From Gemmatimonadaceae bacterium (GTDB lineage Bacteria; Gemmatimonadota; Gemmatimonadetes; Gemmatimonadales; Gemmatimonadaceae), in NCBI GenBank assembly GCA_036274195.1, contig DASUGD010000178.1:1-61014 (forward strand): a stretch of 61,014 nucleotides of DNA. The letters are read 5' to 3'. Shown piece by piece: positions 1 to 61,014 of this stretch. The position numbers were made by a program, and so were the translations under genes. Positions within the stretch are counted from its first letter, which is position 1, and every line of letters begins with the position of its first letter. A model generated the notes under the pieces. It saw only the letters and a program-made list of their open reading frames with translations, was not told the origin of the DNA and ran no database searches.

Positions 1-454
1 AGAACCGACAATCGACGACGCGAGCGAGGCGGGGCTCGGCGAAGGCGAGCCGCTCGATCGCGTCGTTCAGTTGAAGCATGGCTTCAGGCTGATCCTCGGC
101 CGGAACCACCTCGCTATTCAGCGTCACCCGCTGCCTGTGGCCCTCGCGTTTTTCGGCGAGGCGGGCCCGGGCGCGATCGACGAGCACATGCCGCATGACG
201 ACCGATGCCAGTGCGATGAAGTGCGCGCGATCGCGCCAGGTCGCACCCGGCTGGTCCGCGAGCTTCAGGTAGGCTTCGTGAACGAGCCCGGTGGTGGAGA
301 GCGTGTTACCGGGCTCTCTGGCGGACAGTTGCCGTCGGGCGATCTCGCGGAGCTCGTCGTACACGGCAGGCAGCAGCCCATCGAGGCTGGCGGGATCGCC
401 GGACCTCGCTTCGTTGGTGGAGTTGGCCCCCCCTGCCGACAGCCGCGTGGTCAC
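1..454 (-). CDS. ECF-type RNA polymerase sigma factor (TIGR02999/ECF43-like), partial; C-terminus runs off the window start
   Basis: Minus-strand frame with no stop inside the window (so absent from the ORF track) translates to ...SLDGLLPAVYDELREIARRQL...TTGLVHEAYLKLADQPGATWRDRAHFIALASVVMRHVLVDRARARLAEKR...MLQLNDAIERLAFAEPRLARVVDCRF. This is closely similar to the sigma factor at 11569..12156. Start is uncertain: GTG near 454 or TTG near 484. Confidence 0.65.
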   Translation of the reverse strand, partial: MTTRLSAGGANSTNEARSGDPASLDGLLPAVYDELREIARRQLSAREPGNTLSTTGLVHEAYLKLADQPGATWRDRAHFIALASVVMRHVLVDRARARLAEKREGHRQRVTLNSEVVPAEDQPEAMLQLNDAIERLAFAEPRLARVVDCRF

Positions 455-536
455 GAGTCGAAGCCTATCGAGGTTGGGTGCCAAGGTACAATCCGTCGGC
501 GGGAGCCGCCATGTACGATAGGGCGGCAGGCAGCAG

Positions 537-587
537 GCGACTGGCGACTGGCGACTGGCGACTGGCGACTGGCGACTGGCGACTGGC
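537..587. repeat. Tandem heptamer microsatellite (GCGACTG)x7 in a divergent promoter region
   Basis: Seven perfect head-to-tail copies of gcgactg between the sigma-factor start (~454, minus) and the M20 peptidase start (704, plus). Confidence 0.95.
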
Positions 588-703
588 AATACGTTGTGCG
601 AGCCAGCGTCTCGCGCCAGTTTCGGTACGGGCGTGCCGCTCCGAAGCGGCTCGGACCCGCATGACTCACACGTTAGGCACTCTGATCTCGCGAGGATTCT
701 TTC

Positions 704-2107
704 ATGATCAAGCGCATCGCGGCATGCACCATCCTGTGGGCCGCAGCCGCTCACGCGCAGAACAAGGCCCTTCCGCCGGAGCCCGAGCGTCAGGTCGCAC
801 GCGAGATCTACAAGGAGATGGTCGAGGTGAAATCCGGGTTCACGACCGGTGCGACGACGCCGATCGCGGAGAACGTCGCACGCCGCCTGAAGGCGGCCGG
901 GTTTCCCGAGGCGGACATCTTCGTCGGCGGTGCGATCCCGACCAAGGGGAACGTGGTGGTCAGGTACCGCGGCACCGGCAAGCGTCGCCCGATCCTGCTG
1001 CTCGCTCACATCGACGTCGTGGAAGCGAAGCCGGAAGACTGGAGCATGGATCCGTTCACGCTCGTCGAGAAGGACGGCTACTTCTATGGCCGAGGGACGG
1101 GCGATGACAAGGCGCAGGCGGCGATCTGGATCGCCAACCTGATCCGGTACAAGCGTGAGGGATACAAGCCCGATCGCGACATCATCGTGGCGCTCACGGC
1201 CGACGAGGAAGGCGGCGGTCCGTATAACGGCGTGAGCTGGCTGCTCAAGAACAAGCGCGAGCTCATCGATGCCGAGCTCGCGCTCAACGAGGGTGGATGG
1301 GGGGAGGCGTTAGGCGATACGAAGATCTCGAACGACGTCCAGGTCAGCGAGAAGTACGTCATCAACTATCGGTTCGAGGTCCGGAACAAGGGTGGCCACA
1401 GCTCGCTGCCCGTCGACGACAACGCGATCTACCACCTCGCCGGCGCGCTGGACCGGATTGCGAAGTTTCGCTTCCCGCTGGCGACGAACGACGTGACGCG
1501 CGCGTATTTCCGCGCGATGTCCAAGATCGAAAAGGGCCCGATCAGCGCCGACCTGGCCAAGGTTGCCGACGGCGACACGGCGGCGATGGCCCGGGTCGCG
1601 AAGGCGTCCACGCCGTGGAACGCGACGCTGCGCACGACGTGCGTCGCAACCCAGCTCGAGGGGGGCCACGCGAGGAACGCGCTTCCCCAGCTTGCGGCCG
1701 CGAACGTCAACTGTCGCGTGCTGCCCGACGATCAGATCGAATACGTCACGAAAACGCTGACGCAGGTGGTGGGAGATACCGCGGTGAGCATCAAGGTGGA
1801 TGGCACCCCAGTGCGTGGCCCCGCGTCGCCCATGCGCGCCGACCTGCTGCAGGCAGTCGCGTCGGTCACGAGCTCGGTGTGGCCCGGCGTTCCGACGGTC
1901 CCGATGATGGTGATGGGTGGGACGGACGGAATGTACCTGCGTCCGGCCGGTATTCCGACGTACGGTGTGCAGGGCATCTTCTACGACCGCGGGGACATTC
2001 GATTCCACGGCCGCGATGAGCGGGTGAAGGTGCAGTCGTTCTACGAGGGGCAGACGTTTTTGTACGAGCTCGTGAAGCGGCTCACGGGGGGACCACCAAT
2101 CGCCTGA
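704..2107 (+). CDS. M20 family metallopeptidase (ArgE/DapE/carboxypeptidase G2-like), secreted
   Basis: 467 aa ORF with N-terminal signal peptide MIKRIAACTILWAAAAHA. Contains the HIDVV and GRGTGDDK motifs typical of peptidase M20. Confidence 0.9.
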   Translation: MIKRIAACTILWAAAAHAQNKALPPEPERQVAREIYKEMVEVKSGFTTGATTPIAENVARRLKAAGFPEADIFVGGAIPTKGNVVVRYRGTGKRRPILLLAHIDVVEAKPEDWSMDPFTLVEKDGYFYGRGTGDDKAQAAIWIANLIRYKREGYKPDRDIIVALTADEEGGGPYNGVSWLLKNKRELIDAELALNEGGWGEALGDTKISNDVQVSEKYVINYRFEVRNKGGHSSLPVDDNAIYHLAGALDRIAKFRFPLATNDVTRAYFRAMSKIEKGPISADLAKVADGDTAAMARVAKASTPWNATLRTTCVATQLEGGHARNALPQLAAANVNCRVLPDDQIEYVTKTLTQVVGDTAVSIKVDGTPVRGPASPMRADLLQAVASVTSSVWPGVPTVPMMVMGGTDGMYLRPAGIPTYGVQGIFYDRGDIRFHGRDERVKVQSFYEGQTFLYELVKRLTGGPPIA

Positions 2108-2114
2108 CAACGCC

Positions 2115-3626
2115 ATGCGCATTCCGGCTCGCTGTTGTCTGCTGAGTCTCGCCCTCTCCGCCACGGGTCGCGCGGACGCCCAGCGCTCCATCGGGGCGTT
2201 CGACGGGCAGACCGATGTCGGTCGCGTGAGTCATGGCGGGAGTGTGTCGTACGACGCCGCGCGACAGGGCTATCTCGTCACCGGCGCGGGCCGAAACATG
2301 TGGGGATCGGAGGATGACTTCCACTTCGTGTGGAAGCGCCTAACGGGTAACTTCATCCTCTCCACACGGGCGTCGTTCGTCGGCCGCGGCACGGAGCCCC
2401 ACCGGAAGCTCGGCTGGACGATCCGGCCGTCGCTCGAGCCGAACGCCGCTCACGTGTCGGCGGCGGTGCACGGCAACGGCCTGATGTCGCTGCAGTTCCG
2501 CCGGGCGGCTGGCGGGAACACCGAGGAGATCAAGTCGCCCGACAGTCTGCCGGACCCGAATGTCGTTCTCCAGCTCGAGCGCCGCGACGGGACGTATCTC
2601 ATGTCGGTCGCGCGATTCGGCGATACGCTCGTGACGCAGCAGCTCACGGGCGTGTCGTTGCCCGACACCGTGTACGTCGGCCTCTACGTGTGCGCGCATA
2701 ACGACACGACCGTGGAGCGTGGCACGTTCAGCAACGTGCGCATCACGACGCCCGCCAAGCGCGACTTCGTTCCTTACCGCGACTACCTCGGCAGCAACCT
2801 GGAGATCCTCGACGTCGCGACGGGCAACACGACGATCGTGCACGAGTACCGCGGATCGTTTCAGGCGCCCAACTGGACGCCCGATGGCAAGGCGCTGATC
2901 TACGCGCAGGAGGGACGCCTCTACCGGTTCGACCTCTCCGCCCGTTCGCCCACACCGATCAATACGGGCTTCGCGACGCGCAACAACAACGACCACGTCC
3001 TTTCGTTCGACGGCAAGAGGCTCGGAATCAGCCACCACGCGGCGGAGGACAGTGGGGCATCCATCGTCTATACCGTGCCGGTGGCGGGCGGAACGCCGAA
3101 GCGCGTGACCGCGAAAGGCCCGTCGTACCTGCACGGCTGGTCGCCGGATGGCCGCTGGCTCGTGTATACGGGCCAGCGGAACGACCAATTCGATGTCTAC
3201 AAGATTCCGGCCGGCGGCGGCGACGAGATCCGCCTAACGTCCACACCCGGGCTCGACGACGGGCCGGAGTTCACGCCCGACGGGAAATACATCTACTTCA
3301 ACTCCTCGAGAACGGGACGCATGCAGATCTGGCGCATGCGCCCCGACGGGAGTGGCCAGGAGCAGGTCACGAACGACGGCTTCAACAACTGGTTCCCGCA
3401 TATCTCGCCGGACGGGAAGTGGATCGCGTACATCGCGTTTCCTCCGGACGTCGCGCCCGACGACCACCCGTTCTACAAGCACGTGCTGATCCGGTTGATG
3501 CCCATTCGGGGTGGGCCCGCGCGGGTGATCGCGTACGTGTACGGCGGCCAGGGTACGATCAACGTCCCGTCATGGTCGCCGGACGGCAAGCGGCTGGCGT
3601 TCGTGAGTAACTCCGGCCAGCCGTAG
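2115..3626 (+). CDS. PD40/TolB-like beta-propeller repeat protein with an N-terminal jelly-roll-like domain, secreted
   Basis: 503 aa ORF with a signal peptide. Repeated W(S/T)PDGK motifs: WTPDGKALIY, WSPDGRWLVY, FTPDGKYIYF, ISPDGKWIAY, WSPDGKRLAF. Confidence 0.85.
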   Translation: MRIPARCCLLSLALSATGRADAQRSIGAFDGQTDVGRVSHGGSVSYDAARQGYLVTGAGRNMWGSEDDFHFVWKRLTGNFILSTRASFVGRGTEPHRKLGWTIRPSLEPNAAHVSAAVHGNGLMSLQFRRAAGGNTEEIKSPDSLPDPNVVLQLERRDGTYLMSVARFGDTLVTQQLTGVSLPDTVYVGLYVCAHNDTTVERGTFSNVRITTPAKRDFVPYRDYLGSNLEILDVATGNTTIVHEYRGSFQAPNWTPDGKALIYAQEGRLYRFDLSARSPTPINTGFATRNNNDHVLSFDGKRLGISHHAAEDSGASIVYTVPVAGGTPKRVTAKGPSYLHGWSPDGRWLVYTGQRNDQFDVYKIPAGGGDEIRLTSTPGLDDGPEFTPDGKYIYFNSSRTGRMQIWRMRPDGSGQEQVTNDGFNNWFPHISPDGKWIAYIAFPPDVAPDDHPFYKHVLIRLMPIRGGPARVIAYVYGGQGTINVPSWSPDGKRLAFVSNSGQP

Positions 3627-3647
3627 CCTAGCAAGAACAGGGCTTAT

Positions 3648-3793
3648 TTAACCACGGAGGTCACGGAGAAAACGAATTGAACCGCGGAGGACGCGGAGGC
3701 GCGGAGTGACCATTCCGACCGGCATCTCCGCGATCCTTTGCGTCCTCCGCGGTAAGAAAGCGTAATTGCTTTCTCCGTGACCTCCGTGGTAAA
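3648..3793. repeat. Nested inverted-repeat (hairpin) element between convergent genes
   Basis: Outer arms ttaaccacggaggtcacggagaaa / tttctccgtgacctccgtggtaaa, and inner arms accgcggaggacgc / gcgtcctccgcggt. Confidence 0.9.
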
Positions 3794-3803
3794 AAAACAA
3801 CTG

Positions 3804-4961
3804 TCACGGCCTCGACACCCCGTCGAGCGACTCCTGGTGGACCTTCCGAACCAGCGCCGAGACGAGTGACTTGAATCGCGGGTCGGACTCGGTCGCGTTA
3901 GGCGTGTACCGGCGCCCAATCGAGTCCATGTTCACCACGGCCTGGACCTCCGCCAGCGACACGAGGCCGCGCTCCAACGCCGCATGCACCTGGGCAATGA
4001 TCGACTCGAACAGGTCCCCCGTGAGCTGGAGATACGCCTTGTCGTGAAACGCGGGCCCCTGCCCCGGGACCACGATGGTCGCGTCCAGTCGCTCCAGCCC
4101 GCGAAGGCTGGTGAGCCACGGGGTGATCGCGTACGAGTTCGTCGTCCACGGGGGCGGTCCATTGCCTTCCTCCTGGGTGACGAGCGCATCGCCCATTACG
4201 AGGATCTTCTCCGCCGGCAGGTACAGCACCGTCGAGCCCGTGGCGTCGCCCGTCACGCTGATGAGCCGGAACTCGCGGCCACCGCTCCACAACACCAGCG
4301 AATCGTTGTAGGCGATCGTCGGCAGCACCCGTTTCACGTTCGCGACTTCTGCCGCAAACGCGGCAGTCTCGGCGATGTCCTTCTCGATCGTCCGGCGCGC
4401 CTCGGCCGTGAGCGGCGACCCGTCGCGCTGCTTCCCGGTTTGCACGGCCGTGTCGAGAGCCGCGCGCTGCCGGGCGACCTGTGTATTGAGGCCCTCGGCA
4501 AAGAATCGAGACCCCATGCGCTTCATGTAGTCGCGCGTCTCGGTCGTGGCGACGATCTGGAGTCCCGGGAACGCTTTCACATACTCGTCGTTCCCCGACC
4601 AGTGATCCTGATGCCAGTGCGAGTTGATCAGCGTTCGCACCGGTTTCGATGTGATCTTCCGGATCTCGGCGATCACCATCCGCGCGGTCCGAGCGCGCGT
4701 GTTGCTGTCGAAGACGGTGACGTCCTGGTCGTTGACGATCACGACGACGTTGGTGGCCGTCCACAGGTCTAGCGCGGAGGGTGCCCGGAAGAGGTAGATC
4801 CCGTCGCCAAGGGCCTCTTTCGTGAGCGAGGTATCCGGCGGCCCTTCGGCACACAGCGGACGCGCGGTGACGATGAGCCCCACGCACAGGGCAACCGAGT
4901 GGACGGCGGTGGCGACGATCTGGCGCGATGTCATGGCGAGGTTCGTTAGGTGAAACAGCAC
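3804..4961 (-). CDS. MBL-fold metallo-hydrolase, secreted
   Basis: 385 aa ORF. HWHQDHWSGN (HxHxDH) metallo-beta-lactamase fold motif. N-terminal hydrophobic signal. Confidence 0.85.
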   Translation of the reverse strand: MLFHLTNLAMTSRQIVATAVHSVALCVGLIVTARPLCAEGPPDTSLTKEALGDGIYLFRAPSALDLWTATNVVVIVNDQDVTVFDSNTRARTARMVIAEIRKITSKPVRTLINSHWHQDHWSGNDEYVKAFPGLQIVATTETRDYMKRMGSRFFAEGLNTQVARQRAALDTAVQTGKQRDGSPLTAEARRTIEKDIAETAAFAAEVANVKRVLPTIAYNDSLVLWSGGREFRLISVTGDATGSTVLYLPAEKILVMGDALVTQEEGNGPPPWTTNSYAITPWLTSLRGLERLDATIVVPGQGPAFHDKAYLQLTGDLFESIIAQVHAALERGLVSLAEVQAVVNMDSIGRRYTPNATESDPRFKSLVSALVRKVHQESLDGVSRP

Positions 4962-5148
4962 GGAGTGTCCAGAATTCGTCCCCGAGGCTCGGCGCGAAAA
5001 GGCGGCGTCCGCGAACCGTCACGAACCGCCCGTGAAGCGTCGGTTTCGCGTGCCGACTTGCCGGCGGCACGTCCGGCATCAATGTTCTACAGAGATGCGC
5101 CGGATGCTCGACGCGCAGGCTCTGTCCCGCGACCTAGTCGCTCATGCC

Positions 5149-5586
5149 ATGACCACGCACCTCTCGCGCATCACCTGCGCCGCCTGCCTCGTCCTGGCAG
5201 CTGCGGCTTCCGCGTGTCACAGGAATCGGCCACCGGACCCCGGCCCGGCCGTCACGCGCAAGGAGATCGAGGACAAGCAAGGCGAGCCGATCGACAAGCA
5301 GATCCAGTCGAAGTCCTCGGGCGTCGTCGTCACCCAGACGCCCGACGGCGGCATCGCCGTCAACATTCGCGGCAGCTCGTCACAACTGGCGAGCAATCAA
5401 CCGCTGTATGTCATCGACGACATTCCGATCACCCCGGGTCCGGGCGGCGCGCTCGTGGGGATCAACCCCCACGACATCGAATCGATCGCGGTGTTGAAGA
5501 ATCCCGAGGACACGGCCATCTACGGCTCCCGGGGCGGGAACGGCGTCATCGTCATCAAGACGAAGCGGCCGGGGAAGCGTCCCTGA
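5149..5586 (+). CDS. Standalone TonB-dependent-receptor plug-domain lipoprotein
   Basis: Start trimmed to internal Met (MTTHLSRITCAACLVLAAAASAC, lipobox). Plug-like sequence GVVVTQTPDGG...IRGSSS...PLYVIDDIPI...IESIAVLKNPEDTAIYGSRGGNGVIVIKTKR. Confidence 0.75.
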   Translation: MTTHLSRITCAACLVLAAAASACHRNRPPDPGPAVTRKEIEDKQGEPIDKQIQSKSSGVVVTQTPDGGIAVNIRGSSSQLASNQPLYVIDDIPITPGPGGALVGINPHDIESIAVLKNPEDTAIYGSRGGNGVIVIKTKRPGKRP

Positions 5587-5702
5587 CGAGCCAGGTCACA
5601 GCGGCGGCCGCTCGATCGATTCTCCGGCATCGCGTTAGGTTAGATCGTGAACGCAGCGCTTGACGAGGGAGCCGCCGGCCTCCAAGTAGTAGGTTCCCTC
5701 AA

Positions 5703-6968
5703 ATGAGCGCGATGGCAACACCGACCGCAGCGCCCGTCGCCCCAGGGGCCGAGCAGCCTTCTGCTTCCCTCAACGGACCGCCGCGCGAGCCGGCGGTCCC
5801 GGTCGCTTACAGCTCGGAAACAGGTCGCACGTACCGGCTCGACCGGCTCATCGGCAAGGGAGGATTCGGCGAGGTCTACCTCGCCACGCCGATCCCACGC
5901 GACGGGCTCCCCGAACAGGTCTGCGTCAAGGTCAGCGACCGCCTTTCCGCGTGGCTTCGCGAGGCGTACTTCGCGGAACTGCTCGCGCGTGAGCCCCGCG
6001 CGCTCAAGGTGTACGACAGGTTCGCCGAGCTCGAGGGTCAGAAGATGCGGTACTGCCTGGCGATGGAGTACGCTCAGCACGGCGATCTCGGAGCGTGGCT
6101 CGCCAAGAAGGGCGCGGTCCCCGAACGAATCGTGCGCAGGGAGATCGCCGCGATCCTGAACGCGCTGAATGCCCTGCACAAGGGACAGGCCCTGCACCGC
6201 GATCTCACGCCATTCAACGTGTTCGTGTGCGAGGACGAGCAGCTCAAGCTCGGCGACTTCGGTATCGCGACCCATCAGCTGAGTCGCCGCGGTGTCACGG
6301 CCGACGCGTTCAACATGTTCAACGCGCCGACGGAGATCGCGTGGGGCAAGGTGCGACGCTGGCAGCAGCGCGACGACATCTTCCAGGTGGGACAGATCGC
6401 GGCGATGCTGTTGCGCGGCGACGTCACGAGCCCGATGCGCAGCAAGGATGTGCGCCGCCTGCCGTGCAGCGATCAATTGAAGGAGGTCATTCACCGCTGT
6501 CTTGGCGCGAGAGGGAAGCGCTACGAGGCGGCGGGTGAGCTGATCTCGGCACTGCGGCACCGGCCGGAGGAGGTGCGACCCGGTCGAAGCCGGGTCGCGA
6601 GCCTGGACGGCAAGCGGATCTCGATCACCGGCTTCCTGAGCCGCCCGCGCAGCGAAGCGATTGCCGCGGCGAGGAAGGCCGGCGCGACCTTTCAGTCGAA
6701 GCCGGGCCCATCGACCGACGTGCTGGTGCGAGGCAGACCTAACGCGCTGCAGATCGCCGGTACCGTGGGTGGTCTCAAGATCATGGAGATCCGGCGGCTC
6801 GCCGCGCGCGGACACCCGATCGCGGTGATTGGCGAGAAGCAGTTCTGGAAGCTCGTGGAACCCGCCTCGCGCTCCGCGGCGAGCTCGCGTCGCGGAAAGT
6901 CCAAGCCGGTGGGGCGCACAGCCCGCGCGAGCACCGGTCGGCGCGTGAGGGCGGAATCCCGGCGGTAA
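5703..6968 (+). CDS. Ser/Thr protein kinase with a C-terminal BRCT domain (atypical HRDLTPFN catalytic loop)
   Basis: GKGGFGEVY glycine loop, VCVKV, HRDLTPFNVFV, LGDFGIA. The C-terminal ~90 aa (GKRISITGFLSRPRSEAIAAARKAGATFQSKPGPSTDVLVRG...) resembles the BRCT domain of NAD-dependent DNA ligases. Confidence 0.85.
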   Translation: MSAMATPTAAPVAPGAEQPSASLNGPPREPAVPVAYSSETGRTYRLDRLIGKGGFGEVYLATPIPRDGLPEQVCVKVSDRLSAWLREAYFAELLAREPRALKVYDRFAELEGQKMRYCLAMEYAQHGDLGAWLAKKGAVPERIVRREIAAILNALNALHKGQALHRDLTPFNVFVCEDEQLKLGDFGIATHQLSRRGVTADAFNMFNAPTEIAWGKVRRWQQRDDIFQVGQIAAMLLRGDVTSPMRSKDVRRLPCSDQLKEVIHRCLGARGKRYEAAGELISALRHRPEEVRPGRSRVASLDGKRISITGFLSRPRSEAIAAARKAGATFQSKPGPSTDVLVRGRPNALQIAGTVGGLKIMEIRRLAARGHPIAVIGEKQFWKLVEPASRSAASSRRGKSKPVGRTARASTGRRVRAESRR

Positions 6969-6991
6969 CCCTACCCGCCGGGGTGCCTGCA

Positions 6992-8599
6992 TCATCGCGT
7001 TCCCTGCTCGCGCTGCCGCTCCGCCGCCGCCAGCCATTCGGCCATTCGCTGATCGTTCGCCCCGTACTGTGCCCAGCCGCGTGCCGTGCAGTTCCAGCGA
7101 TAGTCTTTGATCGACATGTCGATGCCGCGATCGATGAGGTACTGCATCGACGGGTAGTTGTCGTGGAACACAAGCTCGTGCAGGATGCTGGCCGGCTCGT
7201 GCGAGCTCCACGTCGTGTTGATGTCCGCGCCACGCTCCAACAGGAAATCGGCCACGTCGAAGTGGCGGTTGATGACGGCGAAGGCGAACGCCGAGTCGAG
7301 AATGCGTTGCGCATTCGGCGCGCCGGGCGGGAGCTCGTTCCGCGCCTGTGGGAGGTTGTACGGATAGTGGTGCTCGAGATCGCCCAGCACCGACGCTCCG
7401 GATGGATCGAACCAGCGCTGCACGCTCGTCAGGTCTCCGGTGCCCGCCGCGTGTGGCAGGTCGTCCGGCAACGGCCAGATACGGGTGAGCAGGGGAAGCA
7501 GGTGCGGCTTCTCGTAGGTCAGTGCGAACTCGATTGCCTGCGATGGCGGCGGCGGGTGGCGCCGACCTAACGCGGGGTCGAGGTCGAGCAGGGCGACGAT
7601 GAGCTCACCGCGATCGCGCATGACGGCGCGCTCGATCATCCCCACCTGAAATCCCACGTGATCGTCGTCGAGCAGCCACCGGTCGTGCTGCAACCCGGTC
7701 ACGAACCCCGCGAGTTCGCCATCCGCGATCGCGCGCAGGACCTGCTCCATGACGAACACCTGCCACGGCCCGGTCGGGTTGGCGTGCGAGAAGGCGAGCG
7801 AGCGTCGGTCGATGAGGTACCGAATGAAGTCACGGCGACCGACGCCCGCATCCACGTTCTGGCCAAGCTGTGCGTCGAGTGCAATGGCGCGGTCGAGCAG
7901 CACCGACGCAACTGCTTCATGCTGGAAGCTGCACGCGCACAGGAACGCGTCGTTGACCTCGGCGAGATCGTGCCGGTTGTGGCCGAGCGAGGACCGGACC
8001 GCGTCGAGATCGCCGAGCGCGGCGGAGTACTCGAGCGTGTCGGGCAGGAGGCTCTTGCGCCGAAACAGCTGCAGCAGTCCCCGGGCGCGGGAGGCAACGA
8101 CGCTCTCGGGCACGGATGGCAGCACGACCGCACCGGCATCGATCAGCACCTCCGCACATTCCGCGCGCGTGAAATCCCGCTCTCGCTGCGGATCGAAAGC
8201 GTCGCCATAGGCGCTCGCGGCGAATCCCAGCAGGCTCTGGTTGCCGTCAGTTCCCGTCCAGGAGAGCAGCTGCGGAAAGTCTCCCAGGAGCTTCGTTAGG
8301 CGCTCGACGTCATTGTCGTGGATGGCACGTCGCGCCTGGATCGCTGCCCATTCCAGCCCATTGCCGAGACGTTGGCTGACTTCGGCAATGAGATCGTGCC
8401 AGCCGTCGAAGCCGTATTCACGCGCGATCACGAGCTGCGCGTTGCGCTGTGTCAGCGGCAGGCGGACTTTCGGCAGCTGCGCTCGCACGCGGGTGACGGC
8501 GGCCGCGTCACCCGCTGCGACGTCGCGTGCAAGCTTCTTGGCCTGTTTGCGGAGGGACTCGAGCGACGGACGCTCGGGGAGGGACTTGGACGCGGTCAT
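6992..8599 (-). CDS. Ankyrin-repeat domain protein
   Basis: 535 aa ORF with no competing frame. Repeated LIDAGA.. and LLERGADIN ankyrin-like units. Confidence 0.7.
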   Translation of the reverse strand: MTASKSLPERPSLESLRKQAKKLARDVAAGDAAAVTRVRAQLPKVRLPLTQRNAQLVIAREYGFDGWHDLIAEVSQRLGNGLEWAAIQARRAIHDNDVERLTKLLGDFPQLLSWTGTDGNQSLLGFAASAYGDAFDPQRERDFTRAECAEVLIDAGAVVLPSVPESVVASRARGLLQLFRRKSLLPDTLEYSAALGDLDAVRSSLGHNRHDLAEVNDAFLCACSFQHEAVASVLLDRAIALDAQLGQNVDAGVGRRDFIRYLIDRRSLAFSHANPTGPWQVFVMEQVLRAIADGELAGFVTGLQHDRWLLDDDHVGFQVGMIERAVMRDRGELIVALLDLDPALGRRHPPPPSQAIEFALTYEKPHLLPLLTRIWPLPDDLPHAAGTGDLTSVQRWFDPSGASVLGDLEHHYPYNLPQARNELPPGAPNAQRILDSAFAFAVINRHFDVADFLLERGADINTTWSSHEPASILHELVFHDNYPSMQYLIDRGIDMSIKDYRWNCTARGWAQYGANDQRMAEWLAAAERQREQGTR

Positions 8600-9056
8600 T
8601 GCTACCTCCTTTCATGATCGCCTGTATCCCGCTGAAGACCAGGCTGAAAGAAGGTGCATGCGCACGCTATTCAGACCGAAACAGGTGGGAGTGTTCCCTT
8701 GCCGCGGGTAGGAGGCGCCCTGTCAGCGCTCTGCCAGCAGTATCGAGAGACGCCGCTTCGGTGTCAACGGTGTCCCAGTGCGCACGGAGCAAATTTGCGA
8801 ACATCGGTGGAATCGATGTTCGAAATCTGCGTTAGGTCTTGCCGTTGCCGTTCCGATGGTCGGAATCCATTACTGTTCGGAATGGCAACAACAGCGGCAC
8901 ATCGCTGCCTATTGGGGATTCAGCACCGCCAGATGAGCGCGCCGCCAACGCGCTGCGCATCGACCTGCACCGGCGGTTCCTCGGAGTGTGAAAGCCAGCC
9001 CATGGCTTTCGCGGGTGGCCACCGAGTGCGAGAATAACTTCTGCAACGACTGACTT

Positions 9057-9647
9057 GTGGAGGCCACCGTGAAGAAGATCCAGGTTCAGGGCGTTCACCA
9101 CACCACCATCGTGGGATCCACAAAACAGAGCGCGATCGACTTCTGGTCCGGCGTGCTCGGCATGCCATTCGTGCTCGAGCAACCGAACCTCGGCAAGCCC
9201 GACGAGAATCACCTCTACTTCGATCCGGGCGATGGACGGCTGCTCACGGTCTTCACCAACGAGGGCCGCAACGATGCCCGACGTCCGGCACCGCGAGAGG
9301 TCGGGTGCGTGGAGCACCTCGCGTTCAACGTCTCGCGCGCCACGTTCACGCTCGTACCAGGGCGCCTGCGCGAACGCGGCATCGAGTTCATCCAGCGCGA
9401 CCGCGGCTTCATGGACTCGATCTACCTGCAGGACCCGAACGGACTCAAGGTCGAGCTCGCGTGCTACAAGTTCGAGACGCCCGAGGGCTTTCGCGACGTC
9501 GATGTGCTGATGACCGCGCAGCGGCTGCGCGTCGAGCGGGGCGATCACCACATCACCGAAGAGCACCTTGCCGACGCGATCGAGTCTCTGTTGTCGACAC
9601 GCGACCGGCTCGATCCCGCCGAAACGCCGGAACCGGCGGTACGTTAG
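9057..9647 (+). CDS. VOC family protein (glyoxalase/bleomycin-resistance/dioxygenase fold)
   Basis: 196 aa. HHTTIVG...FW..VLGM..V and a second half-domain EHLAFNV..., typical of the duplicated beta-alpha-beta-beta-beta VOC fold. Confidence 0.8.
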   Translation: MEATVKKIQVQGVHHTTIVGSTKQSAIDFWSGVLGMPFVLEQPNLGKPDENHLYFDPGDGRLLTVFTNEGRNDARRPAPREVGCVEHLAFNVSRATFTLVPGRLRERGIEFIQRDRGFMDSIYLQDPNGLKVELACYKFETPEGFRDVDVLMTAQRLRVERGDHHITEEHLADAIESLLSTRDRLDPAETPEPAVR

Positions 9648-9648
9648 G

Positions 9649-9840
9649 CAGGGATGAGGGATGAGGGATGAGGGATGAGGGATGAGGGATGAGGGATGAG
9701 GGATGGGGGATGGGGGAAGAGGGAAGAGGCTTAACGGCGGAACCTTAGGGATGCTCAACTCGTGCGGAGCGGCATCCGGAGGGTTCTCGCCTTCTACCCC
9801 CATCCCTCATCCCTCATCCCTCATCCCCCATCCCTCTTCC
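9649..9840. repeat. Inverted heptamer-array element (GGGATGA)n ... (TCATCCC)n
   Basis: About 7 tandem gggatga copies at 9651-9700 and about 3 tcatccc copies at 9797-9835 flanking an ~80 nt spacer. Intergenic between the VOC and RidA genes. Confidence 0.9.
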
Positions 9841-9898
9841 TTGACTTCGAGCACGCTCTAACTCGTAGCATGACTCCCTACCCCAGAGGAGTCATGCC

Positions 9899-10297
9899 AT
9901 GCCAACGTCCACCATTCAGCGCATCAACCCACCAACCCTTCCCACGCCACCGGGCTACAGCCAGATCGCCGTGGCATCCGGCGGCTCTTTGATCGTCATC
10001 GCCGGCCAGGTCGCGCTGGACAAACAGGGCCAGGTCGTCGGGCTCGGGGACTTCGCGTCGCAAGCGACGCAGGTGTTCCGTAACCTCATCGCCGCGCTCG
10101 ACGCCGCCGGCGCCAACCCGCGCCACCTCGTCAAGCTCACCACGTTCGTGACCGATCTCTCCCACCTTCCGGCCTTTCGTCAGGTTCGCGACCAGTTCCT
10201 GGATGCGGAGCACCCACCGGCGAGCACGCTGTTGCAGGTGTCGCGGCTCTTTCGGCCGGAATTCCTCCTTGAAGTCGAAGCAATGGCCTATCGATGA
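9899..10297 (+). CDS. RidA/YjgF/L-PSP family reactive-intermediate deaminase
   Basis: 132 aa. PPGYSQIAVASGGSLIVIAGQVALD...HLVKLTTFVTDL...LQVSRL matches the RidA family pattern. Confidence 0.9.
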   Translation: MPTSTIQRINPPTLPTPPGYSQIAVASGGSLIVIAGQVALDKQGQVVGLGDFASQATQVFRNLIAALDAAGANPRHLVKLTTFVTDLSHLPAFRQVRDQFLDAEHPPASTLLQVSRLFRPEFLLEVEAMAYR

Positions 10298-10677
10298 CGA
10301 TCACCGAGCTTGCCGGCGCCACGGGCGTGTCGAAGCACACGCTGCGCTACTACGAGCGAGTAGGGCTCGTCCCACTCGTCGACCGCGATCCCTCGAGCCG
10401 CCATCGCCGCTACAGCGACGGCCACATCCGGTGGATCGAATTTCTCCGCGACCTTCGCGCGTGTGGCATGCCCATCCGGGAGATTCGCGCGTACGCGCGA
10501 CTCGTGGCCAAGGGCGACAGCACCTGGGCTGCGCGCCAGGCGATGCTGGCCACGCATCGCAGCCACGTCGTGGCGACCATTGCCGCGCTGCAGCGGCACC
10601 GCGCGCTGCTCGACAGAAAGCTCCGCGCCGGCTGTGCCCCCGGTGACCTGAAGCCCAAACACGACTCGGCCCGTTAG
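10294..10677 (+). CDS. MerR family transcriptional regulator
   Basis: 127 aa. N-terminal HTH ITELAGATGVSKHTLRYYERVGL. ATGA overlap with the upstream RidA gene. Confidence 0.9.
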   Translation: MTITELAGATGVSKHTLRYYERVGLVPLVDRDPSSRHRRYSDGHIRWIEFLRDLRACGMPIREIRAYARLVAKGDSTWAARQAMLATHRSHVVATIAALQRHRALLDRKLRAGCAPGDLKPKHDSAR

Positions 10678-10707
10678 GCATCGCAGGGCAGCAATGCCTA
10701 ACGGGCC
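10668..10707. terminator. Hairpin built from an inverted pair of the CGTTAGGC motif; contains the MerR gene stop codon
   Basis: ggcccgttaggcat-cgcagggcagca-atgcctaacgggcc: a 14-bp perfect stem between convergent genes. No U-tract follows, so intrinsic-terminator function is uncertain. Confidence 0.6.
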
Positions 10708-10766
10708 GAGGTCGAGCGTGGCCAGCGCGGGAGGTCGGCTGACCATTGCTCGACGATCTATGACCG

Positions 10767-11360
10767 CTACTGCGCGTTCGCGCAGCTTACCTTGGGGTTC
10801 CACAACCCGAACATGCCGCTCGGGTTCGGGCGCCATCCCCAGATGTGCAGCGCCCACACGTTGAGCGGCGGGCCGAGCGCCGTGAACGGCTGACCGAGCA
10901 GCGTCGGTGCCGTCGCCGACAACGAGAGCGGGACGATGTAGTCCACGCCCACGAGGTTCATCTGGCCGTTCGGGCCAGGCTCGTACATCACGAGCTCGGG
11001 ACGCAGGAGCTCCACGTTCGCGTCCACGAGGTCGGGGTTGAGGTAGTGGAACCCTTGTGCACCATCCGGCGACGCCGCACAGCCGACCGGGAACTGCTGG
11101 GTGTACCCTCCGCCGCCTTGGGACGTCGGACGCGTTGCGATCGCGATGTCGTGGAATCGCTGCGTCACTTGCTTCACTTGCGCGATGGCCTGCTTCTGAG
11201 CGGGCGTCAGCTCACCGTTGTTGAAGGTGCGAGCCATGCCCGCATGAAGGGCGTGAGCAGTGGGCACCTGGGCGGCCGTAGGGGGTGCCTCCGGCGTTGG
11301 GGAACATGCCGCGGTCAGGGTGACCGCAGTGACTGCGAGGAACAGGTGGCGCTGGCGCAT
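10767..11360 (-). CDS. Hypothetical lipoprotein
   Basis: Start trimmed to MRQRHLFLAVTAVTLTAAC (lipobox), which removes the overlap with the divergent sigma gene. No recognisable domain. Confidence 0.65.
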   Translation of the reverse strand: MRQRHLFLAVTAVTLTAACSPTPEAPPTAAQVPTAHALHAGMARTFNNGELTPAQKQAIAQVKQVTQRFHDIAIATRPTSQGGGGYTQQFPVGCAASPDGAQGFHYLNPDLVDANVELLRPELVMYEPGPNGQMNLVGVDYIVPLSLSATAPTLLGQPFTALGPPLNVWALHIWGWRPNPSGMFGLWNPKVSCANAQ

Positions 11361-11568
11361 GTCGAGCTCCGGGGTTGTGGGCCGAGAGTACCACGAGAGC
11401 GAGGGGGCCATCCGTAGAAGCCGAAAACTCCGCCGAACCGGCTCATCGATCCGGCTCATCGCCCGCCACCCGACCTTGCCTGGCCGTCAAGCCGGCCCGT
11501 ATGATCTTCGCGCACCCGCCTTCCTGTCGCGCAACCACACCCAGCGCGCCGGAGCGCCCGGAGGCCCG

Positions 11569-12152
11569 ATGGCTCCCTCGCACGAGAACACCCCCACCCC
11601 GCCCGACGATGACCAATCGGCCTCGCTCGCAGGGCCGAGCGAGGCCGGAAAGGAATTGGACGACGTCTTCCCGGCGGTCTATGAGGAGCTCAAGCGGGTC
11701 GCGCACCGGCATCTGCGCGGCGAGCGAACGGAGCACACGCTGGGCACGACGGCTCTCGTGCACGAGGCCTACCTCGAGCTCGCCAAGCTCGACAACGTCC
11801 GCTGGCCGGGACGTCCGTACATGCTCGCCGCGGCGTCCAAGGCCATGCGGCGGATCCTGATCGACTACGCGGTCGCGCGGCGCGCGCAGAAGCGCGGTGG
11901 CGGCGCCGAGGCCGACCCTCTGGACGATGCGGTCGCCATGGCGGTGTCGCGCGGCGACGAGCTGTTGGCGCTCGACGAAGCGCTCGAGCGCCTCGCCGCG
12001 GTCAACGAACGATACGGCCGCGTGGTCGAGTGCCGGTTCTACGGCGGCATGAGCGTCGAGGAGACGGCGGAGGCGTTAGGCACGTCACCGGCCACGGTGA
12101 AGCGCGACTGGACCATGGCGCGCGCGTGGCTCAACCGCGAGCTCGGCGACGG

Positions 12153-12156
<4 letters not shown>
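11569..12156 (+). CDS. ECF-type RNA polymerase sigma factor (TIGR02999/ECF43-like)
   Basis: Start trimmed to MAPSHEN. Region 2 ELDDVFPAVYEELKRVAHRHL...ALVHEAYLEL, region 4 RVVECRFYGGMSVEETAEALGTSPATVKRDW. Stop overlaps the start of the downstream kinase (ATGA). Confidence 0.85.
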
Positions 12157-13193
<1,037 letters not shown>

Positions 13194-13209
13194 TCGTTAG
13201 CCTTTAGTC

Positions 13210-14214
13210 TTGAGCTACCGACTACCGACTATCGACTCACAGCTTCACATGGTATCGCTCGATCAGGCATCCGAGTCGGATTCGTCGCTCCTGTCGAATC
13301 TCGTGGAGCTGTACATCCACGACATGAGCGAGGTGTTCCCTCATGTCCAGCTCGGGCCGGACGGCCGGTTCGGTTACTCGCGGTTGCCGCTCTACTGGTC
13401 CGAGCCGGATCGTCGGTTCGCGTTTCTCATTCGCTGCGACGGCAAGATCGGCGGCTTCATTCTGGTGACGCGCGGTTCGCCTGCCGAGACCGACCCGAAC
13501 GTCCTCGACGTGGCCGAGTTCTTCGTCCTTCGCCAGTACCGCCGCGCCGGGACGGGACGTGAGGCGGCAGCTCTGCTTTGGAATCGCCTCCACGGCAGGT
13601 GGATCGTGCGCGTGCTCGAGAAGAACGCCCCCGCACTGGCGTTCTGGCGCGAGACGATTGCAACGTTCACGGGCAGACGATTCGACGAGCGGCGGCTGAC
13701 CACCGGGCCTAACGACTGGCGGGTGCTCTCCTTCGACAGCGGGCTACAGACGCCCGGCGCCAGCTCTGACCTTGCAACCCATCATGGCCATCTGACGCCG
13801 GGGATGAGGCACTCGATCGCTCACGTCGCCCTCCTGGTTCGCGACTACGACGAAGCCATTGCGTTCTACACGCAGAAGGTCGGCTTCACGCTCGTCGAGG
13901 ACACGTACCAGCCAGAGCAGGACAAGCGATGGGTCGTCGTGGCGCCCGCGGGGTCCAGCGGCACCACGCTGCTGCTCGCCCGGGCCTCCACGCCCGAGCA
14001 GGCCCAATTCATTGGCGATCAAGCAGGCGGACGCGTGTTCCTGTTCCTGAGAACCGACGACTTCTGGCGTGACTATAACCGGATGACCGCCGCCGGTGTC
14101 CGGTTCGTCCGACCACCTAACGTGGCGGCGTATGGTACGGTGGCGGTATTCGAGGACCTGTACGGGAATCGATGGGACTTGATCGAGCACGACGCCGCAT
14201 CGCCACACGTCTGA
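13210..14214 (+). CDS. Fusion protein: N-terminal GNAT-like acetyltransferase domain plus C-terminal VOC/glyoxalase domain
   Basis: 334 aa. N-terminal half has an acetyltransferase-like fold (FLIRCDGKIGGFILV...EFFVLRQYRRAGTG). C-terminal half has VOC motifs (IAHVALLVRDYDEAIAFY..LGF). Start may be the internal ATG near 13249. Confidence 0.7.
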   Translation: MSYRLPTIDSQLHMVSLDQASESDSSLLSNLVELYIHDMSEVFPHVQLGPDGRFGYSRLPLYWSEPDRRFAFLIRCDGKIGGFILVTRGSPAETDPNVLDVAEFFVLRQYRRAGTGREAAALLWNRLHGRWIVRVLEKNAPALAFWRETIATFTGRRFDERRLTTGPNDWRVLSFDSGLQTPGASSDLATHHGHLTPGMRHSIAHVALLVRDYDEAIAFYTQKVGFTLVEDTYQPEQDKRWVVVAPAGSSGTTLLLARASTPEQAQFIGDQAGGRVFLFLRTDDFWRDYNRMTAAGVRFVRPPNVAAYGTVAVFEDLYGNRWDLIEHDAASPHV

Positions 14215-14315
14215 CACGTTCGTGACCCACTCGACTTGGCGAAACGCTGCGCGGTCTCGTAGCGTAGATCGATGGTGTTCCACCCCATGCACACGCGAGC
14301 CCATGTGAGACGTCG

Positions 14316-14876
14316 GTGACGACCCTCTTCCTCTGGTGTGGTGTCCTCGGTGGTGCAGTGCTCATCCTCCAGCTCGTCGCTGGAGTCTTCGGGTTGGCGG
14401 GTCTGCACGACCATGACCTGTCGCACCCCCACGAGGGAAGCGAGGGATTGAGCCTCCTCTCCATTCGCGCGGTTGCCGCGGGCCTTGCTTTCTTCGGAAT
14501 CGCTGGCCTCGCCGCGCGCTCGCTCGGAGCGCCTGTGGCGCTCGCGGTGGCGCTGGCTGCAGGCTTCAGTGCCGCCATCGGTGTCACCGCCATGATCCGG
14601 GTCTTCCGCCGCTTCGAGCGCGATGGCACACTCGCACTCGAGTCCGCGGTCGGAAGTACGGGGACTGTCTATCTGTCGGTTCCGGGGCGACGGTCCGGTG
14701 TGGGCAAGGTCCACATCACGGTCCAGAACCGGCTCGTCGAGTGCCGGGCGGTGACCACAGACGATTCGCTCCCCACTGGCGCGCCGGTTCTCGTGATCGA
14801 TCTCGAAAGCAACGATACCGTGGTCGTCGTCAGGAATCCCATCCTCTTGAGCGAGGTTTCCAATGCTGCCGTTTGA
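14316..14876 (+). CDS. NfeD family membrane protein
   Basis: 186 aa with hydrophobic N-terminal TM helices and a C-terminal OB-fold-like region (GKVHITVQNRLVECRAVTTDDSLPTGAPVLVIDLESNDTVVVV). Directly upstream of, and overlapping, an SPFH/flotillin gene, which is the classic arrangement. Confidence 0.8.
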   Translation: MTTLFLWCGVLGGAVLILQLVAGVFGLAGLHDHDLSHPHEGSEGLSLLSIRAVAAGLAFFGIAGLAARSLGAPVALAVALAAGFSAAIGVTAMIRVFRRFERDGTLALESAVGSTGTVYLSVPGRRSGVGKVHITVQNRLVECRAVTTDDSLPTGAPVLVIDLESNDTVVVVRNPILLSEVSNAAV

Positions 14877-16608
14877 GCTGGCCGCCGTCATCCAGGATCC
14901 CGGCCTCGGCATCTCCCCCCTCACCCTCGCGGGTCCGGTGCTCGGGGCCGTCGTGGTGCTCGGAATGCTCATCCTGTTTGCGTCGCGCTACCGGCGATGC
15001 CCGGCGAACCGCGTATTGGTGATCTCGGGCAAGGTGGGTGGCGAGGGGAGCGCGCGGTGCATCTCGGGCGGTGGCGCGTTCGTGTGGCCCGTTATCCAGG
15101 AGTACGCGTACCTGTCGCTCGAGCCCATCCAGATCGACATCCCGCTCAAGGACGCGCTCTCGTTCGAGAACATCCGCGTTGCCGTCCCGAGCGTGTGCAC
15201 GGTGGCCATTGGCACCGAAGACGAAGTGCGCCAGAACGCAGCGATTCGCTTGTTAGGCCTCCCCCACGATCAGATCAAGCGCCAATCGCAGGACATCATC
15301 TTCGGACAGTTCCGGCAGGTGATCGCGTCGATGAAGATCGAGGAGATCAACCGTGACCGCGAAGCGTTCCTCCACCGCATCCAGTCATCGCTCGAGCCGG
15401 AGCTGAAGAAGATCGGCCTCGTGCTCATCAACGTGAACATCACCGACCTGAAGGACGAGTCGGGGTACATCGAAGCCATCGGGAAGAAGGCGGCGGCGAC
15501 CGCCGTCCAGCAGGCCCGTGGCGATGTGGCCGAACAGGAGAAGCTGGGCGAGATCCGCGTGGCCGAAGCGGAACGCGATCGCAGCGTGCAGGTGGCGAGC
15601 GCCACCAAATCTCGCGAGATCGGGATGCGCGAGGCGGAGCGCGACAAGCTCGTTAGGGTGGCCGAGCTCGAGAAGGAGCAGAAGTTCGGCGAGACGGCGG
15701 CGGCACTGGAGCGCGAAGCGCTCATCAAGCAGAAACAGCGAGAGCAGGCGGTGCTCGTCGCGGAGCTCGACAAGGAACAGCGGGTCGGGGAGCAGCGAGC
15801 GGCGTTCGAGCGCGACGCGCAGGTGAAGGATGCCGAGCGTCAGCGCCGCGTCGCGGTGGCAAGTGCCGAAGCGGCGGCGATCGCCGGCGAGGCCGAATCG
15901 CAGGCAGCGATGGCCGCCGCCCGCGCGCAACTCTCGGTGCGAGAGGCCGAGGCCTACCAACTCTCCGAGACGAAGAAGCGCGAGGCGGAAGCGGCGGTGA
16001 AGGAAGCGCAGAACCGTGCCATGGCCAAGGCAGCGATCGCCGAAGCCGAGCGCGTCGAAGCCGAGCGCCGCGCCGCGGTCGAAGCTCCGGCGCGGGCCGA
16101 GAAGGCGAAAACGATCGTCGAAGCCGAGGCGGCCGCGGAGCGGCGTCGCATCGAAGCCGAGGCCGAGGCGCGAGCGATCTACATCAAGCTCGAAGCCGAA
16201 GCGCGCGGCCAGTACGAGATCCTCGCGAAGAAGGCCGAAGCCATGAAGGAGCTCGTGCAGGCGGCCGGAGGCGCCAAGGAGGCGTTCCAATTACTCATGG
16301 TCGAGCACCTCGACCAGCTGGCCGAGACGTCGGCGAAGGCGATATCGAACATCAAGTTCGATAAAGTGGTCGTGTGGGACTCGGGCAACGGAGGGGCGAG
16401 CGCGTCGGGATTCTTGCAGAGCATGGCCAAGACGTTGCCGCCCATGATGCACGTGCTTCGCGACATCGCGGACGTCGAGCTTCCGGGGCTCGGCAAGTTG
16501 GCGCCCGATGTGGACGGTACGTCGGGTGAACGCCCGCTCGTTGCCGGCGATGACTCGGCGGTGACGCGCCGGGTCTCGGCCGAACGGGATGCGGTGGCAG
16601 GAACGTAG
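14863..16608 (+). CDS. Flotillin-like SPFH/band-7 domain protein (YqiK/FloA-like)
   Basis: 581 aa. N-terminal TM segment, SPFH domain (RVLVISGKVGG...VWPVIQEYAYLSLEPIQIDI), then a long E/A/R/K-rich coiled-coil region. Confidence 0.9.
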   Translation: MLPFELAAVIQDPGLGISPLTLAGPVLGAVVVLGMLILFASRYRRCPANRVLVISGKVGGEGSARCISGGGAFVWPVIQEYAYLSLEPIQIDIPLKDALSFENIRVAVPSVCTVAIGTEDEVRQNAAIRLLGLPHDQIKRQSQDIIFGQFRQVIASMKIEEINRDREAFLHRIQSSLEPELKKIGLVLINVNITDLKDESGYIEAIGKKAAATAVQQARGDVAEQEKLGEIRVAEAERDRSVQVASATKSREIGMREAERDKLVRVAELEKEQKFGETAAALEREALIKQKQREQAVLVAELDKEQRVGEQRAAFERDAQVKDAERQRRVAVASAEAAAIAGEAESQAAMAAARAQLSVREAEAYQLSETKKREAEAAVKEAQNRAMAKAAIAEAERVEAERRAAVEAPARAEKAKTIVEAEAAAERRRIEAEAEARAIYIKLEAEARGQYEILAKKAEAMKELVQAAGGAKEAFQLLMVEHLDQLAETSAKAISNIKFDKVVVWDSGNGGASASGFLQSMAKTLPPMMHVLRDIADVELPGLGKLAPDVDGTSGERPLVAGDDSAVTRRVSAERDAVAGT

Positions 16609-16618
16609 TGGCACGATT

Positions 16619-16655
16619 GACGGCAGACCGTAGAGAACTGCAGTTCTCTGCCGTC
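16619..16655. terminator. Palindromic hairpin between convergent flotillin and PQQ-dehydrogenase genes
   Basis: gacggcaga(ccgta)gagaactgc|gcagttctctgccgtc. Shares the gacggcagagaactgcag unit with the element at 29103-29270. Confidence 0.6.
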
Positions 16656-16657
16656 TC

Positions 16658-18832
16658 CTATCTCGCGCCCCGCCACGACGGTCTGGCTACATCCGCCTGG
16701 ACCACCAGCCTCACGTACATCCCTGCCGCCGCATGCCCGGGCACTGCACATGCGATCAGATAGTTCCCCGCGCGACTCGCGCTGAACCGAAAGACCTGGC
16801 TCCGCCCGGACCCGACGCCCGCTTCGGCACTCGCACTCTCCGCGCCCGCAAAGACCGCCCCGGGGATCGTGAGCGGGATCGTGTCCCGCGACGCGATCAC
16901 GCGCGCGGAGTGCGGCGCGGCGTCCGCGTTGTGCAGGCGAACCTCCACGGTCCAGCCTAACGGGACAACGAACGTCTCCCCACCGTTTGCGGCCGAGTTG
17001 AAGCTCATCGCGCGGCTGTCCGCGTCGACACCGATCCAGGCCACACGCTGCGCGCCGGAATAGGCGAGACGCGAGCCGACCCGCGTTGCGCCGTCCGGCG
17101 GCCAGGTCTCCGCGCGATCCGGCGTCGATGAGGGTATCGAACGCTCGGCCGCCATCATCGGTGCCGCGCGATCGCCGCCAAGACCGAAGACGATCAGCGC
17201 CGATCCGCGAGACTCCGAGTAGCGACTTCCGGCGGCCACCACGGCGATGAACTGTTCGCCGTCCAGCTCGAAGCTCACTGGCGGGGCGTTCACCCCCGCA
17301 CCACAGAAAAACTCCCAGAGCGGACGACCAGTGCGCGCGTCGTACGCGCGAAACCAACCGTCGTTCTCTCCCACGAACAGCAGCCCGCCAGCCGTGGCGA
17401 GCGCGCCACTCCACAGCCAGCCCGTGCGTCGCTGCCACGCAATCTTGCCGGTCGACGGACGGATCGCGCTGATGGTGCCGTACGTCGATTCCGCCTCCAC
17501 AGGCTCCAGGCGCCCACCGGTCCAGATCTCGCCCTTCTGCGCCTCCTGTTCGGCCCGCGTTAGGGTGAACACGAAGTGCATCCCGAGCACGTACAGGAGA
17601 CCCGTCGACGGCGAGTACGCGGACGGCGGCCAGTTCGCACCGCCAGCCGGACCGGGCGCCGTAACGACGCCTTCCTTCGTCGGCACGGCGAACAGGTTGC
17701 GCTGCGGCACGAACGGCTCGGAGCGACGCACCAGACGACCGGTCGAGGCGTCGAGCACGTACACCCATCCCATCTTGCTCGGAACGAGCAGCAGCTTCCG
17801 ATTCCCGTCGGGAACGATCACCGGCGGCGTCGCGAGGTCGTAGTCCCAGACGTCGTGCGGGACAGCCTGGAAATACCACCGCATCTTTCCGGTCGCGACG
17901 TCGAGCGCCACGACGGAGCCAGTGTAGAGATTGTCGCCCGGGCGGTTTCGGCCGTCATTGCTCGGCGCCGGATTGCCGACCACGACGAACAGCGTTCCGG
18001 ACTCCGCGTCGAACGCCGGCTGTGCCCACACCGGCCCGCCGCCGGTTCGCCAGCTCTCCGCAAATGTCGCGGAATCCCTACGCTCCTGCGCGATGTCTCT
18101 GCCTAACGATTCGCCGGTCGGCGCGGTCGCCACCCACTTGCCCCACCAGCCGCCTTCCTCCGGCGACGGGATCGCGTACCATCGCCACAACCGCGCACCA
18201 GTCGCCATGTCGTACGCCGTGACGCTGCCGCGGGTCGGGAATTCCCCGCCCGACGTGCCCACAATGACACGGTCGTTCACGATGACCGGCGCCATCGTTA
18301 TGCTGTACCCCGAGTCGGGGTCGGCGTTGACCGCTTCCCACCGCACGGCCCCGGTGGCCGCGTCGAGCGCGATGACGCGCGCGTCGATCGTTCCGAGGAA
18401 CACGGCGCCGCCCGACACGGCGACGCCCCGGTTCACCGGGCCACAACACGGCTTGCCCTTGTCGATCGTCGGTTCGTATCGCCAGAGCTGCTTCCTGGTT
18501 CGCAGGTCGAACGCCGTGACGACGTCATAGTCGGACGACACGTACAGGCGGCCGTCGAGGACAATCGGCGTCGCTTCGGCACCCGAGTTCGGGTGCGCCA
18601 TCTGGATCTGCAACAGTGCGCGCGGTGCCAGCCGCGCGACGTTGCCCGGGGTCAGCTGACGGAGGGGCGAGTAGCGCTGGTTATGGTAGTCGTGCCCGTT
18701 GTGTGGCCACTCGCCCGGCGAGGGTCGCGCGAGATCGCGTGGAGGCGTCGACGGGATTGTCGTCGGCTTCACCACTTGGGCGCGAGCGACAGCGGGGAGC
18801 AGCGCGAGGCTGGCGATCAGGCGAAGCCGCAT
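16658..18832 (-). CDS. PQQ-dependent alcohol dehydrogenase-family quinoprotein with a C-terminal cupredoxin (type-1 copper) domain
   Basis: Start trimmed to MRLRLIASLALLPAVARA (signal). Eight PQQ beta-propeller blades (..DLRTRKQLWRY.., ..DAATGAVRWE.., etc.) and the vicinal GKPCCGPVNRG Cys-Cys. The C-terminal ~150 aa carries HNADAAPH...CAVPGHAAAGM (C-x4-H-x4-M), which is azurin-like. Confidence 0.85.
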   Translation of the reverse strand: MRLRLIASLALLPAVARAQVVKPTTIPSTPPRDLARPSPGEWPHNGHDYHNQRYSPLRQLTPGNVARLAPRALLQIQMAHPNSGAEATPIVLDGRLYVSSDYDVVTAFDLRTRKQLWRYEPTIDKGKPCCGPVNRGVAVSGGAVFLGTIDARVIALDAATGAVRWEAVNADPDSGYSITMAPVIVNDRVIVGTSGGEFPTRGSVTAYDMATGARLWRWYAIPSPEEGGWWGKWVATAPTGESLGRDIAQERRDSATFAESWRTGGGPVWAQPAFDAESGTLFVVVGNPAPSNDGRNRPGDNLYTGSVVALDVATGKMRWYFQAVPHDVWDYDLATPPVIVPDGNRKLLLVPSKMGWVYVLDASTGRLVRRSEPFVPQRNLFAVPTKEGVVTAPGPAGGANWPPSAYSPSTGLLYVLGMHFVFTLTRAEQEAQKGEIWTGGRLEPVEAESTYGTISAIRPSTGKIAWQRRTGWLWSGALATAGGLLFVGENDGWFRAYDARTGRPLWEFFCGAGVNAPPVSFELDGEQFIAVVAAGSRYSESRGSALIVFGLGGDRAAPMMAAERSIPSSTPDRAETWPPDGATRVGSRLAYSGAQRVAWIGVDADSRAMSFNSAANGGETFVVPLGWTVEVRLHNADAAPHSARVIASRDTIPLTIPGAVFAGAESASAEAGVGSGRSQVFRFSASRAGNYLIACAVPGHAAAGMYVRLVVQADVARPSWRGAR

Positions 18833-18954
18833 GGTCGGTCGCGGAGGGGATGCGGGCGAATATGGGACGGCCACCTGCCAAGTCGCAACGTCGGTTGCGG
18901 CGTTCAGGCCCCGCGCTAACTTCGCGTCATCCCCTTCAAGTTCCCGGAGAGCCA

Positions 18955-19824
18955 ATGGACACGCGCACGAGCGACGGCAAGAAAGAGGTGGGAGTCTACC
19001 TCGGCCTCACGTTCGGACTGAGCGCCATCTTCTGGGCCCTCATCATTTCCGCCGGCAGCCTCGGCGTGCACGGTGGGGCCTACGTGTTGGCGCTCATGTG
19101 GTGTCCCGGCGTGAGCGCGCTCATCACCCGCCTCATCTTCCAACGCAACGTTCGCGGCGAAGGTTGGGGGCTCGGCCAGCCTCGCTGGCTGGTGCTCGCG
19201 TACGTGCTGCCGATCATCTACGCGACGGTCGTCTATGGTCTGGTGTGGCTCACGGGTCTCGGTGGCGTCGACCTCGGCCGGTTCACAACGCCGGTCGTCA
19301 CGTTCCTGGTCATGGGTACGATCCAGAACGTGATGGCGGCGACGGGAGAGGAGCTCGGTTGGCGCGGCTTCCTCGTCCCGATGCTCATGCGCTCGAAGTC
19401 CTTCAAGCAGACGGCGATCATCAGCGGGATCACGTGGGCCGGGTGGCATGTTCCGCTGATCATCGGCGCGGACTACAACGGTGGCACGCCGCCGTGGTAC
19501 TCGGTGCTCTGTTTCGCCGTGATGGTCGTGGCGATGGGCTTCCCCTTCGCGTGGCTGCGATTGCGCTCGGGCAGCGTGTGGCCGGCGGCGCTTCTGCACG
19601 CGTCCCACAACCTGTTCGTGCAGGCGTTCTTCGATCGGGTGACGGTAGACACGGGGCCGACCAAGTGGCTGACGGGCGAGTTCGGCGCGGGGCTCGCGCT
19701 GGCGTTCATCGCTATCGCCTGGATCTTCTGGCGCGCGCGCGTGTCGGTGGAAGAGCCTAACGAAGCCGGCGTGGGCCGCGGCGCCGCCACTCCGATGGCG
19801 GACACGGTGCCCGTCGGGCGCTGA
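18955..19824 (+). CDS. CPBP family intramembrane glutamic endopeptidase (CAAX protease-like)
   Basis: Start trimmed to MDTRTSDGKK. Multiple TM helices, EELGWRGFL (EExxxR) and HASHN (HxxxN) motifs. Confidence 0.85.
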   Translation: MDTRTSDGKKEVGVYLGLTFGLSAIFWALIISAGSLGVHGGAYVLALMWCPGVSALITRLIFQRNVRGEGWGLGQPRWLVLAYVLPIIYATVVYGLVWLTGLGGVDLGRFTTPVVTFLVMGTIQNVMAATGEELGWRGFLVPMLMRSKSFKQTAIISGITWAGWHVPLIIGADYNGGTPPWYSVLCFAVMVVAMGFPFAWLRLRSGSVWPAALLHASHNLFVQAFFDRVTVDTGPTKWLTGEFGAGLALAFIAIAWIFWRARVSVEEPNEAGVGRGAATPMADTVPVGR

Positions 19825-19958
19825 CTCAGGGGGAACCCTCAACCGACGGCCGGGGCCTGCCTCACGGGTGGGCCGCTTGTCATTGACAAAACAGACGGGG
19901 AGTCATAACGACAGGGGCAGCCGAGTACGCACGACCATCTTACCAACGGGAGGCACTC

Positions 19959-22595
19959 ATGCTTCGTCCGGGTTTGCGGTGGTTATCCTCCGCTGCGCTC
20001 GCTGCCCTCGTCGCTGTGCCCGCGATCGCACAAACGCCTAACGGTCGCCTGAGCGGGGTGATTCGCGACTCGTCAGGCACCGGCCGGGAAGGCGTCACGG
20101 TGCGGGCCACGAACGCGGCCACCGGCGCAACGCGAAGCGCGACAACGCGCGGTGACGGCACCTACACCATCTCGGATCTGTTGCCCGGCACGTACACCGT
20201 ATCGGCCTCGCTGATAGGCTTCCGACGGGCGACGCGGTCCGGCGTGCCGGTCCAGGGTGACGCGACGGTCGACCTCGTGCTCGCCGCGCTTCCCCTGCAG
20301 GCCATCACCGTCACGGCGACGCTGCGCGAGGAGGAGCTCTCCGAGGTTCCGTTTTCCATCGCCGCACCCACCGCGAAGGACCTGCGCGAGCGCGGTGCGA
20401 CGAATATCGAGGAGATCGCGGCCAACGTGGCCGGTTTCAGTGTGCAGAATCTCGGCCCCGGGCAGAGCCAGGTCGCCATCCGCGGCGCGTCCGCCGGCCA
20501 GATCGCGCGCGACCAGCCCGGCGTCAAAGAGCAGGCGGGCGTCTATCTCGACGACACGCCAGTGTCGCTGTCGCTTTTCACACCCGACCTCGACCTGTTC
20601 GATGTCGCACGCGTCGAAGTGCTGCGCGGTCCGCAGGGCACGCTGTTCGGCTCGGGGTCGCTCGCGGGCACGGTGCGCTACATATCGAACCAGCCGGAGC
20701 TCGGCCTGCGTAGCACGTTCGGTGAGGTCGGGTCGAGCCAGGTCTTGAACGGCGGCTTTGGCGCCAACGTGAAGGTCGGCGCCAACCTGCCCATCGGCGA
20801 CCAGGCGGCGGGACGGGTGGCGCTCTACTACAACCAGCTCGCCGGTTACATGGACGCGGTACAGCCCAACCTCACCCTCCAGAAGAACGTCAACAGCGGA
20901 TCACGCACGGGCGTACGGGCTGCCTTCCGGTATACGCCGAACGATCGCTTCACCATCACGCCGAGGGTGGTCTACCAGACCGTTCGCATGAACGGCTGGA
21001 ACCGCATCGACGCCTACAACATCCTGGCGAACCCGTACACGACCTCGCGCCCGGCGGTGACGTTAGGCGAACGGCAGCTGTTCACGCAGATCCCCGAGCC
21101 GTTCACCGACAACTACACGCTGGGCGATCTCAATATGCGGTACGACTTCGGCAAAATGAACCTGACGTCGATCACGTCGTACAGCTACCGAGACATTCTC
21201 GTCGTGCGCGATGCCGGCGCGCTCACGTCGAGCATCACCGGCGGCAGCATCGGCCTGCCTGAAGCGGTCTACACGCTCAACGCGCCGCTCAACGACGCGA
21301 CGCACACGCACGTCGCGACGCAGGAGCTGCGTCTTTCCGGAAGCGCCGACCGCTTGCGGTGGCTCGTGGGCGGGTTCTTCGGCAAGGCGCTTCGCGACTA
21401 CGGCCAGACGCTCCTCGTGTCTGGCTTCGAGGCGGCGACGAAGATTCCGACCGAGGGGCTTCGCGCCCCGAAGGATGTCCTCTTCTTCTCCGACCTCGCG
21501 TACGATCTCAAGCAATCCGCGCTGTTCGGCGAGGCGACGTACAGCGTGACGGACAAGCTCAACGTCACGGCCGGTCTGCGATACTACGATTTCAGCGAGG
21601 ACCGCCAGCAGGTGTTCGACGGCATCTTCGCGAACGACAACACCGGCACGTCGGTCGTGTCCACGCCCGGGAAGACGAGCGCGGACGGTCTCGCGCCTCG
21701 CTTCATCGTGAGCTACAAGGCCACGCCGACGCTGACGCTCAACGCGCAGGCCTCGGAGGGCTTCCGGCTCGGCGGCATCAATGATCCGCTCAACGTCCCA
21801 CTCTGCACGCCGCAGGACCTCGCTACGTTCAGCGGCCGTGACTCGTGGGACAACGAAACGGCGTGGAACTACGAGCTCGGCGCAAAGGCGACGTGGATGG
21901 GTGGCCGCGCCTCGCTCAACGTGTCGGGGTTCTACATGGACATTCGCGACCTGCAGATGATCGTCACGGCCGGCTCGTGCTCGTCGCGCCTGGTGTTCAA
22001 CACCCCGAAGGCGATGAGCGCGGGAGCCGAGATCGAATTGACGGCCGCGCCTAACAGGTACGTCGACTTCGCCGTCTCCGGCACGTTCAACAAGGCCGAG
22101 CTGCGGTCAACCCTGACGTCGACGGCCGAAAACGGCGACGTGAGCGTCGTATCCGGGATCGAGGACGGCAACCGGCTGCCGAGCGTGCCTGAGCTTCAGG
22201 TTGCCGCGGCGGTAACATTCCACAAGCCACTCAAGCGCGGGGCCGACGGGTTCTTCACCACGACGTACAATCACGTGGGTTCGCGGTACACGCAGATCGA
22301 TGACGAGGCGACGGGCTTCGGCACGGTCGATCTCAACTCGTTCGCGCCGAACACGATTGGCGGGCCGCTCACGCAATCGACGTTCACGTTCAATCCGCTG
22401 CTGCCGGCGTACGACCTGGTCAATCTGCGCGTTGGCGTCACCCGGGCGAGCTGGGAGGCGGCGTTGTTCCTCAACAACGTTACGGACGAGCGGGCGCTGC
22501 TCGCGCTGGACCGTGAGCGGGGCACGCGGGCGCGCGTCGGCTATCTGACGAATCAGCCTCGCACGTTAGGCTTGAGCCTGACCTTCAACTACTAG
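19959..22595 (+). CDS. TonB-dependent receptor with N-terminal carboxypeptidase-regulatory-like domain
   Basis: 878 aa. Signal peptide, CarbopepD_reg-like segment (GVIRDSSGTGREGVTVRATNAATGATRSATTRGDGTYTISDLLPGTYTV), plug, long beta-barrel, C-terminal LTFNY. Confidence 0.9.
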   Translation: MLRPGLRWLSSAALAALVAVPAIAQTPNGRLSGVIRDSSGTGREGVTVRATNAATGATRSATTRGDGTYTISDLLPGTYTVSASLIGFRRATRSGVPVQGDATVDLVLAALPLQAITVTATLREEELSEVPFSIAAPTAKDLRERGATNIEEIAANVAGFSVQNLGPGQSQVAIRGASAGQIARDQPGVKEQAGVYLDDTPVSLSLFTPDLDLFDVARVEVLRGPQGTLFGSGSLAGTVRYISNQPELGLRSTFGEVGSSQVLNGGFGANVKVGANLPIGDQAAGRVALYYNQLAGYMDAVQPNLTLQKNVNSGSRTGVRAAFRYTPNDRFTITPRVVYQTVRMNGWNRIDAYNILANPYTTSRPAVTLGERQLFTQIPEPFTDNYTLGDLNMRYDFGKMNLTSITSYSYRDILVVRDAGALTSSITGGSIGLPEAVYTLNAPLNDATHTHVATQELRLSGSADRLRWLVGGFFGKALRDYGQTLLVSGFEAATKIPTEGLRAPKDVLFFSDLAYDLKQSALFGEATYSVTDKLNVTAGLRYYDFSEDRQQVFDGIFANDNTGTSVVSTPGKTSADGLAPRFIVSYKATPTLTLNAQASEGFRLGGINDPLNVPLCTPQDLATFSGRDSWDNETAWNYELGAKATWMGGRASLNVSGFYMDIRDLQMIVTAGSCSSRLVFNTPKAMSAGAEIELTAAPNRYVDFAVSGTFNKAELRSTLTSTAENGDVSVVSGIEDGNRLPSVPELQVAAAVTFHKPLKRGADGFFTTTYNHVGSRYTQIDDEATGFGTVDLNSFAPNTIGGPLTQSTFTFNPLLPAYDLVNLRVGVTRASWEAALFLNNVTDERALLALDRERGTRARVGYLTNQPRTLGLSLTFNY

Positions 22596-22597
22596 GT

Positions 22598-22720
22598 GGG
22601 GACATGGGGACTGGGGACTGGGAACTCGGCCAGGATGTTATTAGCACTGATGAAACCTCCACGGCGGTAGAAGGCTCCCGGCCGAGTCCCCAGTCCCCAG
22701 TCCCTGGTCCGCAGTCCCTC
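22598..22720. repeat. Inverted heptamer-array element (GGGGACT)n ... (AGTCCCC)n overlapping the 5-prime end of the FAD-oxidoreductase ORF
   Basis: ggggactggggactggg at ~22607-22623 pairs with gagtccccagtccccagtccc at ~22685-22705. Confidence 0.9.
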
Positions 22721-23929
22721 ACGCGTCGCCGATTCGTCGCGTCAGCGGTCGCTGCCCCGTTCGTGCTCCGCTTCGGAGTGCGACGACTGACAGCCGACCA
22801 CGTCGTCGTGGTTGGCGCGGGCGCGTTTGGAGGCTGGACGGCGCTCACGCTCCTGCGCGCCGGCATGCGAGTCACACTCGTGGACGCGTGGGGGGCGGGG
22901 AACTCGAGGGCCTCGTCAGGCGGCGAGACGCGCGTCATCCGCAGCGTCTACAACGGCAACGCGCTGTACACGCAGATGGCCGCCCGGGCCTTCACGCTGT
23001 GGCGCGAGGCCGAACAGCAGTGGAAGCGGCAGGTGCTGTTCCACACCGGCGCGCTGTGGATGTGCGAGACCGACGACTCCTACGTGCGCCGCTCCATCGA
23101 ACCGATGAACGCCGTCGGCCTGTCGGTGGAAGAGATGGCTCCGACCGAGGCGGCACGACGGTATCCACAGATGGGCTTCCGTGATGTAAAAACCGCGTTC
23201 TTCGAGCCGGAGGCCGGATATCTCACGGCGCGGGCCGCCTGCGAGCTCGTGCGCGAAACGATCGTTCGGGAAGGCGGGACGTACACGCAGGCTTGGGTCC
23301 GCCCCGGCGCTCCCGCTGGTGGTCGCCTAACGCGCGTCACGCTGTCGGACGGCCGCGCGCTCGACGGCGACCGATTCGTCTTCGCGTGCGGGCCGTGGCT
23401 GGGACAGCTCTTCCCGGACGTCGTGGGCCGGCGCATCGTGGCGACACGACAGGAGGTCTTCTTCTTCGGCACGCCGGCCGGCGACACGCGATTCGACTCG
23501 GGGACGCTGCCCGTGTGGGTCCACGTGGGTGAGCGGCTCGTCTATGGCATTCCAAGCCACGAGCGACGGGGGCTCAAGCTGGCGGACGACACCGCCGGAC
23601 CCGAGGTCGACCCGACGACGCAGCTGCGTGTGCCGAGCGCCGAGGGCACGGCGCGCGCCCGTTCGTTCGTGGCAAAGCGCTTCCCTGTCCTGGCGGATGC
23701 CCCGATCGTCGAGGCGCGTGTGTGCCAGTACGAGGCGTCGACGGACGGGAACTATCTCGTCGACCGGCACCCGCAGCTCGAGAACGTGTGGCTCCTCGGC
23801 GGCGGCTCGGGTCACGGGTTCAAGATGGGCCCTGCATTCGGCGAGCACGCCGCGGCGGTGATTCAGGGGCGAGCCGCGGTGAATCCGCTATTCGCGTACG
23901 CGCGTCTCAAGCCGCGACCTGTCCCCTAA
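22604..23929 (+). CDS. FAD-dependent oxidoreductase (DAO/sarcosine-oxidase-beta-like) with Tat signal
   Basis: RRRFVASAVAAPF twin-arginine motif, VVVVGAGAFGGWTALTLLRAGMRVTLVD Rossmann motif. The only in-frame ATG (22604) lies inside an inverted heptamer repeat. Confidence 0.8.
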   Translation: MGTGDWELGQDVISTDETSTAVEGSRPSPQSPVPGPQSLTRRRFVASAVAAPFVLRFGVRRLTADHVVVVGAGAFGGWTALTLLRAGMRVTLVDAWGAGNSRASSGGETRVIRSVYNGNALYTQMAARAFTLWREAEQQWKRQVLFHTGALWMCETDDSYVRRSIEPMNAVGLSVEEMAPTEAARRYPQMGFRDVKTAFFEPEAGYLTARAACELVRETIVREGGTYTQAWVRPGAPAGGRLTRVTLSDGRALDGDRFVFACGPWLGQLFPDVVGRRIVATRQEVFFFGTPAGDTRFDSGTLPVWVHVGERLVYGIPSHERRGLKLADDTAGPEVDPTTQLRVPSAEGTARARSFVAKRFPVLADAPIVEARVCQYEASTDGNYLVDRHPQLENVWLLGGGSGHGFKMGPAFGEHAAAVIQGRAAVNPLFAYARLKPRPVP

Positions 23930-24019
23930 CGATCGGCATCCAGAACGGCGCAGGCAGCCCCTCCACACACAGGACTCTACGGGGACGATCGCGATCCCTC
24001 GCTAGCTCGGGATGACATC

Positions 24020-25459
24020 ATGCTGATCATGCGCCCAGCGGTCTGGGCATGTCTCGCGCTCACCGTGGTCGTAGCGCCATGTCGGGCTCAGGCAAAGGCT
24101 ACATCCGAGCGGCGCGCCGCGGTCGAAGCGTGGGTAACGACCGCCGACAAGGCGAAGCTGCTCGCCAGAGCGCCTAACGTCTCATGGGTGAGCGGCGAGC
24201 CGGCGGACGAAGCAACCAGGATCGAGGTCGATACGGCCATCACCTACCAGGAGATGGTCGGCTTCGGCGCCGCGATCACCGACGCGTCGGCATGGCTGAT
24301 CCAGACGAAGCTCTCGCCCACGCAGCGCGAGGCGCTGCTGCAGGATCTGTTCGGGCGCGCCACCGGCATCGGGCTCAGCTTCACACGCCTGACGATCGGC
24401 GCGTCGGACTTCTCCCGTACGCACTACACCTTCGACGACGTGCCGGCCGGCGAAGCCGACTCGACGCTCGCACACTTTTCCATCGACGCAAACCGGGCCG
24501 ACGTGCTGCCCGTCGTGAAGCGCGCGCTCGCCATCAACCGCGGTCTCCGCATTATGGCGTCCCCGTGGAGCGCGCCGGCGTGGATGAAGACGACGCACAG
24601 TCTGATCAAGGGGACGCTGCGCGCCGAGGCGTATCCGGCGTTCGCCGAATACCTGCGTCGCTACGTCCAGGCGTATCAGGCCGAGGGCGTACCGATCTTC
24701 GCGATCACGCTGCAGAACGAGCCGCACTTCGAGCCGGAGAACTACCCCGGCATGCGCCTAACGCCTGCCCAGCGAGCCGCCCTCATCGGCGGGCACGTCG
24801 GCCCGCTGTTCGACCGCGCCGGGATCACGACGCGCATCCTGGACTGGGATCATAACTGGGACGAACCCGAATCGCCCCTGGCCGTGCTCGAGGACTCGAG
24901 CGCTCGCCGGTACGTCGCCGGCGTGGCGTGGCACTGCTACAACGGAGACGTCGCGGCGCAGACGTCCGTGCACGACGCCTACCCTGAGAAGGAGGTGTAC
25001 TTCACGGAGTGCTCCGGTGGCCAATGGGCGCCCAACTGGGCCGACAACTTTGCCTGGACCGTCCGCACGCTGATGATCGGAGCAACGCGAGGCTGGGCGA
25101 GGGGTGTGCTCCTCTGGAACCTCGCGCTGGACGAGTCGCACGGACCGCACCTGGGTGGCTGTGGTGATTGTCGAGGCGTGGTGACGATCGATTCGAGGAC
25201 CGGGGCGGTCACGCGAAACGAGGAGTACTACGCGCTCGCGCACGCGAGCCGATTCGTGCGGCCGGGCGCCAAGCGGATCGCATCGACGACGGGCGTGGAC
25301 AGCCTCGAGACGGTGGCGTTTCGCAACGCGGATGACGGGTCGACGGTGCTGATCGTGGTGAACACCGGCAAGCTCGACCGTACCCTCGCCGTGCGATCCG
25401 CCGGCCAATCGTTTCGATTCACGCTTCCGCCCGGAGCCGTGACAACGGTTCGCTGGTAG
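24020..25459 (+). CDS. Glycoside hydrolase family 30 (glucosylceramidase/xylanase-like), secreted
   Basis: 479 aa with a signal peptide and the GH30 signature MASPWSAPAWMKT. Confidence 0.9.
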   Translation: MLIMRPAVWACLALTVVVAPCRAQAKATSERRAAVEAWVTTADKAKLLARAPNVSWVSGEPADEATRIEVDTAITYQEMVGFGAAITDASAWLIQTKLSPTQREALLQDLFGRATGIGLSFTRLTIGASDFSRTHYTFDDVPAGEADSTLAHFSIDANRADVLPVVKRALAINRGLRIMASPWSAPAWMKTTHSLIKGTLRAEAYPAFAEYLRRYVQAYQAEGVPIFAITLQNEPHFEPENYPGMRLTPAQRAALIGGHVGPLFDRAGITTRILDWDHNWDEPESPLAVLEDSSARRYVAGVAWHCYNGDVAAQTSVHDAYPEKEVYFTECSGGQWAPNWADNFAWTVRTLMIGATRGWARGVLLWNLALDESHGPHLGGCGDCRGVVTIDSRTGAVTRNEEYYALAHASRFVRPGAKRIASTTGVDSLETVAFRNADDGSTVLIVVNTGKLDRTLAVRSAGQSFRFTLPPGAVTTVRW

Positions 25460-25486
25460 ATTTCCGGCGTCGAACCGTTTGTACAA

Positions 25487-27775
25487 ATGCATTCAGTCCA
25501 GCGAGCCATCGTTCGAGCCGTTGCAGCGGTGAGCGTGTGCCTAACGCTCGCGTGCAGCGTGAAGGAAGCCCCGCGGGTACCCACCGCCGTCCGGCGCACC
25601 GACACGCAACGCATGGCGGATACTCTTGCGATCCTCAGCGCGAGAGCGGTGGCCGAGCCGATGTCGAATCCGTTTCTCAATCACGCGCGCGCGCAACACT
25701 TGAGAGTGTCCATCGCGGCGGAGGGCGGCGGCCCGAGCACGTTCAACACACGGAACTGGCTCGCCGACGAGGTGCTCAAGGCAGGCGAGACCCGAGAGGC
25801 CATAGCCGAGCTGCAGTCGCTGATGCGGGACGCGCATGTGCCGACGGATACCATCACCGAACAGAAGAAGGGTCTCTTCGACCTTCTCGCGATCGCATCC
25901 CTCCGCCTCGGCGAACAGGAGAACTGCATCGGCACCCCCGCGTCGAACCGATGCATCCTGCCGCTCGAGGGCGGCGCGCGACACACGCACGAGGAGGGCG
26001 CGCGCGAGGCGATCGCCCGGTATACGCAGCTGTTGCACTTCTTTCCCCAGGATCACGGATCACAGTATCTCCTGAACATCGCCTGGATGGCCGTCGGCGG
26101 ATATCCGGACAGCGTACCGAAGCGCTACCTCATCCCCAACCTCACCCCGCGCGCGGATGATCCGTTTCCGCGGTTCGACAACGTCGCCGGCAACGTCGGC
26201 CTCGCGGTCACCGGGCTCGCCGGTGGCCTCTCGATCGATGACTTCAACGGAGACGGCCTGCTCGATGTGTTCACGACGTCGTGGGGGCCTAACGATCCAG
26301 TTCACCTCTTCCTGGCGGACGGCAAGGGCGGCTATGTCGACCGCACGGCGGCGTCCGGGCTCGAGGGGATCGTCGGCGGCGTGAACACCGTTCACGCCGA
26401 CTACGACAACGATGGTGACATCGACATCCTCGTGCTGCGCGGCGGATGGCTCGGCGAAGCGGGCAAGTATCCGAACTCCCTGCTGCGGAACCGCGGCGAT
26501 GGCACGTTCGAGGATGTCACCTTCTCCTCCGGACTGCTGTCCTTCAATCCGACGCATTCGGCGGCGTGGGCCGACTTCAACCTCGACGGCTACCTCGACC
26601 TGTTCGTCGGCAACGAGTCCGGCACGTGGTCGGGCGGGCCGTCGCATCGATCCGAGCTGTTCCTCAACAACAGAGACGGGACGTTCACGGAAGTCTCGCA
26701 CCGAATGGGAATCGACGTCGACGATTTCGTGAAAGGCGTAGTGTGGGGTGACGTCAACAACGACGGGCTTCCCGACCTGTACGTGTCGGTGTTCTCCGGC
26801 CCGAATCGCCTCTACATCAATCGCGGCGGTACCTCGATCGAGAACTGGCACTTCGAGGAGCGCGCCGCCGCCGCCGGCGTGGACATGAAGACCCCGTCGT
26901 TCCCCACCTGGTTCTGGGACTTCGACAACGACGGTTTCGAGGATCTGCTCGTGCTGAGCTACGATCTGAATGCGCCGTTACACGAGACCGTCGCGCTGGA
27001 GTATCTCGGGCTGCCGCTCGAGACCGTCAAGAACGGGAAGGTCGTGGAGTATCAGCCGTCGCGGCTCTTTCGCAATCGGGGCGACGGCACCTTCGAGGAC
27101 GTGACGAAACGCGTGGGACTCGCCGACAAGGTGATCTACGCGATGGGAAGCAACTACGGTGACCTCGACAACGATGGTTGGCTCGATTTCTATGTCGGCA
27201 CGGGGAATCCCGATCTTCGCTCCGTCGTGCCGAACCGGATGTTCCGCAGCGTGAATGGCAAGCGATTCGAGGAGGTCACGCTTCCCGGCGGGTTCGGCCA
27301 CATCCAGAAAGGTCACGCGACGGCGTTTGCCGATCTCGATCGCGATGGCGATGAAGACGTGTACATGGTCCTCGGCGGCGCGTACGAGGGAGACCAGTTC
27401 ACGAGTGTGCTGTTCGAGAATCCGGGGTGGCCGAACAACCACTGGATCACGCTCGAGCTCGAGGGCCGAACATCGAACCGGTCTGCGATCGGCGCGCGTG
27501 TCGACGTCGTCGCTGTCGATGCGCAGGGCGCGGCGCGAACCGTTAGGCGCACGGTGCGAACGGGCGGCTCGTTCGGCGCGGGGAGCCTCGAGCTGCACGT
27601 GGGGCTGGGGCCGGCGGTCCGCGTGCAGGAGGTGCGGATTCAGTGGCCGGACTCGGCGCGCACGAGGACGAGCTACCGTGATCTGCAGCTCGATCGCACG
27701 TACCGCATCACGCAGGGCGAGCCACCGAAAGTGCTGGATCGCCCGCGCGTGCCGTTCCGCACTCGGCGCCCTTGA
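25487..27775 (+). CDS. CRTAC1-family protein (FG-GAP repeats plus ASPIC/UnbV domain), secreted
   Basis: 762 aa. Repeated D.N.DG..D FG-GAP calcium-binding repeats (DFNGDGLLD, DYDNDGDID, DFNLDGYLD, DVNNDGLPD, DFDNDGFED, DLDNDGWLD, DLDRDGDED). C-terminal UnbV-like region. Confidence 0.85.
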   Translation: MHSVQRAIVRAVAAVSVCLTLACSVKEAPRVPTAVRRTDTQRMADTLAILSARAVAEPMSNPFLNHARAQHLRVSIAAEGGGPSTFNTRNWLADEVLKAGETREAIAELQSLMRDAHVPTDTITEQKKGLFDLLAIASLRLGEQENCIGTPASNRCILPLEGGARHTHEEGAREAIARYTQLLHFFPQDHGSQYLLNIAWMAVGGYPDSVPKRYLIPNLTPRADDPFPRFDNVAGNVGLAVTGLAGGLSIDDFNGDGLLDVFTTSWGPNDPVHLFLADGKGGYVDRTAASGLEGIVGGVNTVHADYDNDGDIDILVLRGGWLGEAGKYPNSLLRNRGDGTFEDVTFSSGLLSFNPTHSAAWADFNLDGYLDLFVGNESGTWSGGPSHRSELFLNNRDGTFTEVSHRMGIDVDDFVKGVVWGDVNNDGLPDLYVSVFSGPNRLYINRGGTSIENWHFEERAAAAGVDMKTPSFPTWFWDFDNDGFEDLLVLSYDLNAPLHETVALEYLGLPLETVKNGKVVEYQPSRLFRNRGDGTFEDVTKRVGLADKVIYAMGSNYGDLDNDGWLDFYVGTGNPDLRSVVPNRMFRSVNGKRFEEVTLPGGFGHIQKGHATAFADLDRDGDEDVYMVLGGAYEGDQFTSVLFENPGWPNNHWITLELEGRTSNRSAIGARVDVVAVDAQGAARTVRRTVRTGGSFGAGSLELHVGLGPAVRVQEVRIQWPDSARTRTSYRDLQLDRTYRITQGEPPKVLDRPRVPFRTRRP

Positions 27776-27788
27776 AAACTGAAAAGGA

Positions 27789-29012
27789 CTAGTGCTTGGC
27801 GCTATCTGGGTACACGCGGATCCAATGATTCCGGCCCTGCACGCGCTCCATCTCGCCCTCGCGGTCCGAGACCACGATCTTCGACGTCTGCAACGGCATA
27901 TGGCAGTCCACGCAATGCCCGACGATCGCGCGGCCACGCGTGGCGAACAGCGGGCAGCTCTGCTGCTGGTGACACGTTAGGCACCGTCCCGACAGCTCGA
28001 CGACGTCGCGCTGTTGGCGATGGACGTCATGACAGGTGGTGCACGTCATTTGCGACGACGTGAAGCACCTGCTGCGCGAGAGCAGCGCGACCTGGTTCGC
28101 GTGAACATCCACGAACTCGTCGGACGCCTTCGGAACGAGCTTCACGTACTCCTCGAGCGGTTTCCCCGCGACGTACGTGAAGGTTGGCTCCTGCGGGTCG
28201 CCGATGCCGCCATGGCACTGCGCGCACACGTCCATCTTCCGCTCGCGACTCAGTGTCGCCGGGTTCACGATCGACCGATCACGCGCGAGATAGCGGACCA
28301 GCGAACGCTGGCGCGAGACGTGCTGCTTCCCCGCCGCATGGCATCGCTCACACGTAATGCCAAGGATCGCGCTGTCGGGCCGATACTGGTTGTCGACCGT
28401 CAGGCCAGGGACCGACTCCATCCAGGTCGCGTGACATTCGAAGCAGCGAGGTGCGACCGTGCGGTTGAAGCTCGCCCTCGGATCGATCCCAACTCGCCCG
28501 GGGCTGCCGAGCCACGTGTTCAGCCCCGTGTAGTACGACACCGGCAGCTGGAACAGCCGGTCGCCGGACCAGTAGAGAAAGCTCTGTCCCTTTCGCCCTG
28601 AGCCGCCGACGTACGCGATGCGCTCGGTGCGACTCGTCGAGTCGGCGCCCGTGCCAACCACCAGGGTCTGATAGAAGCCGGTCGAGTCGGCGTCCATGCG
28701 GAAGTGCACGTCGGGCCGGTCGGTGCGCAAAACGTTGTAGCCCTTGCTGAAGTTCCCAAGGACCGACTGGCGCGTCGGAAGCCGCATCGTCAGGCGGTGC
28801 GCCGTCTGCTCGAAGGTCGCCTTGTCGCGATGGCAGGAGATGCAGGTGGAATCACCGACCGCCGTGGCCGTTCTCACCGGTTGCGGCCACTCCCGCGCCG
28901 CGCGCCGCACGTTCTTGAGAAGTAGGACGTAGCCACCGAACAGCACCGCCGCGAAAGCGGCGAGCCACGGGTACGGAGACCTCCAGTTGAGGGCTGGGCG
29001 ATTGTCCGGCAT
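27789..29012 (-). CDS. Multiheme c-type cytochrome (7 CxxCH motifs), membrane-anchored
   Basis: 407 aa. N-terminal TM helix. CISCH, CFECH, CERCH, CAQCH, CTTCH, CLTCH, CVDCH. Confidence 0.85.
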   Translation of the reverse strand: MPDNRPALNWRSPYPWLAAFAAVLFGGYVLLLKNVRRAAREWPQPVRTATAVGDSTCISCHRDKATFEQTAHRLTMRLPTRQSVLGNFSKGYNVLRTDRPDVHFRMDADSTGFYQTLVVGTGADSTSRTERIAYVGGSGRKGQSFLYWSGDRLFQLPVSYYTGLNTWLGSPGRVGIDPRASFNRTVAPRCFECHATWMESVPGLTVDNQYRPDSAILGITCERCHAAGKQHVSRQRSLVRYLARDRSIVNPATLSRERKMDVCAQCHGGIGDPQEPTFTYVAGKPLEEYVKLVPKASDEFVDVHANQVALLSRSRCFTSSQMTCTTCHDVHRQQRDVVELSGRCLTCHQQQSCPLFATRGRAIVGHCVDCHMPLQTSKIVVSDREGEMERVQGRNHWIRVYPDSAKH

Positions 29013-29102
29013 TGGCGCGGCTCGACGGATCGCTGCGTGGACTCGAGATGATCACGCCAGGACGCGCCAAGTGCAACACCATGGAACCCGGCGGCGGAGA
29101 CG

Positions 29103-29270
29103 AGAGACGGCAGAGAACTGCAGACGGTAGACGGCAGGGGGCAGATGGCAGAAGGCAGAGGAACCGAATCCCTCTGCCCTCTACAACCTGCCGTCCACCG
29201 TCTGCTGTCTGCAGTTTCTCTACAGTCTGCAGTTCTCTACCGTCTGCAGTTCTCTACGGTCTGCCGTCTC
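29103..29270. repeat. Large inverted-repeat element built from gacggcagagaactgcag-type units
   Basis: Left arm gagacggcagagaactgcagacggtagacggcag. Right arm gtctgcagttctctaccgtctgcagttctctacggtctgccgtctc (tandemly expanded). Central small hairpin cagagg-aaccgaatc-cctctg. Confidence 0.9.
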
Positions 29271-29292
29271 GCGTGGCCTTTGATACGCGGGC

Positions 29293-30564
29293 CTAGTGCG
29301 TCGTGAGTGGGCCGAGTTCCCGCACCACGTTCGCAAACGGGCTGTAGACGAACTGATTGCCCGACGAGCTGCCACCCCAAAGGATGCCCGCCAGCTTCAC
29401 GTTCGTGCTGCTCACGACCTGAAACACGTCCGAGCCGCTGTCGCCACCGCCAACGCCCGCCGACACGAAGTTCTGGCACAGCTGCACGATACGGCTCCCC
29501 TGCACGCCCGTGTTCACGCATCTGTTGGTCAGGGTTCCCGATGTCCAGCCGGTGGTGCGGCCAACCTTGTTGATCGTCGTGCCGACCGCCAGACAACCGC
29601 CTAACGTGGTCGTGCAGTCGTCAGCCGTGATGGTGAACGAGCCGGTGATCTCGAGGCTGCCGTTGTTCGCGGCGCTCGTCTTCGCAATGCGGCCGAGTGC
29701 CTGATCCGCGCTGTTGACATACAGCGCACGGGACGCGTCGCTGTACCGGCACGTCCTCCCGCCGGGGCAGCCTGCACCCCTCGTGTAGGCCGGGTCCGCC
29801 ACTTCCCTGGCGATGACTGTCGGGGCCACCGACTGCAACGGCTGGTAGTACGGCGTGTTCTCCACCCCACCCTGCTTCGTCGTGCAGTGCGACGCCGTGA
29901 TGAACGACTTCTGACTCCCGGACGTCGCGTTGAACCCGACGGAGCAGAGGAAACCGGGGAAGTTGATCTGCACACCCGCCTGTACCGGGCGCGACACGAC
30001 GTTCTGCAGACTCGCGACCTGAACGATCGGCTCGACCTGATCGACGATCACCGCGTCGTCAGGCACCCCAAGGCGAGCGATGGCCGCGCGCACCTGACCC
30101 GTCGTGCCGATGTTCGCGACCCCGATGTGCACCCGGTTCGTCGTCTCGTCGTTATCGACGTACACCGTGCCGCTCACCGAGAAGGCGCCATCGGTTGCCG
30201 CGTCCTGCCAGCGCTGGAGCTGCTGCCATCCGTACCGCGCCTCGCGAACGTGGAGCGCGGCCGCCGACTGGCCCCGCGCCGCCATGTACGCGCCTAACGC
30301 GCGCTCGGCCGGCGCGCGGCTCGCGCCGCGGGCGAGGTAGATGGTCGGCTCACCGTTCGCATCGAGGAAGAATCCGCCGAAGCCAGGGACCTGGCGGTCG
30401 AGCTCCTCGGTCGACGGGAGACCGCCTCCCTGCGAGGAGCGCTGTGCGGTCGCCTCGACCCCGCGGGGGTCAGGGGACATGGGATTCGGCTGGTCCTGAC
30501 AGGCCGAGACGGCAAGGGCGGCGCCGGCAGCGATGGCCAGGCGCGTGGACGGACCGCGGAGCAT
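29293..30564 (-). CDS. S1 family (chymotrypsin/alpha-lytic-protease-like) serine peptidase lipoprotein with pro-region
   Basis: 423 aa. Lipobox LAVSAC, catalytic His motif ITASHC, Ser motif GDSGSDVF. N-terminal ~200 aa is a prodomain-like region. Confidence 0.85.
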   Translation of the reverse strand: MLRGPSTRLAIAAGAALAVSACQDQPNPMSPDPRGVEATAQRSSQGGGLPSTEELDRQVPGFGGFFLDANGEPTIYLARGASRAPAERALGAYMAARGQSAAALHVREARYGWQQLQRWQDAATDGAFSVSGTVYVDNDETTNRVHIGVANIGTTGQVRAAIARLGVPDDAVIVDQVEPIVQVASLQNVVSRPVQAGVQINFPGFLCSVGFNATSGSQKSFITASHCTTKQGGVENTPYYQPLQSVAPTVIAREVADPAYTRGAGCPGGRTCRYSDASRALYVNSADQALGRIAKTSAANNGSLEITGSFTITADDCTTTLGGCLAVGTTINKVGRTTGWTSGTLTNRCVNTGVQGSRIVQLCQNFVSAGVGGGDSGSDVFQVVSSTNVKLAGILWGGSSSGNQFVYSPFANVVRELGPLTTH

Positions 30565-30738
30565 ACGACCTCCGGATGGGTGTGAAGCCTATCGGGGCGA
30601 CTCGCGACGGCTGCTCGTGCCAGCCGGGCGGGACATTATACAGGACGGTCTGTCCGGCTGCCACAAGGGGTTTGCCCCCACCCTCATCCGGCGCGGATTT
30701 GGAGACGGCAGACCGTCCTTACCCAGCCCGGCCGCCGG

Positions 30739-31809
30739 GTGCTATCTCTCGCGTCAATGAACGCGCTTCCATACGCCATCCGCCGCGGCCTGGTACTCGG
30801 AAAGTTTCTCCCCTACCACGCGGGTCACGCCCACCTCATCCGTACCGCGCGCTCACAGGTCGACCTGTTGACCGTGCTCGTTTGCTCGACCGCACGCGAA
30901 CCCATCCCCGGCGCAACCCGCTTCGCCTGGGTGGCCGAATCCCACCCCGATTGCCGCGTCGTGCACGTCGCGGAGGAGGTCCCGCAGACCCCCGACGAGC
31001 ATCCCGAGTTCTGGCCGGTCTGGACGGACCTCGTTAGGCGACACGCCGGCGAGATCGATGTCGTCTTCACGTCCGAAGACTACGGCGACGAGCTCGCTCG
31101 GCGACTCGGCGCGCGGCACGTCTGCGTGGACCGTGCCCGGAGCGGGTACCCGGTCTCCGGCACGGCCATCCGCCAGGATCCGCTCGGGCACTGGGACTAC
31201 ATCCCGCCTGTCGTGCGGCCATCGTACGTGCATCGCGTCGCCATCCTCGGCACCGAGTCCACCGGGAAGACCACACTCGCACAGCAGCTGGCCGAGGCGT
31301 TTGGCACCACCTGGGTGCCGGAGTACGGGCGCGAATATTGTGAGGGGCGCGACGCGCTCGCGCTCACGTCAGATGATCTGGACGCCATCGGGCGAGGCCA
31401 GATCCTGGCCGAGGAAGCGGCGGCGCGGTCGGCCAACCGCGTGCTCATCTGCGACACGGACGTGCGCACGACGGCCACCTGGAGCGACATCATCCTCGGA
31501 ACGCGATCCGAATGGCTGTCGCAAGCCGCCGCGGCGGATGACTACAGCCATGCACTGTTGCTCGACGCCGATGTCCCGTGGGTGGACGACGGCATGCGCG
31601 TTCTCCGCGATCAGCGCGCCCGGCACACGGACCTCCTCGAGCGCGAGCTCCGGGCGACTCACCAGCCCTTCACGCGCATTCAGGGGCCGTTCGACCAGCG
31701 ATTTCAGCAGGCCGCTACCGTGATCGAGAGCGTCCTGCGCATGCCGGTGCGACCTCGCTTCGAAGCCGCGACCTCGCACGCCCTCACATCGGCTGGACAG
31801 GCAGGATAG
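30739..31809 (+). CDS. NadR-type bifunctional NMN adenylyltransferase / ribosylnicotinamide kinase (no N-terminal HTH)
   Basis: GKFLPYHAGHAHLI nucleotidyltransferase (H/T)xGH motif. ILGTESTGKTTLAQQLA P-loop of the kinase domain. Confidence 0.85.
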   Translation: MLSLASMNALPYAIRRGLVLGKFLPYHAGHAHLIRTARSQVDLLTVLVCSTAREPIPGATRFAWVAESHPDCRVVHVAEEVPQTPDEHPEFWPVWTDLVRRHAGEIDVVFTSEDYGDELARRLGARHVCVDRARSGYPVSGTAIRQDPLGHWDYIPPVVRPSYVHRVAILGTESTGKTTLAQQLAEAFGTTWVPEYGREYCEGRDALALTSDDLDAIGRGQILAEEAAARSANRVLICDTDVRTTATWSDIILGTRSEWLSQAAAADDYSHALLLDADVPWVDDGMRVLRDQRARHTDLLERELRATHQPFTRIQGPFDQRFQQAATVIESVLRMPVRPRFEAATSHALTSAGQAG

Positions 31810-32060
31810 AATTCGGTCGTGGTCGGCGACGATCCGGCAATCACCGGGGAGCCAGCCGGAAGAACGGGCGCATGCCGCCTCAGTAGACCTGGCCGGGTGC
31901 GGCCCGAACAGCCGCGCGTGAGTGGCCCCTGCGTCGTTGGTGTTCAGGAGACGTGTGGGCAAGCGGGGTGGTACCGCGGAGCGTGCGCCCAGGGCGCACG
32001 CGTCGTCCCCGAATGCGAGCGCTGGCGCGAGCACGTGCCAGCGTCACCGAGCGCATAACG

Positions 32061-32075
32061 AGGAGACGTGCCGTG
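32061..32075 (+). promoter_or_regulatory. ileS: Shine-Dalgarno AGGAG plus GTG start of ileS
   Basis: aggagacgtgccGTG: the in-frame GTG is 7-8 nt downstream of AGGAG. Confidence 0.6.
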
Positions 32076-35000
32076 GCATACCCGAAGGCTCGCGTCGGCG
32101 AGCGAACAGAAAAGGACGCCGTTCCATCCCGACCGTCGTTTCCCAGCCTCGAGGCCGAAGTCCTCGCGTACTGGGAGCGCGACAAGACCTTCGAGGCGAG
32201 CGTCGAGGCGCGCGAAGCCGGCCTGCACGGCGCGAACGAGTTCGTCTTCTATGACGGCCCGCCGTTCGCCAACGGCCTCCCGCACTATGGCCACCTGCTG
32301 ACCGGCTACGTCAAGGACGTCGTCCCGCGATACCAGACCATGAAAGGGCGGCGTGTCGAGCGTCGCTTCGGCTGGGATTGCCACGGCCTCCCCGCCGAGT
32401 TCGAGGCGGAAAAGCAGCTCGGCATCGAGCACAAGAACGAGATCGAGGCGATGGGCGTCGCGAAGTTCAACGACGCCTGCCGCACGTCGGTGCTCCGCTA
32501 CACGGAGGAGTGGCGCAACTACGTCACTCGTCAGGCACGATGGGTGGACTTCGACCACGACTACAAGACGCTCGACCTGCCGTACATGGAGAGCGTCATG
32601 TGGGCCTTCAAGTCGCTCTGGGACAAGGGGCTCGTCTATGAAGGTTTCAGGGTGTTGTGGTATTGCTGGAGGTGCGAGACACCGCTCAGCAACACGGAAA
32701 CCAAGATGGACGACGTGTACCGCGACCGGCAGGATCCCGCGGTAACCGTCAGCCTTCCGTTGAAGTCGTCGCTGCCCGAGCTGCAGGGCGTCGAGGCGCT
32801 CGTGTGGACGACGACACCGTGGACGCTCCCGTCGAACCTCGCGGCCGCCGTGCACCCGGACGTCGAGTACGTCGTGGTCCAGGCACCTGACGGCAAACGT
32901 TATCTGCTCGCGCAGGCCCGTGTGGCGGCCTACGCGCGCGAGCTCGGGGAGGACCCGCCCATTCTCGCGCGATTCACCGGGAGGCAGCTCGTCGGCACGC
33001 GGTACACGCCGCCATTCGCCTTCTTCTACGGCAAGCAGCCTAACGCACACCAGGTCCTCCTGGCCGAGTACGTCACGACCGAGGATGGTACCGGGATGGT
33101 GCACATCGCGCCTGCGTACGGCGAGGAGGACAAGGTGGTGACGGACGCTGCCGGCATCGAGCCGGTGACGCCCGTCAACTCGCGCGGCGAGTTCGACTCG
33201 CAGGTGCCACCGTACCAGGGGCAGCACGTGTTCGAGGCCAACAAGAACATCATCCGCGACCTCAAGGCCTCGGGTGCCCTGCTCCGTCACGACACCTATC
33301 AGCACTCGTACCCACACTGCTGGCGCTGCGACAGCCCGCTCATCCAGCGGGCCGTGAGCTCGTGGTTCGTGGCGGTGACGAAGTTCCGCGATCGCATGGT
33401 TCAGCTCAACCAACAGATTCGCTGGGTGCCGGAGCACATCAGGGATGGCCAGTTCGGCAAGTGGCTGGAGAACGCGCGTGACTGGTCGATCTCGCGGAAT
33501 CGCTACTGGGGATCGCCGATCCCCGTGTGGGTGTCGGACGACCGGAAATATCCGCGTGTGGATGTCTACGGCTCGCTGGCCGAGTTGGAACGTGATTTCG
33601 GCGTGAGGCCTGACGACCTGCATCGCCCCGGGATCGATCAGCTCACGCGCCCGAACCCGGATGACCCGACAGGCAAGTCCACGATGCGACGGGTGCCGGA
33701 GGTGCTGGACTGCTGGTTCGAGTCAGGGTCCATGACGTTCGCGCAGGTGCACTTTCCGTTCGAGCACAAGGACTGGTTCGAGCATCACTATCCGGGCGAC
33801 TTCATCGTCGAGTACAACGGCCAGACGCGCGGGTGGTTCTACACGCTGCACGTGCTGGCGACGGCGCTGTTCGACCGGCCGGCGTTCCGCACTTGCCTGG
33901 CGCACGGCATCGTGTTAGGCAACGACGGGCAGAAGATGTCGAAGTCGCGGAAGAACTATCCCGACGTGCGGGAGGTGTTCGACCGCGACGGGTCCGACGC
34001 GATGCGCTGGTTCCTCATGGCGAGCCCGATCCTGCGCGGCGGCGACCTGATCGTGACCGAGGCAGGCATTCGCGATGCGGTCCGCGAGGCGCTCCTGCCG
34101 CTCTGGAACACCTACTACTTCCTCGCGCTCTACGCGAACGCGGAAAACATGGATGGCGTCGTCCGAACGGACTCGACGCACATCCTGGATCGGTACATCC
34201 TCGCAAAGACGAACGAGCTGGTGACGGACGTCGAGTCGCAGATGGACCGGTACGATCTCGCGGGCGCCTGCGCGACGGTTCGTGAGTTTCTCGAGGCGCT
34301 GACGAACTGGTACGTCCGCCGTTCGCGGGACCGCTTCTGGGCGGGCGACCGGGACGCGATCGACACGCTGCACACGGTGCTCGAGGTGACCTGCCGAGTG
34401 GTTGCGCCACTTCTGCCGCTGACGTCGGAAGCGATCTGGCGGGGGTTGACGGGCGGTCGATCAGTCCATCTCACCGACTGGCCGCTCGTGGACTCGATGC
34501 CTAACGACTCGGCCCTCGTCACCGCGATCGACCGGGTGCGCCAGGTCTGCTCGGCCGCCCTGGCGCTGCGATCGGTGAACAAGCTGCGCGTGCGGCTCCC
34601 GCTGGCAACGCTGCGCGTCGCGGCCGCGGATGCGGAGCGTCTCGTGCCGTTCGTCGATCTCATTCGCGACGAGGTGAACGTGAAGGAGGTCGAGCTGACG
34701 ACTGACCTCGTGGCACACGGCTCGTTCGAGGTCACGGTCAACGCGCGCGCCGCGGGCCCCCGCCTCGGCAAGGATGTTCAGCGCGTCATCAAGGCGGTGA
34801 AGGCGGGTCAGTGGACGACGTCGCCCTCGGGTGGTGTGGTTGCGGACGGCATCGAGCTCCGGGAGGGCGAGTTCGAGCGCCGGCTCGTGTCGAAGGACGC
34901 GGGCGCGGCGGCCGAGCTGCCGGGAAGCTCGGGGATCGTGGTGCTGGATACGACGGTGACGCCCGAGCTCGAGGCGGAGGGGTTGGCCCGGGATCTCGTG

Positions 35001-35225
35001 CGCGTGGTCCAGCAGGCGAGACGGGACAGGGGGCTCGACGTGTCGGACCGCATTCGCCTAACGATCGACGCCCCGATCCTCGTGGCGGCAGCGGCGCGAA
35101 CGCACGAGAACCTCATTCGGAGCGAAACGCTCGCGCTCGACGTCGGCTATGCGACGACCGGCGATGGGGTGGCGGGGAAAGTCGGGGAGGGCATGGACGT
35201 ACGGGTCGAGATCGTGAAGGTGTGA
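32073..35225 (+). CDS. ileS: Isoleucine--tRNA ligase (type 2, eukaryote-like IleRS)
   Basis: [24 protein letters not shown] (HIGH region) and [11 protein letters not shown] (KMSKS) motifs; about 1050 aa. In-frame GTG start at 32073 preceded by AGGAG at 32061-32065. Confidence 0.95.
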
Positions 35226-35578
35226 CGGCTGGCGACTGGCGACTGGCGACTGTCCGGGGCGGGCAACGGGCTGCTCGCTGCTAGCCGCTGCGTGCCGCGG
35301 GCGGCTGCTGGGCTGGCAGCCGACGGCTGCGCGCTACTGCCGCGTGCTGCGGGCTGCTGCTATTACCGCCCGGTTGTCATTCCGAGCGCGGGTGCCCGCG
35401 AAGCGGGCAGGTCAGGAATCGCAGGCGTCCCGGTTGGGGGGGACACCCCTCGCTCGGGACGACGGCGATTCCTCGACTTCGGCGCTCCGCGCCTCCGCTC
35501 GGAATGACACGCGCCGTTTGGCCGTCGCCCGTCGTCCGTCCCCCGTCCCCGGCAGTCGCCAGTCGCCAGTCGCCTACC
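35226..35578. repeat. Composite inverted-repeat element flanked by (GCGACTG)3 / (CAGTCGC)3 arms
   Basis: gcgactg x3 at ~35230-35250 and cagtcgc x3 at ~35553-35573. Inner palindrome gtcattccgagcg (35376-35388) / cgctcggaatgac (35496-35508). Confidence 0.9.
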
Positions 35579-36143
35579 GATAGAAGAAATACTCCGCCGA
35601 GTAGGCGGCGCGCGCCTCCTCGCCGATGACCGTTCCCCCGGCCGACGGCGCCTTGCCACCAACCGTGTTCACTCGCTGGACGAACGTCACGCCATTGAGC
35701 ACACCGGGTCCCGAAGACGTTGCGGAGAGCGACAGCCATTGAACCGCGTTAGGGTCGGCGGTGCAGCGGTCGATGACCGTACCGACTGCCTTGCTCCCGC
35801 TGTTGGTTTCCCACGTCGGGCCGACGTAGTGCGTGCCGACCGTACTCTTCCCCTCGGCGTCCGCCGACAGCACAGCGTCGGGCCCGTAAAGCAGCCAGCT
35901 CGTGCCGGTCCAGCGATAGATCTGAACCCCTCGCGCGTAGACGTGGAAGGCGAGCGTACTCCCGACTGGCGCCGCCAGGTTTCCGCAGTTGCCAAGCTCC
36001 GGCTGCACACTGGCGAGGGCTTTCGGAAGCATCGGCTCGAGAGCGCGTGTTGCGTCATTCGCACACGCGGCCAGAACGGCTGGGATGGCGAGCCTGACCA
36101 GCGTGACGAATGCGGATGCGTATGAGTATGGGCGGGTCTTCAT
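35574..36143 (-). CDS. Hypothetical lipoprotein (paralog of 50711..51310)
   Basis: Start trimmed to MKTRPYSYASAFVTLVRLAIPAVLAAC (lipobox), preceded by GAGGAA. Shares GxQIYRW.G..W, VGTH, CT..PNA..W..LSA, TF.QR.NTVGG.AP, Y.A.Y.FY with the 50711 gene. Confidence 0.7.
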   Translation of the reverse strand: MKTRPYSYASAFVTLVRLAIPAVLAACANDATRALEPMLPKALASVQPELGNCGNLAAPVGSTLAFHVYARGVQIYRWTGTSWLLYGPDAVLSADAEGKSTVGTHYVGPTWETNSGSKAVGTVIDRCTADPNAVQWLSLSATSSGPGVLNGVTFVQRVNTVGGKAPSAGGTVIGEEARAAYSAEYFFYR

Positions 36144-36403
36144 TGTGGTTCCTCGAACGCAGTTCAGTTGAGGTAGTGACCGTTGGTCGAGGGGCATACC
36201 GCTTCCCCGACGGTAGGCGTGGCGCGGGCTGAAACGAGCCACCCGTAAGTAGGACTGCGTGGTTCGCGTTCGAGCGCGGACATCCAGGGTTCCGGTGTTG
36301 AAAGTGACCACCAGGGCAACGGGTGGTGTCCTGATCGATAGGTGAGTAACCTCCTCGTCGGCTGGTCGCGGCACGCACGTTCAATCTTCGACGAGGAGGT
36401 AGA

Positions 36404-36658
36404 GTGCTCTTCCACATCACCCAGGTTCACACGGCCGAGACGTGTCCGCGGGACGAAGGTGGGTCGAACTCGTTGTTCAACCCTAACGTTCCTGGTCTCA
36501 AGCTCATCGGCCGGTACGGGGCGAACGGGCAGCACACGCTGTTCTACATCGTGGAAGCGGACGACGTGAACGCGATCCACCGATTCCTGTGGCCCGGGTT
36601 CAAGCGGTGCACGGCCACCGTGACGCCCGTGAGTGAGGTGCCAGTTCCGAAGGACTGA
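36404..36658 (+). CDS. Small hypothetical protein (84 aa)
   Basis: GTG start preceded by GAGGAGG at 36394-36400. No recognisable domain. Confidence 0.45.
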   Translation: MLFHITQVHTAETCPRDEGGSNSLFNPNVPGLKLIGRYGANGQHTLFYIVEADDVNAIHRFLWPGFKRCTATVTPVSEVPVPKD

Positions 36659-36693
36659 CCGGCGCAGCCGCCAATCCATGCACTGCATTCACA

Positions 36694-37008
36694 ATGCGTC
36701 TATCCTCGACCTCTTTACCGCCAGCATCCAGCAGCGAGAACCTGACCTCCCTTCGCGACATCGGGGAGGTCAGTGCTCGCTGGCTGCGTGCCGTCGGCAT
36801 TCACACGGTGAGTGAGCTGCGTCGCGTCGGACCGGCCGAGGCGTTCGGCCGAGTGAAGTTCCGGTTCGGCCGCGCGGTGAATCGCAACCTGCTCTACGCA
36901 CTGGCCATGGGCCTCGAGGGGCGAGCGTACAACGACGCCACCCCGACGGAAAAACGGCGCCTGTGCGCCGAGGCAGGCATTGCCTATCACACGCGCCGGG
37001 CACGATGA
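36694..37008 (+). CDS. TfoX C-terminal-domain protein (TfoX/Sxy C-domain only)
   Basis: LTSLRDIGEVSARWLRAVGIHTVSELRRVGPAEAFGRVKFRFGRAVNRNLLYALAMGLEGRAYNDATPTEKRRL matches the TfoX_C pattern L..LPN.G......L...GI.T...L...G...AY..L......NLL.AL.GA..G..W..L. Confidence 0.7.
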   Translation: MRLSSTSLPPASSSENLTSLRDIGEVSARWLRAVGIHTVSELRRVGPAEAFGRVKFRFGRAVNRNLLYALAMGLEGRAYNDATPTEKRRLCAEAGIAYHTRRAR

Positions 37009-37032
37009 ATCGGTAGCCTAACGTGGCTGTTT

Positions 37033-38211
<1,179 letters not shown>

Positions 38212-38334
38212 CTAGCGGGCCGCTCGGGGAGAGGGCCACTGCCAGGGCGTCCGTGAAAGCGCGCTCGAGAAAGTCATGGACGAATGATAGCGCCCACCGT
38301 CATTGAAGTGAAGGTTCGCGTATCCTAACGGGAC

Positions 38335-39696
38335 ATGACAATGCCCAGTCTGGCGTGGCGACGCTGCTCTCGCGCAATCGGTGCGACGCTTCTCCTGGTG
38401 GGGGGCGCTCGGCCGATGGCCGCCCAGGCGGGCGATACGACTGCGGGCCCGCGTCTGCCGGTGTTGAGCGACACCGGATTCCGCTTCCACGGCTACCTGC
38501 GATCGGGCTTCGGCGTCGACGGCAGTGGCAAGGGACAGCAGGTTTTCATCGCGCCGCTTGCCGGCTCGAAGTACCGCTTGGGCAACGAGGCCGAGACGTA
38601 CCTCGAGACGCTGTTCGCGTATGACACGAAGACGGACGGAGACGAACCGGCCTACTTCGACACGCAGGTGCGATTCGCGTACGTGACGCCCACATCGCAG
38701 TCCAACACCTTCGCCACGACGTTTTCACTCCGCGAAGCGTACGCGCTGGCCAGGCGTGTCTGGGCGGAACAGCCGACGGCCACCTTCTGGGCGGGGGCTC
38801 GCTTTTACGACCGCTACGACGTGCACCTCACGGACTTCTGGTACCGCGATCCGAGTGGCTTCGGCGGCGGCGTCGAAGACGTGGCACTCGGGCGCACGAC
38901 GAAGCTGGCGGTCGCCTGGATCGGCGGCACGCAGGACCAGCTCGATCCGAACGGCACCGTGCCGCCGGAGGATCTGTTCCGCTTCAACAAGAACACGCTC
39001 GACGTGCGCCTCTACAACTTCGCCGTGGGCCGCGGTGTGGGGTCCGTCGCGCTCGACCTGTCGAAGTTCAACGGCGACGAGGTGACCACCGCCGGCGCAC
39101 CGATCATCGTGGAGAACAACGTCGGCGCGTCGGCTACTGCCACGCTCGACTGGCCGTTCACGGGAGGTCGTAACCGGTCAGTGGTGCAGTACGGTAGAGG
39201 CGCGGCGTTCGACTTTCGGTCGGTCCTGACGACGCCCGCGGGGCGGACGTTCTCGCCAGGGGAGACGGTGCGTTTCAGCGACGTGTGGCAGTTCCGGGTT
39301 CTCAATGACTTCCTCCTGGACGAGCGGGGTCCGTGGGCGCTGCAGGCGCTCACGCTTTACCAGGCGCTCGAGAACGGTGCCGCCACGGACAGCCGGATCC
39401 GCTGGGCGTCAGTCGGCGTCCGCCCGGTGCGTCAGCTGGGGCGGTTCTTCTCGCTGGCAACGGAGGTGGGATGGGACTACACGAGGCAGGGCGACCTGCC
39501 GGGCGGCTCGCTGGTCAAGCTGACGCTGGCCCCGCAGGTCACGCCTGCCTTCAAGTTCCTCAGCCGGCCGTCGCTGCGCGCGTTCGTGACCTGGGCGCGC
39601 TGGTCGGACTCGTTCCGCGGCCGGATCGCCGCGGCGACGGACCCGAACGCCATCCACGGCAGTGCGGTCGGCGTGCAGATGGAGTCCTGGTGGTAG
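38335..39696 (+). CDS. LamB-type carbohydrate porin (maltoporin family)
   Basis: Signal peptide. FHGYLRSGFGVDGSGKGQQVFIAPLAGSKYRLGNEAETYLETLF parallels the LamB N-terminal signature (DFHGYARSGIGW..SKYRLGNECETY). C-terminal aromatic residue (W). Confidence 0.85.
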   Translation: MTMPSLAWRRCSRAIGATLLLVGGARPMAAQAGDTTAGPRLPVLSDTGFRFHGYLRSGFGVDGSGKGQQVFIAPLAGSKYRLGNEAETYLETLFAYDTKTDGDEPAYFDTQVRFAYVTPTSQSNTFATTFSLREAYALARRVWAEQPTATFWAGARFYDRYDVHLTDFWYRDPSGFGGGVEDVALGRTTKLAVAWIGGTQDQLDPNGTVPPEDLFRFNKNTLDVRLYNFAVGRGVGSVALDLSKFNGDEVTTAGAPIIVENNVGASATATLDWPFTGGRNRSVVQYGRGAAFDFRSVLTTPAGRTFSPGETVRFSDVWQFRVLNDFLLDERGPWALQALTLYQALENGAATDSRIRWASVGVRPVRQLGRFFSLATEVGWDYTRQGDLPGGSLVKLTLAPQVTPAFKFLSRPSLRAFVTWARWSDSFRGRIAAATDPNAIHGSAVGVQMESWW

Positions 39697-40009
39697 GGGC
39701 CCGCTTCCTTCACCTAACGCTACTTCTCCTCGCGGCGAACGGTTGCGCGCCGGCGTCGCCTCGGCGGTGACGTCCGATCCCGATGGGAACGCGGTCACGG
39801 TGAAGTGGTGGCGATGGAAGGACGTGGATACCTATCCGGGCAACGTTAGGCTGTCTAAGACCGTTCGATATCGTATCGCCACGCTGGCATTCGAGCACCT
39901 ACAGGTGGGTAACGGCAAGACCTTAACGCGGATTTCGAACAGCGATTGCGCCGATGTTCGCGGATTTGCTCCGTGCGCAGTGACAACACCGACGGCACGT
40001 CCGGTCTCA

Positions 40010-40165
40010 CATCGTTCTTTGTTCAACGACCTCGGGAAGGGTAGGAGGGACTTCCCGAGGTCCTTCATTCTCAAATCCAGCTCCGTACGAACGGAGATGT
40101 CTGGGCCAAGGCGCGATCCGAAGCATCCGCTCGATCCGGAAGCATCCGAACACCCCGTCGTCTGA
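40010..40165. repeat. Approximately 150-bp structured repeat, copy 1 (MITE-like)
   Basis: Shares aacgacctcgggaag...cttcccgaggtc, tcattctc, gatccgaagcatccg...gcatccgaacacccc.tcgtctg with 47100-47260. Confidence 0.85.
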
Positions 40166-40176
40166 GAGGCCAGCCC

Positions 40177-40914
40177 TCAGACGGCGAACCAGCGACAGAA
40201 CGCGAGCCAGGGCGCCGATGCCGGGATCGACGTCATGAACAGCTGCACCGTCACGTGCGTCGCCAGGGCTATCGGATACGCCCACCTGCGCCGCTCGCCC
40301 ATCCGCCAGTCGACGACGATCAGCGTGATGAGAAGGAGCTCGACGACAACGAGGCTGATGTTGATCGCCAGGAATGGGTTGAGGCCGAACTGGCGTGCGA
40401 CGAACCTTGTTATCGCCGGCGGGAACCCGATGAGTGAGGTCGAGACCATGTACCGCTTGTGCGCCGCCGGCGTCTTGCGATTCCGCAGCCCGAGGAGAAA
40501 CAGAGCGACGAAGAGCGCCACCAGCGTCACGTCCAGGTACGCAATGAGCGGTCGTGCGATCGGCGGCAGCGCACCTCTCGTCAGCATGACCCGCGTGTTC
40601 ATGAGCGCGGTCACCGTCACGATCGGCAGCAGCGCAATGACGGCCACCGCCACGCCCCGGTGCCAGCGCACGTAGCCGTTCGTCACCAGCCACGGTTGCA
40701 CGACGAGCGCGAGATACCAGAGCGTCGAGGTCACGCCGTGGACGTTCCGCAGCGTCGTGCCACTGGTCAGCGGCTGGTAGAACGTGGGCCAGAACCCGAG
40801 CATGACCACAGCGAACGCAGCGAGCATGTACCAATGCACGTGCGCATAGCTCGGTCGCGCGGATTTGTGCGCAGCGGGTGAGGAAAGCGGGCCGGCGGGA
40901 GCGATGACCGTCAT
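40177..40914 (-). CDS. Hypothetical polytopic membrane protein
   Basis: 245 aa with 5-6 hydrophobic helices. No recognisable family. Confidence 0.6.
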   Translation of the reverse strand: MTVIAPAGPLSSPAAHKSARPSYAHVHWYMLAAFAVVMLGFWPTFYQPLTSGTTLRNVHGVTSTLWYLALVVQPWLVTNGYVRWHRGVAVAVIALLPIVTVTALMNTRVMLTRGALPPIARPLIAYLDVTLVALFVALFLLGLRNRKTPAAHKRYMVSTSLIGFPPAITRFVARQFGLNPFLAINISLVVVELLLITLIVVDWRMGERRRWAYPIALATHVTVQLFMTSIPASAPWLAFCRWFAV

Positions 40915-41021
40915 GTCTCGAGCTCGTCGCGAGGGTTGCCTGCACCGGTGAGCGTTCTACGATATGATAGTCGTGGTCGTTTCCTCAACCGTTCGCCCGC
41001 TCCACTCTCTCTCGATCCCTC

Positions 41022-42269
41022 GTGCGACTCTCATCCGTCACGCCCACAGTCCTGCTCGCGGCTGCCACGCTCGCGATGCCTGCCGCCGCGCAACAGCGCA
41101 CCGCGACTCGCGCGAGCACCCAATACGTCCCGGGGGCCACGTGGGAACGCCGCGATCCTGCGGCGGCCGGCTTCGACCCGGCGCGCCTGACGGAGGCCAT
41201 CCAGTTCGCGATCCAGGCCGACGCGAAAGCGCCGCGCGACATGGAGGTCTCGCACTACCAGTCGTTCGGTGCTCGCGAGCCGTACGGTCAGGGGATCGGC
41301 CCGTTCAAGCCGCGCGGTGAGCCCACGGGCGTCATTCTCCGCGGCGGCTACGTCGTGGCGACGTGGGGCGAGCCCGATCGCGTGGACATGACGCACAGCG
41401 TGACGAAGAGCTTTCTCTCCTCGGTCGTTGGCGTCGCGTTCGATCGCGGACTCATTCCCTCCGTGCGCGACACGGTCTGGAAGGCAATGGCGCCGATCTA
41501 CCGGCTGCGGCTCGAGGCGCCGAGCGAACCCGGAACCACCGCTGGCGAGTCGTATTTTCTCGACCCGTTCGCGACGCCGCACAATCGCGAGATCACCTGG
41601 GATGACCTCCTGCGGCAGACGAGCGATTGGGAAGGCACACTGTGGGGCAAGCCCGATTGGGCCGACCGTCCGTCGCAGGACCCGGCAGAGTGGCGCACGC
41701 GCAAACGCGCCCAGCCGGGAACGACGTACGAGTACAACGACGTCCGGGTGAACGTGCTCGCGCTCGCGGCGACGAACGTCTGGCGTCGCCCGCTGCCGGA
41801 AGTGCTGCGCGACAACATCATGGATCCGATCGGCGCGTCGGCCTCGTGGCGGTGGTTCGGCTATGACAACGCCTGGATCACCCTGGACGGCCGCCCGGTG
41901 CAGGTCGTGGGCGGCGGCGGCCACTGGGGCGGCGGGATGTTCATCAACGCGTGGGACATGGCGCGTTTCGGCCTCCTCACGCTGCGCCGGGGGATGTGGG
42001 GCGACAAGCGGATCCTCAGCGAGGCGTGGGTGAAGATGGCCCTGACGCCAACGGTGCCGCAGCCCACGTACGGGTTCATGAACTGGTTCCTCAACACCGA
42101 CCGGAAGTGGATGCCGAGCGCGCCGCCTAACGCCTTCGGGCACGTGGGGAATGGGACGAATCTCGTGTTCGTGAGCCCGGATCAGGATCTCGTCGCGGTG
42201 GTGCGGTGGATCGACAACCCATCGATCGACACCTTCCTGGGTAAGCTGCTCGGCGCCGTCGTGAAGTAG
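41022..42269 (+). CDS. Beta-lactamase-family serine hydrolase (class C/PBP-like), secreted
   Basis: Signal peptide. SxxK motif MTHSVTKSF. About 415 aa. Confidence 0.85.
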   Translation: MRLSSVTPTVLLAAATLAMPAAAQQRTATRASTQYVPGATWERRDPAAAGFDPARLTEAIQFAIQADAKAPRDMEVSHYQSFGAREPYGQGIGPFKPRGEPTGVILRGGYVVATWGEPDRVDMTHSVTKSFLSSVVGVAFDRGLIPSVRDTVWKAMAPIYRLRLEAPSEPGTTAGESYFLDPFATPHNREITWDDLLRQTSDWEGTLWGKPDWADRPSQDPAEWRTRKRAQPGTTYEYNDVRVNVLALAATNVWRRPLPEVLRDNIMDPIGASASWRWFGYDNAWITLDGRPVQVVGGGGHWGGGMFINAWDMARFGLLTLRRGMWGDKRILSEAWVKMALTPTVPQPTYGFMNWFLNTDRKWMPSAPPNAFGHVGNGTNLVFVSPDQDLVAVVRWIDNPSIDTFLGKLLGAVVK

Positions 42270-42308
42270 GGCTGCGGCTTCCAACATCGGAGGAAATGGA
42301 TCCTCGGT

Positions 42309-43421
42309 ATGACGCCCATCCCCACGCTGTTCACACCATTTACCGTCGGAAACCTCCAGCTCGCGAACCGCATCGTCATCGCGCCGATGTGCCAGTACTC
42401 CGCGGTCGACGGCCGGATGACCGACTGGCACGTCATCCATCTCGGGCACCTCGCGCTATCCGGTGCGGCAGTCCTCATCATCGAAGCGACGGCCGTGCTA
42501 CCCGACGGCCGCATCACGTACGCCGACGTCGGGCTCTGGTCGGACGAGACCGAGGAGGCGATCGGGCGGACGCTGGAGACCGTCCGCCGCTGGTCCCGGA
42601 TGCCGATCGCCATTCAGCTCGCACACGCCGGGCGCAAAGCGTCGTGCGAAGTACCGTGGAAGGGCGGCAGGCAGTTCGCGCCCGACCACCCGAAGGGCTG
42701 GCAAACCGTCTCGGCGTCCGCTCTCCCCTATGACAGCGGCTGGTACGTTCCCTCCGCGCTGGATGGCGAAGGGCTCGCGCGCGTGCGTGATGCCTTCGCC
42801 GACGCCGCGCGGCGTGCGGCGCGCCTCGGCATCGATGCCGTGCAGCTTCACGGCGCACACGGGTATCTGCTCCACCAGTTCCTGTCGCCGTTATCCAACG
42901 GCCGGGACGACGCGTACGGCGGAAGCCTCGAGAACCGGATGCGCTTTCCATTGGAAGTGTTCGACGCGGTGCGCGCCGCGTTTCCCGCGGATCGACCCGT
43001 GACGGTGCGCGTGTCGGGCACCGACTGGGCCGACGGCGGCTGGGACGTCGAGCAGACCGTCGCGTTCGCCCGCGCGCTGGAGGCGCGTGGGTGCGACGCG
43101 GTTCACGTCTCGAGCGGCGGTCTGACGCCGCGGCAACGCATCCCGGTGGGTCCGAGCTACCAGGTGCCGCTCGCGCGTGCCGTGAAACGTGCGACGTCGC
43201 GGCCGGTCATCGCTGTCGGGCTCATCACCGAGTTCGAGCAGGCCGAGGCGATCGTGAGTACCGGGGATGCGGACCTCATCGCGCTGGCGCGGGCGATTCT
43301 CTACGATCCGCGGTGGCCGTGGCATGCGGCGGCCCATTTCGGCGCACGCGTCCGCGTGCCTAACCAGTACCTGCGATCGCAGCCGCGGAACTATCGCGAT
43401 CTTTTCGAGGCCGCCGAGTGA
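42309..43421 (+). CDS. Old Yellow Enzyme family NADH:flavin oxidoreductase (alkene reductase)
   Basis: NRIVIAPMCQYSA and HGAHGYLLHQFLSPLSNGRDDAYGGSLENRMRF are classic OYE motifs. Confidence 0.9.
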   Translation: MTPIPTLFTPFTVGNLQLANRIVIAPMCQYSAVDGRMTDWHVIHLGHLALSGAAVLIIEATAVLPDGRITYADVGLWSDETEEAIGRTLETVRRWSRMPIAIQLAHAGRKASCEVPWKGGRQFAPDHPKGWQTVSASALPYDSGWYVPSALDGEGLARVRDAFADAARRAARLGIDAVQLHGAHGYLLHQFLSPLSNGRDDAYGGSLENRMRFPLEVFDAVRAAFPADRPVTVRVSGTDWADGGWDVEQTVAFARALEARGCDAVHVSSGGLTPRQRIPVGPSYQVPLARAVKRATSRPVIAVGLITEFEQAEAIVSTGDADLIALARAILYDPRWPWHAAAHFGARVRVPNQYLRSQPRNYRDLFEAAE

Positions 43422-43431
43422 GGCCGTAGGG

Positions 43432-44247
43432 GTGCGTCGCCATCAGCTCATCGAGATCGAGGACCAGCCGTGGTGTCCGGCCATCGTCCGGGACGGGCTC
43501 ACGGACTACCTGCAGTTCATCACCGATCACACCGAGCCCTACGCCCCGGCCGCTCGGCTGCTCGCCGAGGCGCTGCGAGTCAGCACGGACGATCCGGCGA
43601 GCCAGCCACCGGCTTCTGTGGTCGACCTGGGCTCCGGCGGTGGCGGTCCCTGGCGGCGACTCGTTAGGCAGCTCGCCGACGCGCGCGTACCGGTGCGCGT
43701 TCGGTTGACCGACCTGCATCCCAACGTCACTGCGTTCGAACGGATCGCGCGCGACACCGACGGTGCAGTGAGCGGAGATCACCGTGCCGTATCGGCCGAC
43801 GGCGTGCCGGAGGACCTCACCGGCTTTCGTACGATCTTCACCGCGTTCCATCACTTCCCCCCGCCGCTGGCGCGCCGCGTGCTCGCCGACGCCGTCGCGC
43901 GCGGGGAAGGTATCGCCGTGTTCGAGTCGACCGAGCGCAGCATCCTCTGTCTCCTGGTCATGGTGCTCGTTCCCCACGTAGTGTTGCTCGTGACACCGTT
44001 CATCCGGCCGTTCCGGTGGTCGCGGCTGCTGCTGACCTATCTGCTTCCCGTCATCCCGACGGTCGCATTCGTGGACGGCGTCGTGTCGTGCCTGCGCACC
44101 TACACGCCCGACGAGCTGCGCGAGCTGGCCGAGTCCGCGGACGGCGCGGGCGGGTATGTGTGGACGACCGGACACGCCGGGGGCGGTCCAATACCAATGA
44201 CGTACCTGCTCGGACAGCCCGTTAGGCGCGAAGGAGCGGTGCCGTGA
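43432..44247 (+). CDS. Hypothetical protein, possibly a class I SAM-dependent methyltransferase-like protein
   Basis: Start moved to the in-frame GTG after the OYE stop. VVDLGSGGGGPW resembles methyltransferase motif I. Hydrophobic C-terminal segment. Confidence 0.55.
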   Translation: MRRHQLIEIEDQPWCPAIVRDGLTDYLQFITDHTEPYAPAARLLAEALRVSTDDPASQPPASVVDLGSGGGGPWRRLVRQLADARVPVRVRLTDLHPNVTAFERIARDTDGAVSGDHRAVSADGVPEDLTGFRTIFTAFHHFPPPLARRVLADAVARGEGIAVFESTERSILCLLVMVLVPHVVLLVTPFIRPFRWSRLLLTYLLPVIPTVAFVDGVVSCLRTYTPDELRELAESADGAGGYVWTTGHAGGGPIPMTYLLGQPVRREGAVP

Positions 44248-45065
44248 GGAGGAACCGGCTCTTGCCCGGCGCCGTGGCGACGCACAACATAGCGTGCCCC
44301 ATTGAAGCCGGTTCACACCTTTCACTCGGGTGCAACGTGACTTCCCTTTTCACCGGGCGCGCATTGGCAGTCGCCGGGTCGCTGATGATCGCAGGCGTCG
44401 CTGCGCTCGAACCTCCCGCGCACTCGGACGCGCAGGCTCATGCACCAACGAGTCTCTTCAACGGGAAGGATCTCGAGGGCTGGCACGTCGACGTCCCGGC
44501 GTTGGATTCCAACCCGCGTGCCCGCAACCCGTTCATCGTGCGCAACGGGATGCTCGTGAGCCTCGGCGAGCCGCAGGGGCACATCATCACCGACGCGAGC
44601 TATCGCAACTATCGGCTCGAGGTCGAATACCGCTTCCCCGGCAAGCCGGGGAATTCCGGCGTGCTGGTGCACGCGTCCACCCCGCGGGCGCTCTACAAGA
44701 TGTTCCCCAAGTCCATCGAGGTGCAGATGGAGAGCGGGAACGCCGGTGACTTCTGGTGCATCCTCGAGGACATTCGCGTCCCCGACATGGAGCGGCGTCG
44801 CGGCCCGCGGGCAAACTGGGGGACCACGGAAGGCAAGGAGCGCCGCATCGTGAACCTGACCGACAATTCCGAGAAGCCGGTCGGCCAATGGAACACCATG
44901 GTGATCGAGGCGGTTGGGAGGTCGATCAAGGTGTGGGTCAACGGTGACCTGGTGAACGATGGCTCGGATGCCACTGCGGATCACGGGCAGATCGCACTGC
45001 AATCAGAGGGATCGGAGGTCGAGTTCCGCAAGATCACGTTGACGCAGAAGTCGAGCGACCGGTGA
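44244..45065 (+). CDS. DUF1080 (3-keto-disaccharide hydrolase / LamG-like jelly-roll) domain protein
   Basis: HGQIALQSEGSEVEFRKITL, typical DUF1080 ending. GTGA overlap with the upstream gene. An alternative TTG start at 44262 follows GGAGG. Confidence 0.8.
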   Translation: MRRNRLLPGAVATHNIACPIEAGSHLSLGCNVTSLFTGRALAVAGSLMIAGVAALEPPAHSDAQAHAPTSLFNGKDLEGWHVDVPALDSNPRARNPFIVRNGMLVSLGEPQGHIITDASYRNYRLEVEYRFPGKPGNSGVLVHASTPRALYKMFPKSIEVQMESGNAGDFWCILEDIRVPDMERRRGPRANWGTTEGKERRIVNLTDNSEKPVGQWNTMVIEAVGRSIKVWVNGDLVNDGSDATADHGQIALQSEGSEVEFRKITLTQKSSDR

Positions 45066-45069
45066 GACA

Positions 45070-46968
45070 GTGATGGACACGCCCGACGACTCTGCCGGAC
45101 CAACGCCTAACGACGAGCGGCTCGGTATGAACGAGCCGATCTCGCGCCGGGATTTCGTGAATGGCGCGCTGGTCGCTGGCGCCGGGATGCTGCTGAACGG
45201 CCGCGCGGCCGCGATGGGCCCATCCCCCGCCGAGGCGTGGAACGGCTACGGCGGCGTTGGCGATTACCATGCGTCGAACGGCAACACCTACGATGTCATG
45301 ACCGCCGCGCACGCCATGCGCGATGGCGCGTACGAGAAGACAGCCGCCACGGACACTGGCGAGATGTACGATCTCGTCTCGGTCGGCGGCGGGTTGAGCG
45401 GCCTCGCGGCCGCGGTGTTCTTCCAGAAGGGCAAGGGCGGCCGGTGTCTCGTCCTCGACAACCACCCGATCTTCGGCGGGGAGGCGAAGCGCAACGAGTT
45501 TCTCGTCGACGGGCAGCGGCTCATCGCGCACCAGGGCTCCGCCATCTTCCTCGTGCCGATGAAGGGCGGCTACACCGAGCGCTTCTACGAGATGATCGGG
45601 ATGGACCGGTCGACCTTCGACTACCAGAAATGGCGCGGCCCGTCACCGGAGATGGCGCTGCATCAGAGCCCGTACGCCGACCCGAAGGACTACGGGTTCT
45701 ACTTCGGGCCCAAGTTCGGCAAGCGGCCCGGTGTGTGGGTGATCGATCCGTGGGGGCGCAAGCTGGCCGGCGCACCGCTGAGCGACGCGGTGAAAGCAGA
45801 CCTGATGCGATGGCGTACGGTCTCGGACGAGGGGCCGCGGCCGCGGACCGAAGGTGACGCGATCTCGCGTCAGCTCGACACCATCACGCTCGAAGAGCAT
45901 CTGATGGCGCGGCACGGGATCACGCGTGAGACGGTGCGCAACTTCCTGTCACCGGTCGAAGGTGGCGGTTACGGTCTCGGACCGGACGCGTTGTCCGCCT
46001 ACTGCGCCTACGCGATCGAGACGGAATTCCCGGGCGACGGTGATGCGACGTTAGGCGACCAGATGTTCCCCGATGGGAACACGGGGTTCGCGCGGCTGAT
46101 GGTGAAGACGCTTATCCCGGACGTGTTCACGGGGCCGCACACGGTGGAAGCGGTGTGGCAGAGTCGCGTGAACTTCGCCGCGCTCGACCGGGCCGGGCAG
46201 AGCACGCGCATCCGTCTCAACGCGACGGTCGTACGCGTGGAGCACGCGGGCAACCCGGCCAGTGCGCCGCACGTCGTGGTCACGTACGCGAAGGGCAAGC
46301 GGCTCTTCCGCGTGAAGGCGCGCGCGGTGGTCATGGCGGGTGGCAGCTGGACGAGCAAGCACATCGTGCGGGACCTCCCCACGAGCCATCGCGACGCATA
46401 CGCGCAGTTCCATCGGTCGCCGTGTCTCATGGCGAACATCGCGGTGCGCAACTGGCGCTTCCTGTACAAGATGGGAATGTCGGGGTGCCGCTGGTTCGGC
46501 GGGCTCGGTGACTATCTCTCGGTGCGGCGGATGGCCACGTTGAGCGGCGTGAGCCCGACGATCGGCCCGGATTCGCCGACGGTGCTGACGATCAAGGTGC
46601 TGTTCGCCCAGCCCGGGTTGCCGATCGCCGAGCAGGGGGCGCAGGGGCGGGCGAAGCTGCTCGGGGCGTCGTTCGCGCAATACGAGCGAGCGTTCCGCGA
46701 GCAGCTCGCCGACATGTTCGCGCCGGGCGGGTTCGACCCGCGTCGTGACATCGCGGGGATCATCCTGAACCGCTGGGGTCACGCGTACGTGAATCCGCAG
46801 CCGGGCTTCTTCTTCGGCGTGGGCGGCAAGCCGGCGCCGCGGGATGTGCTGCGCGATGCGCCGCATGGCCGCATCGCGTTCGCGAACACCGATCTGGCGG
46901 GCGCGATGGATCACCGCAACTCGATCCGCGAGGCCGATCGTGCGGTCAGGCAGCTCGTGGGCGCCTAA
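45070..46968 (+). CDS. Tat-secreted FAD/NAD(P)-binding oxidoreductase (amine-oxidase/spermidine-dehydrogenase-like)
   Basis: SRRDFVNGALVAGAG Tat motif. YDLVSVGGGLSGLAAAVFF dinucleotide-binding motif. 632 aa. Confidence 0.8.
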   Translation: MMDTPDDSAGPTPNDERLGMNEPISRRDFVNGALVAGAGMLLNGRAAAMGPSPAEAWNGYGGVGDYHASNGNTYDVMTAAHAMRDGAYEKTAATDTGEMYDLVSVGGGLSGLAAAVFFQKGKGGRCLVLDNHPIFGGEAKRNEFLVDGQRLIAHQGSAIFLVPMKGGYTERFYEMIGMDRSTFDYQKWRGPSPEMALHQSPYADPKDYGFYFGPKFGKRPGVWVIDPWGRKLAGAPLSDAVKADLMRWRTVSDEGPRPRTEGDAISRQLDTITLEEHLMARHGITRETVRNFLSPVEGGGYGLGPDALSAYCAYAIETEFPGDGDATLGDQMFPDGNTGFARLMVKTLIPDVFTGPHTVEAVWQSRVNFAALDRAGQSTRIRLNATVVRVEHAGNPASAPHVVVTYAKGKRLFRVKARAVVMAGGSWTSKHIVRDLPTSHRDAYAQFHRSPCLMANIAVRNWRFLYKMGMSGCRWFGGLGDYLSVRRMATLSGVSPTIGPDSPTVLTIKVLFAQPGLPIAEQGAQGRAKLLGASFAQYERAFREQLADMFAPGGFDPRRDIAGIILNRWGHAYVNPQPGFFFGVGGKPAPRDVLRDAPHGRIAFANTDLAGAMDHRNSIREADRAVRQLVGA

Positions 46969-47099
46969 CGAATTAGCGCTCGCAGGACCTCCTCGCGGGG
47001 CTGGCTATCAGGGCTGGCTTCTACGACGAAGGGGTTCGGATACTCCGGATGCCACGGATGCGTCGGATCGCTCCCCGACCGGCCTAACGTCGTACCACA

Positions 47100-47260
47100 A
47101 CGAGCCGGGTCTTTTGAGGAACGACCTCGGGACGTGCTGGCTTCCCGAGGTCGTCATTTCTTCAATAACGACTCGTGGTGAGCGGAGTTCTCACGGCCGA
47201 GGAGCGATCTGAAGCATCCGAGGCATCCGCTGCATCCGAACACCCCTTCGTCTGTGCGGC
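47100..47260. repeat. Approximately 150-bp structured repeat, copy 2 (MITE-like)
   Basis: Same blocks as 40010-40165. Lies between convergent genes. Confidence 0.85.
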
Positions 47261-47295
47261 CGGCCCTCTCGGGTCCGGACAGTCGGCGTCGGTGC

Positions 47296-48087
47296 CTAAC
47301 GAGCGAACAACTGCGCGTCGAGCAGTGCCCCGGTCCACGGACGCAGCCACACCGTACCGTTCCAGGCGTGCGCCAGATAGCGGTTGACCAAGTCCATCTC
47401 CGCGCTCGTGTACTGGCTCTTGTGACACGCGAACTCCTCCCGTCCCGCGGCGAGGTCGCGGTCCTCGAACGGGACGCGCACGGTCAGCAGAGCCTCCGTC
47501 ATCCCGTTCACCGTGGGTGACGCCTTGGGCGCGGTCTCCAGCCGCTCCGCGGGCAGCGACGCGTAGAGTAGATCGACGCCCGCGTAGCGCGCGTCGGCCT
47601 GAATGATCTGCGTGACCACATCGCCCACGAGACGATGGTCGGGATGGCCTGTCCCTCCCTCCGGACCGAAGGTGATGATCGCGGCGGGCCTGATCGAGTC
47701 GATGATCGGCACGAGTGCCGACCGCAGCTTGCCGAGCTCGTCGAACGCCGCGAGCCCGCCGTCCGGGAGACCGAGGAGGTGCAGCTTCTTCACGCCGAGA
47801 CGATCGGCCGCGCACGTCGCTTCCTTCGTTCGCGCCGCGGCGAGCGCCGCTCCGGCCGGGATCCTCGCGAAGTCGCGCGTACCCTTCGAGCCATCGGTCG
47901 CGATCACGAGATGCGTCTCGCGCCCTTCCCTCGCGAGGCGTGACAGCAGCGGACCGATCACTCGTTCGTCGTCGGGATGGGCGAAGATGGCGAGGATGGG
48001 CCGGCTTCCCTGAGCCGGCAACGTGCGCGGAAACCCCGTCACCACAAGGGCCAGCGCGACGACGTAGGGAAATGTGTGAGATCGCAT
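47296..48087 (-). CDS. PIG-L/LmbE family deacetylase
   Basis: Start trimmed to MRSHTFPYVVALALVV. AHPDDE motif (ILAIFAHPDDERVIG) and GGTGHPDHRLVGDV. Confidence 0.85.
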   Translation of the reverse strand: MRSHTFPYVVALALVVTGFPRTLPAQGSRPILAIFAHPDDERVIGPLLSRLAREGRETHLVIATDGSKGTRDFARIPAGAALAAARTKEATCAADRLGVKKLHLLGLPDGGLAAFDELGKLRSALVPIIDSIRPAAIITFGPEGGTGHPDHRLVGDVVTQIIQADARYAGVDLLYASLPAERLETAPKASPTVNGMTEALLTVRVPFEDRDLAAGREEFACHKSQYTSAEMDLVNRYLAHAWNGTVWLRPWTGALLDAQLFAR

Positions 48088-48141
48088 GCGACTACATTGC
48101 ACCCCGCGTCGCCGGCCCGCGAGGATACTCACACTCACCGT

Positions 48142-50397
48142 CTACGAGAGACCGAGTCGCTCCAGCAGACGAACGAAGCGTGGTTGCGCGCGCATCCGTG
48201 CGAACGCGGGATGCACGCGCAACGTGTACATGTCCGTGCGGGCGATGAACGCGCGCTCGAGCCAGTCGAACGCGGTCGCATCATCGCCGATGATCGCGTG
48301 GATCATCGCGTGCTGAAACAGCGGCATCGGGCTGCTGGCCAGGTCAGCCTGGATCTGTCGCGCTTCTGCGGTCCGGCCGGACGCCGCGTACGCCATGGCG
48401 AGGCATGCGCGCACCAGGCGAACTTCCCCCATGCTTTGCAGCATGCGCTCCGCGACCGCGAGCGATTCCTCACCCTGGCCCATGATCGCGTGCGTCGCAC
48501 AGAGCCACACGGAGGCCAGGGCAAAGCCGGGCTGCATCGCGACCACGCGGCGAAATTGCCGCACGGCCTCGTCCAGCCGGCCGCCGAACTGGAATGCCGC
48601 ACCGAGCGCCATGTTCGCGTTGACGGAAAGCGGGTCGAGGTCGATCGCGCGCCGCGCGATCGGCAGCGCCTCGTCTGCCCGCCCGAGCCCTGCGAGGAAC
48701 ATCGCCAGCCACTGATGCGCCGTCGCGTAGCTCGGGTTGAGCGCGATGGCGCGGCGAAGCTCGCGCTCCGCGCCTTCCCAGTCCCACTCCCAGTTATACT
48801 TGGCGAAACCTAACGAGGCGTGCCCCTCGGCCAGCGATTCATCGAGCGCGATCGCCTGCGCCGCCGCGGCGGCGGCCCGCGGGTACATCTCCGTCGGTGG
48901 AGCGTGAGCGTACGAGGCAAGGAGGGCGCACGCGTCGGCGATGCCAGAATGCGCGGGCGCGTACGTTGGATCGATCTCAGCCGCCTGCCCGAAGAGATCG
49001 AGCGCCTGCCGCAAACTGGCCTGGTCACGCTTGTTCCAGTGATAGCGGCCGAGCAGGCAGAGGTTGTACGCCTCGAGGCTGCGCGGCTGGCGAACCTGTT
49101 GCAGCCCCGACAGGTGGCCCACGGGCAGCGTTCGCGTGATCGTCTCCACGATGCGGGCCGAGATGTCGTCCTGCACCGCGAAGATGTCCTCGATCTGCCG
49201 GTCGTACGTCTCGGACCAGAGCGGCGAGTCGTCGCTCACGCGAATGAGCTGCGCCGTCACGCGCAGCCGGCTCCCGGCGCGACGCACGCTACCCTCGAGC
49301 AGAAAGCGTACGTCGAGCGTCGCACCGATCTCACGCGCCGAGGCGTTCTTGCCCTTGAATGCGAACGCCGAGCTGCGCGACACGACACGAAGCCCGGAGA
49401 CCTTGGCGAGCAAGCCGATCAGCTCCTCGGTGATGCCGTCGCTGAAATACTCGTTCTCCTTGTCCGCGCTGAGATTCCCGAAGGGAAGCACGGCGATCGA
49501 CGTCCGCTCGGCCGCTTCCTGCCGCACCTCCGGGTTCGGGCTTGCGCTTCCGACGCGCAGCGCCCGCGCGAAGTCGCTCGCCGCGGCGAATCGTGCGGCA
49601 CGTTCCTTCGCCAAGGCGCGGGAAACGGCCTGCTCGACGGCCGGCGGGACGTCGGCACGGGCGGCCGAGAGCGCCGTCGGCTGGACCGTGAGATGCTGGC
49701 TGATGATGGCGATCGCGTTAGGTCCGCTGAACGGCGGCCGCCCGGCAAGCATCTCGTAGAGCGTGATGCCAAGGCTGTAGATGTCGCTCCGGCCATCGAC
49801 GTCGGGTTCCCCGAGTGCCTGCTCGGGGCTCATGTACACGGTCGTGCCCAACGCGAGGCCATCCTCCGTGAGATGGCCGGCCGCGCCGCCAGACGTCGAC
49901 CTGCCGCGGGCAATGCCGAAGTCGGCAAGGACAGCATGGCCCTGACGCGAGAGGAGCACGTTCTCCGGTTTGACGTCGCGATGGACGACCCCTTCGCTGT
50001 GTGCGTACGCGAGGGCGTCGGCGACGCTGCGCGCGAGCTCGACCGCCTCCTCGACAGGAAGCCGGCCTTCGCGCGTGAGCCGGCTACGCAATGACTCGCC
50101 GTCGACATACGGCATCACGAAGTAGAGCGCGCCCGCCGTTTCGCCGGAGTCGAGGAGCGGGAGGATGAACGGATGTCGGAGGCGAGCGAGCAGCTTGATC
50201 TCGCGGCCAAACCGCTCGGTGCCGAACGACGCGCCGACCGCCGGACGAAACACCTTGATCGCGACGGGGCGCTCGTGTCGAACGTCGTGCGCGAGGTACA
50301 CGGTCGCCATCCCGCCCGCGCCGAGTTCGCGCTCGATCACATACCGCTCGGCGAGCGCGTCGCGCAACGGTTCGGGAACAGTCCTCTCGGAGATCAT
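48142..50397 (-). CDS. Ser/Thr protein kinase with TolB-N/CadC-like region and C-terminal TPR repeats
   Basis: GAGGMATVYLAHD, VAIKVF, HRDVKPENVLLS, ADFGIAR, then IAVLPFGNLSADKENEYFSDGITEEL, then multiple TPR-like repeats. Confidence 0.9.
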   Translation of the reverse strand: MISERTVPEPLRDALAERYVIERELGAGGMATVYLAHDVRHERPVAIKVFRPAVGASFGTERFGREIKLLARLRHPFILPLLDSGETAGALYFVMPYVDGESLRSRLTREGRLPVEEAVELARSVADALAYAHSEGVVHRDVKPENVLLSRQGHAVLADFGIARGRSTSGGAAGHLTEDGLALGTTVYMSPEQALGEPDVDGRSDIYSLGITLYEMLAGRPPFSGPNAIAIISQHLTVQPTALSAARADVPPAVEQAVSRALAKERAARFAAASDFARALRVGSASPNPEVRQEAAERTSIAVLPFGNLSADKENEYFSDGITEELIGLLAKVSGLRVVSRSSAFAFKGKNASAREIGATLDVRFLLEGSVRRAGSRLRVTAQLIRVSDDSPLWSETYDRQIEDIFAVQDDISARIVETITRTLPVGHLSGLQQVRQPRSLEAYNLCLLGRYHWNKRDQASLRQALDLFGQAAEIDPTYAPAHSGIADACALLASYAHAPPTEMYPRAAAAAAQAIALDESLAEGHASLGFAKYNWEWDWEGAERELRRAIALNPSYATAHQWLAMFLAGLGRADEALPIARRAIDLDPLSVNANMALGAAFQFGGRLDEAVRQFRRVVAMQPGFALASVWLCATHAIMGQGEESLAVAERMLQSMGEVRLVRACLAMAYAASGRTAEARQIQADLASSPMPLFQHAMIHAIIGDDATAFDWLERAFIARTDMYTLRVHPAFARMRAQPRFVRLLERLGLS

Positions 50398-50414
50398 TAC
50401 CGGACCATGGCCGG

Positions 50415-50700
50415 AGCTTTCAAACGGCGCAAGACCGAAGAGCGCTGAATTCCGAAGAGCGCAAGGCGAAGAGCGCGAAATCCCGAACTACGCGAAATCC
50501 CGAACTGCGCGAAATCCCGAACTACGCGAAATCCCGAGGAGCGGAACACCCACCGGCGAAAACGGCGCGCGCTCTTTTCGCCCTTAGAGGTTCCGCTCTT
50601 CGGGATTCAGCGATCTTCGGGATTTCGCGCTCTTCGGAATTCAGCGCCCTTCGGGATTCAGCGTCCTTCGGCTTGCGCCGTTCGGCTTGCGCCGTTAGGC
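50415..50700. repeat. Complex tandem and inverted repeat element
   Basis: cgcgaaatcccgaact(a/g) repeated 4 times (50483-50540). Inverted partners cttcgggattcagcg / cttcgggatttcgcg repeated at 50590-50670. Terminal direct repeat cggcttgcgccgtt x2. Confidence 0.9.
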
Positions 50701-50710
50701 ACGGTGCCTT

Positions 50711-51310
50711 CTACTGGTGGTAGAAGTAGTAGTCTGCCGTGTATGGTGACTTGAATTCCTGGCCCACGACGGTCCCCGGTGTGGTTGGCGCAAGGCCGCC
50801 CACGGTGTTCAGTCGCTGGATGAACGTCGTCTGGTTGAAGACGCCCTTTCCACTGTTGTCCGCGGAAAGCTTCACCCAGTCGATCGCGTTGGTGTTCACG
50901 GTGCAGCGATCGGTGAGCGTGCCGATGACTCGGCTGCCGCTCACGGTCAGCCAGTTCGGCTTGGCGCCCGGCGCGCTGAAGTGCGTGCCGACCAGCGCGT
51001 TTTGGCCGGCGTCGGCGAACAGGTTCGCCTCCGGGTTCGAGAAGACCCACTTCGTGCCATCCCAACGGTAGACCTGAAAGCCCACACCGAATGCGTGGAA
51101 CGAGATGTTGCTGCCCTCCGGCACCTGAAGCTGCGTGCAGCCGGCCAGGTCTGGAAACCGACCGGAAACTCCCTGGACGTCGTACGTGCTGCGCGTCGCG
51201 GATTTCGGTCCGACGGGGGCGTTATCGGCGCAACCGATGGCGAAGCCCGCGGCCGCAACAATGGCCAGCGAGTACCCGAAGGTGTGTGATGTCCTGATTC
51301 TCATTTGCAT
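50711..51310 (-). CDS. Hypothetical lipoprotein (paralog of 35574..36143)
   Basis: Start trimmed to MQMRIRTSHTFGYSLAIVAAAGFAIGC. Conserved blocks shared with the 35574 gene. Confidence 0.7.
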   Translation of the reverse strand: MQMRIRTSHTFGYSLAIVAAAGFAIGCADNAPVGPKSATRSTYDVQGVSGRFPDLAGCTQLQVPEGSNISFHAFGVGFQVYRWDGTKWVFSNPEANLFADAGQNALVGTHFSAPGAKPNWLTVSGSRVIGTLTDRCTVNTNAIDWVKLSADNSGKGVFNQTTFIQRLNTVGGLAPTTPGTVVGQEFKSPYTADYYFYHQ

Positions 51311-51532
51311 TCTCCCAAGGCTGGCGCGCGAGGACGCGCCGGTGATTCGCGTCGATGGCGTGAATGCCATCACCGGGGAGAACGCGGGGTAACATCAAAG
51401 GCGGACAGCACTTGCCACTCGACAGGGGGCAGCCCTAACGATAGACAGGGGTCAGGCCTGACTCCTGGTTGGTCTCACCGTCGCCGCCTCGACACAATCG
51501 AGGCACGATCCGATGCCGCTACTCGTCACGCA

Positions 51533-53311
51533 TCAGCGCGGGATCGGCACCAGCCCTGGAGTGATGCGCGTTTCGCTCGCGCCATTGCCCAACTGACCGT
51601 ACTTGTTGCTGCCCCAGCAATAGATGCTTCCATTCGCGACAACGCCGCAGACGTGACCGAAGCCAACGCTGATCGCGGTGAAGACGTGGCCGCCCACCAC
51701 CGCGCCGGGCCGAGTGTCGTCGGCGATGTCGTGCTGGCCGAGCGCCTCGGATTCCCGTCCCCAGCACAGAGCCGCGCCGTTGTCGGTGAGACCGCACGTG
51801 ACGCTGCGACCCGTCCCTCTGTTGACGCTGATGGTGCGAAACCGGTGGCCGCCGGCCACGGCTCGAGGTACGAGAGAGCTCCTGGTTGTTCCGTCGCCGA
51901 GCTCTCCCGATTCATTGTCCCCCCAACAATACCCGGCGCCGGTGGTACTGACTCCACACGTGTACAGGTTGCCCGCGCTGAGGGCGGAGAAGCGCAAGGC
52001 GCCGCCGACAGCGACAGGCCGCACGTGCGCCGTACTGTCCCCATCGCCAATCTGGCCCGATCGACCGGCGCCCCAGCAGTAGGCGCGGCCGTCGGTCGAG
52101 AGCGCGCAGCTATGGTCGAGCCCTGCGCTCACCGACCGGAACGTCAGGTTCGTCGCCACCTTGACCGGCGTTAGGCTCGCCGCCTTCGACCCGTTCCCCA
52201 GCTGTCCGTCGTCGTTCTCACCCCAACAGTACGCCGCGCCCGCGGTGGTGACACCACACGCGTGCGCAAACCCGGCAGTCAACGACGAGAACTTGAGATC
52301 ACCCGCAACGGCAACCGGTACGCCACGGTCGGCAGCGTCGCCCGGCACGGGCCCGGCGCCATCGTCAGGCTGCGCGTTTCCCCAACAGTACGGAGCGCCT
52401 GACGTGGTGAGCGCACACGCGAACGACCAGCCGGCGCTCACGCTCGCGAACCTCTGCTCGGTCGAGACGGGTACGGGGGAAAGGCTGCTGCCTCGTGTGC
52501 CGGTGCCAAGCTCCCCGTGTTCGTTGTCGCCCCAGCAGAACGCGGCGCCATCGCGGCGCAGCGCACAGGAGAATCCAGATCCCGCGCTCACGACCTCCGG
52601 CTCGGCGAGCGCAAAACGTCCGCGCAGCGCCACAGGGAATCGCCACGCCTCGAGCCGAGCGATCGCCTGCGTGATGCTGCGCGCCGTCGCGTCCGGCGGC
52701 TGCACGTTGAGCAGCACGCCGACGATCTCGCGCCGCTGGTTGAGCAGCGCGCCGCCAGAGTGTCCCGGGCTGACCAGCGTCGTCTCGAACGTGAGCAGGC
52801 TGTCGCTCGTGGACGAGATGGGTGCGGGTGCGACGTTCGTGCCCCACGGTCTCCCCTGCGGGTAGCCTAACGCGAAAACGCCATCACCGCGCGACAGCGA
52901 TGACGGTGAGCCCAGGCGATCGAACGGGATACTCGCGACGTCGATGCCGGCTGCCTTCACGCCCGGGATGGTCAGCACCGCCAGATCCAGCTTCGCGTCG
53001 AACGCCGTCGTCAGCGTCGCTCTCACGGGCTCTCCCGGCAAAGAGCGCAGCTCGACACGAATGTCGGTCGCTTCGTCGGCGCCACGTCGCACCACGTGAC
53101 TCGCCGTCACGACGTACAGCCGGTCGTTCGCCGCGCCGAAGATGATCCCTGCCCCGATGCTCTCCCTGCCATCGAGGTTGCAGCGAATCATCACGACGAG
53201 CTGCTCGGTCTCGCCCGATTCGCCCTGGGAAGCGAGTGGCGCGGCCGCGAGGGTTGTCGCGAGCAGCGCGCCGGCCATCGTCAGGGCACGGCGGAGCGGC
53301 GACCTGGTCAT
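51533..53311 (-). CDS. Trypsin-like serine peptidase domain fused to RCC1-repeat beta-propeller, secreted
   Basis: Start trimmed to MTRSPLRRALTMAGALLATTLAAAPLASQ. Protease motifs VVTASHVV and SPGHSGGALL. About 7 RCC1 repeats (CWGDNEHGELGTG, CWGNAQ.., CWGENDDGQLGNG, CWGAGRSGQIGDG, CWGDNESGELGDG, CWGRESEALG.., CWGSNKYGQLGNG). ATGA overlap with the upstream gene. Confidence 0.85.
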   Translation of the reverse strand: MTRSPLRRALTMAGALLATTLAAAPLASQGESGETEQLVVMIRCNLDGRESIGAGIIFGAANDRLYVVTASHVVRRGADEATDIRVELRSLPGEPVRATLTTAFDAKLDLAVLTIPGVKAAGIDVASIPFDRLGSPSSLSRGDGVFALGYPQGRPWGTNVAPAPISSTSDSLLTFETTLVSPGHSGGALLNQRREIVGVLLNVQPPDATARSITQAIARLEAWRFPVALRGRFALAEPEVVSAGSGFSCALRRDGAAFCWGDNEHGELGTGTRGSSLSPVPVSTEQRFASVSAGWSFACALTTSGAPYCWGNAQPDDGAGPVPGDAADRGVPVAVAGDLKFSSLTAGFAHACGVTTAGAAYCWGENDDGQLGNGSKAASLTPVKVATNLTFRSVSAGLDHSCALSTDGRAYCWGAGRSGQIGDGDSTAHVRPVAVGGALRFSALSAGNLYTCGVSTTGAGYCWGDNESGELGDGTTRSSLVPRAVAGGHRFRTISVNRGTGRSVTCGLTDNGAALCWGRESEALGQHDIADDTRPGAVVGGHVFTAISVGFGHVCGVVANGSIYCWGSNKYGQLGNGASETRITPGLVPIPR

Positions 53312-54321
53312 TCCGGCTTCCGCCACCACTTCCGAAACGTCGTGACGACGCCGAACATGTAGAGCGCCGTACCCCACAAGAGCGAGAGCCCCTGACGCTG
53401 CCGGAGCCAGTCGAGCATCGTCGGCATGAGCGAGCGCGGATGGTCGCCCGCGCCAGCACGCAACTCGCGAACGTCACCCTGAAAGGTCGCGGCGATCCCG
53501 TCGTCGCGCAGGTCGAGCGTCAGGAACGTGCCGCTCGCCCCGCCGAATCGCAGCATCTCTCCTGGCCGAAGCTTGCGCTCGGTACCACCAACCGACTCGA
53601 AGAAGACGGAGCCGGAGAGAACCGTGGACACCGGCCGCACGAGCGGGCGGTCTGCGTCCTGATCGTTCTCGACCCGATAGAGCTGAAGGTCGCGCGCCTC
53701 GATCTGCTGCCATCGCGGCGCGCCGGCGGTGGGCGCCAGCGTCAGGTCGAGGTCCAGCGCGCTCGTCGTCCCGGTGAAATCGACCGGACGTGGCGCCCGT
53801 AAGGTTGTCGTCAATGGCGGCGCATTCCCTGGCGCGATCGAGACCGTTCCCATCACATCCGCATGCAGCGTGACAGGCGCAGGCGCGGCGGAACGAAGCG
53901 AGAGTCGATACTGGCGCGGCAGGTCCGTGCGGGACAGCCACACGTGCGTTCCGGCCGGCACTACGATCCGGTCGACCACGATGCTGCCTCGTTTTCCGTC
54001 TTTCGCGCTGTCGACCGCGATCCGAACGGCCGGTATCCCGCCCTCCTCGTGCACCACTTCTTCAGGAAGGCGCACGCCTTTCAGTCCGGCGACGCCGATC
54101 GCCGTCACGTCGAGCGGACGATTGAGCGGCTGCTCGACCGCGGAAACGAAGCCGATGCCACTGAACGAGCCGTTGAATTCGATGGTGGTTGTCGGAACGC
54201 GCGTGAAGAGCAGCACGCTCGCCACCACGAGCGTGACCGCGAAGATCGTGGCCGGGAGCCAATGATTCGGACGAGGCGAGGCGGCCGGAACTGCTGTCGG
54301 TTGACTGCTGGGTGCTGTCAC
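53308..54321 (-). CDS. Hypothetical membrane-anchored protein (single N-terminal TM, large extracytoplasmic domain)
   Basis: 337 aa. HWLPATIFAVTLVVASVLLF TM segment. Stop/start overlaps with both neighbouring genes. Confidence 0.65.
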   Translation of the reverse strand: MTAPSSQPTAVPAASPRPNHWLPATIFAVTLVVASVLLFTRVPTTTIEFNGSFSGIGFVSAVEQPLNRPLDVTAIGVAGLKGVRLPEEVVHEEGGIPAVRIAVDSAKDGKRGSIVVDRIVVPAGTHVWLSRTDLPRQYRLSLRSAAPAPVTLHADVMGTVSIAPGNAPPLTTTLRAPRPVDFTGTTSALDLDLTLAPTAGAPRWQQIEARDLQLYRVENDQDADRPLVRPVSTVLSGSVFFESVGGTERKLRPGEMLRFGGASGTFLTLDLRDDGIAATFQGDVRELRAGAGDHPRSLMPTMLDWLRQRQGLSLLWGTALYMFGVVTTFRKWWRKPE

Positions 54322-55127
54322 TGATTGCCGCGCGCAGATGGCGAGCCTGGATGAAACAGGAAAAACTCCGAGGTCAATGACCCGCCGCGCTTGCGCGTCG
54401 CGCCGATGCGCACGTAGTAGAAGCCTCGGGCCGCGAGCGGCTCGAGCGTGATGTCGATCGCGCGCTCGGCAGGATAAAAGCCGTACGCGAGATTTTCGTC
54501 GCGCTGGAGATACTTCACGGGCTTCCCATCGGAGCCGGTGGTGGCGAGCGTGATGAACACGTCGTTCAGCTCCACATTCGACCAGAGGGCGAGTCGGTAT
54601 CGTGTCGAGCGGGCGGGCGGCTTGTGCCGACCAATCCGCAAGGGCACGAGAACGTCGCGGCGTTCACCACCGAGCATTGCCGAAGCCGACCCGGTCACGC
54701 CGATGTCGGCGTTGCTGATTCGAAGGGCTTGCAGAACGTCGGCGGGCCAGAGGTAGGAGCTCGCCGCGATCGGCGTCGCCGTGTCCATCCTGTAGAACAG
54801 CCCTGGCTTGATCGAATATGCGCGCAGCCTCACGGCCTCGCCGTCCGGCGGCGTCCACTCGACGCGGAGCGGAAGCGACGACGTGTCATCGATGGTCTCG
54901 AAGCTTTCCACCAGCGAAGCCACCAGGAGATCGGAGCTGCCGCTGACCTCCTGGGCATAGACGCCTTCGCACCGGTCGCCACGCTGGCGATATCGCAACG
55001 GGTCGCTCTCGCGCGTCTTGAGCGAGTCGCAGGCGACGACAACGTTAGGCGTGAGGCGGCTGGAGCCGGGTGCCTGGACGATCAGGGCGAGTCCGAGCAG
55101 GCAAAGGCTGGACGGTATTCGCAGCAT
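54318..55127 (-). CDS. Hypothetical secreted protein
   Basis: Start trimmed to MLRIPSSLCLLGLALIVQAPG (signal peptide). First gene of a 3-gene overlapping operon on the minus strand. Confidence 0.6.
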   Translation of the reverse strand: MLRIPSSLCLLGLALIVQAPGSSRLTPNVVVACDSLKTRESDPLRYRQRGDRCEGVYAQEVSGSSDLLVASLVESFETIDDTSSLPLRVEWTPPDGEAVRLRAYSIKPGLFYRMDTATPIAASSYLWPADVLQALRISNADIGVTGSASAMLGGERRDVLVPLRIGRHKPPARSTRYRLALWSNVELNDVFITLATTGSDGKPVKYLQRDENLAYGFYPAERAIDITLEPLAARGFYYVRIGATRKRGGSLTSEFFLFHPGSPSARGNQ

Positions 55128-55173
55128 GTGACACCTTACTTCTCTCGTCCCACAGCCGCCAGAGTGACACCTC

Positions 55174-56298
55174 ATGCGTCGACGTGATTTCGCCAAGCTC
55201 GCCGGAATAGCCGCAGTCGCGCCGCGAACGCTGGTTCGCGCACACAGTGAGCCGACTGGGATCGCGCGCGAAGGCGCGATCTGGCCGGGTTACGAGCGCG
55301 CCATTGCCATCGACTGCCTGGCGAGCCCCGGTCCGTTCAACACTCCCGGATCCACCGACAACCCGCTCACACCGGAGATGGTCGCGAACGCGAAGGCGTC
55401 AGGCATCACCGCCGTGAACCTGACCGTGAGCGCCAACACGTTCGCGGACACGTTCCGTACGATGGCGTACTGGGAGAACGAGCTGCAGGCGCATCCCGAT
55501 GTCCTGATGAAGGTCTATTCGCTCGCGGACATCCGCCGTGCGAAGGAGACCCGCCGGCTTGGGCTCATCTACGGGTTCCAGAACGCGACGATGCTCGAGG
55601 GCAACGTGACAAACCTCGACCACTTCCAGCGATTTGGCGTCCGTATCATCCAGCTCACGTATAACGACCGCAACATCCTCGGCGACGGCTGTCTCGAGCC
55701 GGCCAACGCGGGACTGAGCCGCTACGGACGCGACGTCGTTGCGCGCATGAACGAGCTTCGCATGGTGGTCGACCTGAGTCACTGCGGGCTCCAGACGACA
55801 TCCGATGGCATCGCCGCGTCCACTCGGCCGGTCGCGATCACGCACAGCGGTTGCCGAGGCGTGTTCGACCATCCGCGCAGCAAGACAGACGACATCCTGC
55901 GCGCCCTCGCGAACAAGGGCGGCGTGATCGGCATCTACATGATGCCATTCATCAACGCGCAGGGTCAGCCGGTCGCCGCGGATCTCGTCAGGCAGATCGA
56001 GTACGCCGTCAACGTGTGTGGCGAGGACCACGTCGGGATCGGCAGTGACCTCTCGATCACGCCGCACGTGGTGGATGCGGAGTACGAGGCGCGGCACCGC
56101 CGATTCGTCGAGGCCCGCAAGCAGCGTGGAATCGCCGCGCCGCGCGAGGAGGACTTCATGTTCGTCAAGGACCTCAACACACCGCGTCGGCTCGAGCAGA
56201 TCGCGGATCAACTCCTCGCGCGCAAGCACTCGCCGGCGCGCGTCGAGAAGATCATTGGCGGGAACTGGATGCGGCTGTTCGGCGAGGTCTGGGGCTGA
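55174..56298 (+). CDS. M19 family membrane dipeptidase (renal dipeptidase-like), Tat signal
   Basis: MRRRDFAKLAGIAAVA, then VVDLSHCG and AITHSGCRGV motifs of peptidase M19. Confidence 0.85.
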   Translation: MRRRDFAKLAGIAAVAPRTLVRAHSEPTGIAREGAIWPGYERAIAIDCLASPGPFNTPGSTDNPLTPEMVANAKASGITAVNLTVSANTFADTFRTMAYWENELQAHPDVLMKVYSLADIRRAKETRRLGLIYGFQNATMLEGNVTNLDHFQRFGVRIIQLTYNDRNILGDGCLEPANAGLSRYGRDVVARMNELRMVVDLSHCGLQTTSDGIAASTRPVAITHSGCRGVFDHPRSKTDDILRALANKGGVIGIYMMPFINAQGQPVAADLVRQIEYAVNVCGEDHVGIGSDLSITPHVVDAEYEARHRRFVEARKQRGIAAPREEDFMFVKDLNTPRRLEQIADQLLARKHSPARVEKIIGGNWMRLFGEVWG

Positions 56299-56762
56299 TG
56301 GACCGTCAGCGCGTCGGGCTTCGGCACGTCGCGAGCATTCCGGTCGCGGTCGTTCGCCGCCGCGCGAGCGCTGCTCGGCTGTCGACGCTCGTTCCCGAGT
56401 GCTGCGGCGTAGTGTGGCGCGCGGTGCAGGCGCAGAAGGAAACGGGCGCACAGGGTGGTCGCCACGTGGCGATCTACTGGGACGGGGACATTCGCCTCGA
56501 GGTTGGCGTGGAGTTGCAGGGCCCGTTCGCGGAGACGGGCGAGGTGGTTCGTTCCGCGACGCCCGCCGGGCCGGCTGCCTTTGTCACACACGTTGGACCT
56601 TACCATACGCTGGCCGCGGCGCACGATGCAGTCCGCCAGTGGTGTGAGGCGAACGGCTACCGCCTCGCTGGCCCGAGCTGGGAGATCTACGGGCACTGGC
56701 AGCCGGAGTGGGACGCGGATCCGCGGTTGATTCGCACGGACGTGTTCTACCAGATCGGCTAG
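56298..56762 (+). CDS. GyrI-like small-molecule-binding domain protein
   Basis: 154 aa. VGPYHTLAAAHDAVRQWCEANGY...WEIYGH, typical GyrI-like/AraC-effector-binding fold. Overlaps the upstream stop. Confidence 0.75.
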   Translation: MDRQRVGLRHVASIPVAVVRRRASAARLSTLVPECCGVVWRAVQAQKETGAQGGRHVAIYWDGDIRLEVGVELQGPFAETGEVVRSATPAGPAAFVTHVGPYHTLAAAHDAVRQWCEANGYRLAGPSWEIYGHWQPEWDADPRLIRTDVFYQIG

Positions 56763-56859
56763 CGGATCGGGCGGGAAGGATAGCTGACGGGTTGTTGGTG
56801 TCTGACAGAAATGGCGACGGACACGTCCCGCGTCGCGCCAGTCCGGCATCGCGTTAGGG

Positions 56860-57130
56860 ACGGTTGAAAGATGAGGAATCGCAGAACGCTTGAGAACGGC
56901 GCTTCGCGCCGCCGCAGAACGACACAGGAGACTGCTCGGCACCTCTGCCGCCGCGCGCAACGAGCCCGTTTTGAAGGGGAACAACCCCGGGACGCCAGTA
57001 TTCGCGTCCCGGGGCAGTTCACAAAGAAAACTGGCGCGTTGCGAGAGGAGCCCGGCTCCGCAGGCGGAGCGCTTCTGCGGCCTTCTGCGGCGCCCGCGCC
57101 AGCGGGCGTTCTCGAGCGTTCTGCGGTCCC
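56860..57130. repeat. Structured intergenic region with inverted ccgcagaa / ttctgcgg repeats
   Basis: gccgccgcagaacgaca ... cttctgcggccttctgcggcgcc ... gcgttctgcgg. Lies between convergent genes. Confidence 0.7.
56985..57014. terminator. Perfect 11-bp hairpin ccccgggacgc-cagtattc-gcgtcccgggg
   Basis: Palindrome downstream of the GyrI-like gene and 3-prime of the convergent permease gene. No clear U-tract. Confidence 0.5.
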
Positions 57131-57162
57131 TCGTTATTGATCGTACGTGACCCGAGGCGAGC

Positions 57163-59595
57163 TCACCGCGGACGCAGCGCAATCGCCGGGTCGATCCGTG
57201 TCGCTCGACGTGCGGGGACGTATCCGGCCAGCACGGCGACAGCCGCCAGAACCGCGACCACACCTGCGTACGTCACGGGGTCCGACGAGCCGACATCGAA
57301 CAGGAGCCCACGAATCGCCCGCGTCGCCAGCCACGATACCGGCAAACCCACCGCGACCCCGACGAGCACCAGCACACCCGTCTCGCCAAAGACGCCCGCG
57401 CGCAGCCTCTCCGGCGTCGCGCCTAACGCCATCCGGATGCCAATCTCCTGGGTGCGCTGGCTCACGGAGTACGAGGTCACCGCATAGAGTCCCAGACACG
57501 ACAGCGTCAAGCCAAACGCGGCGAACCCCGCGACCAGCAGCACCGTGAACCGGCGCGCGAACACGGAGTGATCGACGAGCTCCTCCATCGTGCGGAACTC
57601 CACCACCGGCAGGCTCGCGTCCATTCGGCGTAGTGCCGCGCGAACGCCGGCCGCCAGCGCCGTGGACGGAATTGCCCCGCGGACGACCAGATCCACCGAC
57701 TGATAGTCGCCCGTCTGACGGATCGGCATGTACATCTCGGCGTCGACCCCGCGATCCAGCCCGAAATACCGCACGTCGCCGACCACGCCCACCACCCGGC
57801 GACTCGTCCGGCTTGCCTTCACGACGCGCCCGATCGGATCCTTCCCTGGCCAGAGTGCGCCGGCCAGCGTCTCGTTGATGATGATGACCGGTTCACTCGC
57901 GGAGTCGTCCGCCGCGGTAAACGATCGGCCGGCACGGACGGGGATCTTCATCGCCGCGAGGTAGCCCTCATCGACCATTCGCACGAGCGGCTGAATGCTC
58001 TGACCGGCGTTAGGCTCGATACCGTCTGCCGACGCGGTCCACCGACGCCAGCCGAAGTTGTCTCCGAGTGGGAGGGCGTCGGTGAGACCGAGCGCTTGGA
58101 CTCCGGGCATGGAACGAACCGCGCGCACCGCTGCCTCGAAGTAGAGAGTTCGCTCGGCGAACGTCGACCGGACGCGGGACGGATCCACGCGGACGGCTAT
58201 CAGGTTCTCCGTCGCAAAGCCCGGCTGCACATCGAGCACGCGCCCGAGGCTGCGAATGAGCAGGCCCGCGCCCGCGCAGAGGACACACGCCAGCGCAACC
58301 TCCGCCACGACGATCGTGCGCCGCGCCGCGCCTCCGCGCCGCGACGTGGACCCGCGACTCGCCTCGGCCAGCGCGACCGGGAGCGCATCCGCGGAGGTCT
58401 GAAATGCGGGAACGAGACCGAACACGACGCCCGTCACGACGGCCATCAGCGCCGCGAACGCGAGCGCCACGTGGTCGACGCGCACGTCGTGGAGGAGCGG
58501 AATGGTGGTGCCCTGCAGGCGCGACACGAGTGCGGTCGCCGTCATGGCGAAGAGGACCCCGACGCCGGCACCGGCGACCGAGACGACCAGACTCTCGGCG
58601 AGCATCTGGCGCATCAGATCTCCACGCGTCGCGCCTAACGCGGCACGGATCGCCATCTCACGCTGTCGGCGTGACGCGCGAACGAGCAGCAGATTGGAAA
58701 CGTTCGCGCAGACGAGGAGCATGAGGAACGCAACCGCACCGGCGAGGACGATGAGCGCGGACTGGAACCGTCCGCTGATGTGCTCGCGCAGGGTCGCCAG
58801 CCTCGGGTTGAAGCCGTTGCGGTAACTATCCTGGACCCTTCCGCTCTTGAAGCGCGACGCGATGACCGTGGCTTCCGCCTGTGCCGTTCGCAGGTCGACG
58901 CCGTGCCGCAGCCGGCCAACCAGCGCGAGCGTATTGCCCTGGCGGTTCGTCTCGGGACTCAACGGGAACGGCAGGAACAGATCGACACGGCGACCAGGAA
59001 TGAACGTCGCCTCGAAGTCGAAGGCCTCGGGGAGGACGCCGATCACCGTGACCGGCTTCCCGTCCAGGATGATCGATTTGCCAACAATGGCGGGGTCTCC
59101 GGCGAAGCGTCGCTGCCAGAACCGGTAGTCGAGCACGGCCGTCCCCGGCGCATTGAATCGGCTCTCCGACTCGTCGAAGAACCTTCCCGCGTGTGGCCTA
59201 ACGCCAAGCAGCGGGAAAAACGTCTGGGTGACCGGCACGCCGGTCAACCGTTCCGGCTCGCCACTGCCCGTCAGGCGAATGTCACCCGGGGCATAGAACT
59301 GAAAGAAGCCGGCAACGCCTTCGAGCGACCGACTCTGTTCCCGGAGCTCGACCAGGTTCACCACCTGAACCGTCTGTGCCGAGAGGTTTTCGGACGTGCC
59401 GTTGGCGATCCATACGAGCCGGTCGGGGTCCTCGAACGGGAGAGGCCGAAGCAGGAGCGCCTGACAGAGACTGAAAACGGTGGCGCTGGCTCCGATCCCG
59501 AGCCCGACGATCGCAATGCTGAACACCGCGGCGCTCCGGTCGAACCGCATGGACCGGAGCGCGTTGCGGACATCGTGGGCGACGTTCAGCACGAC
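57163..59595 (-). CDS. ADOP-family duplicated FtsX/MacB-like ABC transporter permease
   Basis: N-terminal DVRNALRSMRFDRSAAVFSIAIVGLGIGA is the ADOP signature. Two FtsX domains with 4 TM helices each. True start is probably a GTG near 59595 rather than the ORF-track start at 59736. Confidence 0.85.
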   Translation of the reverse strand, partial: VVLNVAHDVRNALRSMRFDRSAAVFSIAIVGLGIGASATVFSLCQALLLRPLPFEDPDRLVWIANGTSENLSAQTVQVVNLVELREQSRSLEGVAGFFQFYAPGDIRLTGSGEPERLTGVPVTQTFFPLLGVRPHAGRFFDESESRFNAPGTAVLDYRFWQRRFAGDPAIVGKSIILDGKPVTVIGVLPEAFDFEATFIPGRRVDLFLPFPLSPETNRQGNTLALVGRLRHGVDLRTAQAEATVIASRFKSGRVQDSYRNGFNPRLATLREHISGRFQSALIVLAGAVAFLMLLVCANVSNLLLVRASRRQREMAIRAALGATRGDLMRQMLAESLVVSVAGAGVGVLFAMTATALVSRLQGTTIPLLHDVRVDHVALAFAALMAVVTGVVFGLVPAFQTSADALPVALAEASRGSTSRRGGAARRTIVVAEVALACVLCAGAGLLIRSLGRVLDVQPGFATENLIAVRVDPSRVRSTFAERTLYFEAAVRAVRSMPGVQALGLTDALPLGDNFGWRRWTASADGIEPNAGQSIQPLVRMVDEGYLAAMKIPVRAGRSFTAADDSASEPVIIINETLAGALWPGKDPIGRVVKASRTSRRVVGVVGDVRYFGLDRGVDAEMYMPIRQTGDYQSVDLVVRGAIPSTALAAGVRAALRRMDASLPVVEFRTMEELVDHSVFARRFTVLLVAGFAAFGLTLSCLGLYAVTSYSVSQRTQEIGIRMALGATPERLRAGVFGETGVLVLVGVAVGLPVSWLATRAIRGLLFDVGSSDPVTYAGVVAVLAAVAVLAGYVPARRATRIDPAIALRPR

Positions 59596-59754
59596 TCCTC
59601 GCAGGTTTGAGCCGCGGAATTGGACAGCTCGTTCGCGGTGAAGGTTTCGGGTACTGCGGATGTGAACCGCGGAGGTCGCGAAGGTCACAGAGAACGACTC
59701 GGCGCTCCTCTGCGTTCTCTGCGAACTCCGCGGCAAAAAACGTCGTTAATCGAC

Positions 59755-60843
59755 CTAACGAGCCAACTCGGCCCCTTCGTCTGCCAACTCCGGTTCATCG
59801 GCAGCAAGCAGCTCGCGCACGCGCGGAATGACCTCGCGCCCGTAAAGCTCGATGCTGCGCATCATCTTCTCGTGCGAGAGCGTCCCGGCGCTGTACTTCA
59901 TGTCGAACCGCGCGAGCCCGAGCGCGCTCGACGTCGCCGCGATCTTCTTCGCCACCGTCTCGGGCGTGCCGACGTACAGCGACCCGGCCTCGATCTCGCG
60001 ATCGAACTCCAGTCGGCTCGTCGGCCCCCACCCCCGCTCGGCGCCGATGCGATTCCGCATCTCGCGCCACGCCGGCCACAGCTCCTCGCGCGCCTGTTGG
60101 TCGGTGTCTGCAATGTGACCGGGCGAATGCACGCCGATCGGAAGTGGCTCGGCGTCGACCTGCTCGAGCGCCCGATGGTACAGGTCGACGTAAGGCGCGA
60201 AGCGGAGCGGGTTGCCGCCGATGATCGCCAGCATGAGCGGCAGGCGATATCGCGCCGCTCGCACCACGGACTCCGGGCTGCCGCCCACACCGATCCAGGT
60301 CGTGAGGTGGCCGCTGGCAGTCGGTGGGTACACGCGCTTCGCGTCGAGTGGCGCGCGCGTTGTACCGCTCCACGTCACCGGCGTGCCAGCGCGATTCGCC
60401 TCGAGCAGCGCGGCGAACAGCTCGAGCTTCTCCTCGAAGAGCGTTTCGTACTGGTCCAGCGGATAGCCGAAGAGCGGGAATGACTCGATGAACGATCCGC
60501 GGCCAAGGATGACTTCGGCCCGCCCGTTCGACGCGGCGTCGAGCGTGGCGAAGCGCTGGAAGACGCGCACCGGGTCATCGGAGCTCAGCACCGTTACCGC
60601 GGAGCCGAGCCGGATGCGGCTCGTGCGGCCGGCGATCGCGGCGAGAACGACTTCGGGGGATGAGACGGCGAAATCGGCGCGGTGATGCTCGCCGACGCCG
60701 ATGAAATCGACGCCCAGCTGGTCGGCGAGGACCGCCTCGTCGATGAGATTGCGGATGACCTGGGCCTGCGGGAGGGGTCGACCGTCGGCGCCAAGCGTGA
60801 CGTCGCCGAACGTGTCGAGCCCGAGCTCGAGATATGGCTTCAT
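59755..60843 (-). CDS. LLM-class (luciferase-like) flavin-dependent oxidoreductase
   Basis: 362 aa. LGLDTFGDV...LGVDFIGVGEHH...RIRLGSAVTVLSSDDPVRVFQRFATLD is a typical LLM TIM-barrel signature. Confidence 0.9.
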   Translation of the reverse strand: MKPYLELGLDTFGDVTLGADGRPLPQAQVIRNLIDEAVLADQLGVDFIGVGEHHRADFAVSSPEVVLAAIAGRTSRIRLGSAVTVLSSDDPVRVFQRFATLDAASNGRAEVILGRGSFIESFPLFGYPLDQYETLFEEKLELFAALLEANRAGTPVTWSGTTRAPLDAKRVYPPTASGHLTTWIGVGGSPESVVRAARYRLPLMLAIIGGNPLRFAPYVDLYHRALEQVDAEPLPIGVHSPGHIADTDQQAREELWPAWREMRNRIGAERGWGPTSRLEFDREIEAGSLYVGTPETVAKKIAATSSALGLARFDMKYSAGTLSHEKMMRSIELYGREVIPRVRELLAADEPELADEGAELAR

Positions 60844-61014
60844 GTGACGAAATCTGTCGTGAGGATTCAGGCGGATGGCCGCGCAGCCCGCCGCGATGGT
60901 GAATCACCCATCGCGACGAGCTGCGATTTAGCGTCTCGGCCGTCCTGCTGGACTGATCCGTGAGGCGGTCGAATGGTTCCCGGCGGGGTCAGAGTCCTAA
61001 CCCATCATTCCAGC

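Follow-up and report, generated by a model that had tools for sequence, protein, structure and literature searches.

CGTTAGG(C), an abundant, evenly spaced word resembling an uptake sequence in one lineage of uncultured soil Gemmatimonadaceae

Uptake sequences are words that some bacteria use for recognising their own DNA, and the USS of Pasteurellaceae consists of 9 nt plus flanks. USS are significantly evenly spaced according to Karlin, as cited in PMC1939737, and temperate Pasteurellaceae phages gather the USS of their host up to a host-like density (PMC6776037). In the case of the Neisseriaceae uptake sequence (DUS), the spacing fits the size of conversion tracts (PMC2397512). The cyanobacterial word HIP1 is 15–300 fold over-represented, conserved above neutral and non-randomly spaced (PMC5861425). 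Uptake-sequence-like words have hitherto been unreported in Gemmatimonadota, and no paper linking uptake sequences to them was found in the literature searched. Here we analysed a stretch of 61,014 nt of Gemmatimonadaceae DNA (the window; GC content 66.6%), for which an earlier note had claimed 65–70 copies of CGTTAGG, mostly extended to an 8-mer. The count is 67 (29 on the + strand and 38 on the - strand), or 1.10 copies/kb, and the extended form, CGTTAGGC, is the top-ranking 8-mer of the window with 49 copies; the example positions given at that time lie 0–11 bases, mostly within 4, from real copies. The copies are given below with the encoded peptide where they are genic; "8-mer" denotes CGTTAGG extended to CGTTAGGC, "7-mer" denotes CGTTAGG, and L005 is the closest word-bearing relative of the window.

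1..61014, no strand, dispersed CGTTAGG array, n=67, 49 extended to CGTTAGGC
671..677, +, 8-mer, intergenic
1308..1314, +, 8-mer, CDS 704-2107(+), sense, A-L-G
2339..2345, -, 8-mer, CDS 2115-3626(+), antisense, R-L-T
3233..3239, -, 8-mer, CDS 2115-3626(+), antisense, R-L-T
3896..3902, +, 8-mer, CDS 3804-4961(-), antisense, P-N
4944..4950, +, 7-mer, CDS 3804-4961(-), antisense, H-L-T
5633..5639, +, 7-mer, intergenic
6738..6744, -, 7-mer, CDS 5703-6968(+), antisense, P-N
7566..7572, -, 7-mer, CDS 6992-8599(-), sense, A-L-G
8294..8300, +, 8-mer, CDS 6992-8599(-), antisense, R-L-T
8830..8836, +, 7-mer, intergenic
9642..9648, +, 8-mer, TAG stop of CDS 9057-9647(+)
10665..10710, no strand, hairpin from inverted CGTTAGG pair, 20-bp stem, between convergent genes
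10672..10678, +, 8-mer, TAG stop of CDS 10294-10677(+), hairpin arm
10697..10703, -, 8-mer, intergenic, opposite hairpin arm
12074..12080, +, 8-mer, CDS 11359-12156(+), sense, A-L-G
12889..12895, +, 8-mer, CDS 12153-13193(+), sense, P-L-G
13708..13714, -, 8-mer, CDS 13249-14214(+), antisense, P-N
14116..14122, -, 7-mer, CDS 13249-14214(+), antisense, P-N
15651..15657, +, 7-mer, CDS 14863-16608(+), sense, V-R
16956..16962, -, 8-mer, CDS 16658-18955(-), sense, P-L-G
17558..17564, +, 7-mer, CDS 16658-18955(-), antisense, T-L-T
18102..18108, -, 8-mer, CDS 16658-18955(-), sense, S-L-G
19756..19762, -, 8-mer, CDS 18955-19824(+), antisense, P-N
20037..20043, -, 8-mer, CDS 20016-22595(+), antisense, P-N
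21061..21067, +, 8-mer, CDS 20016-22595(+), sense, T-L-G
22564..22570, +, 8-mer, CDS 20016-22595(+), sense, T-L-G
23326..23332, -, 8-mer, CDS 22763-23929(+), antisense, R-L-T
23925..23931, -, 7-mer, TAA stop of CDS 22763-23929(+)
24173..24179, -, 8-mer, CDS 24020-25459(+), antisense, P-N
24757..24763, -, 8-mer, CDS 24020-25459(+), antisense, R-L-T
25540..25546, -, 8-mer, CDS 25529-27775(+), antisense, C-L-T
26288..26294, -, 8-mer, CDS 25529-27775(+), antisense, P-N
27541..27547, +, 8-mer, CDS 25529-27775(+), sense, V-R
27975..27981, +, 8-mer, CDS 27789-29012(-), antisense, C-L-T
29600..29606, -, 8-mer, CDS 29293-30564(-), sense, T-L-G; kept in L005
30293..30299, -, 8-mer, CDS 29293-30564(-), sense, A-L-G; kept in L005
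31032..31038, +, 8-mer, CDS 30739-31809(+), sense, V-R
33039..33045, -, 8-mer, IleRS 32073-35225(+), antisense, P-N; common to L004 and L005, CCC in L003, GCG (Ala) in wordless L001
34500..34506, -, 8-mer, IleRS 32073-35225(+), antisense, P-N; P-S in L003, P-A in L001
35057..35063, -, 8-mer, IleRS, antisense, R-L-T, rare CTA; CTG/TTG in relatives
35747..35753, +, 7-mer, CDS 35574-36143(-), antisense, P-N; kept in L005
36482..36488, -, 7-mer, CDS 36404-36658(+), antisense, P-N; CCCAACG in L005
37017..37023, -, 8-mer, intergenic; kept in L005
38324..38330, -, 7-mer, intergenic; not in L005
39713..39719, -, 7-mer, intergenic; CCTGATG in L005
39844..39850, +, 8-mer, intergenic; kept in L005
42126..42132, -, 8-mer, CDS 41022-42269(+), antisense, P-N; kept in L005
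43662..43668, +, 8-mer, CDS 43432-44247(+), sense, V-R
44220..44226, +, 8-mer, CDS 43432-44247(+), sense, V-R
45106..45112, -, 8-mer, CDS 45070-46968(+), antisense, P-N
46049..46055, +, 8-mer, CDS 45070-46968(+), sense, T-L-G
46964..46970, -, 8-mer, TAA stop of CDS 45070-46968(+)
47083..47089, -, 8-mer, intergenic
47295..47301, -, 8-mer, TAG stop of CDS 47296-48138(-)
48809..48815, -, 7-mer, CDS 48142-50397(-), sense, S-L-G
49716..49722, +, 7-mer, CDS 48142-50397(-), antisense, P-N
50693..50699, +, 8-mer, intergenic
51434..51440, -, 7-mer, intergenic
52169..52175, +, 8-mer, CDS 51533-53329(-), antisense, S-L-T
52866..52872, -, 8-mer, CDS 51533-53329(-), sense, A-L-G
55043..55049, +, 8-mer, CDS 54318-55127(-), antisense, P-N
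56852..56858, +, 7-mer, intergenic
57422..57428, -, 8-mer, CDS 57163-59592(-), sense, A-L-G
58008..58014, +, 8-mer, CDS 57163-59592(-), antisense, P-N
58634..58640, -, 8-mer, CDS 57163-59592(-), sense, A-L-G
59197..59203, -, 8-mer, CDS 57163-59592(-), sense, V-R
59754..59760, -, 7-mer, TAG stop of CDS 59755-60843(-)

The expected number of copies is 7.0 under an order-0 model and 2.4–8.8 under Markov models of order 1 to 3, and dinucleotide-preserving shuffles gave 3.08 ± 1.73 copies (maximum 9) against the 67 observed. Inside CDSs, 49 copies compare with 2.7 ± 1.6 in synonymous-codon shuffles, in which all protein sequences and the global codon usage are preserved, and this null is surpassed about 18-fold. 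The excess that had been claimed is confirmed. Markov models of orders 4 and 5 "explain" the count (49 and 65 copies expected), yet they are invalid as a test because the sub-words of CGTTAGG are nearly absent outside it (67 of the 73 TTAGG in the window are part of it). The control preferred over them is the density in other genomes, which for 1.57 Mb from other high-GC genomes (Actinobacteria) is 0.010 copies/kb, about 100 times below that of the window; unrelated phage DNA (0.94 Mb) has 0.037 copies/kb.

The consensus is [not C]CGTTAGG[C], and no conservation of the flanks was found past one base per side. The word occupies all 4 stop-free reading frames, 15 of the 24 TTA codons and 11 of the 22 CTA codons of the window lie within its copies, and six copies supply stop codons. 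Intact CDSs hold 73% of the copies, and the intergenic density is twice the genic one. Relative to genes, 25 copies are sense and 30 antisense, with no bias relative to transcription in the window, and + and - copies are interleaved without local strand bias at the 61-kb scale. Because four frames, both gene orientations and rare codons are used and the protein-preserving null is far exceeded, it is supported that the pressure targets the DNA word and not a peptide or RNA. On all these points, namely several frames, rare codons, near-equal orientations and pressure on the word itself, the earlier note was right. Furthermore, the copies are placed more evenly than at random (mean spacing 895 nt, largest gap 2282 nt; CV 0.54, whereas random placement gives 0.98, P<5e-5); gaps below 400 nt number 6 against an expectation of 23.5, and the counts per gene are under-dispersed. 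The hairpin at 10665..10710 has a dG of -41.6 kcal/mol (z -6.6) and is terminator-like on the - strand.

The word-rich hosts form one group of uncultured soil Gemmatimonadaceae. A search of related genomes recovered CGTTAGG at 0.7–1.2/kb in loci with an IleRS at least 86% identical to that of the window, at 0.3–0.6/kb in contigs with an SPFH protein at least 83% identical, and at 0.35/kb in the GTDB Gemmatimonadaceae MAG SMAG_U7856, and the remaining Gemmatimonadota loci sampled have mostly none or about 0.1/kb, with sporadic exceptions such as L120 (4 copies in 11.5 kb). The enrichment is restricted to one lineage with a density graded among relatives, and sister lineages gave no sign of a different word ("dialect"). 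Some contigs have a one-strand excess (5:14 in L005 and 1:7 in L027). In the IleRS alignment, the copies lie at differing sites in different relatives and are separated by 1–2 substitutions from the wordless state, some of which lead to rare synonymous codons and others to amino acid replacements (D/S to N, A to P); the copies arise by point substitution. Moreover, they are retained above the neutral rate, since 9 of 12 window copies are kept in L005 (85.7% nt identity) against 38% of random 7-mers (P=0.011). The proteome carries a footprint as well, with 2.71 Pro-Asn per 1000 residues in word-rich loci versus 1.40 in wordless relatives (Fisher P=1.4e-5); likewise, tripeptides encoded by USS and DUS are roughly doubled (PMC2817400).

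In addition, CGTTAGG occurs in several unrelated phage contigs, a new finding absent from the earlier note. An HK97-like phage contig of 28.5 kb, on which no integrase was found, carries 36 copies (1.26/kb, CV 0.60), and the TerL relatives of this phage have 0.04/kb. In at least six further viral contigs, the majority of which have clear phage genes, the density is 0.5–2.5/kb and the motif is again [not C]CGTTAGG[C]. The viral contig L386 reaches 2.5/kb, about twice the host density, and such an above-host density is easier to explain by intracellular selection on phage DNA than by uptake drive. The strand counts are 9:21 in L386, 7:1 in L348 and 1:7 in L351, small samples in which the skew is partly built in, as phage contigs with a strand excess were found by a direct-pair search; the orientation relative to phage genes differs from phage to phage.

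We propose, with a probability of about one half, that CGTTAGG(C) is a lineage-specific, genome-wide uptake or self-recognition word of the DUS/USS type that accumulates by drive. The likeness to DUS and USS claimed before stands as far as the statistical hallmarks tested go: the word comes about once per kb and is regularly spaced, denser between genes than within them, present as an inverted pair that forms a hairpin, gained by point substitution, visible in the encoded peptides, restricted in lineage and accumulated in phages. The step that reads the word would be DNA uptake or transformation, and the data are consistent with it. Cells of the clade may preferentially take up or recombine fragments bearing CGTTAGG over fragments without it and, because such fragments would be preferred, a point mutation creating the word in a homologous fragment would be over-transmitted (molecular drive), possibly the more so through selection for within-species exchange. 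The word would build up where it is tolerated, whether in the four stop-free frames, in intergenic DNA or even as a stop codon, until about every recombination-size fragment holds one copy, which would account both for the regular spacing and for a density near 1/kb. Phages long resident in these hosts would gain it by the same route. The following gene had been brought forward in this connection.

36694..37008, +, ORF of 104 aa with the TfoX_C domain only (Pfam PF04994, E 5.9e-17)

Its presence is verified, but it is weak evidence for uptake, as the ORF is without the TfoX N-terminal domain and none of the loci retrieved, among them the syntenic interval of L005, was found to hold a homologue. 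In the DNA examined, no type IV pilus, ComEA, ComEC or DprA turned up. The core of 7–8 nt, shorter than that of DUS or USS, the one-strand excesses of L386, L005 and L027, the density of L386 and the lack of any dialect seen in sister lineages also speak against the uptake reading.

The dense copies in phage genomes keep intracellular readings, Chi-like or HIP1-like, alive. A cis-acting word of the HIP1 kind, read by a chromosome-associated protein or a methyltransferase in nucleoid organisation, strand-marking for repair or an epigenetic function, and held by selection at about 1 copy/kb in any resident replicon including phages, is unlikely, though a phage density at or above the host level would be natural for it. 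Like HIP1, the word is strongly over-represented (20–100 fold) and conserved above the neutral rate, and even spacing without long gaps would suit coverage of the whole chromosome. However, CGTTAGG is non-palindromic, so the symmetric Dam/Dcm-like methylation logic proposed for HIP1 is not transferable; neither a binding protein nor a methyltransferase was identified; and a narrow clade whose close relatives of similar biology are without the word would be odd for a core function. HIP1 is lately being linked to natural transformation (preprints 10.1101/2024.09.10.611283 and 10.64898/2026.06.24.733823), so that this alternative partly merges with uptake. A Chi-like self signal on DNA ends, which would switch a RecBCD/AddAB-type helicase-nuclease, another nuclease or a defence system from degradation to repair and from which phages would profit by mimicry, seems rather improbable to us. 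The word is an asymmetric 7–8-mer, the size class of known Chi sites, separates self from foreign DNA sharply, is dense in unrelated phages, once at twice the host density, and tends to one strand in L386, L348 and L351. But these strand excesses carry the sampling limits given above and are inconsistent in their orientation to phage genes, CGTTAGG is not G-rich, its excess (>20-fold) and density (1/kb) are far above those of known Chi sites, and the host window is without strand bias (29:38), whereas characterised Chi sites are about 70–80% co-oriented with replication.

If a sequence-specific bias of mutation or repair (very-short-patch-repair-like) turned near-matches into CGTTAGG in any DNA replicating in these cells, the word would be a by-product without function. 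This reading would agree with copies arising by point substitution at non-homologous sites, with the word in phage DNA and with a graded density among relatives, as expected of a slow process. It predicts, however, Poisson-like spacing and not the short-range exclusion and missing long gaps, it does not predict above-neutral retention at rare-codon sites, and known Vsr/Dcm repair biases give excesses well under two-fold against 20–100 fold here; we give it little credence. Finally, nothing but the unusual count speaks for a record artefact or for fragments of a mobile repeat (REP/MITE) family, and the chance of either is negligible. The word is native: independent assemblies from ENA, JGI and GTDB contain it, partly at orthologous sites and partly at new ones. 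This and the unconserved flanks refute both readings, and the location of most copies in intact CDSs speaks against them as well.

Among known systems, Chi (e.g. GCTGGTGG) is likewise an asymmetric over-represented 7–8-mer marking self DNA, but it is co-oriented with replication, occurs about once per 4–5 kb and has a modest excess, whereas CGTTAGG is without local skew, at 1/kb and in far larger excess. HIP1 (GCGATCGC) shares with it the hyper-abundance of an octamer in a non-proteobacterial phylum and the lack of a gene-level function, and has recently been proposed as an aid to natural transformation; however, HIP1 is a palindrome, phylum-wide and tied to two orphan methyltransferases, while CGTTAGG lacks such symmetry and is limited to a narrow clade. 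Neisseriaceae DUS (GCCGTCTGAA core plus dialects) are similar in being non-palindromic, lineage-specific, at about 1/kb in both orientations, enriched between genes, spaced on the scale of recombination tracts (PMC2397512), paired into terminator-like hairpins and reflected in peptides enriched in the proteome (PMC2817400). They differ in having 10–12 specified bases against 7–8, dialects, of which none was seen for CGTTAGG in sister lineages, and about 35% of copies in CDSs against about 73%; CGTTAGG(C) belongs to another phylum, forms one hairpin pair only in 61 kb and, in a genome of 67% GC, has an AT-rich core that contains stop codons on either strand. Compared with Pasteurellaceae USS (AAGTGCGGT / ACAAGCGGT), CGTTAGG has a shorter core without an AT-rich flanking consensus, and it belongs to an uncultured soil clade of Gemmatimonadaceae; the likeness is statistical, and it covers a density of about 1/kb, copies that are mostly genic and use both orientations and several frames, significantly even spacing, slow accumulation and presence in the genomes of host-associated phages (PMC6776037).

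The word CGTTAGG occurs 67 times in the window (61,014 nt, GC 66.6%), with 29 copies on the forward and 38 on the reverse strand, and 49 of them extend to CGTTAGGC, the top 8-mer of the window. Base composition predicts 7.0 copies of the 7-mer and Markov models of order 1 to order 3 predict 2.4–8.8, while dinucleotide-preserving shuffles gave 3.08 ± 1.73 copies (maximum 9), so that the excess of the word described in the earlier note is confirmed, with about three copies of the 7-mer expected by shuffling. The same note had proposed high-order Markov models as a possible refutation, and order-4 and order-5 models do predict 49 and 65 copies, respectively. This match was dismissed as a refutation, because the 5- and 6-mers of these models scarcely occur outside the word (of the 73 TTAGG in the window, 67 sit within CGTTAGG) and the models therefore absorb the word itself; the controls used in their place were shuffling, a null that preserves codon usage, and the DNA of other genomes. 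The density of the word is 1.10 copies/kb in the window versus 0.010 copies/kb in other high-GC genomes (1.57 Mb) and 0.037 copies/kb in unrelated phage contigs (0.94 Mb). The motif drawn from 156 pooled host copies is [not C]-CGTTAGG-C; 74% of copies have C at position 8, the flanks further out are unconserved, and there is no enrichment of one-mismatch variants in the window.

A gene map based on codon usage gave 47 genes, which together take up 90% of the window. Inside CDSs there are 49 copies (73%), lying in all four frames that are free of the word's own stops, while synonymous-codon shuffles, with the proteins and the global codon usage fixed, gave only 2.7 ± 1.6.

Readings of the word inside CDSs of the window
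Pro-Asn reading, 17 copies
Leu-Gly reading, 15 copies
Leu-Thr reading, 11 copies
Val-Arg reading, 6 copies

Another 12 copies are intergenic and 6 supply the stop codon of a gene (4 TAG and 2 TAA), and the word is about twice as dense between genes as within them, which answers the question of coding versus intergenic distribution. Across the 47 called genes the stop codons are TAG in 21, TGA in 22 and TAA in 3, the word itself contributing to the first and the last as just given. The word holds 15 of the 24 TTA codons, 11 of the 22 CTA codons and 17 of the 47 Pro-Asn dipeptides of the window; therefore the pressure acts on the DNA, against codon preference, and the claim that rare codons in several frames reflect selection on the DNA word rather than on a peptide is borne out. 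A role at the level of RNA or transcription was dismissed, because sense and antisense copies are about equally frequent (25 and 30, respectively) and the copies are evenly distributed along the genes of the window.

The word is also found in relatives of the window, whose own gene content (TonB-dependent receptors with CarboxypepD_reg, MacB/FtsX permeases, Ser/Thr kinases with TPR repeats) fits Gemmatimonadota. Named relatives of the isoleucyl-tRNA synthetase (IleRS) of the window include Gemmatimonadaceae MAGs, and the density of the word differs with IleRS identity.

Density of the word in loci carrying relatives of the window IleRS
L005, Gemmatimonadaceae bacterium SMAG_U7800 (GTDB), closest named record: IleRS 93%, 1.22 copies/kb
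L003 and L004 (ENA, JGI): IleRS 88–90%, 0.88–0.99 copies/kb
L460, L462 and L463 (ENA, JGI): IleRS 86–89%, 0.69–0.83 copies/kb
L001, L002 and L461 (ENA, JGI): IleRS 84–85%, 0 copies/kb
L027, MAG SMAG_U7856: IleRS 78%, 0.35 copies/kb
L008 and L009 (Gemmatimonadaceae; Gemmatimonas sp.): IleRS 77%, about 0.1 copies/kb

The same word is thus present in related genomes, at 0.69–1.22 copies/kb in the loci with IleRS identity of at least 86%. In a second, independent sample, with the SPFH-domain protein encoded at 14863–16608 as query, contigs with at least 83% identity carry 0.3–0.57 copies/kb, and those with 82% or less carry essentially no word, with sporadic exceptions such as L120, which has 4 copies on 11.5 kb. 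In most of the other Gemmatimonadota loci that were sampled the density is about 0.1 copies/kb or zero, L027 and L120 being the exceptions. The word is native and lineage-specific. Its presence in independent assemblies, with unconserved flanks, excludes both an artefact of this record, a concern raised in the earlier note, and a mobile repeat; REP/MITE repeats have a conserved unit beyond the core and are mostly intergenic, whereas here the flanks are unconserved past one base and most copies are in CDSs.

A comparable word, or 'dialect', of their own was looked for in sister lineages and none was found. The apparent second word GTAGAACA of L008, in effect a wordless Gemmatimonadaceae relative, is actually a 23–24-nt tandem array (GGGGAAGCGCAGAGCGTAGAACA, about 8 copies) at 21170–21340, and the GCCATGGC signal in L003 has 6 sites only and is a palindrome, hence counted twice. 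As a separate observation, the window IleRS (32073–35225), compared over loci L007–L084, is 72–80% identical to that of Pseudonocardiales (Actinobacteria) and 77–79% identical to that of other Gemmatimonadaceae, i.e. no closer, which suggests that this IleRS type was transferred between phyla. Most of its GTDB matches belong to Actinobacteria, since Pseudonocardiales have the type as well, and no record has an identical IleRS.

In the codon alignment of IleRS the word sites differ between relatives and are one or two substitutions from the wordless state. Some gains are synonymous and lead to rare codons (CTG to CTA, GTG-CGG to GTT-AGG), and others change the protein (Asp/Ser to Asn, Ala to Pro). 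L005 is syntenic with the window over 29.3–42.3 kb at 85.7% nucleotide identity and keeps 9 of the 12 window copies there, compared with 38% for random 7-mers (P = 0.011). The unshared copies (3 in the window only, 4 in L005 only) are mostly one or two bases off at the aligned site, and one of these sites lies in an unalignable region. The proteome carries the footprint: loci rich in the word have 2.71 Pro-Asn per 1000 residues, compared with 1.40 in relatives that lack it (odds ratio 1.95, P = 1.4e-5), and the increase in Asn-Pro, the reverse dipeptide taken as control, is only 1.3-fold. In L460 the longest gap without the word (3.4 kb, 13537–16911) spans an IS21 IstB-like gene fragment, a single case that fits recently acquired mobile DNA without the word.

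Copies of the two orientations are interleaved along the window without local strand skew, on a stretch of 61 kb that is below the replichore scale. The strand symmetry reported earlier therefore stands for the window, but some relatives have a local excess of the word on one strand. The spacing is even: the coefficient of variation (CV) of the gaps is 0.54 versus 0.98 for random placement (P < 5e-5, none of 20,000 simulations as low), only 6 gaps are shorter than 400 nt versus 23.5 expected, no gap exceeds 2,282 nt, where random placement has a longest gap of 4,286 nt on average, and the counts per gene are under-dispersed. The copies at 10672 and 10697, the sole inverted pair at close range, fold into a stem of 20 bp with a dG of -41.6 kcal/mol (z -6.6).

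10665–10710: hairpin from the inverted word pair, between convergent genes, with a T-rich tail

Several tandem arrays were also recorded.

Tandem arrays of the window
536–587: GGCGACT x7.4, perfect 7-nt tandem repeat, intergenic, upstream of CDS 704–2107
9650–9729: AGGGATG x11.4, 7-nt array, intergenic, downstream of CDS 9057–9647, beginning directly after the word copy that gives this CDS its stop codon
9797–9840: CCCTCAT x6.3, 7-nt array in the opposite orientation, also intergenic and downstream of CDS 9057–9647, with a core of about 67 nt between the two
29207–29264: separate 17-nt array, GTCTGCAGTTCTCTACA x3.4
50427–50700: two 17-nt arrays, inverted (CGCGAAATCCCGAACTA, CGCTCTTCGGGATTCAG), around a central spacer, between a Ser/Thr kinase gene and CDS 50711–51373

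IMG/VR was scanned for close pairs of the word, and at least 7 viral contigs carry it at 0.5–2.5 copies/kb.

Viral contigs rich in the word
IMGVR_UViG_3300003324_000477, 28.5 kb, GC about 69%: 36 copies, 1.26/kb, CV 0.60, largest gap 2 kb
L386 (IMGVR_UViG_3300049057_000028), 1–11824: 2.5 copies/kb, twice the host density, strands 9:21
L348: tape measure gene, within the 0.5–2.5 copies/kb set
L355 and L435: terminase, within the same set
L403: tail protein, within the same set
L351: ParB-like, within the same set
L364: RecE-like, within the same set

In the 28.5-kb contig the copies span the full length, and its genes encode an HNH endonuclease, the small and large terminase, portal, protease, major head protein, adaptor, tape measure and Dit; no integrase or lysogeny genes were detected on this incomplete contig. 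The 79 contigs with related terminases (at most 62% identity) have 0.04 copies/kb, and L465, whose Dit is 59% identical to that of the 28.5-kb phage, has 1.24 copies/kb. L386 contains small unknown ORFs and a dNMP-phosphatase-like gene. The phage motif (n = 90) is identical to the host motif. A strand lean occurs in L386, L348 (7:1) and L351 (1:7), on small numbers and with a direct-pair search that favours same-strand pairs, and its direction relative to the phage genes differs from phage to phage. Many overlapping matches at 2019–2097 of L231 (viral, 55% GC) were rejected, as they come from a tandem array, (GTCGTTAG)n, that has no relation to the dispersed copies. That the word is dense in several unrelated phages is a new finding.

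Since every tested statistical property matches uptake sequences, the best explanation would be a word like the Neisseriaceae uptake sequence (DUS) or the Pasteurellaceae uptake signal (USS), to which we give a probability of roughly 0.5; such a word would spread through biased uptake or recombination of word-bearing DNA. The uptake reading of the earlier note is consistent with the excess, local symmetry, spacing, lineage and phages, and the gene it had cited as a hint of competence is weak support. That ORF (36694–37008, + strand) is present, but it encodes the TfoX C-terminal domain only and has no homologue in any fetched locus, the syntenic L005 included, and no competence machinery was seen in the DNA examined. 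An intracellular word like the cyanobacterial HIP1 seems rather unlikely to us; the excess falls within the 15–300-fold range of HIP1 and sites are conserved between genomes in both cases, but HIP1 is a palindromic octamer with methyltransferase target sites, CGTTAGGC is not palindromic, and HIP1 itself is now being linked to natural transformation.

The densities in phages would favour a Chi-like mark of self, read by RecBCD/AddAB and imitated by phages. We hold this to be distinctly unlikely given the size of the excess, the even spacing and the absence of strand skew in the host window: Chi sites are strongly co-oriented with replication, while the word is 29:38 and interleaved, as judged locally over 61 kb. 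A further idea, speculative and rather improbable, is that the word could be an orientation-independent intracellular mark of self rather than an uptake tag, by which, for example, an end-processing nuclease or defence system would spare DNA carrying it about once per kb, and which phages would mimic, sometimes past the host density. Pure mutation or repair bias is highly improbable, as it leaves both the spacing and the retention of copies unexplained.

Gemmatimonadaceae are an abundant, almost uncultured soil lineage, and a DUS/USS-like word in it, if true, would mean repeated evolution of such words outside host-associated Proteobacteria and would hint that genes are exchanged in soil with a bias for sequence. 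If an intracellular reading were right, the word would reveal a new self-marking system imitated by phages; in the case of the orientation-independent mark, self would be told from non-self by sequence in a new way, unlike Chi or methylation. As a culture-free marker (about 1/kb versus 0.01/kb elsewhere), the word could link contigs, plasmids and phages from metagenomes to the host clade, and the graded densities together with the gain and loss of sites form a natural time series for models of drive versus selection.

To our knowledge, words for uptake or self-recognition that run through the whole genome are established in Neisseriaceae and Pasteurellaceae only, with cyanobacterial HIP1 as a debated third case, and our literature search found no report of this word, nor of uptake sequences in Gemmatimonadota. 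As in DUS and USS, the density is about 1/kb and the spacing is even (CV 0.54 in the window, 0.60 in the phage contig), and within the window there is no transcription bias or local strand bias; the spacing of USS is reported to be significantly even (Karlin, as cited in PMC1939737), and that of DUS matches conversion tracts (PMC2397512). The word likewise accumulates within genes at a cost in codon usage, with the encoded Pro-Asn nearly doubled (1.9x), just as USS and DUS double the peptides they encode (PMC2817400). It is confined to one lineage and rare in foreign DNA, and it builds up in phage genomes, as phages co-evolving with their host accumulate the host uptake sequence (PMC6776037). 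The intergenic enrichment and the terminator-like inverted pair also recall DUS, although the latter feature is weaker here than in Neisseria, with only one pair in the window. Unlike DUS, USS and HIP1, the word is short, AT-cored and stop-containing in a GC-rich genome, belongs to uncultured bacteria of one narrow clade in soil and is also carried by several unrelated phages, and we file it as a new member among these hyper-abundant, lineage-specific genomic words.

Follow-up and report, generated by a model that had tools for sequence, protein, structure and literature searches.

What are the long palindromes that lie between the genes of a soil Gemmatimonadaceae contig, do they form one family, and what might they do? 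In the window (the whole stretch of DNA analyzed, 61,014 nt), ~40% of the intergenic DNA consists of long imperfect palindromes with short tandem repeats as arms. A sequence-only reading had listed ten such sites as inverted arrays of tandem 7-mers belonging to one family. The structure prediction it proposed, a scan of all intergenic regions with 20 mononucleotide shuffles each, yielded rod-like hairpins of 120–355 nt in eight regions (3627, 9648, 22596, 29013, 35226, 46969, 50398, and 56763, named by their start) with z-scores from −5.0 to −15.5. All 25 of the 25 longest inverted repeats of the window fall in the same regions. Eight of the ten listed sites are therefore strong hairpins; the other two, 16619 (a plain palindrome) and 40010 (a decayed copy), are weak. 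Dinucleotide-preserving shuffles gave z = −11.8 for 9648–9850 (200 shuffles), −13.5 for 29090–29280, and −12.7 for 35226–35580 (folded as DNA), and no shuffle matched the native folding in any of the three. The 29013 and 56763 elements were recovered in 6–10 independent metagenome assemblies, which rules out an assembly artefact.

Composition of the elements

Heptamers make up about half of the elements (9648, 22596, 35226, the small hairpin at 13181–13237 and, partly, 29013), while the others are built from 9-mers (3627 and 46969), 10-mers (parts of 35226 and 56763), or 17-mers (29013 and 50398). Most of them share an architecture but have locus-specific units and are not one sequence family. 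The arms differ in copy number, and the unit variants of one arm are not arranged as a mirror image of those in the other. That such density is unusual was confirmed: period-7 arrays amount to 16.4 per 100 kb in the window versus 3.3 in other Gemmatimonadota loci and 7.1 in mostly Acidobacteriota loci, and strictly paired inverted arrays to 6.6 versus 0 (none in 181 kb) and 2.9, respectively. In the window, the 5′ arm is the purine-rich one (9 to 0). In other phyla, units of paired arrays read by eye were ∼9 times purine-left and twice pyrimidine-left, which conflicts with the count of a BLAST-based detector (3 purine-left versus 7 pyrimidine-left).

The nested quasi-palindrome at 3638–3803 (TRF array 3683–3706; inverted repeat I22) fills the convergent gap between a PD40 beta-propeller gene (2115–3626, +) and a metallo-beta-lactamase gene (3804–4961, −). 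Its arms consist of 8- to 9-nt units, ACGGAGGTC/ACGGAGAAA on the outside and CGCGGAGGA (2.8 copies) on the inside, and region 3627 folds with a minimum free energy (MFE) of −100.4 kcal/mol (z = −13.2). The GGGATGA hairpin (9650–9840; TRF, inverted repeats, and sequence) begins 3 nt past the TAG stop of a glyoxalase gene (9057–9647, +) and has ∼12 units in its left and ∼6 in its right arm (TRF, AGGGATG ×11.4 at 9650–9729 versus CCCTCAT ×6.3 at 9797–9840), with a unique inner hairpin between them (9737–9790). The GGGGACT hairpin (22597–22720; TRF and inverted repeats; z = −5.0) begins 1 nt past the TAG stop of a TonB-dependent receptor gene (19959–22595, +); TGGGGAC ×4.1 stands opposite AGTCCCC ×4.9 (TRF, 22597–22718), and the inner stem is CTCGGCCAGGA/TCCCGGCCGAG.

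Downstream of the minus-strand gene 29293–30564 lies a hairpin (29097–29270; TRF and inverted repeats) of GCAGACG-type 7-mers and the 17-mer GTAGAGAACTGCAGACN (minus strand; TRF 17-mers at 29207–29264), for which the z of −13.5 refers to the sense (minus) strand. The convergent gap between ileS (31953–35225, +) and a DUF3455 gene (35574–36374, −) is filled by a 355-nt rod (35226–35579; z = −13.8 as RNA, −12.7 as DNA), the right arm of which overlaps the stop codon. GGCGACT units lie outermost (TRF, CTGGCGA ×3.4 at 35229–35252 versus an AGTCGCC-type array at 35522–35574), degenerate CCGTCGC- and GCTGC-rich units follow further in, and 13-nt perfect ends, GTCATTCCGAGCG/CGCTCGGAATGAC, delimit a nested 134-nt palindrome (35377–35510). 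The same GGCGACT unit forms an unpaired array of 7.4 copies at 536–587 (+; TRF) in a divergent, promoter-side gap; thus, arrays can exist without a partner. A further hairpin, at 50423–50700 (I1, 117-nt arms; z = −15.5), sits downstream of a minus-strand DUF3455 gene (50711–51373) and opposes the 17-mers CGCGAAATCCCGAACTA (×3.8) and CGCTCTTCGGGATTCAG (×4.6; TRF, 50474–50537 and 50594–50671).

Besides the unpaired array, two small hairpins were absent from the ten-site list. One is a plain 20-bp hairpin (10665–10710) in the convergent gap after a MerR gene, in which two copies of the over-represented motif CCCGTTAGGCAT/ATGCCTAACGGG face each other in inverted orientation. The other (13181–13237) opposes (G/T)TAGTCG and CGACTAC units (TRF, 13171–13209 and 13215–13237), spans the end of a kinase gene (12153–13193, +) and the 55-nt gap to the next gene, and folds weakly (z = −0.1 for the gap alone). 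Tandem units were confirmed by TRF at the listed sites but not at 16619–16655, a simple 37-nt palindrome (GACGGCAGACCGTAGAGAACTGCAGTTCTCTGCCGTC; z = −2.1) in the gap where a Band_7 and a PQQ dehydrogenase gene converge. It does share 25 nt at 100% identity with the 29013 element, as the claim of a unit common to 16619 and 29103 had held.

A dispersed subfamily

The notion of a single family stands for a true dispersed, REP/BIME-like subfamily, to which only 46969, 39697, and the core of 56763 belong. Its best-preserved BIME-like copy was originally placed at 47100–47260 but extends over ∼47009–47266 (inverted repeat I7; z = −10.1). An A arm (CTACGACGAAGGGGTTC plus four CGGATGCNN units) is followed by a center with the inner hairpin B (47094–47189) and a T-rich tail, and, after B, by an A′ arm of GCATCCGNN units plus AACACCCCTTCGTCTG. 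Arms in alternating orientation and two alternating centers correspond to BIME topology, and the outer end of arm A bears CTACGACG (CGTC-GTAG) in most copies. The inner stem has been preserved, and three of seven copies show a single compensatory pair (U-A to C-G).

The copy at 39925–40176 (alignment and covariance model R1), next to a gene remnant (Sde0182_C fragment, 39761–39877), is decayed. The palindrome claimed for 40010–40165 persists as an inner hairpin (40027–40065, GACCTCGGGAAG...CTTCCCGAGGTC) and a GCATCCG right arm, but the left arm is degenerate, and intergenic region 39697 as a whole has a z of 0.0. Model R1 assigns this copy 69 bits, its own alignment including that very copy; the ortholog in metagenome contig L177 is missing the inner module. 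The third member (56863–57135; I14, I16; z = −8.3) lies in the convergent gap between a GyrI-like gene (56298–56762, +) and a MacB/FtsX permease gene (57163–59736, −), and its core (56958–57050) is related to the B module.

Position relative to genes

The large hairpins are, without exception, located downstream of a gene; divergent gene pairs have none between them. Of the 18 intergenic regions containing a gene 3′ end, 8 have a hairpin with z ≤ −5, versus none of seven divergent ones (one-sided hypergeometric p = 0.04), and each of the seven convergent gaps has one or more hairpins. The hairpin ends are mostly 0–30 nt from the upstream stop codon, one overlapping it; the exception is the left side of the 56763 element (∼100 nt). 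This placement fits the terminator or mRNA-stabilizing role originally suggested, and so does the lack of another terminator signal, hairpin-plus-T-run sites not being enriched in the window (29 versus ∼29 expected from shuffles). However, that no U tract follows the big stems counts against termination. At 3627 and at the 56763 core, a T run precedes and an A run follows the stem, on both strands. Also counting against such roles, only three of four co-directional cases show better folding on the sense than on the antisense strand, and RNA stems of 40–170 bp are expected substrates of RNase III. Termination or protection of 3′ ends is a candidate function, and the positional bias could mirror mere tolerance of such DNA.

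Variation among relatives

The site of the GGGGACT hairpin is occupied in eight Gemmatimonadota relatives (L006, L008, L011, L013, L014, L015, L017, and L025) by a plain GC hairpin of some 10–17 bp, which directly follows the stop codon of the TonB-dependent receptor ortholog. The GGGATGA element varies in copy number and units in strain contigs L082 and L084; L082 has 11 units versus 12 in the window, plus unit substitutions. The claim of ongoing slippage therefore holds for the purest array, but not for imperfect ones: in 10 independent assemblies, the 29013 element kept its copy number and differed by single bases at two sites only. Comparison with a sister species (L228/L229, ∼85% DNA identity) revealed presence–absence variation, 30 nt replacing the 190 nt of the GGGATGA element. 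As the resulting 92-nt gap contains just a 7-bp stem, a large hairpin is dispensable at this site, another point against a terminator role. The hairpin modules at 10665–10710 differ among the window, L228, and L229, and 16619–16655 lies at the right junction of a 2.8-kb segment missing from L228. Two structural-variant breakpoints coincide with hairpins, in agreement with the proposed recombination sites. Strain contigs L087 and L091 have, in place of the loop CAGTATTC of the 56763 core, its exact reverse complement (GAATACTG), and the flip shows that sequence exchange between arms did happen.

Origin of the elements

On balance, the elements are probably terminator-type 3′ hairpins inflated by slippage, together with a REP/BIME-like family. 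In favor of this reading are the position next to stop codons, the plain hairpin at the equivalent site in eight relatives, and the changes in place seen among strains and the sister species. The starting point would have been ordinary GC-rich, terminator-type stem-loops just past stop codons, enlarged into imperfect palindromes of 120–355 nt. With the stem arms already complementary, a unit of 7, 9, 10, or 17 nt may slip and multiply independently in each arm, which would result in two inverted arrays with a locus-specific unit and unequal copy numbers, the purest and presumably youngest units lying outermost. Exchange of sequence between the arms would proceed by either template switching or recombination. 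Superimposed on these growths is the dispersed element, a BIME-like mosaic of A and A′ arms in alternating orientation with two alternating centers (the B hairpin and a GGCCGGCCC...GGGCTGGC center), spreading between loci. The hairpin would form in transcripts of either strand and could halt RNA polymerase, or make it pause, with no need of a U tract, or else obstruct 3′-to-5′ exonucleases, thereby insulating neighboring and convergent genes. Because arms built from repeats pair in many registers, the stem could close wherever the polymerase stands in the distal arm. Slippage-inflated terminators do not account for the preference for 7-nt units or for the purine richness of the 5′ arm, and the unpaired pure array at 536–587, in a promoter-side gap, counts against them.

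A possible, though less probable, alternative is that a mutational bias specific to the lineage (slippage, palindrome-promoting replication errors) inflates pre-existing stems and leaves the elements as non-functional by-products, which survive only where harmless, that is, after genes and not in promoters. Their patchiness across lineages (none in the other Gemmatimonadota loci or at the sister's orthologous site), the wide variation in units, lengths, and copy numbers, decayed copies such as 39697, and the gain and loss of whole modules among L228, L229, and the window would all be expected, and no regulatory role was found in Xanthomonas (PMC4692102). By-products would, however, be spread over non-promoter spacer instead of abutting stop codons and would not replace the plain hairpins of eight relatives. 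Complementarity is also kept across 100–350 nt, although long palindromes are expected to be unstable, the dispersed family has retained its inner stem, with the one compensatory change, and 29013 and 56763 are stable in 6–10 assemblies.

It is unlikely that all elements are non-autonomous mobile elements (MITE or REP/BIME type) with tandem units as part of their terminal repeats, served by a transposase or REP-associated tyrosine transposase (RAYT) elsewhere in the genome. Mobility would agree with the 46969/39697 family, homologues of 47009–47266 being found at unrelated loci with different flanking genes in at least 10 metagenome contigs, with modules permuted or in tandem at non-orthologous loci and one sister-species copy at a site empty in the window. 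BIME topology, the CTACGACG ends, and the sharing within the window (16619/29103 and 536/35226) point the same way. Yet the locus-specific units of most elements have no copy elsewhere in ∼2 Mb of related sequence, R1 detected no further copies in 0.7 Mb, and the elements far exceed REP length (20–40 nt). The MITE likeness proposed earlier is unsupported, as the 61-kb window contains no transposase or RAYT gene and the 9648 junctions, compared with the sister's empty site, show no target-site duplication.

More doubtful still are multi-site platforms for a DNA- or RNA-binding protein, be it a global regulator as in Geobacter metallireducens, where paired sets of 4–5 tandem heptanucleotides are annotated as putative global-regulator sites (PMC2700814), or a nucleoid/gyrase-type factor as at E. 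coli BIMEs. Tandem identical units do typify cooperative binding sites, but the sites avoid promoters, vary in copy number from arm to arm and from strain to strain, and comprise at least eight unrelated unit sequences of four lengths in 61 kb, which are unreadable by one sequence-specific protein. Least probable is action through a G-quadruplex (or i-motif), a mode proposed for the repeats GGGAATC (Xanthomonas) and GGGGA(C/T)T (Nostoc), consensus-derived oligonucleotides of which form quadruplexes in vitro (PMC4692102): the 9648 and 22596 arms have at least four G3+ tracts with short loops, but GGCGACT, CGGATGC, ACGGAGGTC, GACGGCAGA, and both 17-mers have no G3 tracts, each G-rich arm faces a complementary C-rich arm, which favors the duplex, and a regex scan that found G4-capable runs in only 2 of ∼11 elements refutes this as a general explanation for the window.

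Precedents in other bacteria

This class of repeats, on which few studies exist, has already been reported in Xanthomonas and Geobacter; the window is a new phylum-level example. The nearest precedent comes from Xanthomonas with its inverted pairs of the heptamer GGGAATC: 70–75 of ∼185 arrays there are convergent pairs, which have a mean distance of 28 nt to the upstream ORF, are under-represented where ORFs diverge, and differ in length between species (PMC4692102). The unit of the 22596 element, GGGGACT, is identical to the Nostoc repeat GGGGA(C/T)T (PMC4692102). Inverted heptamer pairs abutting stop codons occur in Acidobacteriota loci as well (L018, L032, L041, L058, L060, and L079). As a separate observation, the commonest octamer of the window is CGTTAGGC, with 49 occurrences versus 1.1 expected.

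Detection and anatomy of the intergenic elements

The intergenic elements of the window are best read as terminator-type hairpins inflated by slippage with exchange between arms, accompanied by one family that resembles BIMEs. This reading is well supported as regards anatomy, position and evolution, whereas the function is inferred.

The window, an entire contig from an uncultured soil member of the Gemmatimonadaceae, has a G+C content of 66% and is ~91% coding; its genes include, according to Pfam, ileS, trpS and those for TonB-dependent receptors, Ser/Thr kinases, an ECF sigma factor, a PQQ dehydrogenase and MacB/FtsX permeases. The nearest relatives of its TonB-dependent receptor belong to metagenome-assembled genomes (MAGs) of Gemmatimonadaceae (72-73% amino-acid identity), and no tRNA or tmRNA genes were found in the window. 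The sequence-only reading had listed at least ten intergenic hairpins made of inverted tandem 7-mers, and Tandem Repeats Finder (TRF) reported arrays at every one of these sites. Period-7 arrays of at least two copies were located by TRF at 536, 9650, 9797, 13171, 13215, 22597, 22685, 29120, 35229 and 35522. The 25 longest inverted repeats of the window all fall in eight intergenic regions. When three representative elements were folded against dinucleotide-preserving shuffles, z (the folding score relative to shuffled sequence) was -11.8, -13.5 and -12.7, and 0 shuffles folded equally well. In a scan of all intergenic regions, which used only 20 mononucleotide shuffles per region, z lay between -5 and -15.5 at 3627, 9648, 22596, 29013, 35226, 46969, 50398 and 56763 (elements are named here by the start of their intergenic region). 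Entire convergent gaps fold into single rods; the 355 nt between ileS and the DUF3455 gene, for instance, form one hairpin. Assembly artefacts could be ruled out, because the elements at 29013 and 56763 were reproduced identically by independent assemblies from 6-10 samples. What had been noticed in the sequence is real and non-random. The elements sum to ~2.2 kb; that is, roughly 40% of the non-coding DNA of this contig is invested in hairpin structures.

The interpretation attached to that observation was partly right. Units of 7 nt are used by about half of the elements, the others being built from 9-, 10- or 17-nt units, and the site at 16619-16655 turned out to be a plain palindrome instead of an array-built element. 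Three features were missing from the list: a hairpin of small size at 13181-13237, another, plain one at 10665-10710 and, at 536-587, an array without a pairing partner. Rfam 15 gave 0 matches to the window at gathering thresholds, and at relaxed thresholds the long hairpins matched, below threshold, only models of eukaryotic miRNA precursors.

In a typical element, arms of tandem units enclose a stem-loop of unique sequence, and the purest units usually lie farthest out, where they adjoin the genes (9648, 35226 and 29013). Convergent complementary arrays are seen as the inverted-repeat pairs I2, I11, I21 and I25 of the window, and four array pairs passed a strict TRF-consensus test. The arms are unequal in copy number (e.g., 11.4 versus 6.3 at 9648), and the order of unit variants in one arm is not mirrored by the other. 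This fits independent slippage in arms that were complementary from the outset, which makes a copying step unnecessary. In the window, the 5′ arm is purine-rich in nine elements and pyrimidine-rich in none. Counts from outside the window conflict: our reading of paired-array units gave a ratio of purine-left to pyrimidine-left of ~9 to 2, whereas a generic inverted-repeat detector, applied to the mostly Acidobacteriota loci, gave 3 to 7, and a purine-rich 5′ arm is therefore not claimed as a universal rule. The centre of the 355-nt hairpin downstream of ileS is itself a nested palindrome of 134 nt (35377-35510) with perfect 13-nt ends (GTCATTCCGAGCG / CGCTCGGAATGAC), which has the appearance of an independent insertion. 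Across 230 loci its end GTCATTCCGAGCG had no further copy; the sole match lies within a coding region and is attributable to chance.

Position of the elements at gene 3′ ends

Genes were mapped from GC3 content, Pfam matches and gene calls on strain contigs. Of the 18 gaps bordered by the 3′ end of a gene, 8 have a hairpin with z <= -5, compared with none of the seven divergent gaps (p = 0.04), and all seven convergent gaps carry a hairpin of some kind. The distance between element and stop codon is mostly 0-30 nt, and hairpins in co-directional gaps lie close against the gene upstream. Thus, the hairpins at 9648 and 22596 begin 3 and 1 nt past the stop codon, respectively, those at 29013 and 50398 end at a distance of 10-22 nt from the stop codon of their upstream, minus-strand gene, and the right arm of the 35226 element extends over the stop codon.

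One hallmark of intrinsic (Rho-independent) terminators, a GC-rich stem-loop directly downstream of a gene, is accordingly present, and the symmetry of the stems would permit use from both strands in convergent gaps. In contrast to such terminators, the stems of the window lack a U tract, are 5-10 times longer than usual and are made of repeats. A consensus scan for hairpins followed by a T run found 29 in the window versus ~29 expected from shuffles, and the only T-rich tail 3′ of a stem is GTTCATTCTCAA, which belongs to the inner hairpin of the dispersed family described below. Stem-loop terminators devoid of a U tract have been described in high-GC bacteria. The sense strand folded better than the antisense strand in three of four cases, which does not decide between selection on RNA and on DNA.

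In eight other Gemmatimonadota (L006, L008, L011, L013, L014, L015, L017 and L025), the stop codon of the TonB-dependent receptor ortholog is followed immediately by a plain hairpin, GC-rich, some 10-17 bp long and without a T tract, and the GGGGACT hairpin of the window (22596) occupies exactly this position. This positional equivalence is the main reason for reading the elements as enlarged terminator-type hairpins. If they terminate or stabilize transcripts, they would show how transcripts end in high-GC soil phyla without canonical terminators, and operons and 3′-UTRs in MAGs could be predicted better.

A dispersed subfamily resembling BIMEs

The gaps at 46969 and 39697 have ~170 nt in common, consisting of an inner hairpin (GACCTCGGGA...TCCCGAGGTC) with T-rich flanks, an arm of GCATCCG units and AACACCCCKTCGTCTG; the core of the element at 56763 is related to this common part. 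The element that had been placed at 47100 is present in the 46969 gap, but is larger than stated, and the one at 40010 is a decayed copy, the whole gap having a z of 0. In the window the family has 2-3 copies; metagenome contigs contain at least 10. A scan of JGI metagenomes with a 15-mer of the GCATCCG-unit arm returned mostly chance matches, and homologues were then picked by BLAST, which confirmed L135, L140, L152, L167, L169, L173, L177, L182, L187, L197 and L212. With the exception of L177, their flanking genes are not orthologous to those of the window. Furthermore, one divergent gap contains a copy in the sister species but not in the window. With the arms designated A and A′, the inner hairpin B and a further module centre2, the order in L212, L187, L169, L182 and L167 is B-A′-centre2-A-B, a circular permutation of the A-B-A′ of the window. 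The inner B stem is conserved, with one compensatory pair, and a covariance model of it found 0 further copies in 0.7 Mb. No consistent target-site duplication was seen around the copies of this family. Most of them have CTACGACG at the outer end of arm A. GTAG also leads the 17-mer and GTAGTCG units, and the GTAG/CGTC tag is missing from the elements at 3627, 9648, 22596 and 50398; any given tetranucleotide would turn up by chance ~2 times per element.

When every element was compared by BLAST with ~2 Mb of related loci, elements outside the 46969 family yielded 0 copies. A single mobile family comprising all elements was therefore rejected. The proposal that they are REP- or MITE-like is supported in part, in that the dispersed subfamily works like a BIME and may be a member of that class. 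Like the REPs and BIMEs of Enterobacteria and Pseudomonas (PMC3733652), the elements are extragenic imperfect palindromes at gene 3′ ends and in convergent gaps, found at many loci, and roles in termination and mRNA 3′-end protection have been proposed for those as well. The order A-B-A′-centre2-A-B of the 46969 family recalls the topology of E. coli BIMEs, in which units of alternating orientation are joined by two alternating linkers, and the CGTC-GTAG motif at one end of its arm A may recall the GTAG/CGTC-tagged REP superfamilies (PMC3733652). REPs, however, are 20-40 nt long, highly conserved and present in hundreds of copies, whereas the elements of the window are far longer (120-355 nt), mostly unique in sequence and built from tandem units, and most lack the GTAG tag. 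REPs are also associated with a RAYT gene, and neither a RAYT nor a transposase gene was found among the ~45 genes of the window by Pfam.

Variation among strains and in a sister species

Contigs that encode proteins 100% identical to those flanking an element were assigned to the same population as the window. The purest array, at 9648, counts 12 units in the window, whereas the strain contig L082 has 11, along with unit substitutions. The earlier proposal of ongoing slippage, drawn from the unequal arms, is thus borne out by a one-unit change in the purest array, and imperfect elements are stable: that at 29013 has a constant copy number in 10 assemblies and differs by single bases at two sites only, and that at 56763 is conserved apart from its 8-nt central loop. 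This loop (57000-57007, within the hairpin 56989-57018) reads CAGTATTC in the window and its exact reverse complement, GAATACTG, in L087 (1270-1277) and L091, the stems being unchanged. It is a flip-flop inversion polymorphism within one population and shows directly that sequence has been exchanged between the arms; comparable flips of loops have been described for chloroplast hairpins and for template switching at quasipalindromes. Together, copy number and loop flips constitute high-resolution strain markers.

The elements also mark breakpoints of structural variation. When L084 965-1047 is compared with window 9648-9797, this strain contig proves to be 100% identical to the window from the GGGATGA right arm onward, and its upstream gene is completely different; the right arm has been kept, the left arm has been rebuilt, and four extra CCCTCGT units are present. 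The rearrangement breakpoint consequently lies inside the GGGATGA hairpin, adjoining an over-represented motif, and both alternative upstream genes terminate in GCGTTAGGC. The sister species (L228 and L229; ~85% DNA identity) is syntenic with window positions 4944-19780. A 2.8-kb segment of the window (13870-16648) is absent from L228, and its right junction coincides with the 16619-16655 palindrome. The segment contains the glyoxalase-domain end of a 321-aa protein and a 763-aa Band_7/SPFH gene. In the convergent MerR gap, the hairpin modules differ among the window, L228 and L229. Short-read contigs of the population (k141 prefix) start or end within heptamer arrays (L081, L083, L085 and L086), which means that the elements fragment metagenome assemblies and are under-counted in MAG surveys.

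In the glyoxalase-RidA gap of L228 and L229, which measures 92 nt, 30 unrelated nt take the place of the 190-nt GGGATGA hairpin, and the junctions between filled and empty sites (window versus sister species) show no target-site duplication or direct repeat, which leaves the MITE reading unsupported. A purely neutral by-product of mutation is a serious rival explanation, if one judged less likely: the sister species manages without the large hairpin, and the terminator or 3′-end role is itself putative. Terminator-type hairpins inflated by slippage and arm exchange remain the preferred reading.

Heptamer arrays in other phyla

The closest precedent is found in Xanthomonas campestris and X. citri, the genomes of which contain 183-186 arrays of the GGGAATC type each, with 2-26 copies of the 7-nt unit (Rehm et al. 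2015, PMC4692102). Of these ~185 arrays, 70-75 are convergent opposite-strand pairs able to form a stem-loop; their mean distance from the upstream ORF is 28 nt, the following ORF being far away, they are less frequent than expected between divergent ORFs, and they differ in copy number and sequence between close species (PMC4692102). Tandem 7-mers, convergent pairing, proximity to stop codons, rarity in divergent gaps and variability among relatives are thus traits in common with the window, as is the orientation, with the G-rich (purine) array coming first on each strand. The host, however, is a member of the Gemmatimonadota rather than the Gammaproteobacteria, the units of the window are many and locus-specific (7, 9, 10 or 17 nt), mostly without the capacity to form G-quadruplexes (G4), the elements reach a greater size (up to 355 nt) and enclose inner hairpins of unique sequence in a nested fashion, and some belong to a dispersed mosaic family. 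In Geobacter metallireducens, four/five tandem heptanucleotides (GGACCGG, MTYCTGA) occur at dozens of loci, mostly paired, and have been annotated as putative regulator sites (Aklujkar et al. 2009, PMC2700814). These paired sets are drawn as looping back on the opposite strand, as in the window, but a few unit types are repeated genome-wide, some of the sites lie within genes, and the paper reports no analysis of where they stand relative to gene 3′ ends (PMC2700814). The cyanobacterial short tandemly repeated repetitive (STRR) heptamers and the Nostoc GGGGA(C/T)T repeats are intergenic and copy-variable, and GGGGACT is the unit at 22596, but they mostly form single direct arrays and not stem-forming pairs (PMC4692102).

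A platform for a sequence-specific protein, of the sort that the Geobacter annotation suggests, is difficult to reconcile with the presence of at least eight unrelated units within 61 kb. Rehm et al. preferred an explanation based on G-quadruplexes, and their conclusion was that the function "remains to be elucidated" (PMC4692102); for the window, G-quadruplex formation was rejected as the unifying feature, since G4-capable runs, as expected of G-rich units of the GGGNATC type, are confined to 2 of ~11 elements (9648 and 22596) and every G-rich arm lies opposite its own complement.

Strictly paired inverted arrays of 7- or 8-mers were also detected in Acidobacteriota loci that had been chosen for another reason (L018, L032, L041, L047, L058, L060, L064, L078 and L079). 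Wherever the crude ORF calls permit judgement, these pairs adjoin the stop codon of the upstream gene. In L041, L079, L018, L058 and L060, inverted pairs of heptamer or octamer arrays number several per 20 kb, and many of them directly adjoin stop codons, for example at L041 9600-9819, L041 16561-16613 and L079 5098-5174. The same architecture is therefore present in Thermoanaerobaculia, Vicinamibacteria and Acidobacteria gp7. In 181 kb of other Gemmatimonadota loci, no strictly paired inverted array was found, which indicates a patchy distribution. Elements of this kind are thus already known; what is new is their occurrence in this phylum, the variety of their units and the size that they attain by nesting.

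As the inverted-array design recurs in at least four phyla, it raises the question of how such bacteria end or protect their transcripts and why 7-nt units are favoured. A sweeping and, in our estimation, improbable answer would be that stop-abutting inverted arrays are register-tolerant "zipper" hairpins used across phyla (Gemmatimonadota, Acidobacteriota, Xanthomonas and Geobacter), where they would serve as the main factor-independent, bidirectional module for termination and 3′-end protection in lineages without U-tract terminators, and would be rebuilt by lineage-specific, heptamer-biased slippage and arm-to-arm exchange. If true, it would also explain why heptameric repeats are over-abundant in bacterial genomes, as has long been noted (Mrazek et al. 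2007, cited in PMC4692102).

An over-represented octamer and gene remnants

The commonest octamer of the window is CGTTAGGC (49 occurrences versus 1.1 expected); the heptamer CGTTAGG occurs 67 times (3.1 expected). The octamer is about equally split between the strands, lies within genes in every stop-free frame, is ~4-fold denser at gene ends and supplies several stop codons; examples are found at 9642-9649, 10672-10679, 10696-10703, 46963-46970, 47294-47301 and 50693-50700. The plain hairpin at 10665-10710 is an inverted pair of it, and it is present at the junction of the L084 rearrangement. In the sister species, 12 of 13 aligned sites are kept, compared with ~32% expected for a neutral 7-mer at ~85% DNA identity. 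Its density is ~10-17 per 10 kb in the window, in L228 and in L003, 2-4 in the relatives L006 and L014, and ~0 in most other loci; it also occurs in L229. The motif is thus lineage-specific and looks similar to DNA-uptake sequences or motifs of the HIP1 type; no paper mentioning the phylum emerged when the literature was searched for Gemmatimonadetes in combination with uptake-sequence terms.

Two gene remnants were observed in the window. Positions 39697-39880, following the LamB porin gene, hold a remnant with a Sde0182_C-like end, and 5032-5586 encodes a stand-alone Plug domain of 184 aa, which looks like a truncated TonB-dependent receptor. The sister contig L229 has two genes inserted beside this Plug fragment, one for PadR and one for a MacB/FtsX permease.

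Follow-up and report, generated by a model that had tools for sequence, protein, structure and literature searches.

To our knowledge, every characterised eight-bladed PQQ dehydrogenase gives its electrons to haem, be it cytochrome cL, XoxG, c550 or a fused cytochrome c domain. Blue copper is known to us in connection with PQQ dehydrogenases only one step further downstream, as in the case of azurin, which receives electrons from the alcohol dehydrogenase ADH IIB of Pseudomonas putida HK5. Can copper itself be the first acceptor? A cupredoxin wired directly to a PQQ propeller would show that it can, and a gene for a chain with both modules lies in a DNA stretch of 61,014 nucleotides, referred to as the window, from a soil Gemmatimonadaceae bacterium (Table 1).

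Table 1. Features of the fusion gene and its product, with positions in the window.
Feature	Position	Strand	Basis
PQQ-dehydrogenase/cupredoxin fusion gene, 724 aa plus stop codon, complete	16658..18832	(-)	ORF and translation, identical NCBI protein, start shared by homologues
Putative Sec-type signal peptide MRLRLIASLALLPAVARA, cleavage predicted between A-R-A and Q	18779..18832	(-)	read by eye from the sequence
Eight-bladed PQQ beta-propeller dehydrogenase domain, residues ~37-552	17177..18724	(-)	PF01011, TIGR03075, PedH/ExaA matches, Foldseek
Vicinal Cys129-Cys130, ring disulphide over PQQ in the methanol/ethanol dehydrogenase family	18443..18448	(-)	aligns with the Cys-Cys of PedH; invariant in 27 homologues
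Glu197, putative metal ligand (PedH Glu199)	18242..18244	(-)	6zcv alignment; invariant
Asn287, putative metal ligand (PedH Asn281), inside GNPAP motif	17972..17974	(-)	6zcv alignment; invariant
W329-D330-Y331-D332 motif	17837..17848	(-)	aligns with PedH W-D323-F-D325
Flexible Ala/Pro/Ser-rich linker, residues ~553-582	17087..17176	(-)	low pLDDT, unconserved alignment block
C-terminal cupredoxin, sulfocyanin/rusticyanin type, residues ~583-724	16661..17086	(-)	PF06525, domain model, Foldseek
His641-Ser642; His641 predicted N-terminal type-1 copper ligand	16907..16912	(-)	both invariant in aligned homologues
Predicted copper-binding loop Cys695-AVPG-His700-AAAG-Met705 (C-x4-H-x4-M; CAVPGHAAAGM, residues 695-705)	16718..16750	(-)	invariant ligands

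The open reading frame extends from 16658 to 18955 on the minus strand. Its start was assigned to the methionine at 18832, since the aligned homologues use the same start. The exact protein is deposited at NCBI as 'MAG TPA: PQQ-binding-like beta-propeller repeat protein [Gemmatimonadaceae bacterium]'. A predicted Sec signal peptide is followed by the eight-bladed PQQ propeller, a disordered linker of about 30 residues and a C-terminal cupredoxin of 140 residues. Similar hydrophobic N-termini are found in all homologues of the alignment, and the predicted signal peptide places the protein in the periplasm. The chain contains only four cysteines (129, 130, 510 and 695), and the haem-binding type of motif CXXCH is absent throughout.

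The preliminary description had recognised a quinoprotein of the PQQ alcohol dehydrogenase family with a fused cupredoxin, an assignment that is confirmed by domain models (PF01011 and PF06525), fold and motifs alike. The propeller matches the Pfam model PF01011 far beyond chance (E-value 1.9e-84, 284.9 bits against a cut-off of 26.7). The TIGR03075 model of the methanol/ethanol family was narrowly missed with 447.7 bits (curated cut-off 480.05), which explains the generic public annotation. In a sequence search of solved structures, PedH (PDB-ID: 6zcv; E-value 3e-86) and then ExaA (1flg) proved to be the nearest relatives, with 293 and 283 bits, compared with 244 and 239 bits for XoxF structures. 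Searching with the full-length model in Foldseek placed the quinohaemoprotein alcohol dehydrogenases 1kv9 and 1kb0 together with PedH on top, with E-values between 1e-41 and 1e-30 against solved PQQ alcohol and methanol dehydrogenase structures; the type II quinohaemoprotein enzymes are thus the best structural matches of the fusion.

Conservation was assessed in 63 clusters of fused homologues from Gemmatimonadota, 46-90% identical to the protein, and residue by residue in an alignment of 27 homologues. The vicinal cysteine pair that had been noted as diagnostic is present within GKPCCG (residues 126-131) and does not vary in the alignment. All four positions of the lanthanide ligands of PedH are matched, namely by Glu197, Asn287, Asp330 and Asp332. 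Asp330 (Asp323 in PedH), the predicted catalytic base and a predicted metal ligand, is present in 26 of the 27 aligned homologues, and Asp332 (Asp325 in PedH), the extra aspartate that marks lanthanide-dependent PQQ dehydrogenases, is invariant. Moreover, the W-D-x-D motif is kept in 61/63 fused clusters. The extra aspartate makes a lanthanide the most likely metal, the D-x-D motif being a predictor of lanthanide use and not its proof. This lanthanide-type signature does not appear in the preliminary description. Lys353 corresponds to the lysine that type II quinohaemoprotein alcohol dehydrogenases carry at the position of Arg331 in methanol dehydrogenase.

Propeller and copper domain are connected by a stretch whose residues 553-574 have a pLDDT below 50 in the AF2 model, which carries no cofactors. 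In the alignment this linker forms a gappy, unconserved block (columns 617-680), of which both length and sequence vary among homologues, and in the fused clusters between 81 and 113 residues separate the end of the propeller from the histidine motif. Disorder in combination with variable length is as expected of a tether.

Modelled alone, the copper domain reached a pLDDT of 93.3, and at the head of its Foldseek search, each with a probability of 1.0, stood rusticyanin, auracyanin and the cupredoxin that a three-domain nitrite reductase carries on a tether, so that the proposed cupredoxin fold is borne out. The match to rusticyanin (1gy2/1rcy) has an E-value of about 2e-6 and a TM score of 0.58. 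At the sequence level, residues 602-718 match the sulfocyanin model PF06525 (SoxE) far beyond chance, with an E-value of 4.3e-17 and 62.4 bits against a Pfam cut-off of 21. The copper ligands are equally well preserved: His641, Cys695, His700 and Met705 are invariant in the 27 homologues, as is Gly704, down to an identity of 46%, and both N-x-D-x-x-P-H-S and C-x4-H-x4-M are found in all 63 fused clusters. Accordingly, the type-1 copper ligand set stands as first described. The label 'azurin-like', however, does not: the azurin/plastocyanin model PF00127 stays at 18.3 bits, below its cut-off of 21.2, and the top 50 fold matches comprise rusticyanin, auracyanin, and NiR, N2OR and CuA domains, with no azurin among them. 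The domain instead shares with rusticyanin (1rcy) and sulfocyanin (SoxE) the N-terminal extension strand and the layout of His-Ser followed by Cys-x4-His-x4-Met. The spacing from the histidine to the cysteine is 54 residues, against 53 in rusticyanin (His85 to Cys138), in which the copper site begins with His85-Ser86 (PMC10654088). Nevertheless, the domain is an orthologue of neither, since the equivalog models of sulfocyanin as a component of archaeal SoxM (TIGR03094, 49.9 bits against a cut-off of 168.4) and of Acidithiobacillus rusticyanin (TIGR03095, 28.6 against 146.7) were clearly missed; it resembles both in fold and site layout. With about 22% identity to the fusion's domain, rusticyanin and sulfocyanin occur in acidophiles as carriers of a single domain, either free or anchored in the membrane, and are engaged in iron oxidation or in a SoxM oxidase supercomplex.

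The two modules also occur as separate neighbours. In five other Gemmatimonadaceae species a cupredoxin of the SoxE type is encoded by a gene of its own, complete with signal sequence, 55-200 nt upstream of the gene of a PQQ dehydrogenase and on the same strand. These dehydrogenases are 550 residues long and 46-47% identical to the propeller of the fusion. Adjacent separate genes in five species provide independent support of the Rosetta-stone type for a partnership of dehydrogenase and cupredoxin and strengthen the earlier idea that both act as a working pair, between which electrons would be transferred. Outside the phylum, PQQ-propeller/SoxE fusions with a very different propeller (25-28% identity) were found in Chloroflexota, and a partial protein from an Alicyclobacillus MAG is one further distant case. 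Counting fused and adjacent forms alike, cupredoxin and PQQ dehydrogenase are coupled in three phyla. At two Chloroflexota loci (L037 and L056) the fusion gene is followed by a COX2-cytochrome c gene; a truncated locus (L063), of which only the cupredoxin end is preserved, displays the same adjacency, and in one further protein (P0229) SoxE, COX2 and cytochrome c are joined in one chain.

Within the window, the fusion gene stands alone. It is convergent with a flotillin gene and divergent from a CAAX-protease gene, and appears to be transcribed on its own; promoter and terminator scans around it yielded nothing above background. A conserved operon partner was not found: the neighbours are common only to the two closest relatives, and the other fused loci lie in unrelated contexts. 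Neither pqq biosynthesis, xoxG/xoxJ, cytochrome oxidase or other partner genes nor lanmodulin or lut-type genes were seen within the 61 kb. The adjacent TonB-dependent receptor (19959-22595) was considered as an importer of PQQ or of lanthanides and rejected in both roles, with 20.5 bits against a cut-off of 1200 for the PqqU model and only generic plug-domain matches as best hits in the PDB. A multihaem cytochrome c gene (27789-29012) is situated 9 kb off, beyond unrelated genes, and no link to the fusion gene is drawn.

Comparison with known systems shows the closest analogy to type II quinohaemoprotein alcohol dehydrogenases, represented by QH-EDH of Comamonas testosteroni (1kb0) and by ADH IIB (1kv9) and ADH IIG (1yiq) of P. 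putida HK5. These are likewise periplasmic single-chain enzymes, in which a propeller with a Cys-Cys pair is joined by a flexible linker to a C-terminal one-electron domain fed by PQQH2. In contrast to the fusion, however, this domain is a cytochrome c with CXXCH, the enzymes use Ca2+ and lack the extra aspartate, and the electrons are handed to free azurin, whereas the fusion has blue copper in the same chain and no CXXCH. The lanthanide-dependent type I enzymes PedH and ExaF share with the fusion the cysteine pair and the four lanthanide ligands including D-x-D, but PedH, a single domain of about 590 residues with about 31% identity to the fusion, uses a separate cytochrome c550 and has no cupredoxin. 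Methylamine dehydrogenase provides another example of a quinoprotein with a dedicated cupredoxin, since it passes electrons to amicyanin; its cofactor is TTQ, its fold is different and amicyanin is a separate protein. A built-in carrier is found in the three-domain nitrite reductase of Hyphomicrobium denitrificans (2dv6, 6tfd), the fold match mentioned above. In this enzyme a tethered cupredoxin already plays the part of electron carrier that is proposed for the fusion, although there the domain is N-terminal and donates to a copper enzyme, while that of the fusion is C-terminal. XoxF/XoxG systems, among them the XoxF3 of Gemmatimonadetes and Acidobacteria (PMC10875860), have superfamily, lanthanide aspartate signature and phylum in common with the fusion, but are accompanied by genes for the cytochrome c XoxG and for XoxJ nearby. 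The fusion gene is flanked by neither a cytochrome c nor a XoxJ-type gene, and XoxF structures are outscored by PedH and ExaA, so that the locus was not assigned to the XoxF systems.

The data are best explained by an enzyme analogous to quinohaemoprotein alcohol dehydrogenases, with copper in place of haem. We consider it likely that the protein works as a self-contained periplasmic 'quino-cuproprotein' dehydrogenase, in which electrons run from PQQH2 to the tethered type-1 copper and further towards a terminal oxidase. Following Sec export, the propeller would bind PQQ and a metal ion, most likely a lanthanide, and oxidise an alcohol-type substrate, whereby PQQ would be reduced to PQQH2. The two electrons of PQQH2 would then leave singly to the type-1 copper of the cupredoxin, which the flexible tether may keep at the propeller. 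The cupredoxin would thereby assume the task that falls to the fused cytochrome c in type II quinohaemoprotein enzymes, or to cytochromes cL and XoxG where the carrier is a separate protein. From the reduced copper the electrons might pass into the aerobic respiratory chain, with a haem-copper terminal oxidase, or a point close to it, as the most plausible site of entry. A link to the oxidase is suggested by the COX2-cytochrome c adjacency at the Chloroflexota loci and by the chain that combines SoxE with COX2 and cytochrome c.

A catalytic propeller has to be weighed against an 'empty', non-catalytic PQQ-like scaffold as in BamB or the acidobacterial 'empty quinoprotein', which would leave the cupredoxin as the sole redox part, for instance as a general periplasmic carrier that docks via the propeller. 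The second-best NCBIfam match, with 343 bits, is indeed to TIGR04528 ('acido-empty-quinoprotein group A'), but this score lies far under the cut-off of 650 and is surpassed by that of TIGR03075. The generic propeller name at NCBI would be in line with an empty scaffold, as would a distant fusion of the Chloroflexota type (P0182), which contains neither the Cys-Cys pair nor the PHD-W-D motif. The same applies to the lack of pqq genes in the window; however, the TonB-dependent PQQ importer PqqU is reportedly widespread in Gemmatimonadetes (PMC12124388), and missing pqq genes therefore need not mean a missing cofactor. The tested residues of the PQQ and metal sites are invariant or nearly so across 46-90% identity. 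Such conservation of the active site under this divergence is hard to explain without catalysis, and an empty propeller is considered very unlikely.

A working PQQ dehydrogenase could also depend on calcium instead of a lanthanide, which would leave the remaining mechanism unchanged. No known importer of lanthanides or of PQQ is matched by the TonB-dependent receptor next to the gene, and the window is devoid of lanmodulin and lut-type genes. On the other hand, calcium enzymes reportedly carry Ala, Ser or Thr at the position of the extra aspartate, which in the fusion is occupied by the invariant Asp332 within the widely kept W-D-x-D, and a calcium enzyme is considered unlikely. Finally, the copper domain might not accept electrons from PQQ at all but serve in copper handling or resistance, similar to CopI, or in the oxidation of Fe(II) or Mn(II), a role put forward for rusticyanin and sulfocyanin in acidophiles. 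Both families are tied to Fe(II) oxidation (PMC10654088) and a related fusion is present in the Alicyclobacillus MAG, but the full catalytic set of an alcohol dehydrogenase is retained in the sequence, and in three phyla the cupredoxin is coupled specifically to PQQ dehydrogenases. The match to CopI (E-value 0.12) is not significant, with 12 bits against a cut-off of 280, and the domain is free of the His/Met-rich motifs of copper trafficking. Neither function is at all probable for the copper domain.

If the fusion is the proposed quino-cuproprotein dehydrogenase, it would offer a one-chain system for electron transfer from PQQ to copper, possibly with lanthanide, PQQ and copper together, and would show how a part of respiration is wired in Gemmatimonadota, a phylum with high abundance in soil and hardly any cultured members. 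Self-contained fusions of a quinoprotein with its mediator are, moreover, wanted for direct-electron-transfer biosensors and biofuel cells. In the full-text literature, pertinent surveys of lanthanide/PQQ enzymes included, no mention of a PQQ-cupredoxin fusion was found, which is not conclusive given the thin coverage of subscription journals.

A more far-reaching proposal can be made tentatively and with some doubt. Gemmatimonadota may possess a family of lanthanide/PQQ quino-cuproproteins in which a tethered high-potential copper of the rusticyanin type replaces every cytochrome c up to the terminal oxidase, with fused, split and orphan forms that were interconverted repeatedly and with an independent origin on unrelated propellers in Chloroflexota and Bacillota. 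Were this true, it would amount to a haem-free periplasmic electron chain for alcohol oxidation and to the first enzyme class with lanthanide, PQQ and copper in one polypeptide. The orphan form is represented by unfused members of 550 residues which have no adjacent cupredoxin gene. In the tree these are interleaved with fused members, indicating that the enzyme family can do without the copper domain. With fused, split and orphan forms in a single clade, the series constitutes a natural experiment on why redox partners get tethered. The closest relative that appears to be unfused is the same fusion disrupted by frameshifts and was left out of the split forms.

In the GC-rich source genome (about 66%), the minus-strand open reading frame of the fusion spans positions 16658–18955. 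Its upstream part (18833–18955, minus strand; 41 codons, back to a TTG) overlaps the region of the divergent CAAX-protease ORF, does not resemble a signal peptide and is missing from homologues, which start at the Met at 18832. This Met is therefore the likely start codon, yielding a protein of 724 residues. By inspection of the sequence, the N-terminus (MRLRLIASLALLPAVARA/Q) is a Sec signal peptide, and on this basis the protein should be periplasmic. The identical NCBI entry is named 'MAG TPA: PQQ-binding-like beta-propeller repeat protein [Gemmatimonadaceae bacterium]', a generic name explained by the NCBIfam score, which assigns the propeller to the methanol/ethanol PQQ family with 447.7 bits, slightly under the curated cut-off of 480.

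The preliminary description of a PQQ propeller joined to a copper domain is borne out by Pfam, which places a PQQ propeller (PF01011, E 1.9e-84) ahead of a SoxE (sulfocyanin) cupredoxin at residues 602–718 (PF06525, E 4.3e-17, 62.4 bits against a cut-off of 21). The domains are linked by about 30 Ala/Pro/Ser-rich residues (553–582), whose sequence and length differ between homologues and whose pLDDT lies below 50, so that this segment looks like a flexible tether. Modelled alone with 15 homologues, the copper domain adopts the anticipated cupredoxin fold (pLDDT 93.3, pTM 0.90). Foldseek matches in the PDB, all with probability 1.0, are rusticyanin (1gy2/1rcy, E about 2e-6, TM 0.58), auracyanins and the tethered N-terminal cupredoxin of the three-domain nitrite reductase of Hyphomicrobium. 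The ligand layout, His641-Ser642 ... Cys695-x4-His700-x4-Met705, matches that of rusticyanin, His85-Ser86 ... Cys138-x4-His143-x4-Met148 (PMC10654088). His641, Ser642, Cys695, His700, Gly704 and Met705 are invariant in the aligned homologues, and both motifs (His-Ser and C-x4-H-x4-M) occur in 63/63 fused clusters among the best 120 matches. Of the azurin-like domain originally proposed, the type-1 copper ligand set thus stands and the azurin type does not: PF00127 (azurin/plastocyanin) stays below its cut-off in the fusion protein and azurin is absent from the top 50 Foldseek matches. The C-terminal half proves to be a genuine cupredoxin, of the rusticyanin/sulfocyanin type.

Judged by sequence, the dehydrogenase half appears to have its full catalytic set and to belong to the lanthanide type, whose signature on the propeller the preliminary description had missed. 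Its closest solved relative by sequence is PedH of Pseudomonas putida (6zcv, E 3e-86), followed by ExaA (1flg) and the quinohaemoprotein alcohol dehydrogenases 1kb0, 1kv9 and 1yiq; XoxF and MxaF structures score lower. In the alignment to 6zcv, the vicinal Cys129-Cys130, already recognized as diagnostic, pairs with the CC of PedH, and Glu197, Asn287, Asp330 and Asp332 pair with PedH Glu199, Asn281, Asp323 and Asp325 (counted along the 6zcv chain), which we take to be the four lanthanide ligands. Asp332, two residues past the catalytic Asp330, is the 'extra' aspartate that separates lanthanide-dependent from calcium-dependent PQQ enzymes. The Cys pair and these four residues are invariant or nearly so across 27 full-length homologues as distant as 46% identity, and W-D-x-D is found in 61/63 fused clusters. 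The full-length AF2 model (mean pLDDT 77) best matches quinohaemoprotein alcohol dehydrogenases and PedH.

Beyond what is shown, namely the architecture, the fold, the conserved residues and the genetic coupling of the modules, the following mechanism appears probable as a whole. After export to the periplasm, the propeller would bind PQQ and a metal, for which we lean towards a lanthanide, and an alcohol-type substrate would be oxidised at Asp330. Two successive one-electron transfers, whose direction and distance we infer, would then carry electrons from PQQH2 to the tethered Cu(II), and Cu(I) would be re-oxidised by the respiratory chain.

In functional terms, the fusion corresponds to type II quinohaemoprotein alcohol dehydrogenases, with copper in the place of haem. 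Those enzymes combine a propeller, a linker and a cytochrome c domain and pass electrons on to free azurin. The fusion falls outside that class, since it has neither CXXCH nor a haem domain. It is no XoxF system either, because XoxF structures score lower and xoxG and xoxJ are absent, and the copper domain is no orthologue of sulfocyanin or rusticyanin, as its scores against the equivalog models of both fall well short of the cut-offs. The enzyme is a variation on a known kind, quinoprotein dehydrogenases that carry their own one-electron acceptor, here a cupredoxin. No description of a PQQ-cupredoxin fusion was found in the full texts searched, including recent surveys of lanthanide/PQQ diversity that cover Gemmatimonadetes; many subscription papers lay outside this scope. 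Since coverage was partial and automated domain annotation can reveal this architecture, the fusion is, as far as searched, undescribed rather than unseen.

As to phylogenetic distribution, a check called for at the outset, the fusion architecture was found in the 63 clusters (90% identity; 46–100% identical to the query), all taxon-named ones being Gemmatimonadota, and in 12 species, likewise all Gemmatimonadota, in a scan that was limited by motif and took one genome for each GTDB species. The copper-domain profile retrieves about 2000 clusters at 50% identity, mostly free proteins of 160–300 residues; the domain therefore belongs to a large periplasmic cupredoxin family of which a minority is fused. 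In a rough neighbour-joining tree of propellers, fused members intermingle with unfused ones of 550 residues, which may reflect repeated gain or loss of the cupredoxin, a reading that is indicative only because the tree has no outgroup. Two unfused relatives checked have no cupredoxin or cytochrome gene alongside. A third protein, P0065, was rejected as unfused, being a fusion broken by frameshifts. At locus L083 (5001–7286), two frame changes fall between the propeller and the cupredoxin of a fusion homologue with 66% identity, and gene calling splits it into products of 560 and 113 residues; the alternatives are a pseudogene and an artefact of long-read assembly.

A split form occurs in five other Gemmatimonadaceae species, where the gene of a free SoxE-type cupredoxin directly precedes, on the same strand, that of a 550-residue PQQ dehydrogenase. 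These cupredoxins have their own hydrophobic leader and the copper ligands of the fusion; the dehydrogenases are 46–47% identical to the window propeller and retain CC and W-D-L-D. Dehydrogenase and cupredoxin are thus joined in one gene here and neighbours there, the classic Rosetta-stone signature of functional coupling, which supports the early reading of a blue-copper acceptor fused to its dehydrogenase. In the split pairs the genes follow each other in the opposite order to the domains of the fusion.

Distant fusions occur in Chloroflexota (L037, L056 and the protein P0182; source MAGs of the loci Anaerolinea and Caldilineaceae), where a very different PQQ propeller (25–28% identity) carries a C-terminal SoxE domain, and in an Alicyclobacillus MAG (partial protein, same arrangement). 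P0182, related to the Chloroflexota fusions, lacks the Cys-Cys pair. In L037 and L056 the fusion is followed by a COX2-cytochrome c gene, the truncated locus L063, from the same group of MAGs, likewise has cupredoxin next to COX2, and P0229 unites SoxE, COX2 and cytochrome c in one polypeptide. Together these point to a terminal oxidase as the electron destination for the SoxE cupredoxin family. A parallel is sulfocyanin, part of the archaeal SoxM supercomplex. The L056 propeller and cupredoxin matches share one frame, in an interrupted ORF. P0229 (790 residues; JGI metagenome contig, 274 kb) begins with a long low-complexity N-terminus before the SoxE cupredoxin, cytochrome oxidase subunit II and cytochrome c, and its copper loop, C-GVPG-H-AANG-H, places a His in the expected axial Met position.

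Positions of split pairs, distant fusions and other genes of the window
Feature	Location	Strand	Remark
Split cupredoxin-dehydrogenase pair	L019:6308-8842		Also in L013, L014, L020, L036; one MAG labelled Gemmatimonas aurantiaca
Chloroflexota fusion and COX2-cytochrome c gene	L037:6132-8360 and 9957-10919
Chloroflexota fusion and COX2-cytochrome c gene	L056:about 6297-8402 and 8598-9527
ECF sigma factor gene and Ser/Thr protein kinase gene	window 11260-13193		Sigma factor gene overlaps kinase start by about 125 nt
NfeD-like ORF and 581-aa SPFH/flotillin gene	window 14316-16608		Between fusion gene and GNAT-glyoxalase gene
TonB-dependent receptor, then FAD amine oxidase	window 19959-23929	+	Receptor with N-terminal carboxypeptidase-regulatory-like domain
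Multihaem c-type cytochrome	window 27789-29012	-	About 406 aa; weak DmsE/GSU2203 decahaem-family matches

The window itself offers no functional context: the fusion gene stands alone between the flotillin/NfeD pair and a CAAX protease, and its surroundings contain neither pqq genes nor genes for a cytochrome c partner or an oxidase. No evidence was found linking the dehydrogenase to the multihaem cytochrome, which lies 9 kb away, past GH30 and FG-GAP/ASPIC genes. PqqU importers are reported to be common in Gemmatimonadota (PMC12124388); the neighbouring TonB receptor is not PqqU-like and was rejected as one. The FAD amine oxidase (N-methyltryptophan/sarcosine oxidase type, 219 bits against a cut-off of 257) begins 8 nt after this receptor, and locus L082 likewise has a TonB receptor with this domain make-up near its fusion gene. 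In the two closest relatives (L001 and L002) the GNAT-glyoxalase gene comes directly after the fusion gene, so the flotillin pair was apparently either inserted here or lost there. The sigma factor-kinase pairing is kept in both relatives. In total, the window encodes three Ser/Thr kinases (the others at 5703–6968 and 48142–50397), and kinases flank PQQ genes in loci L019 and L080 too.
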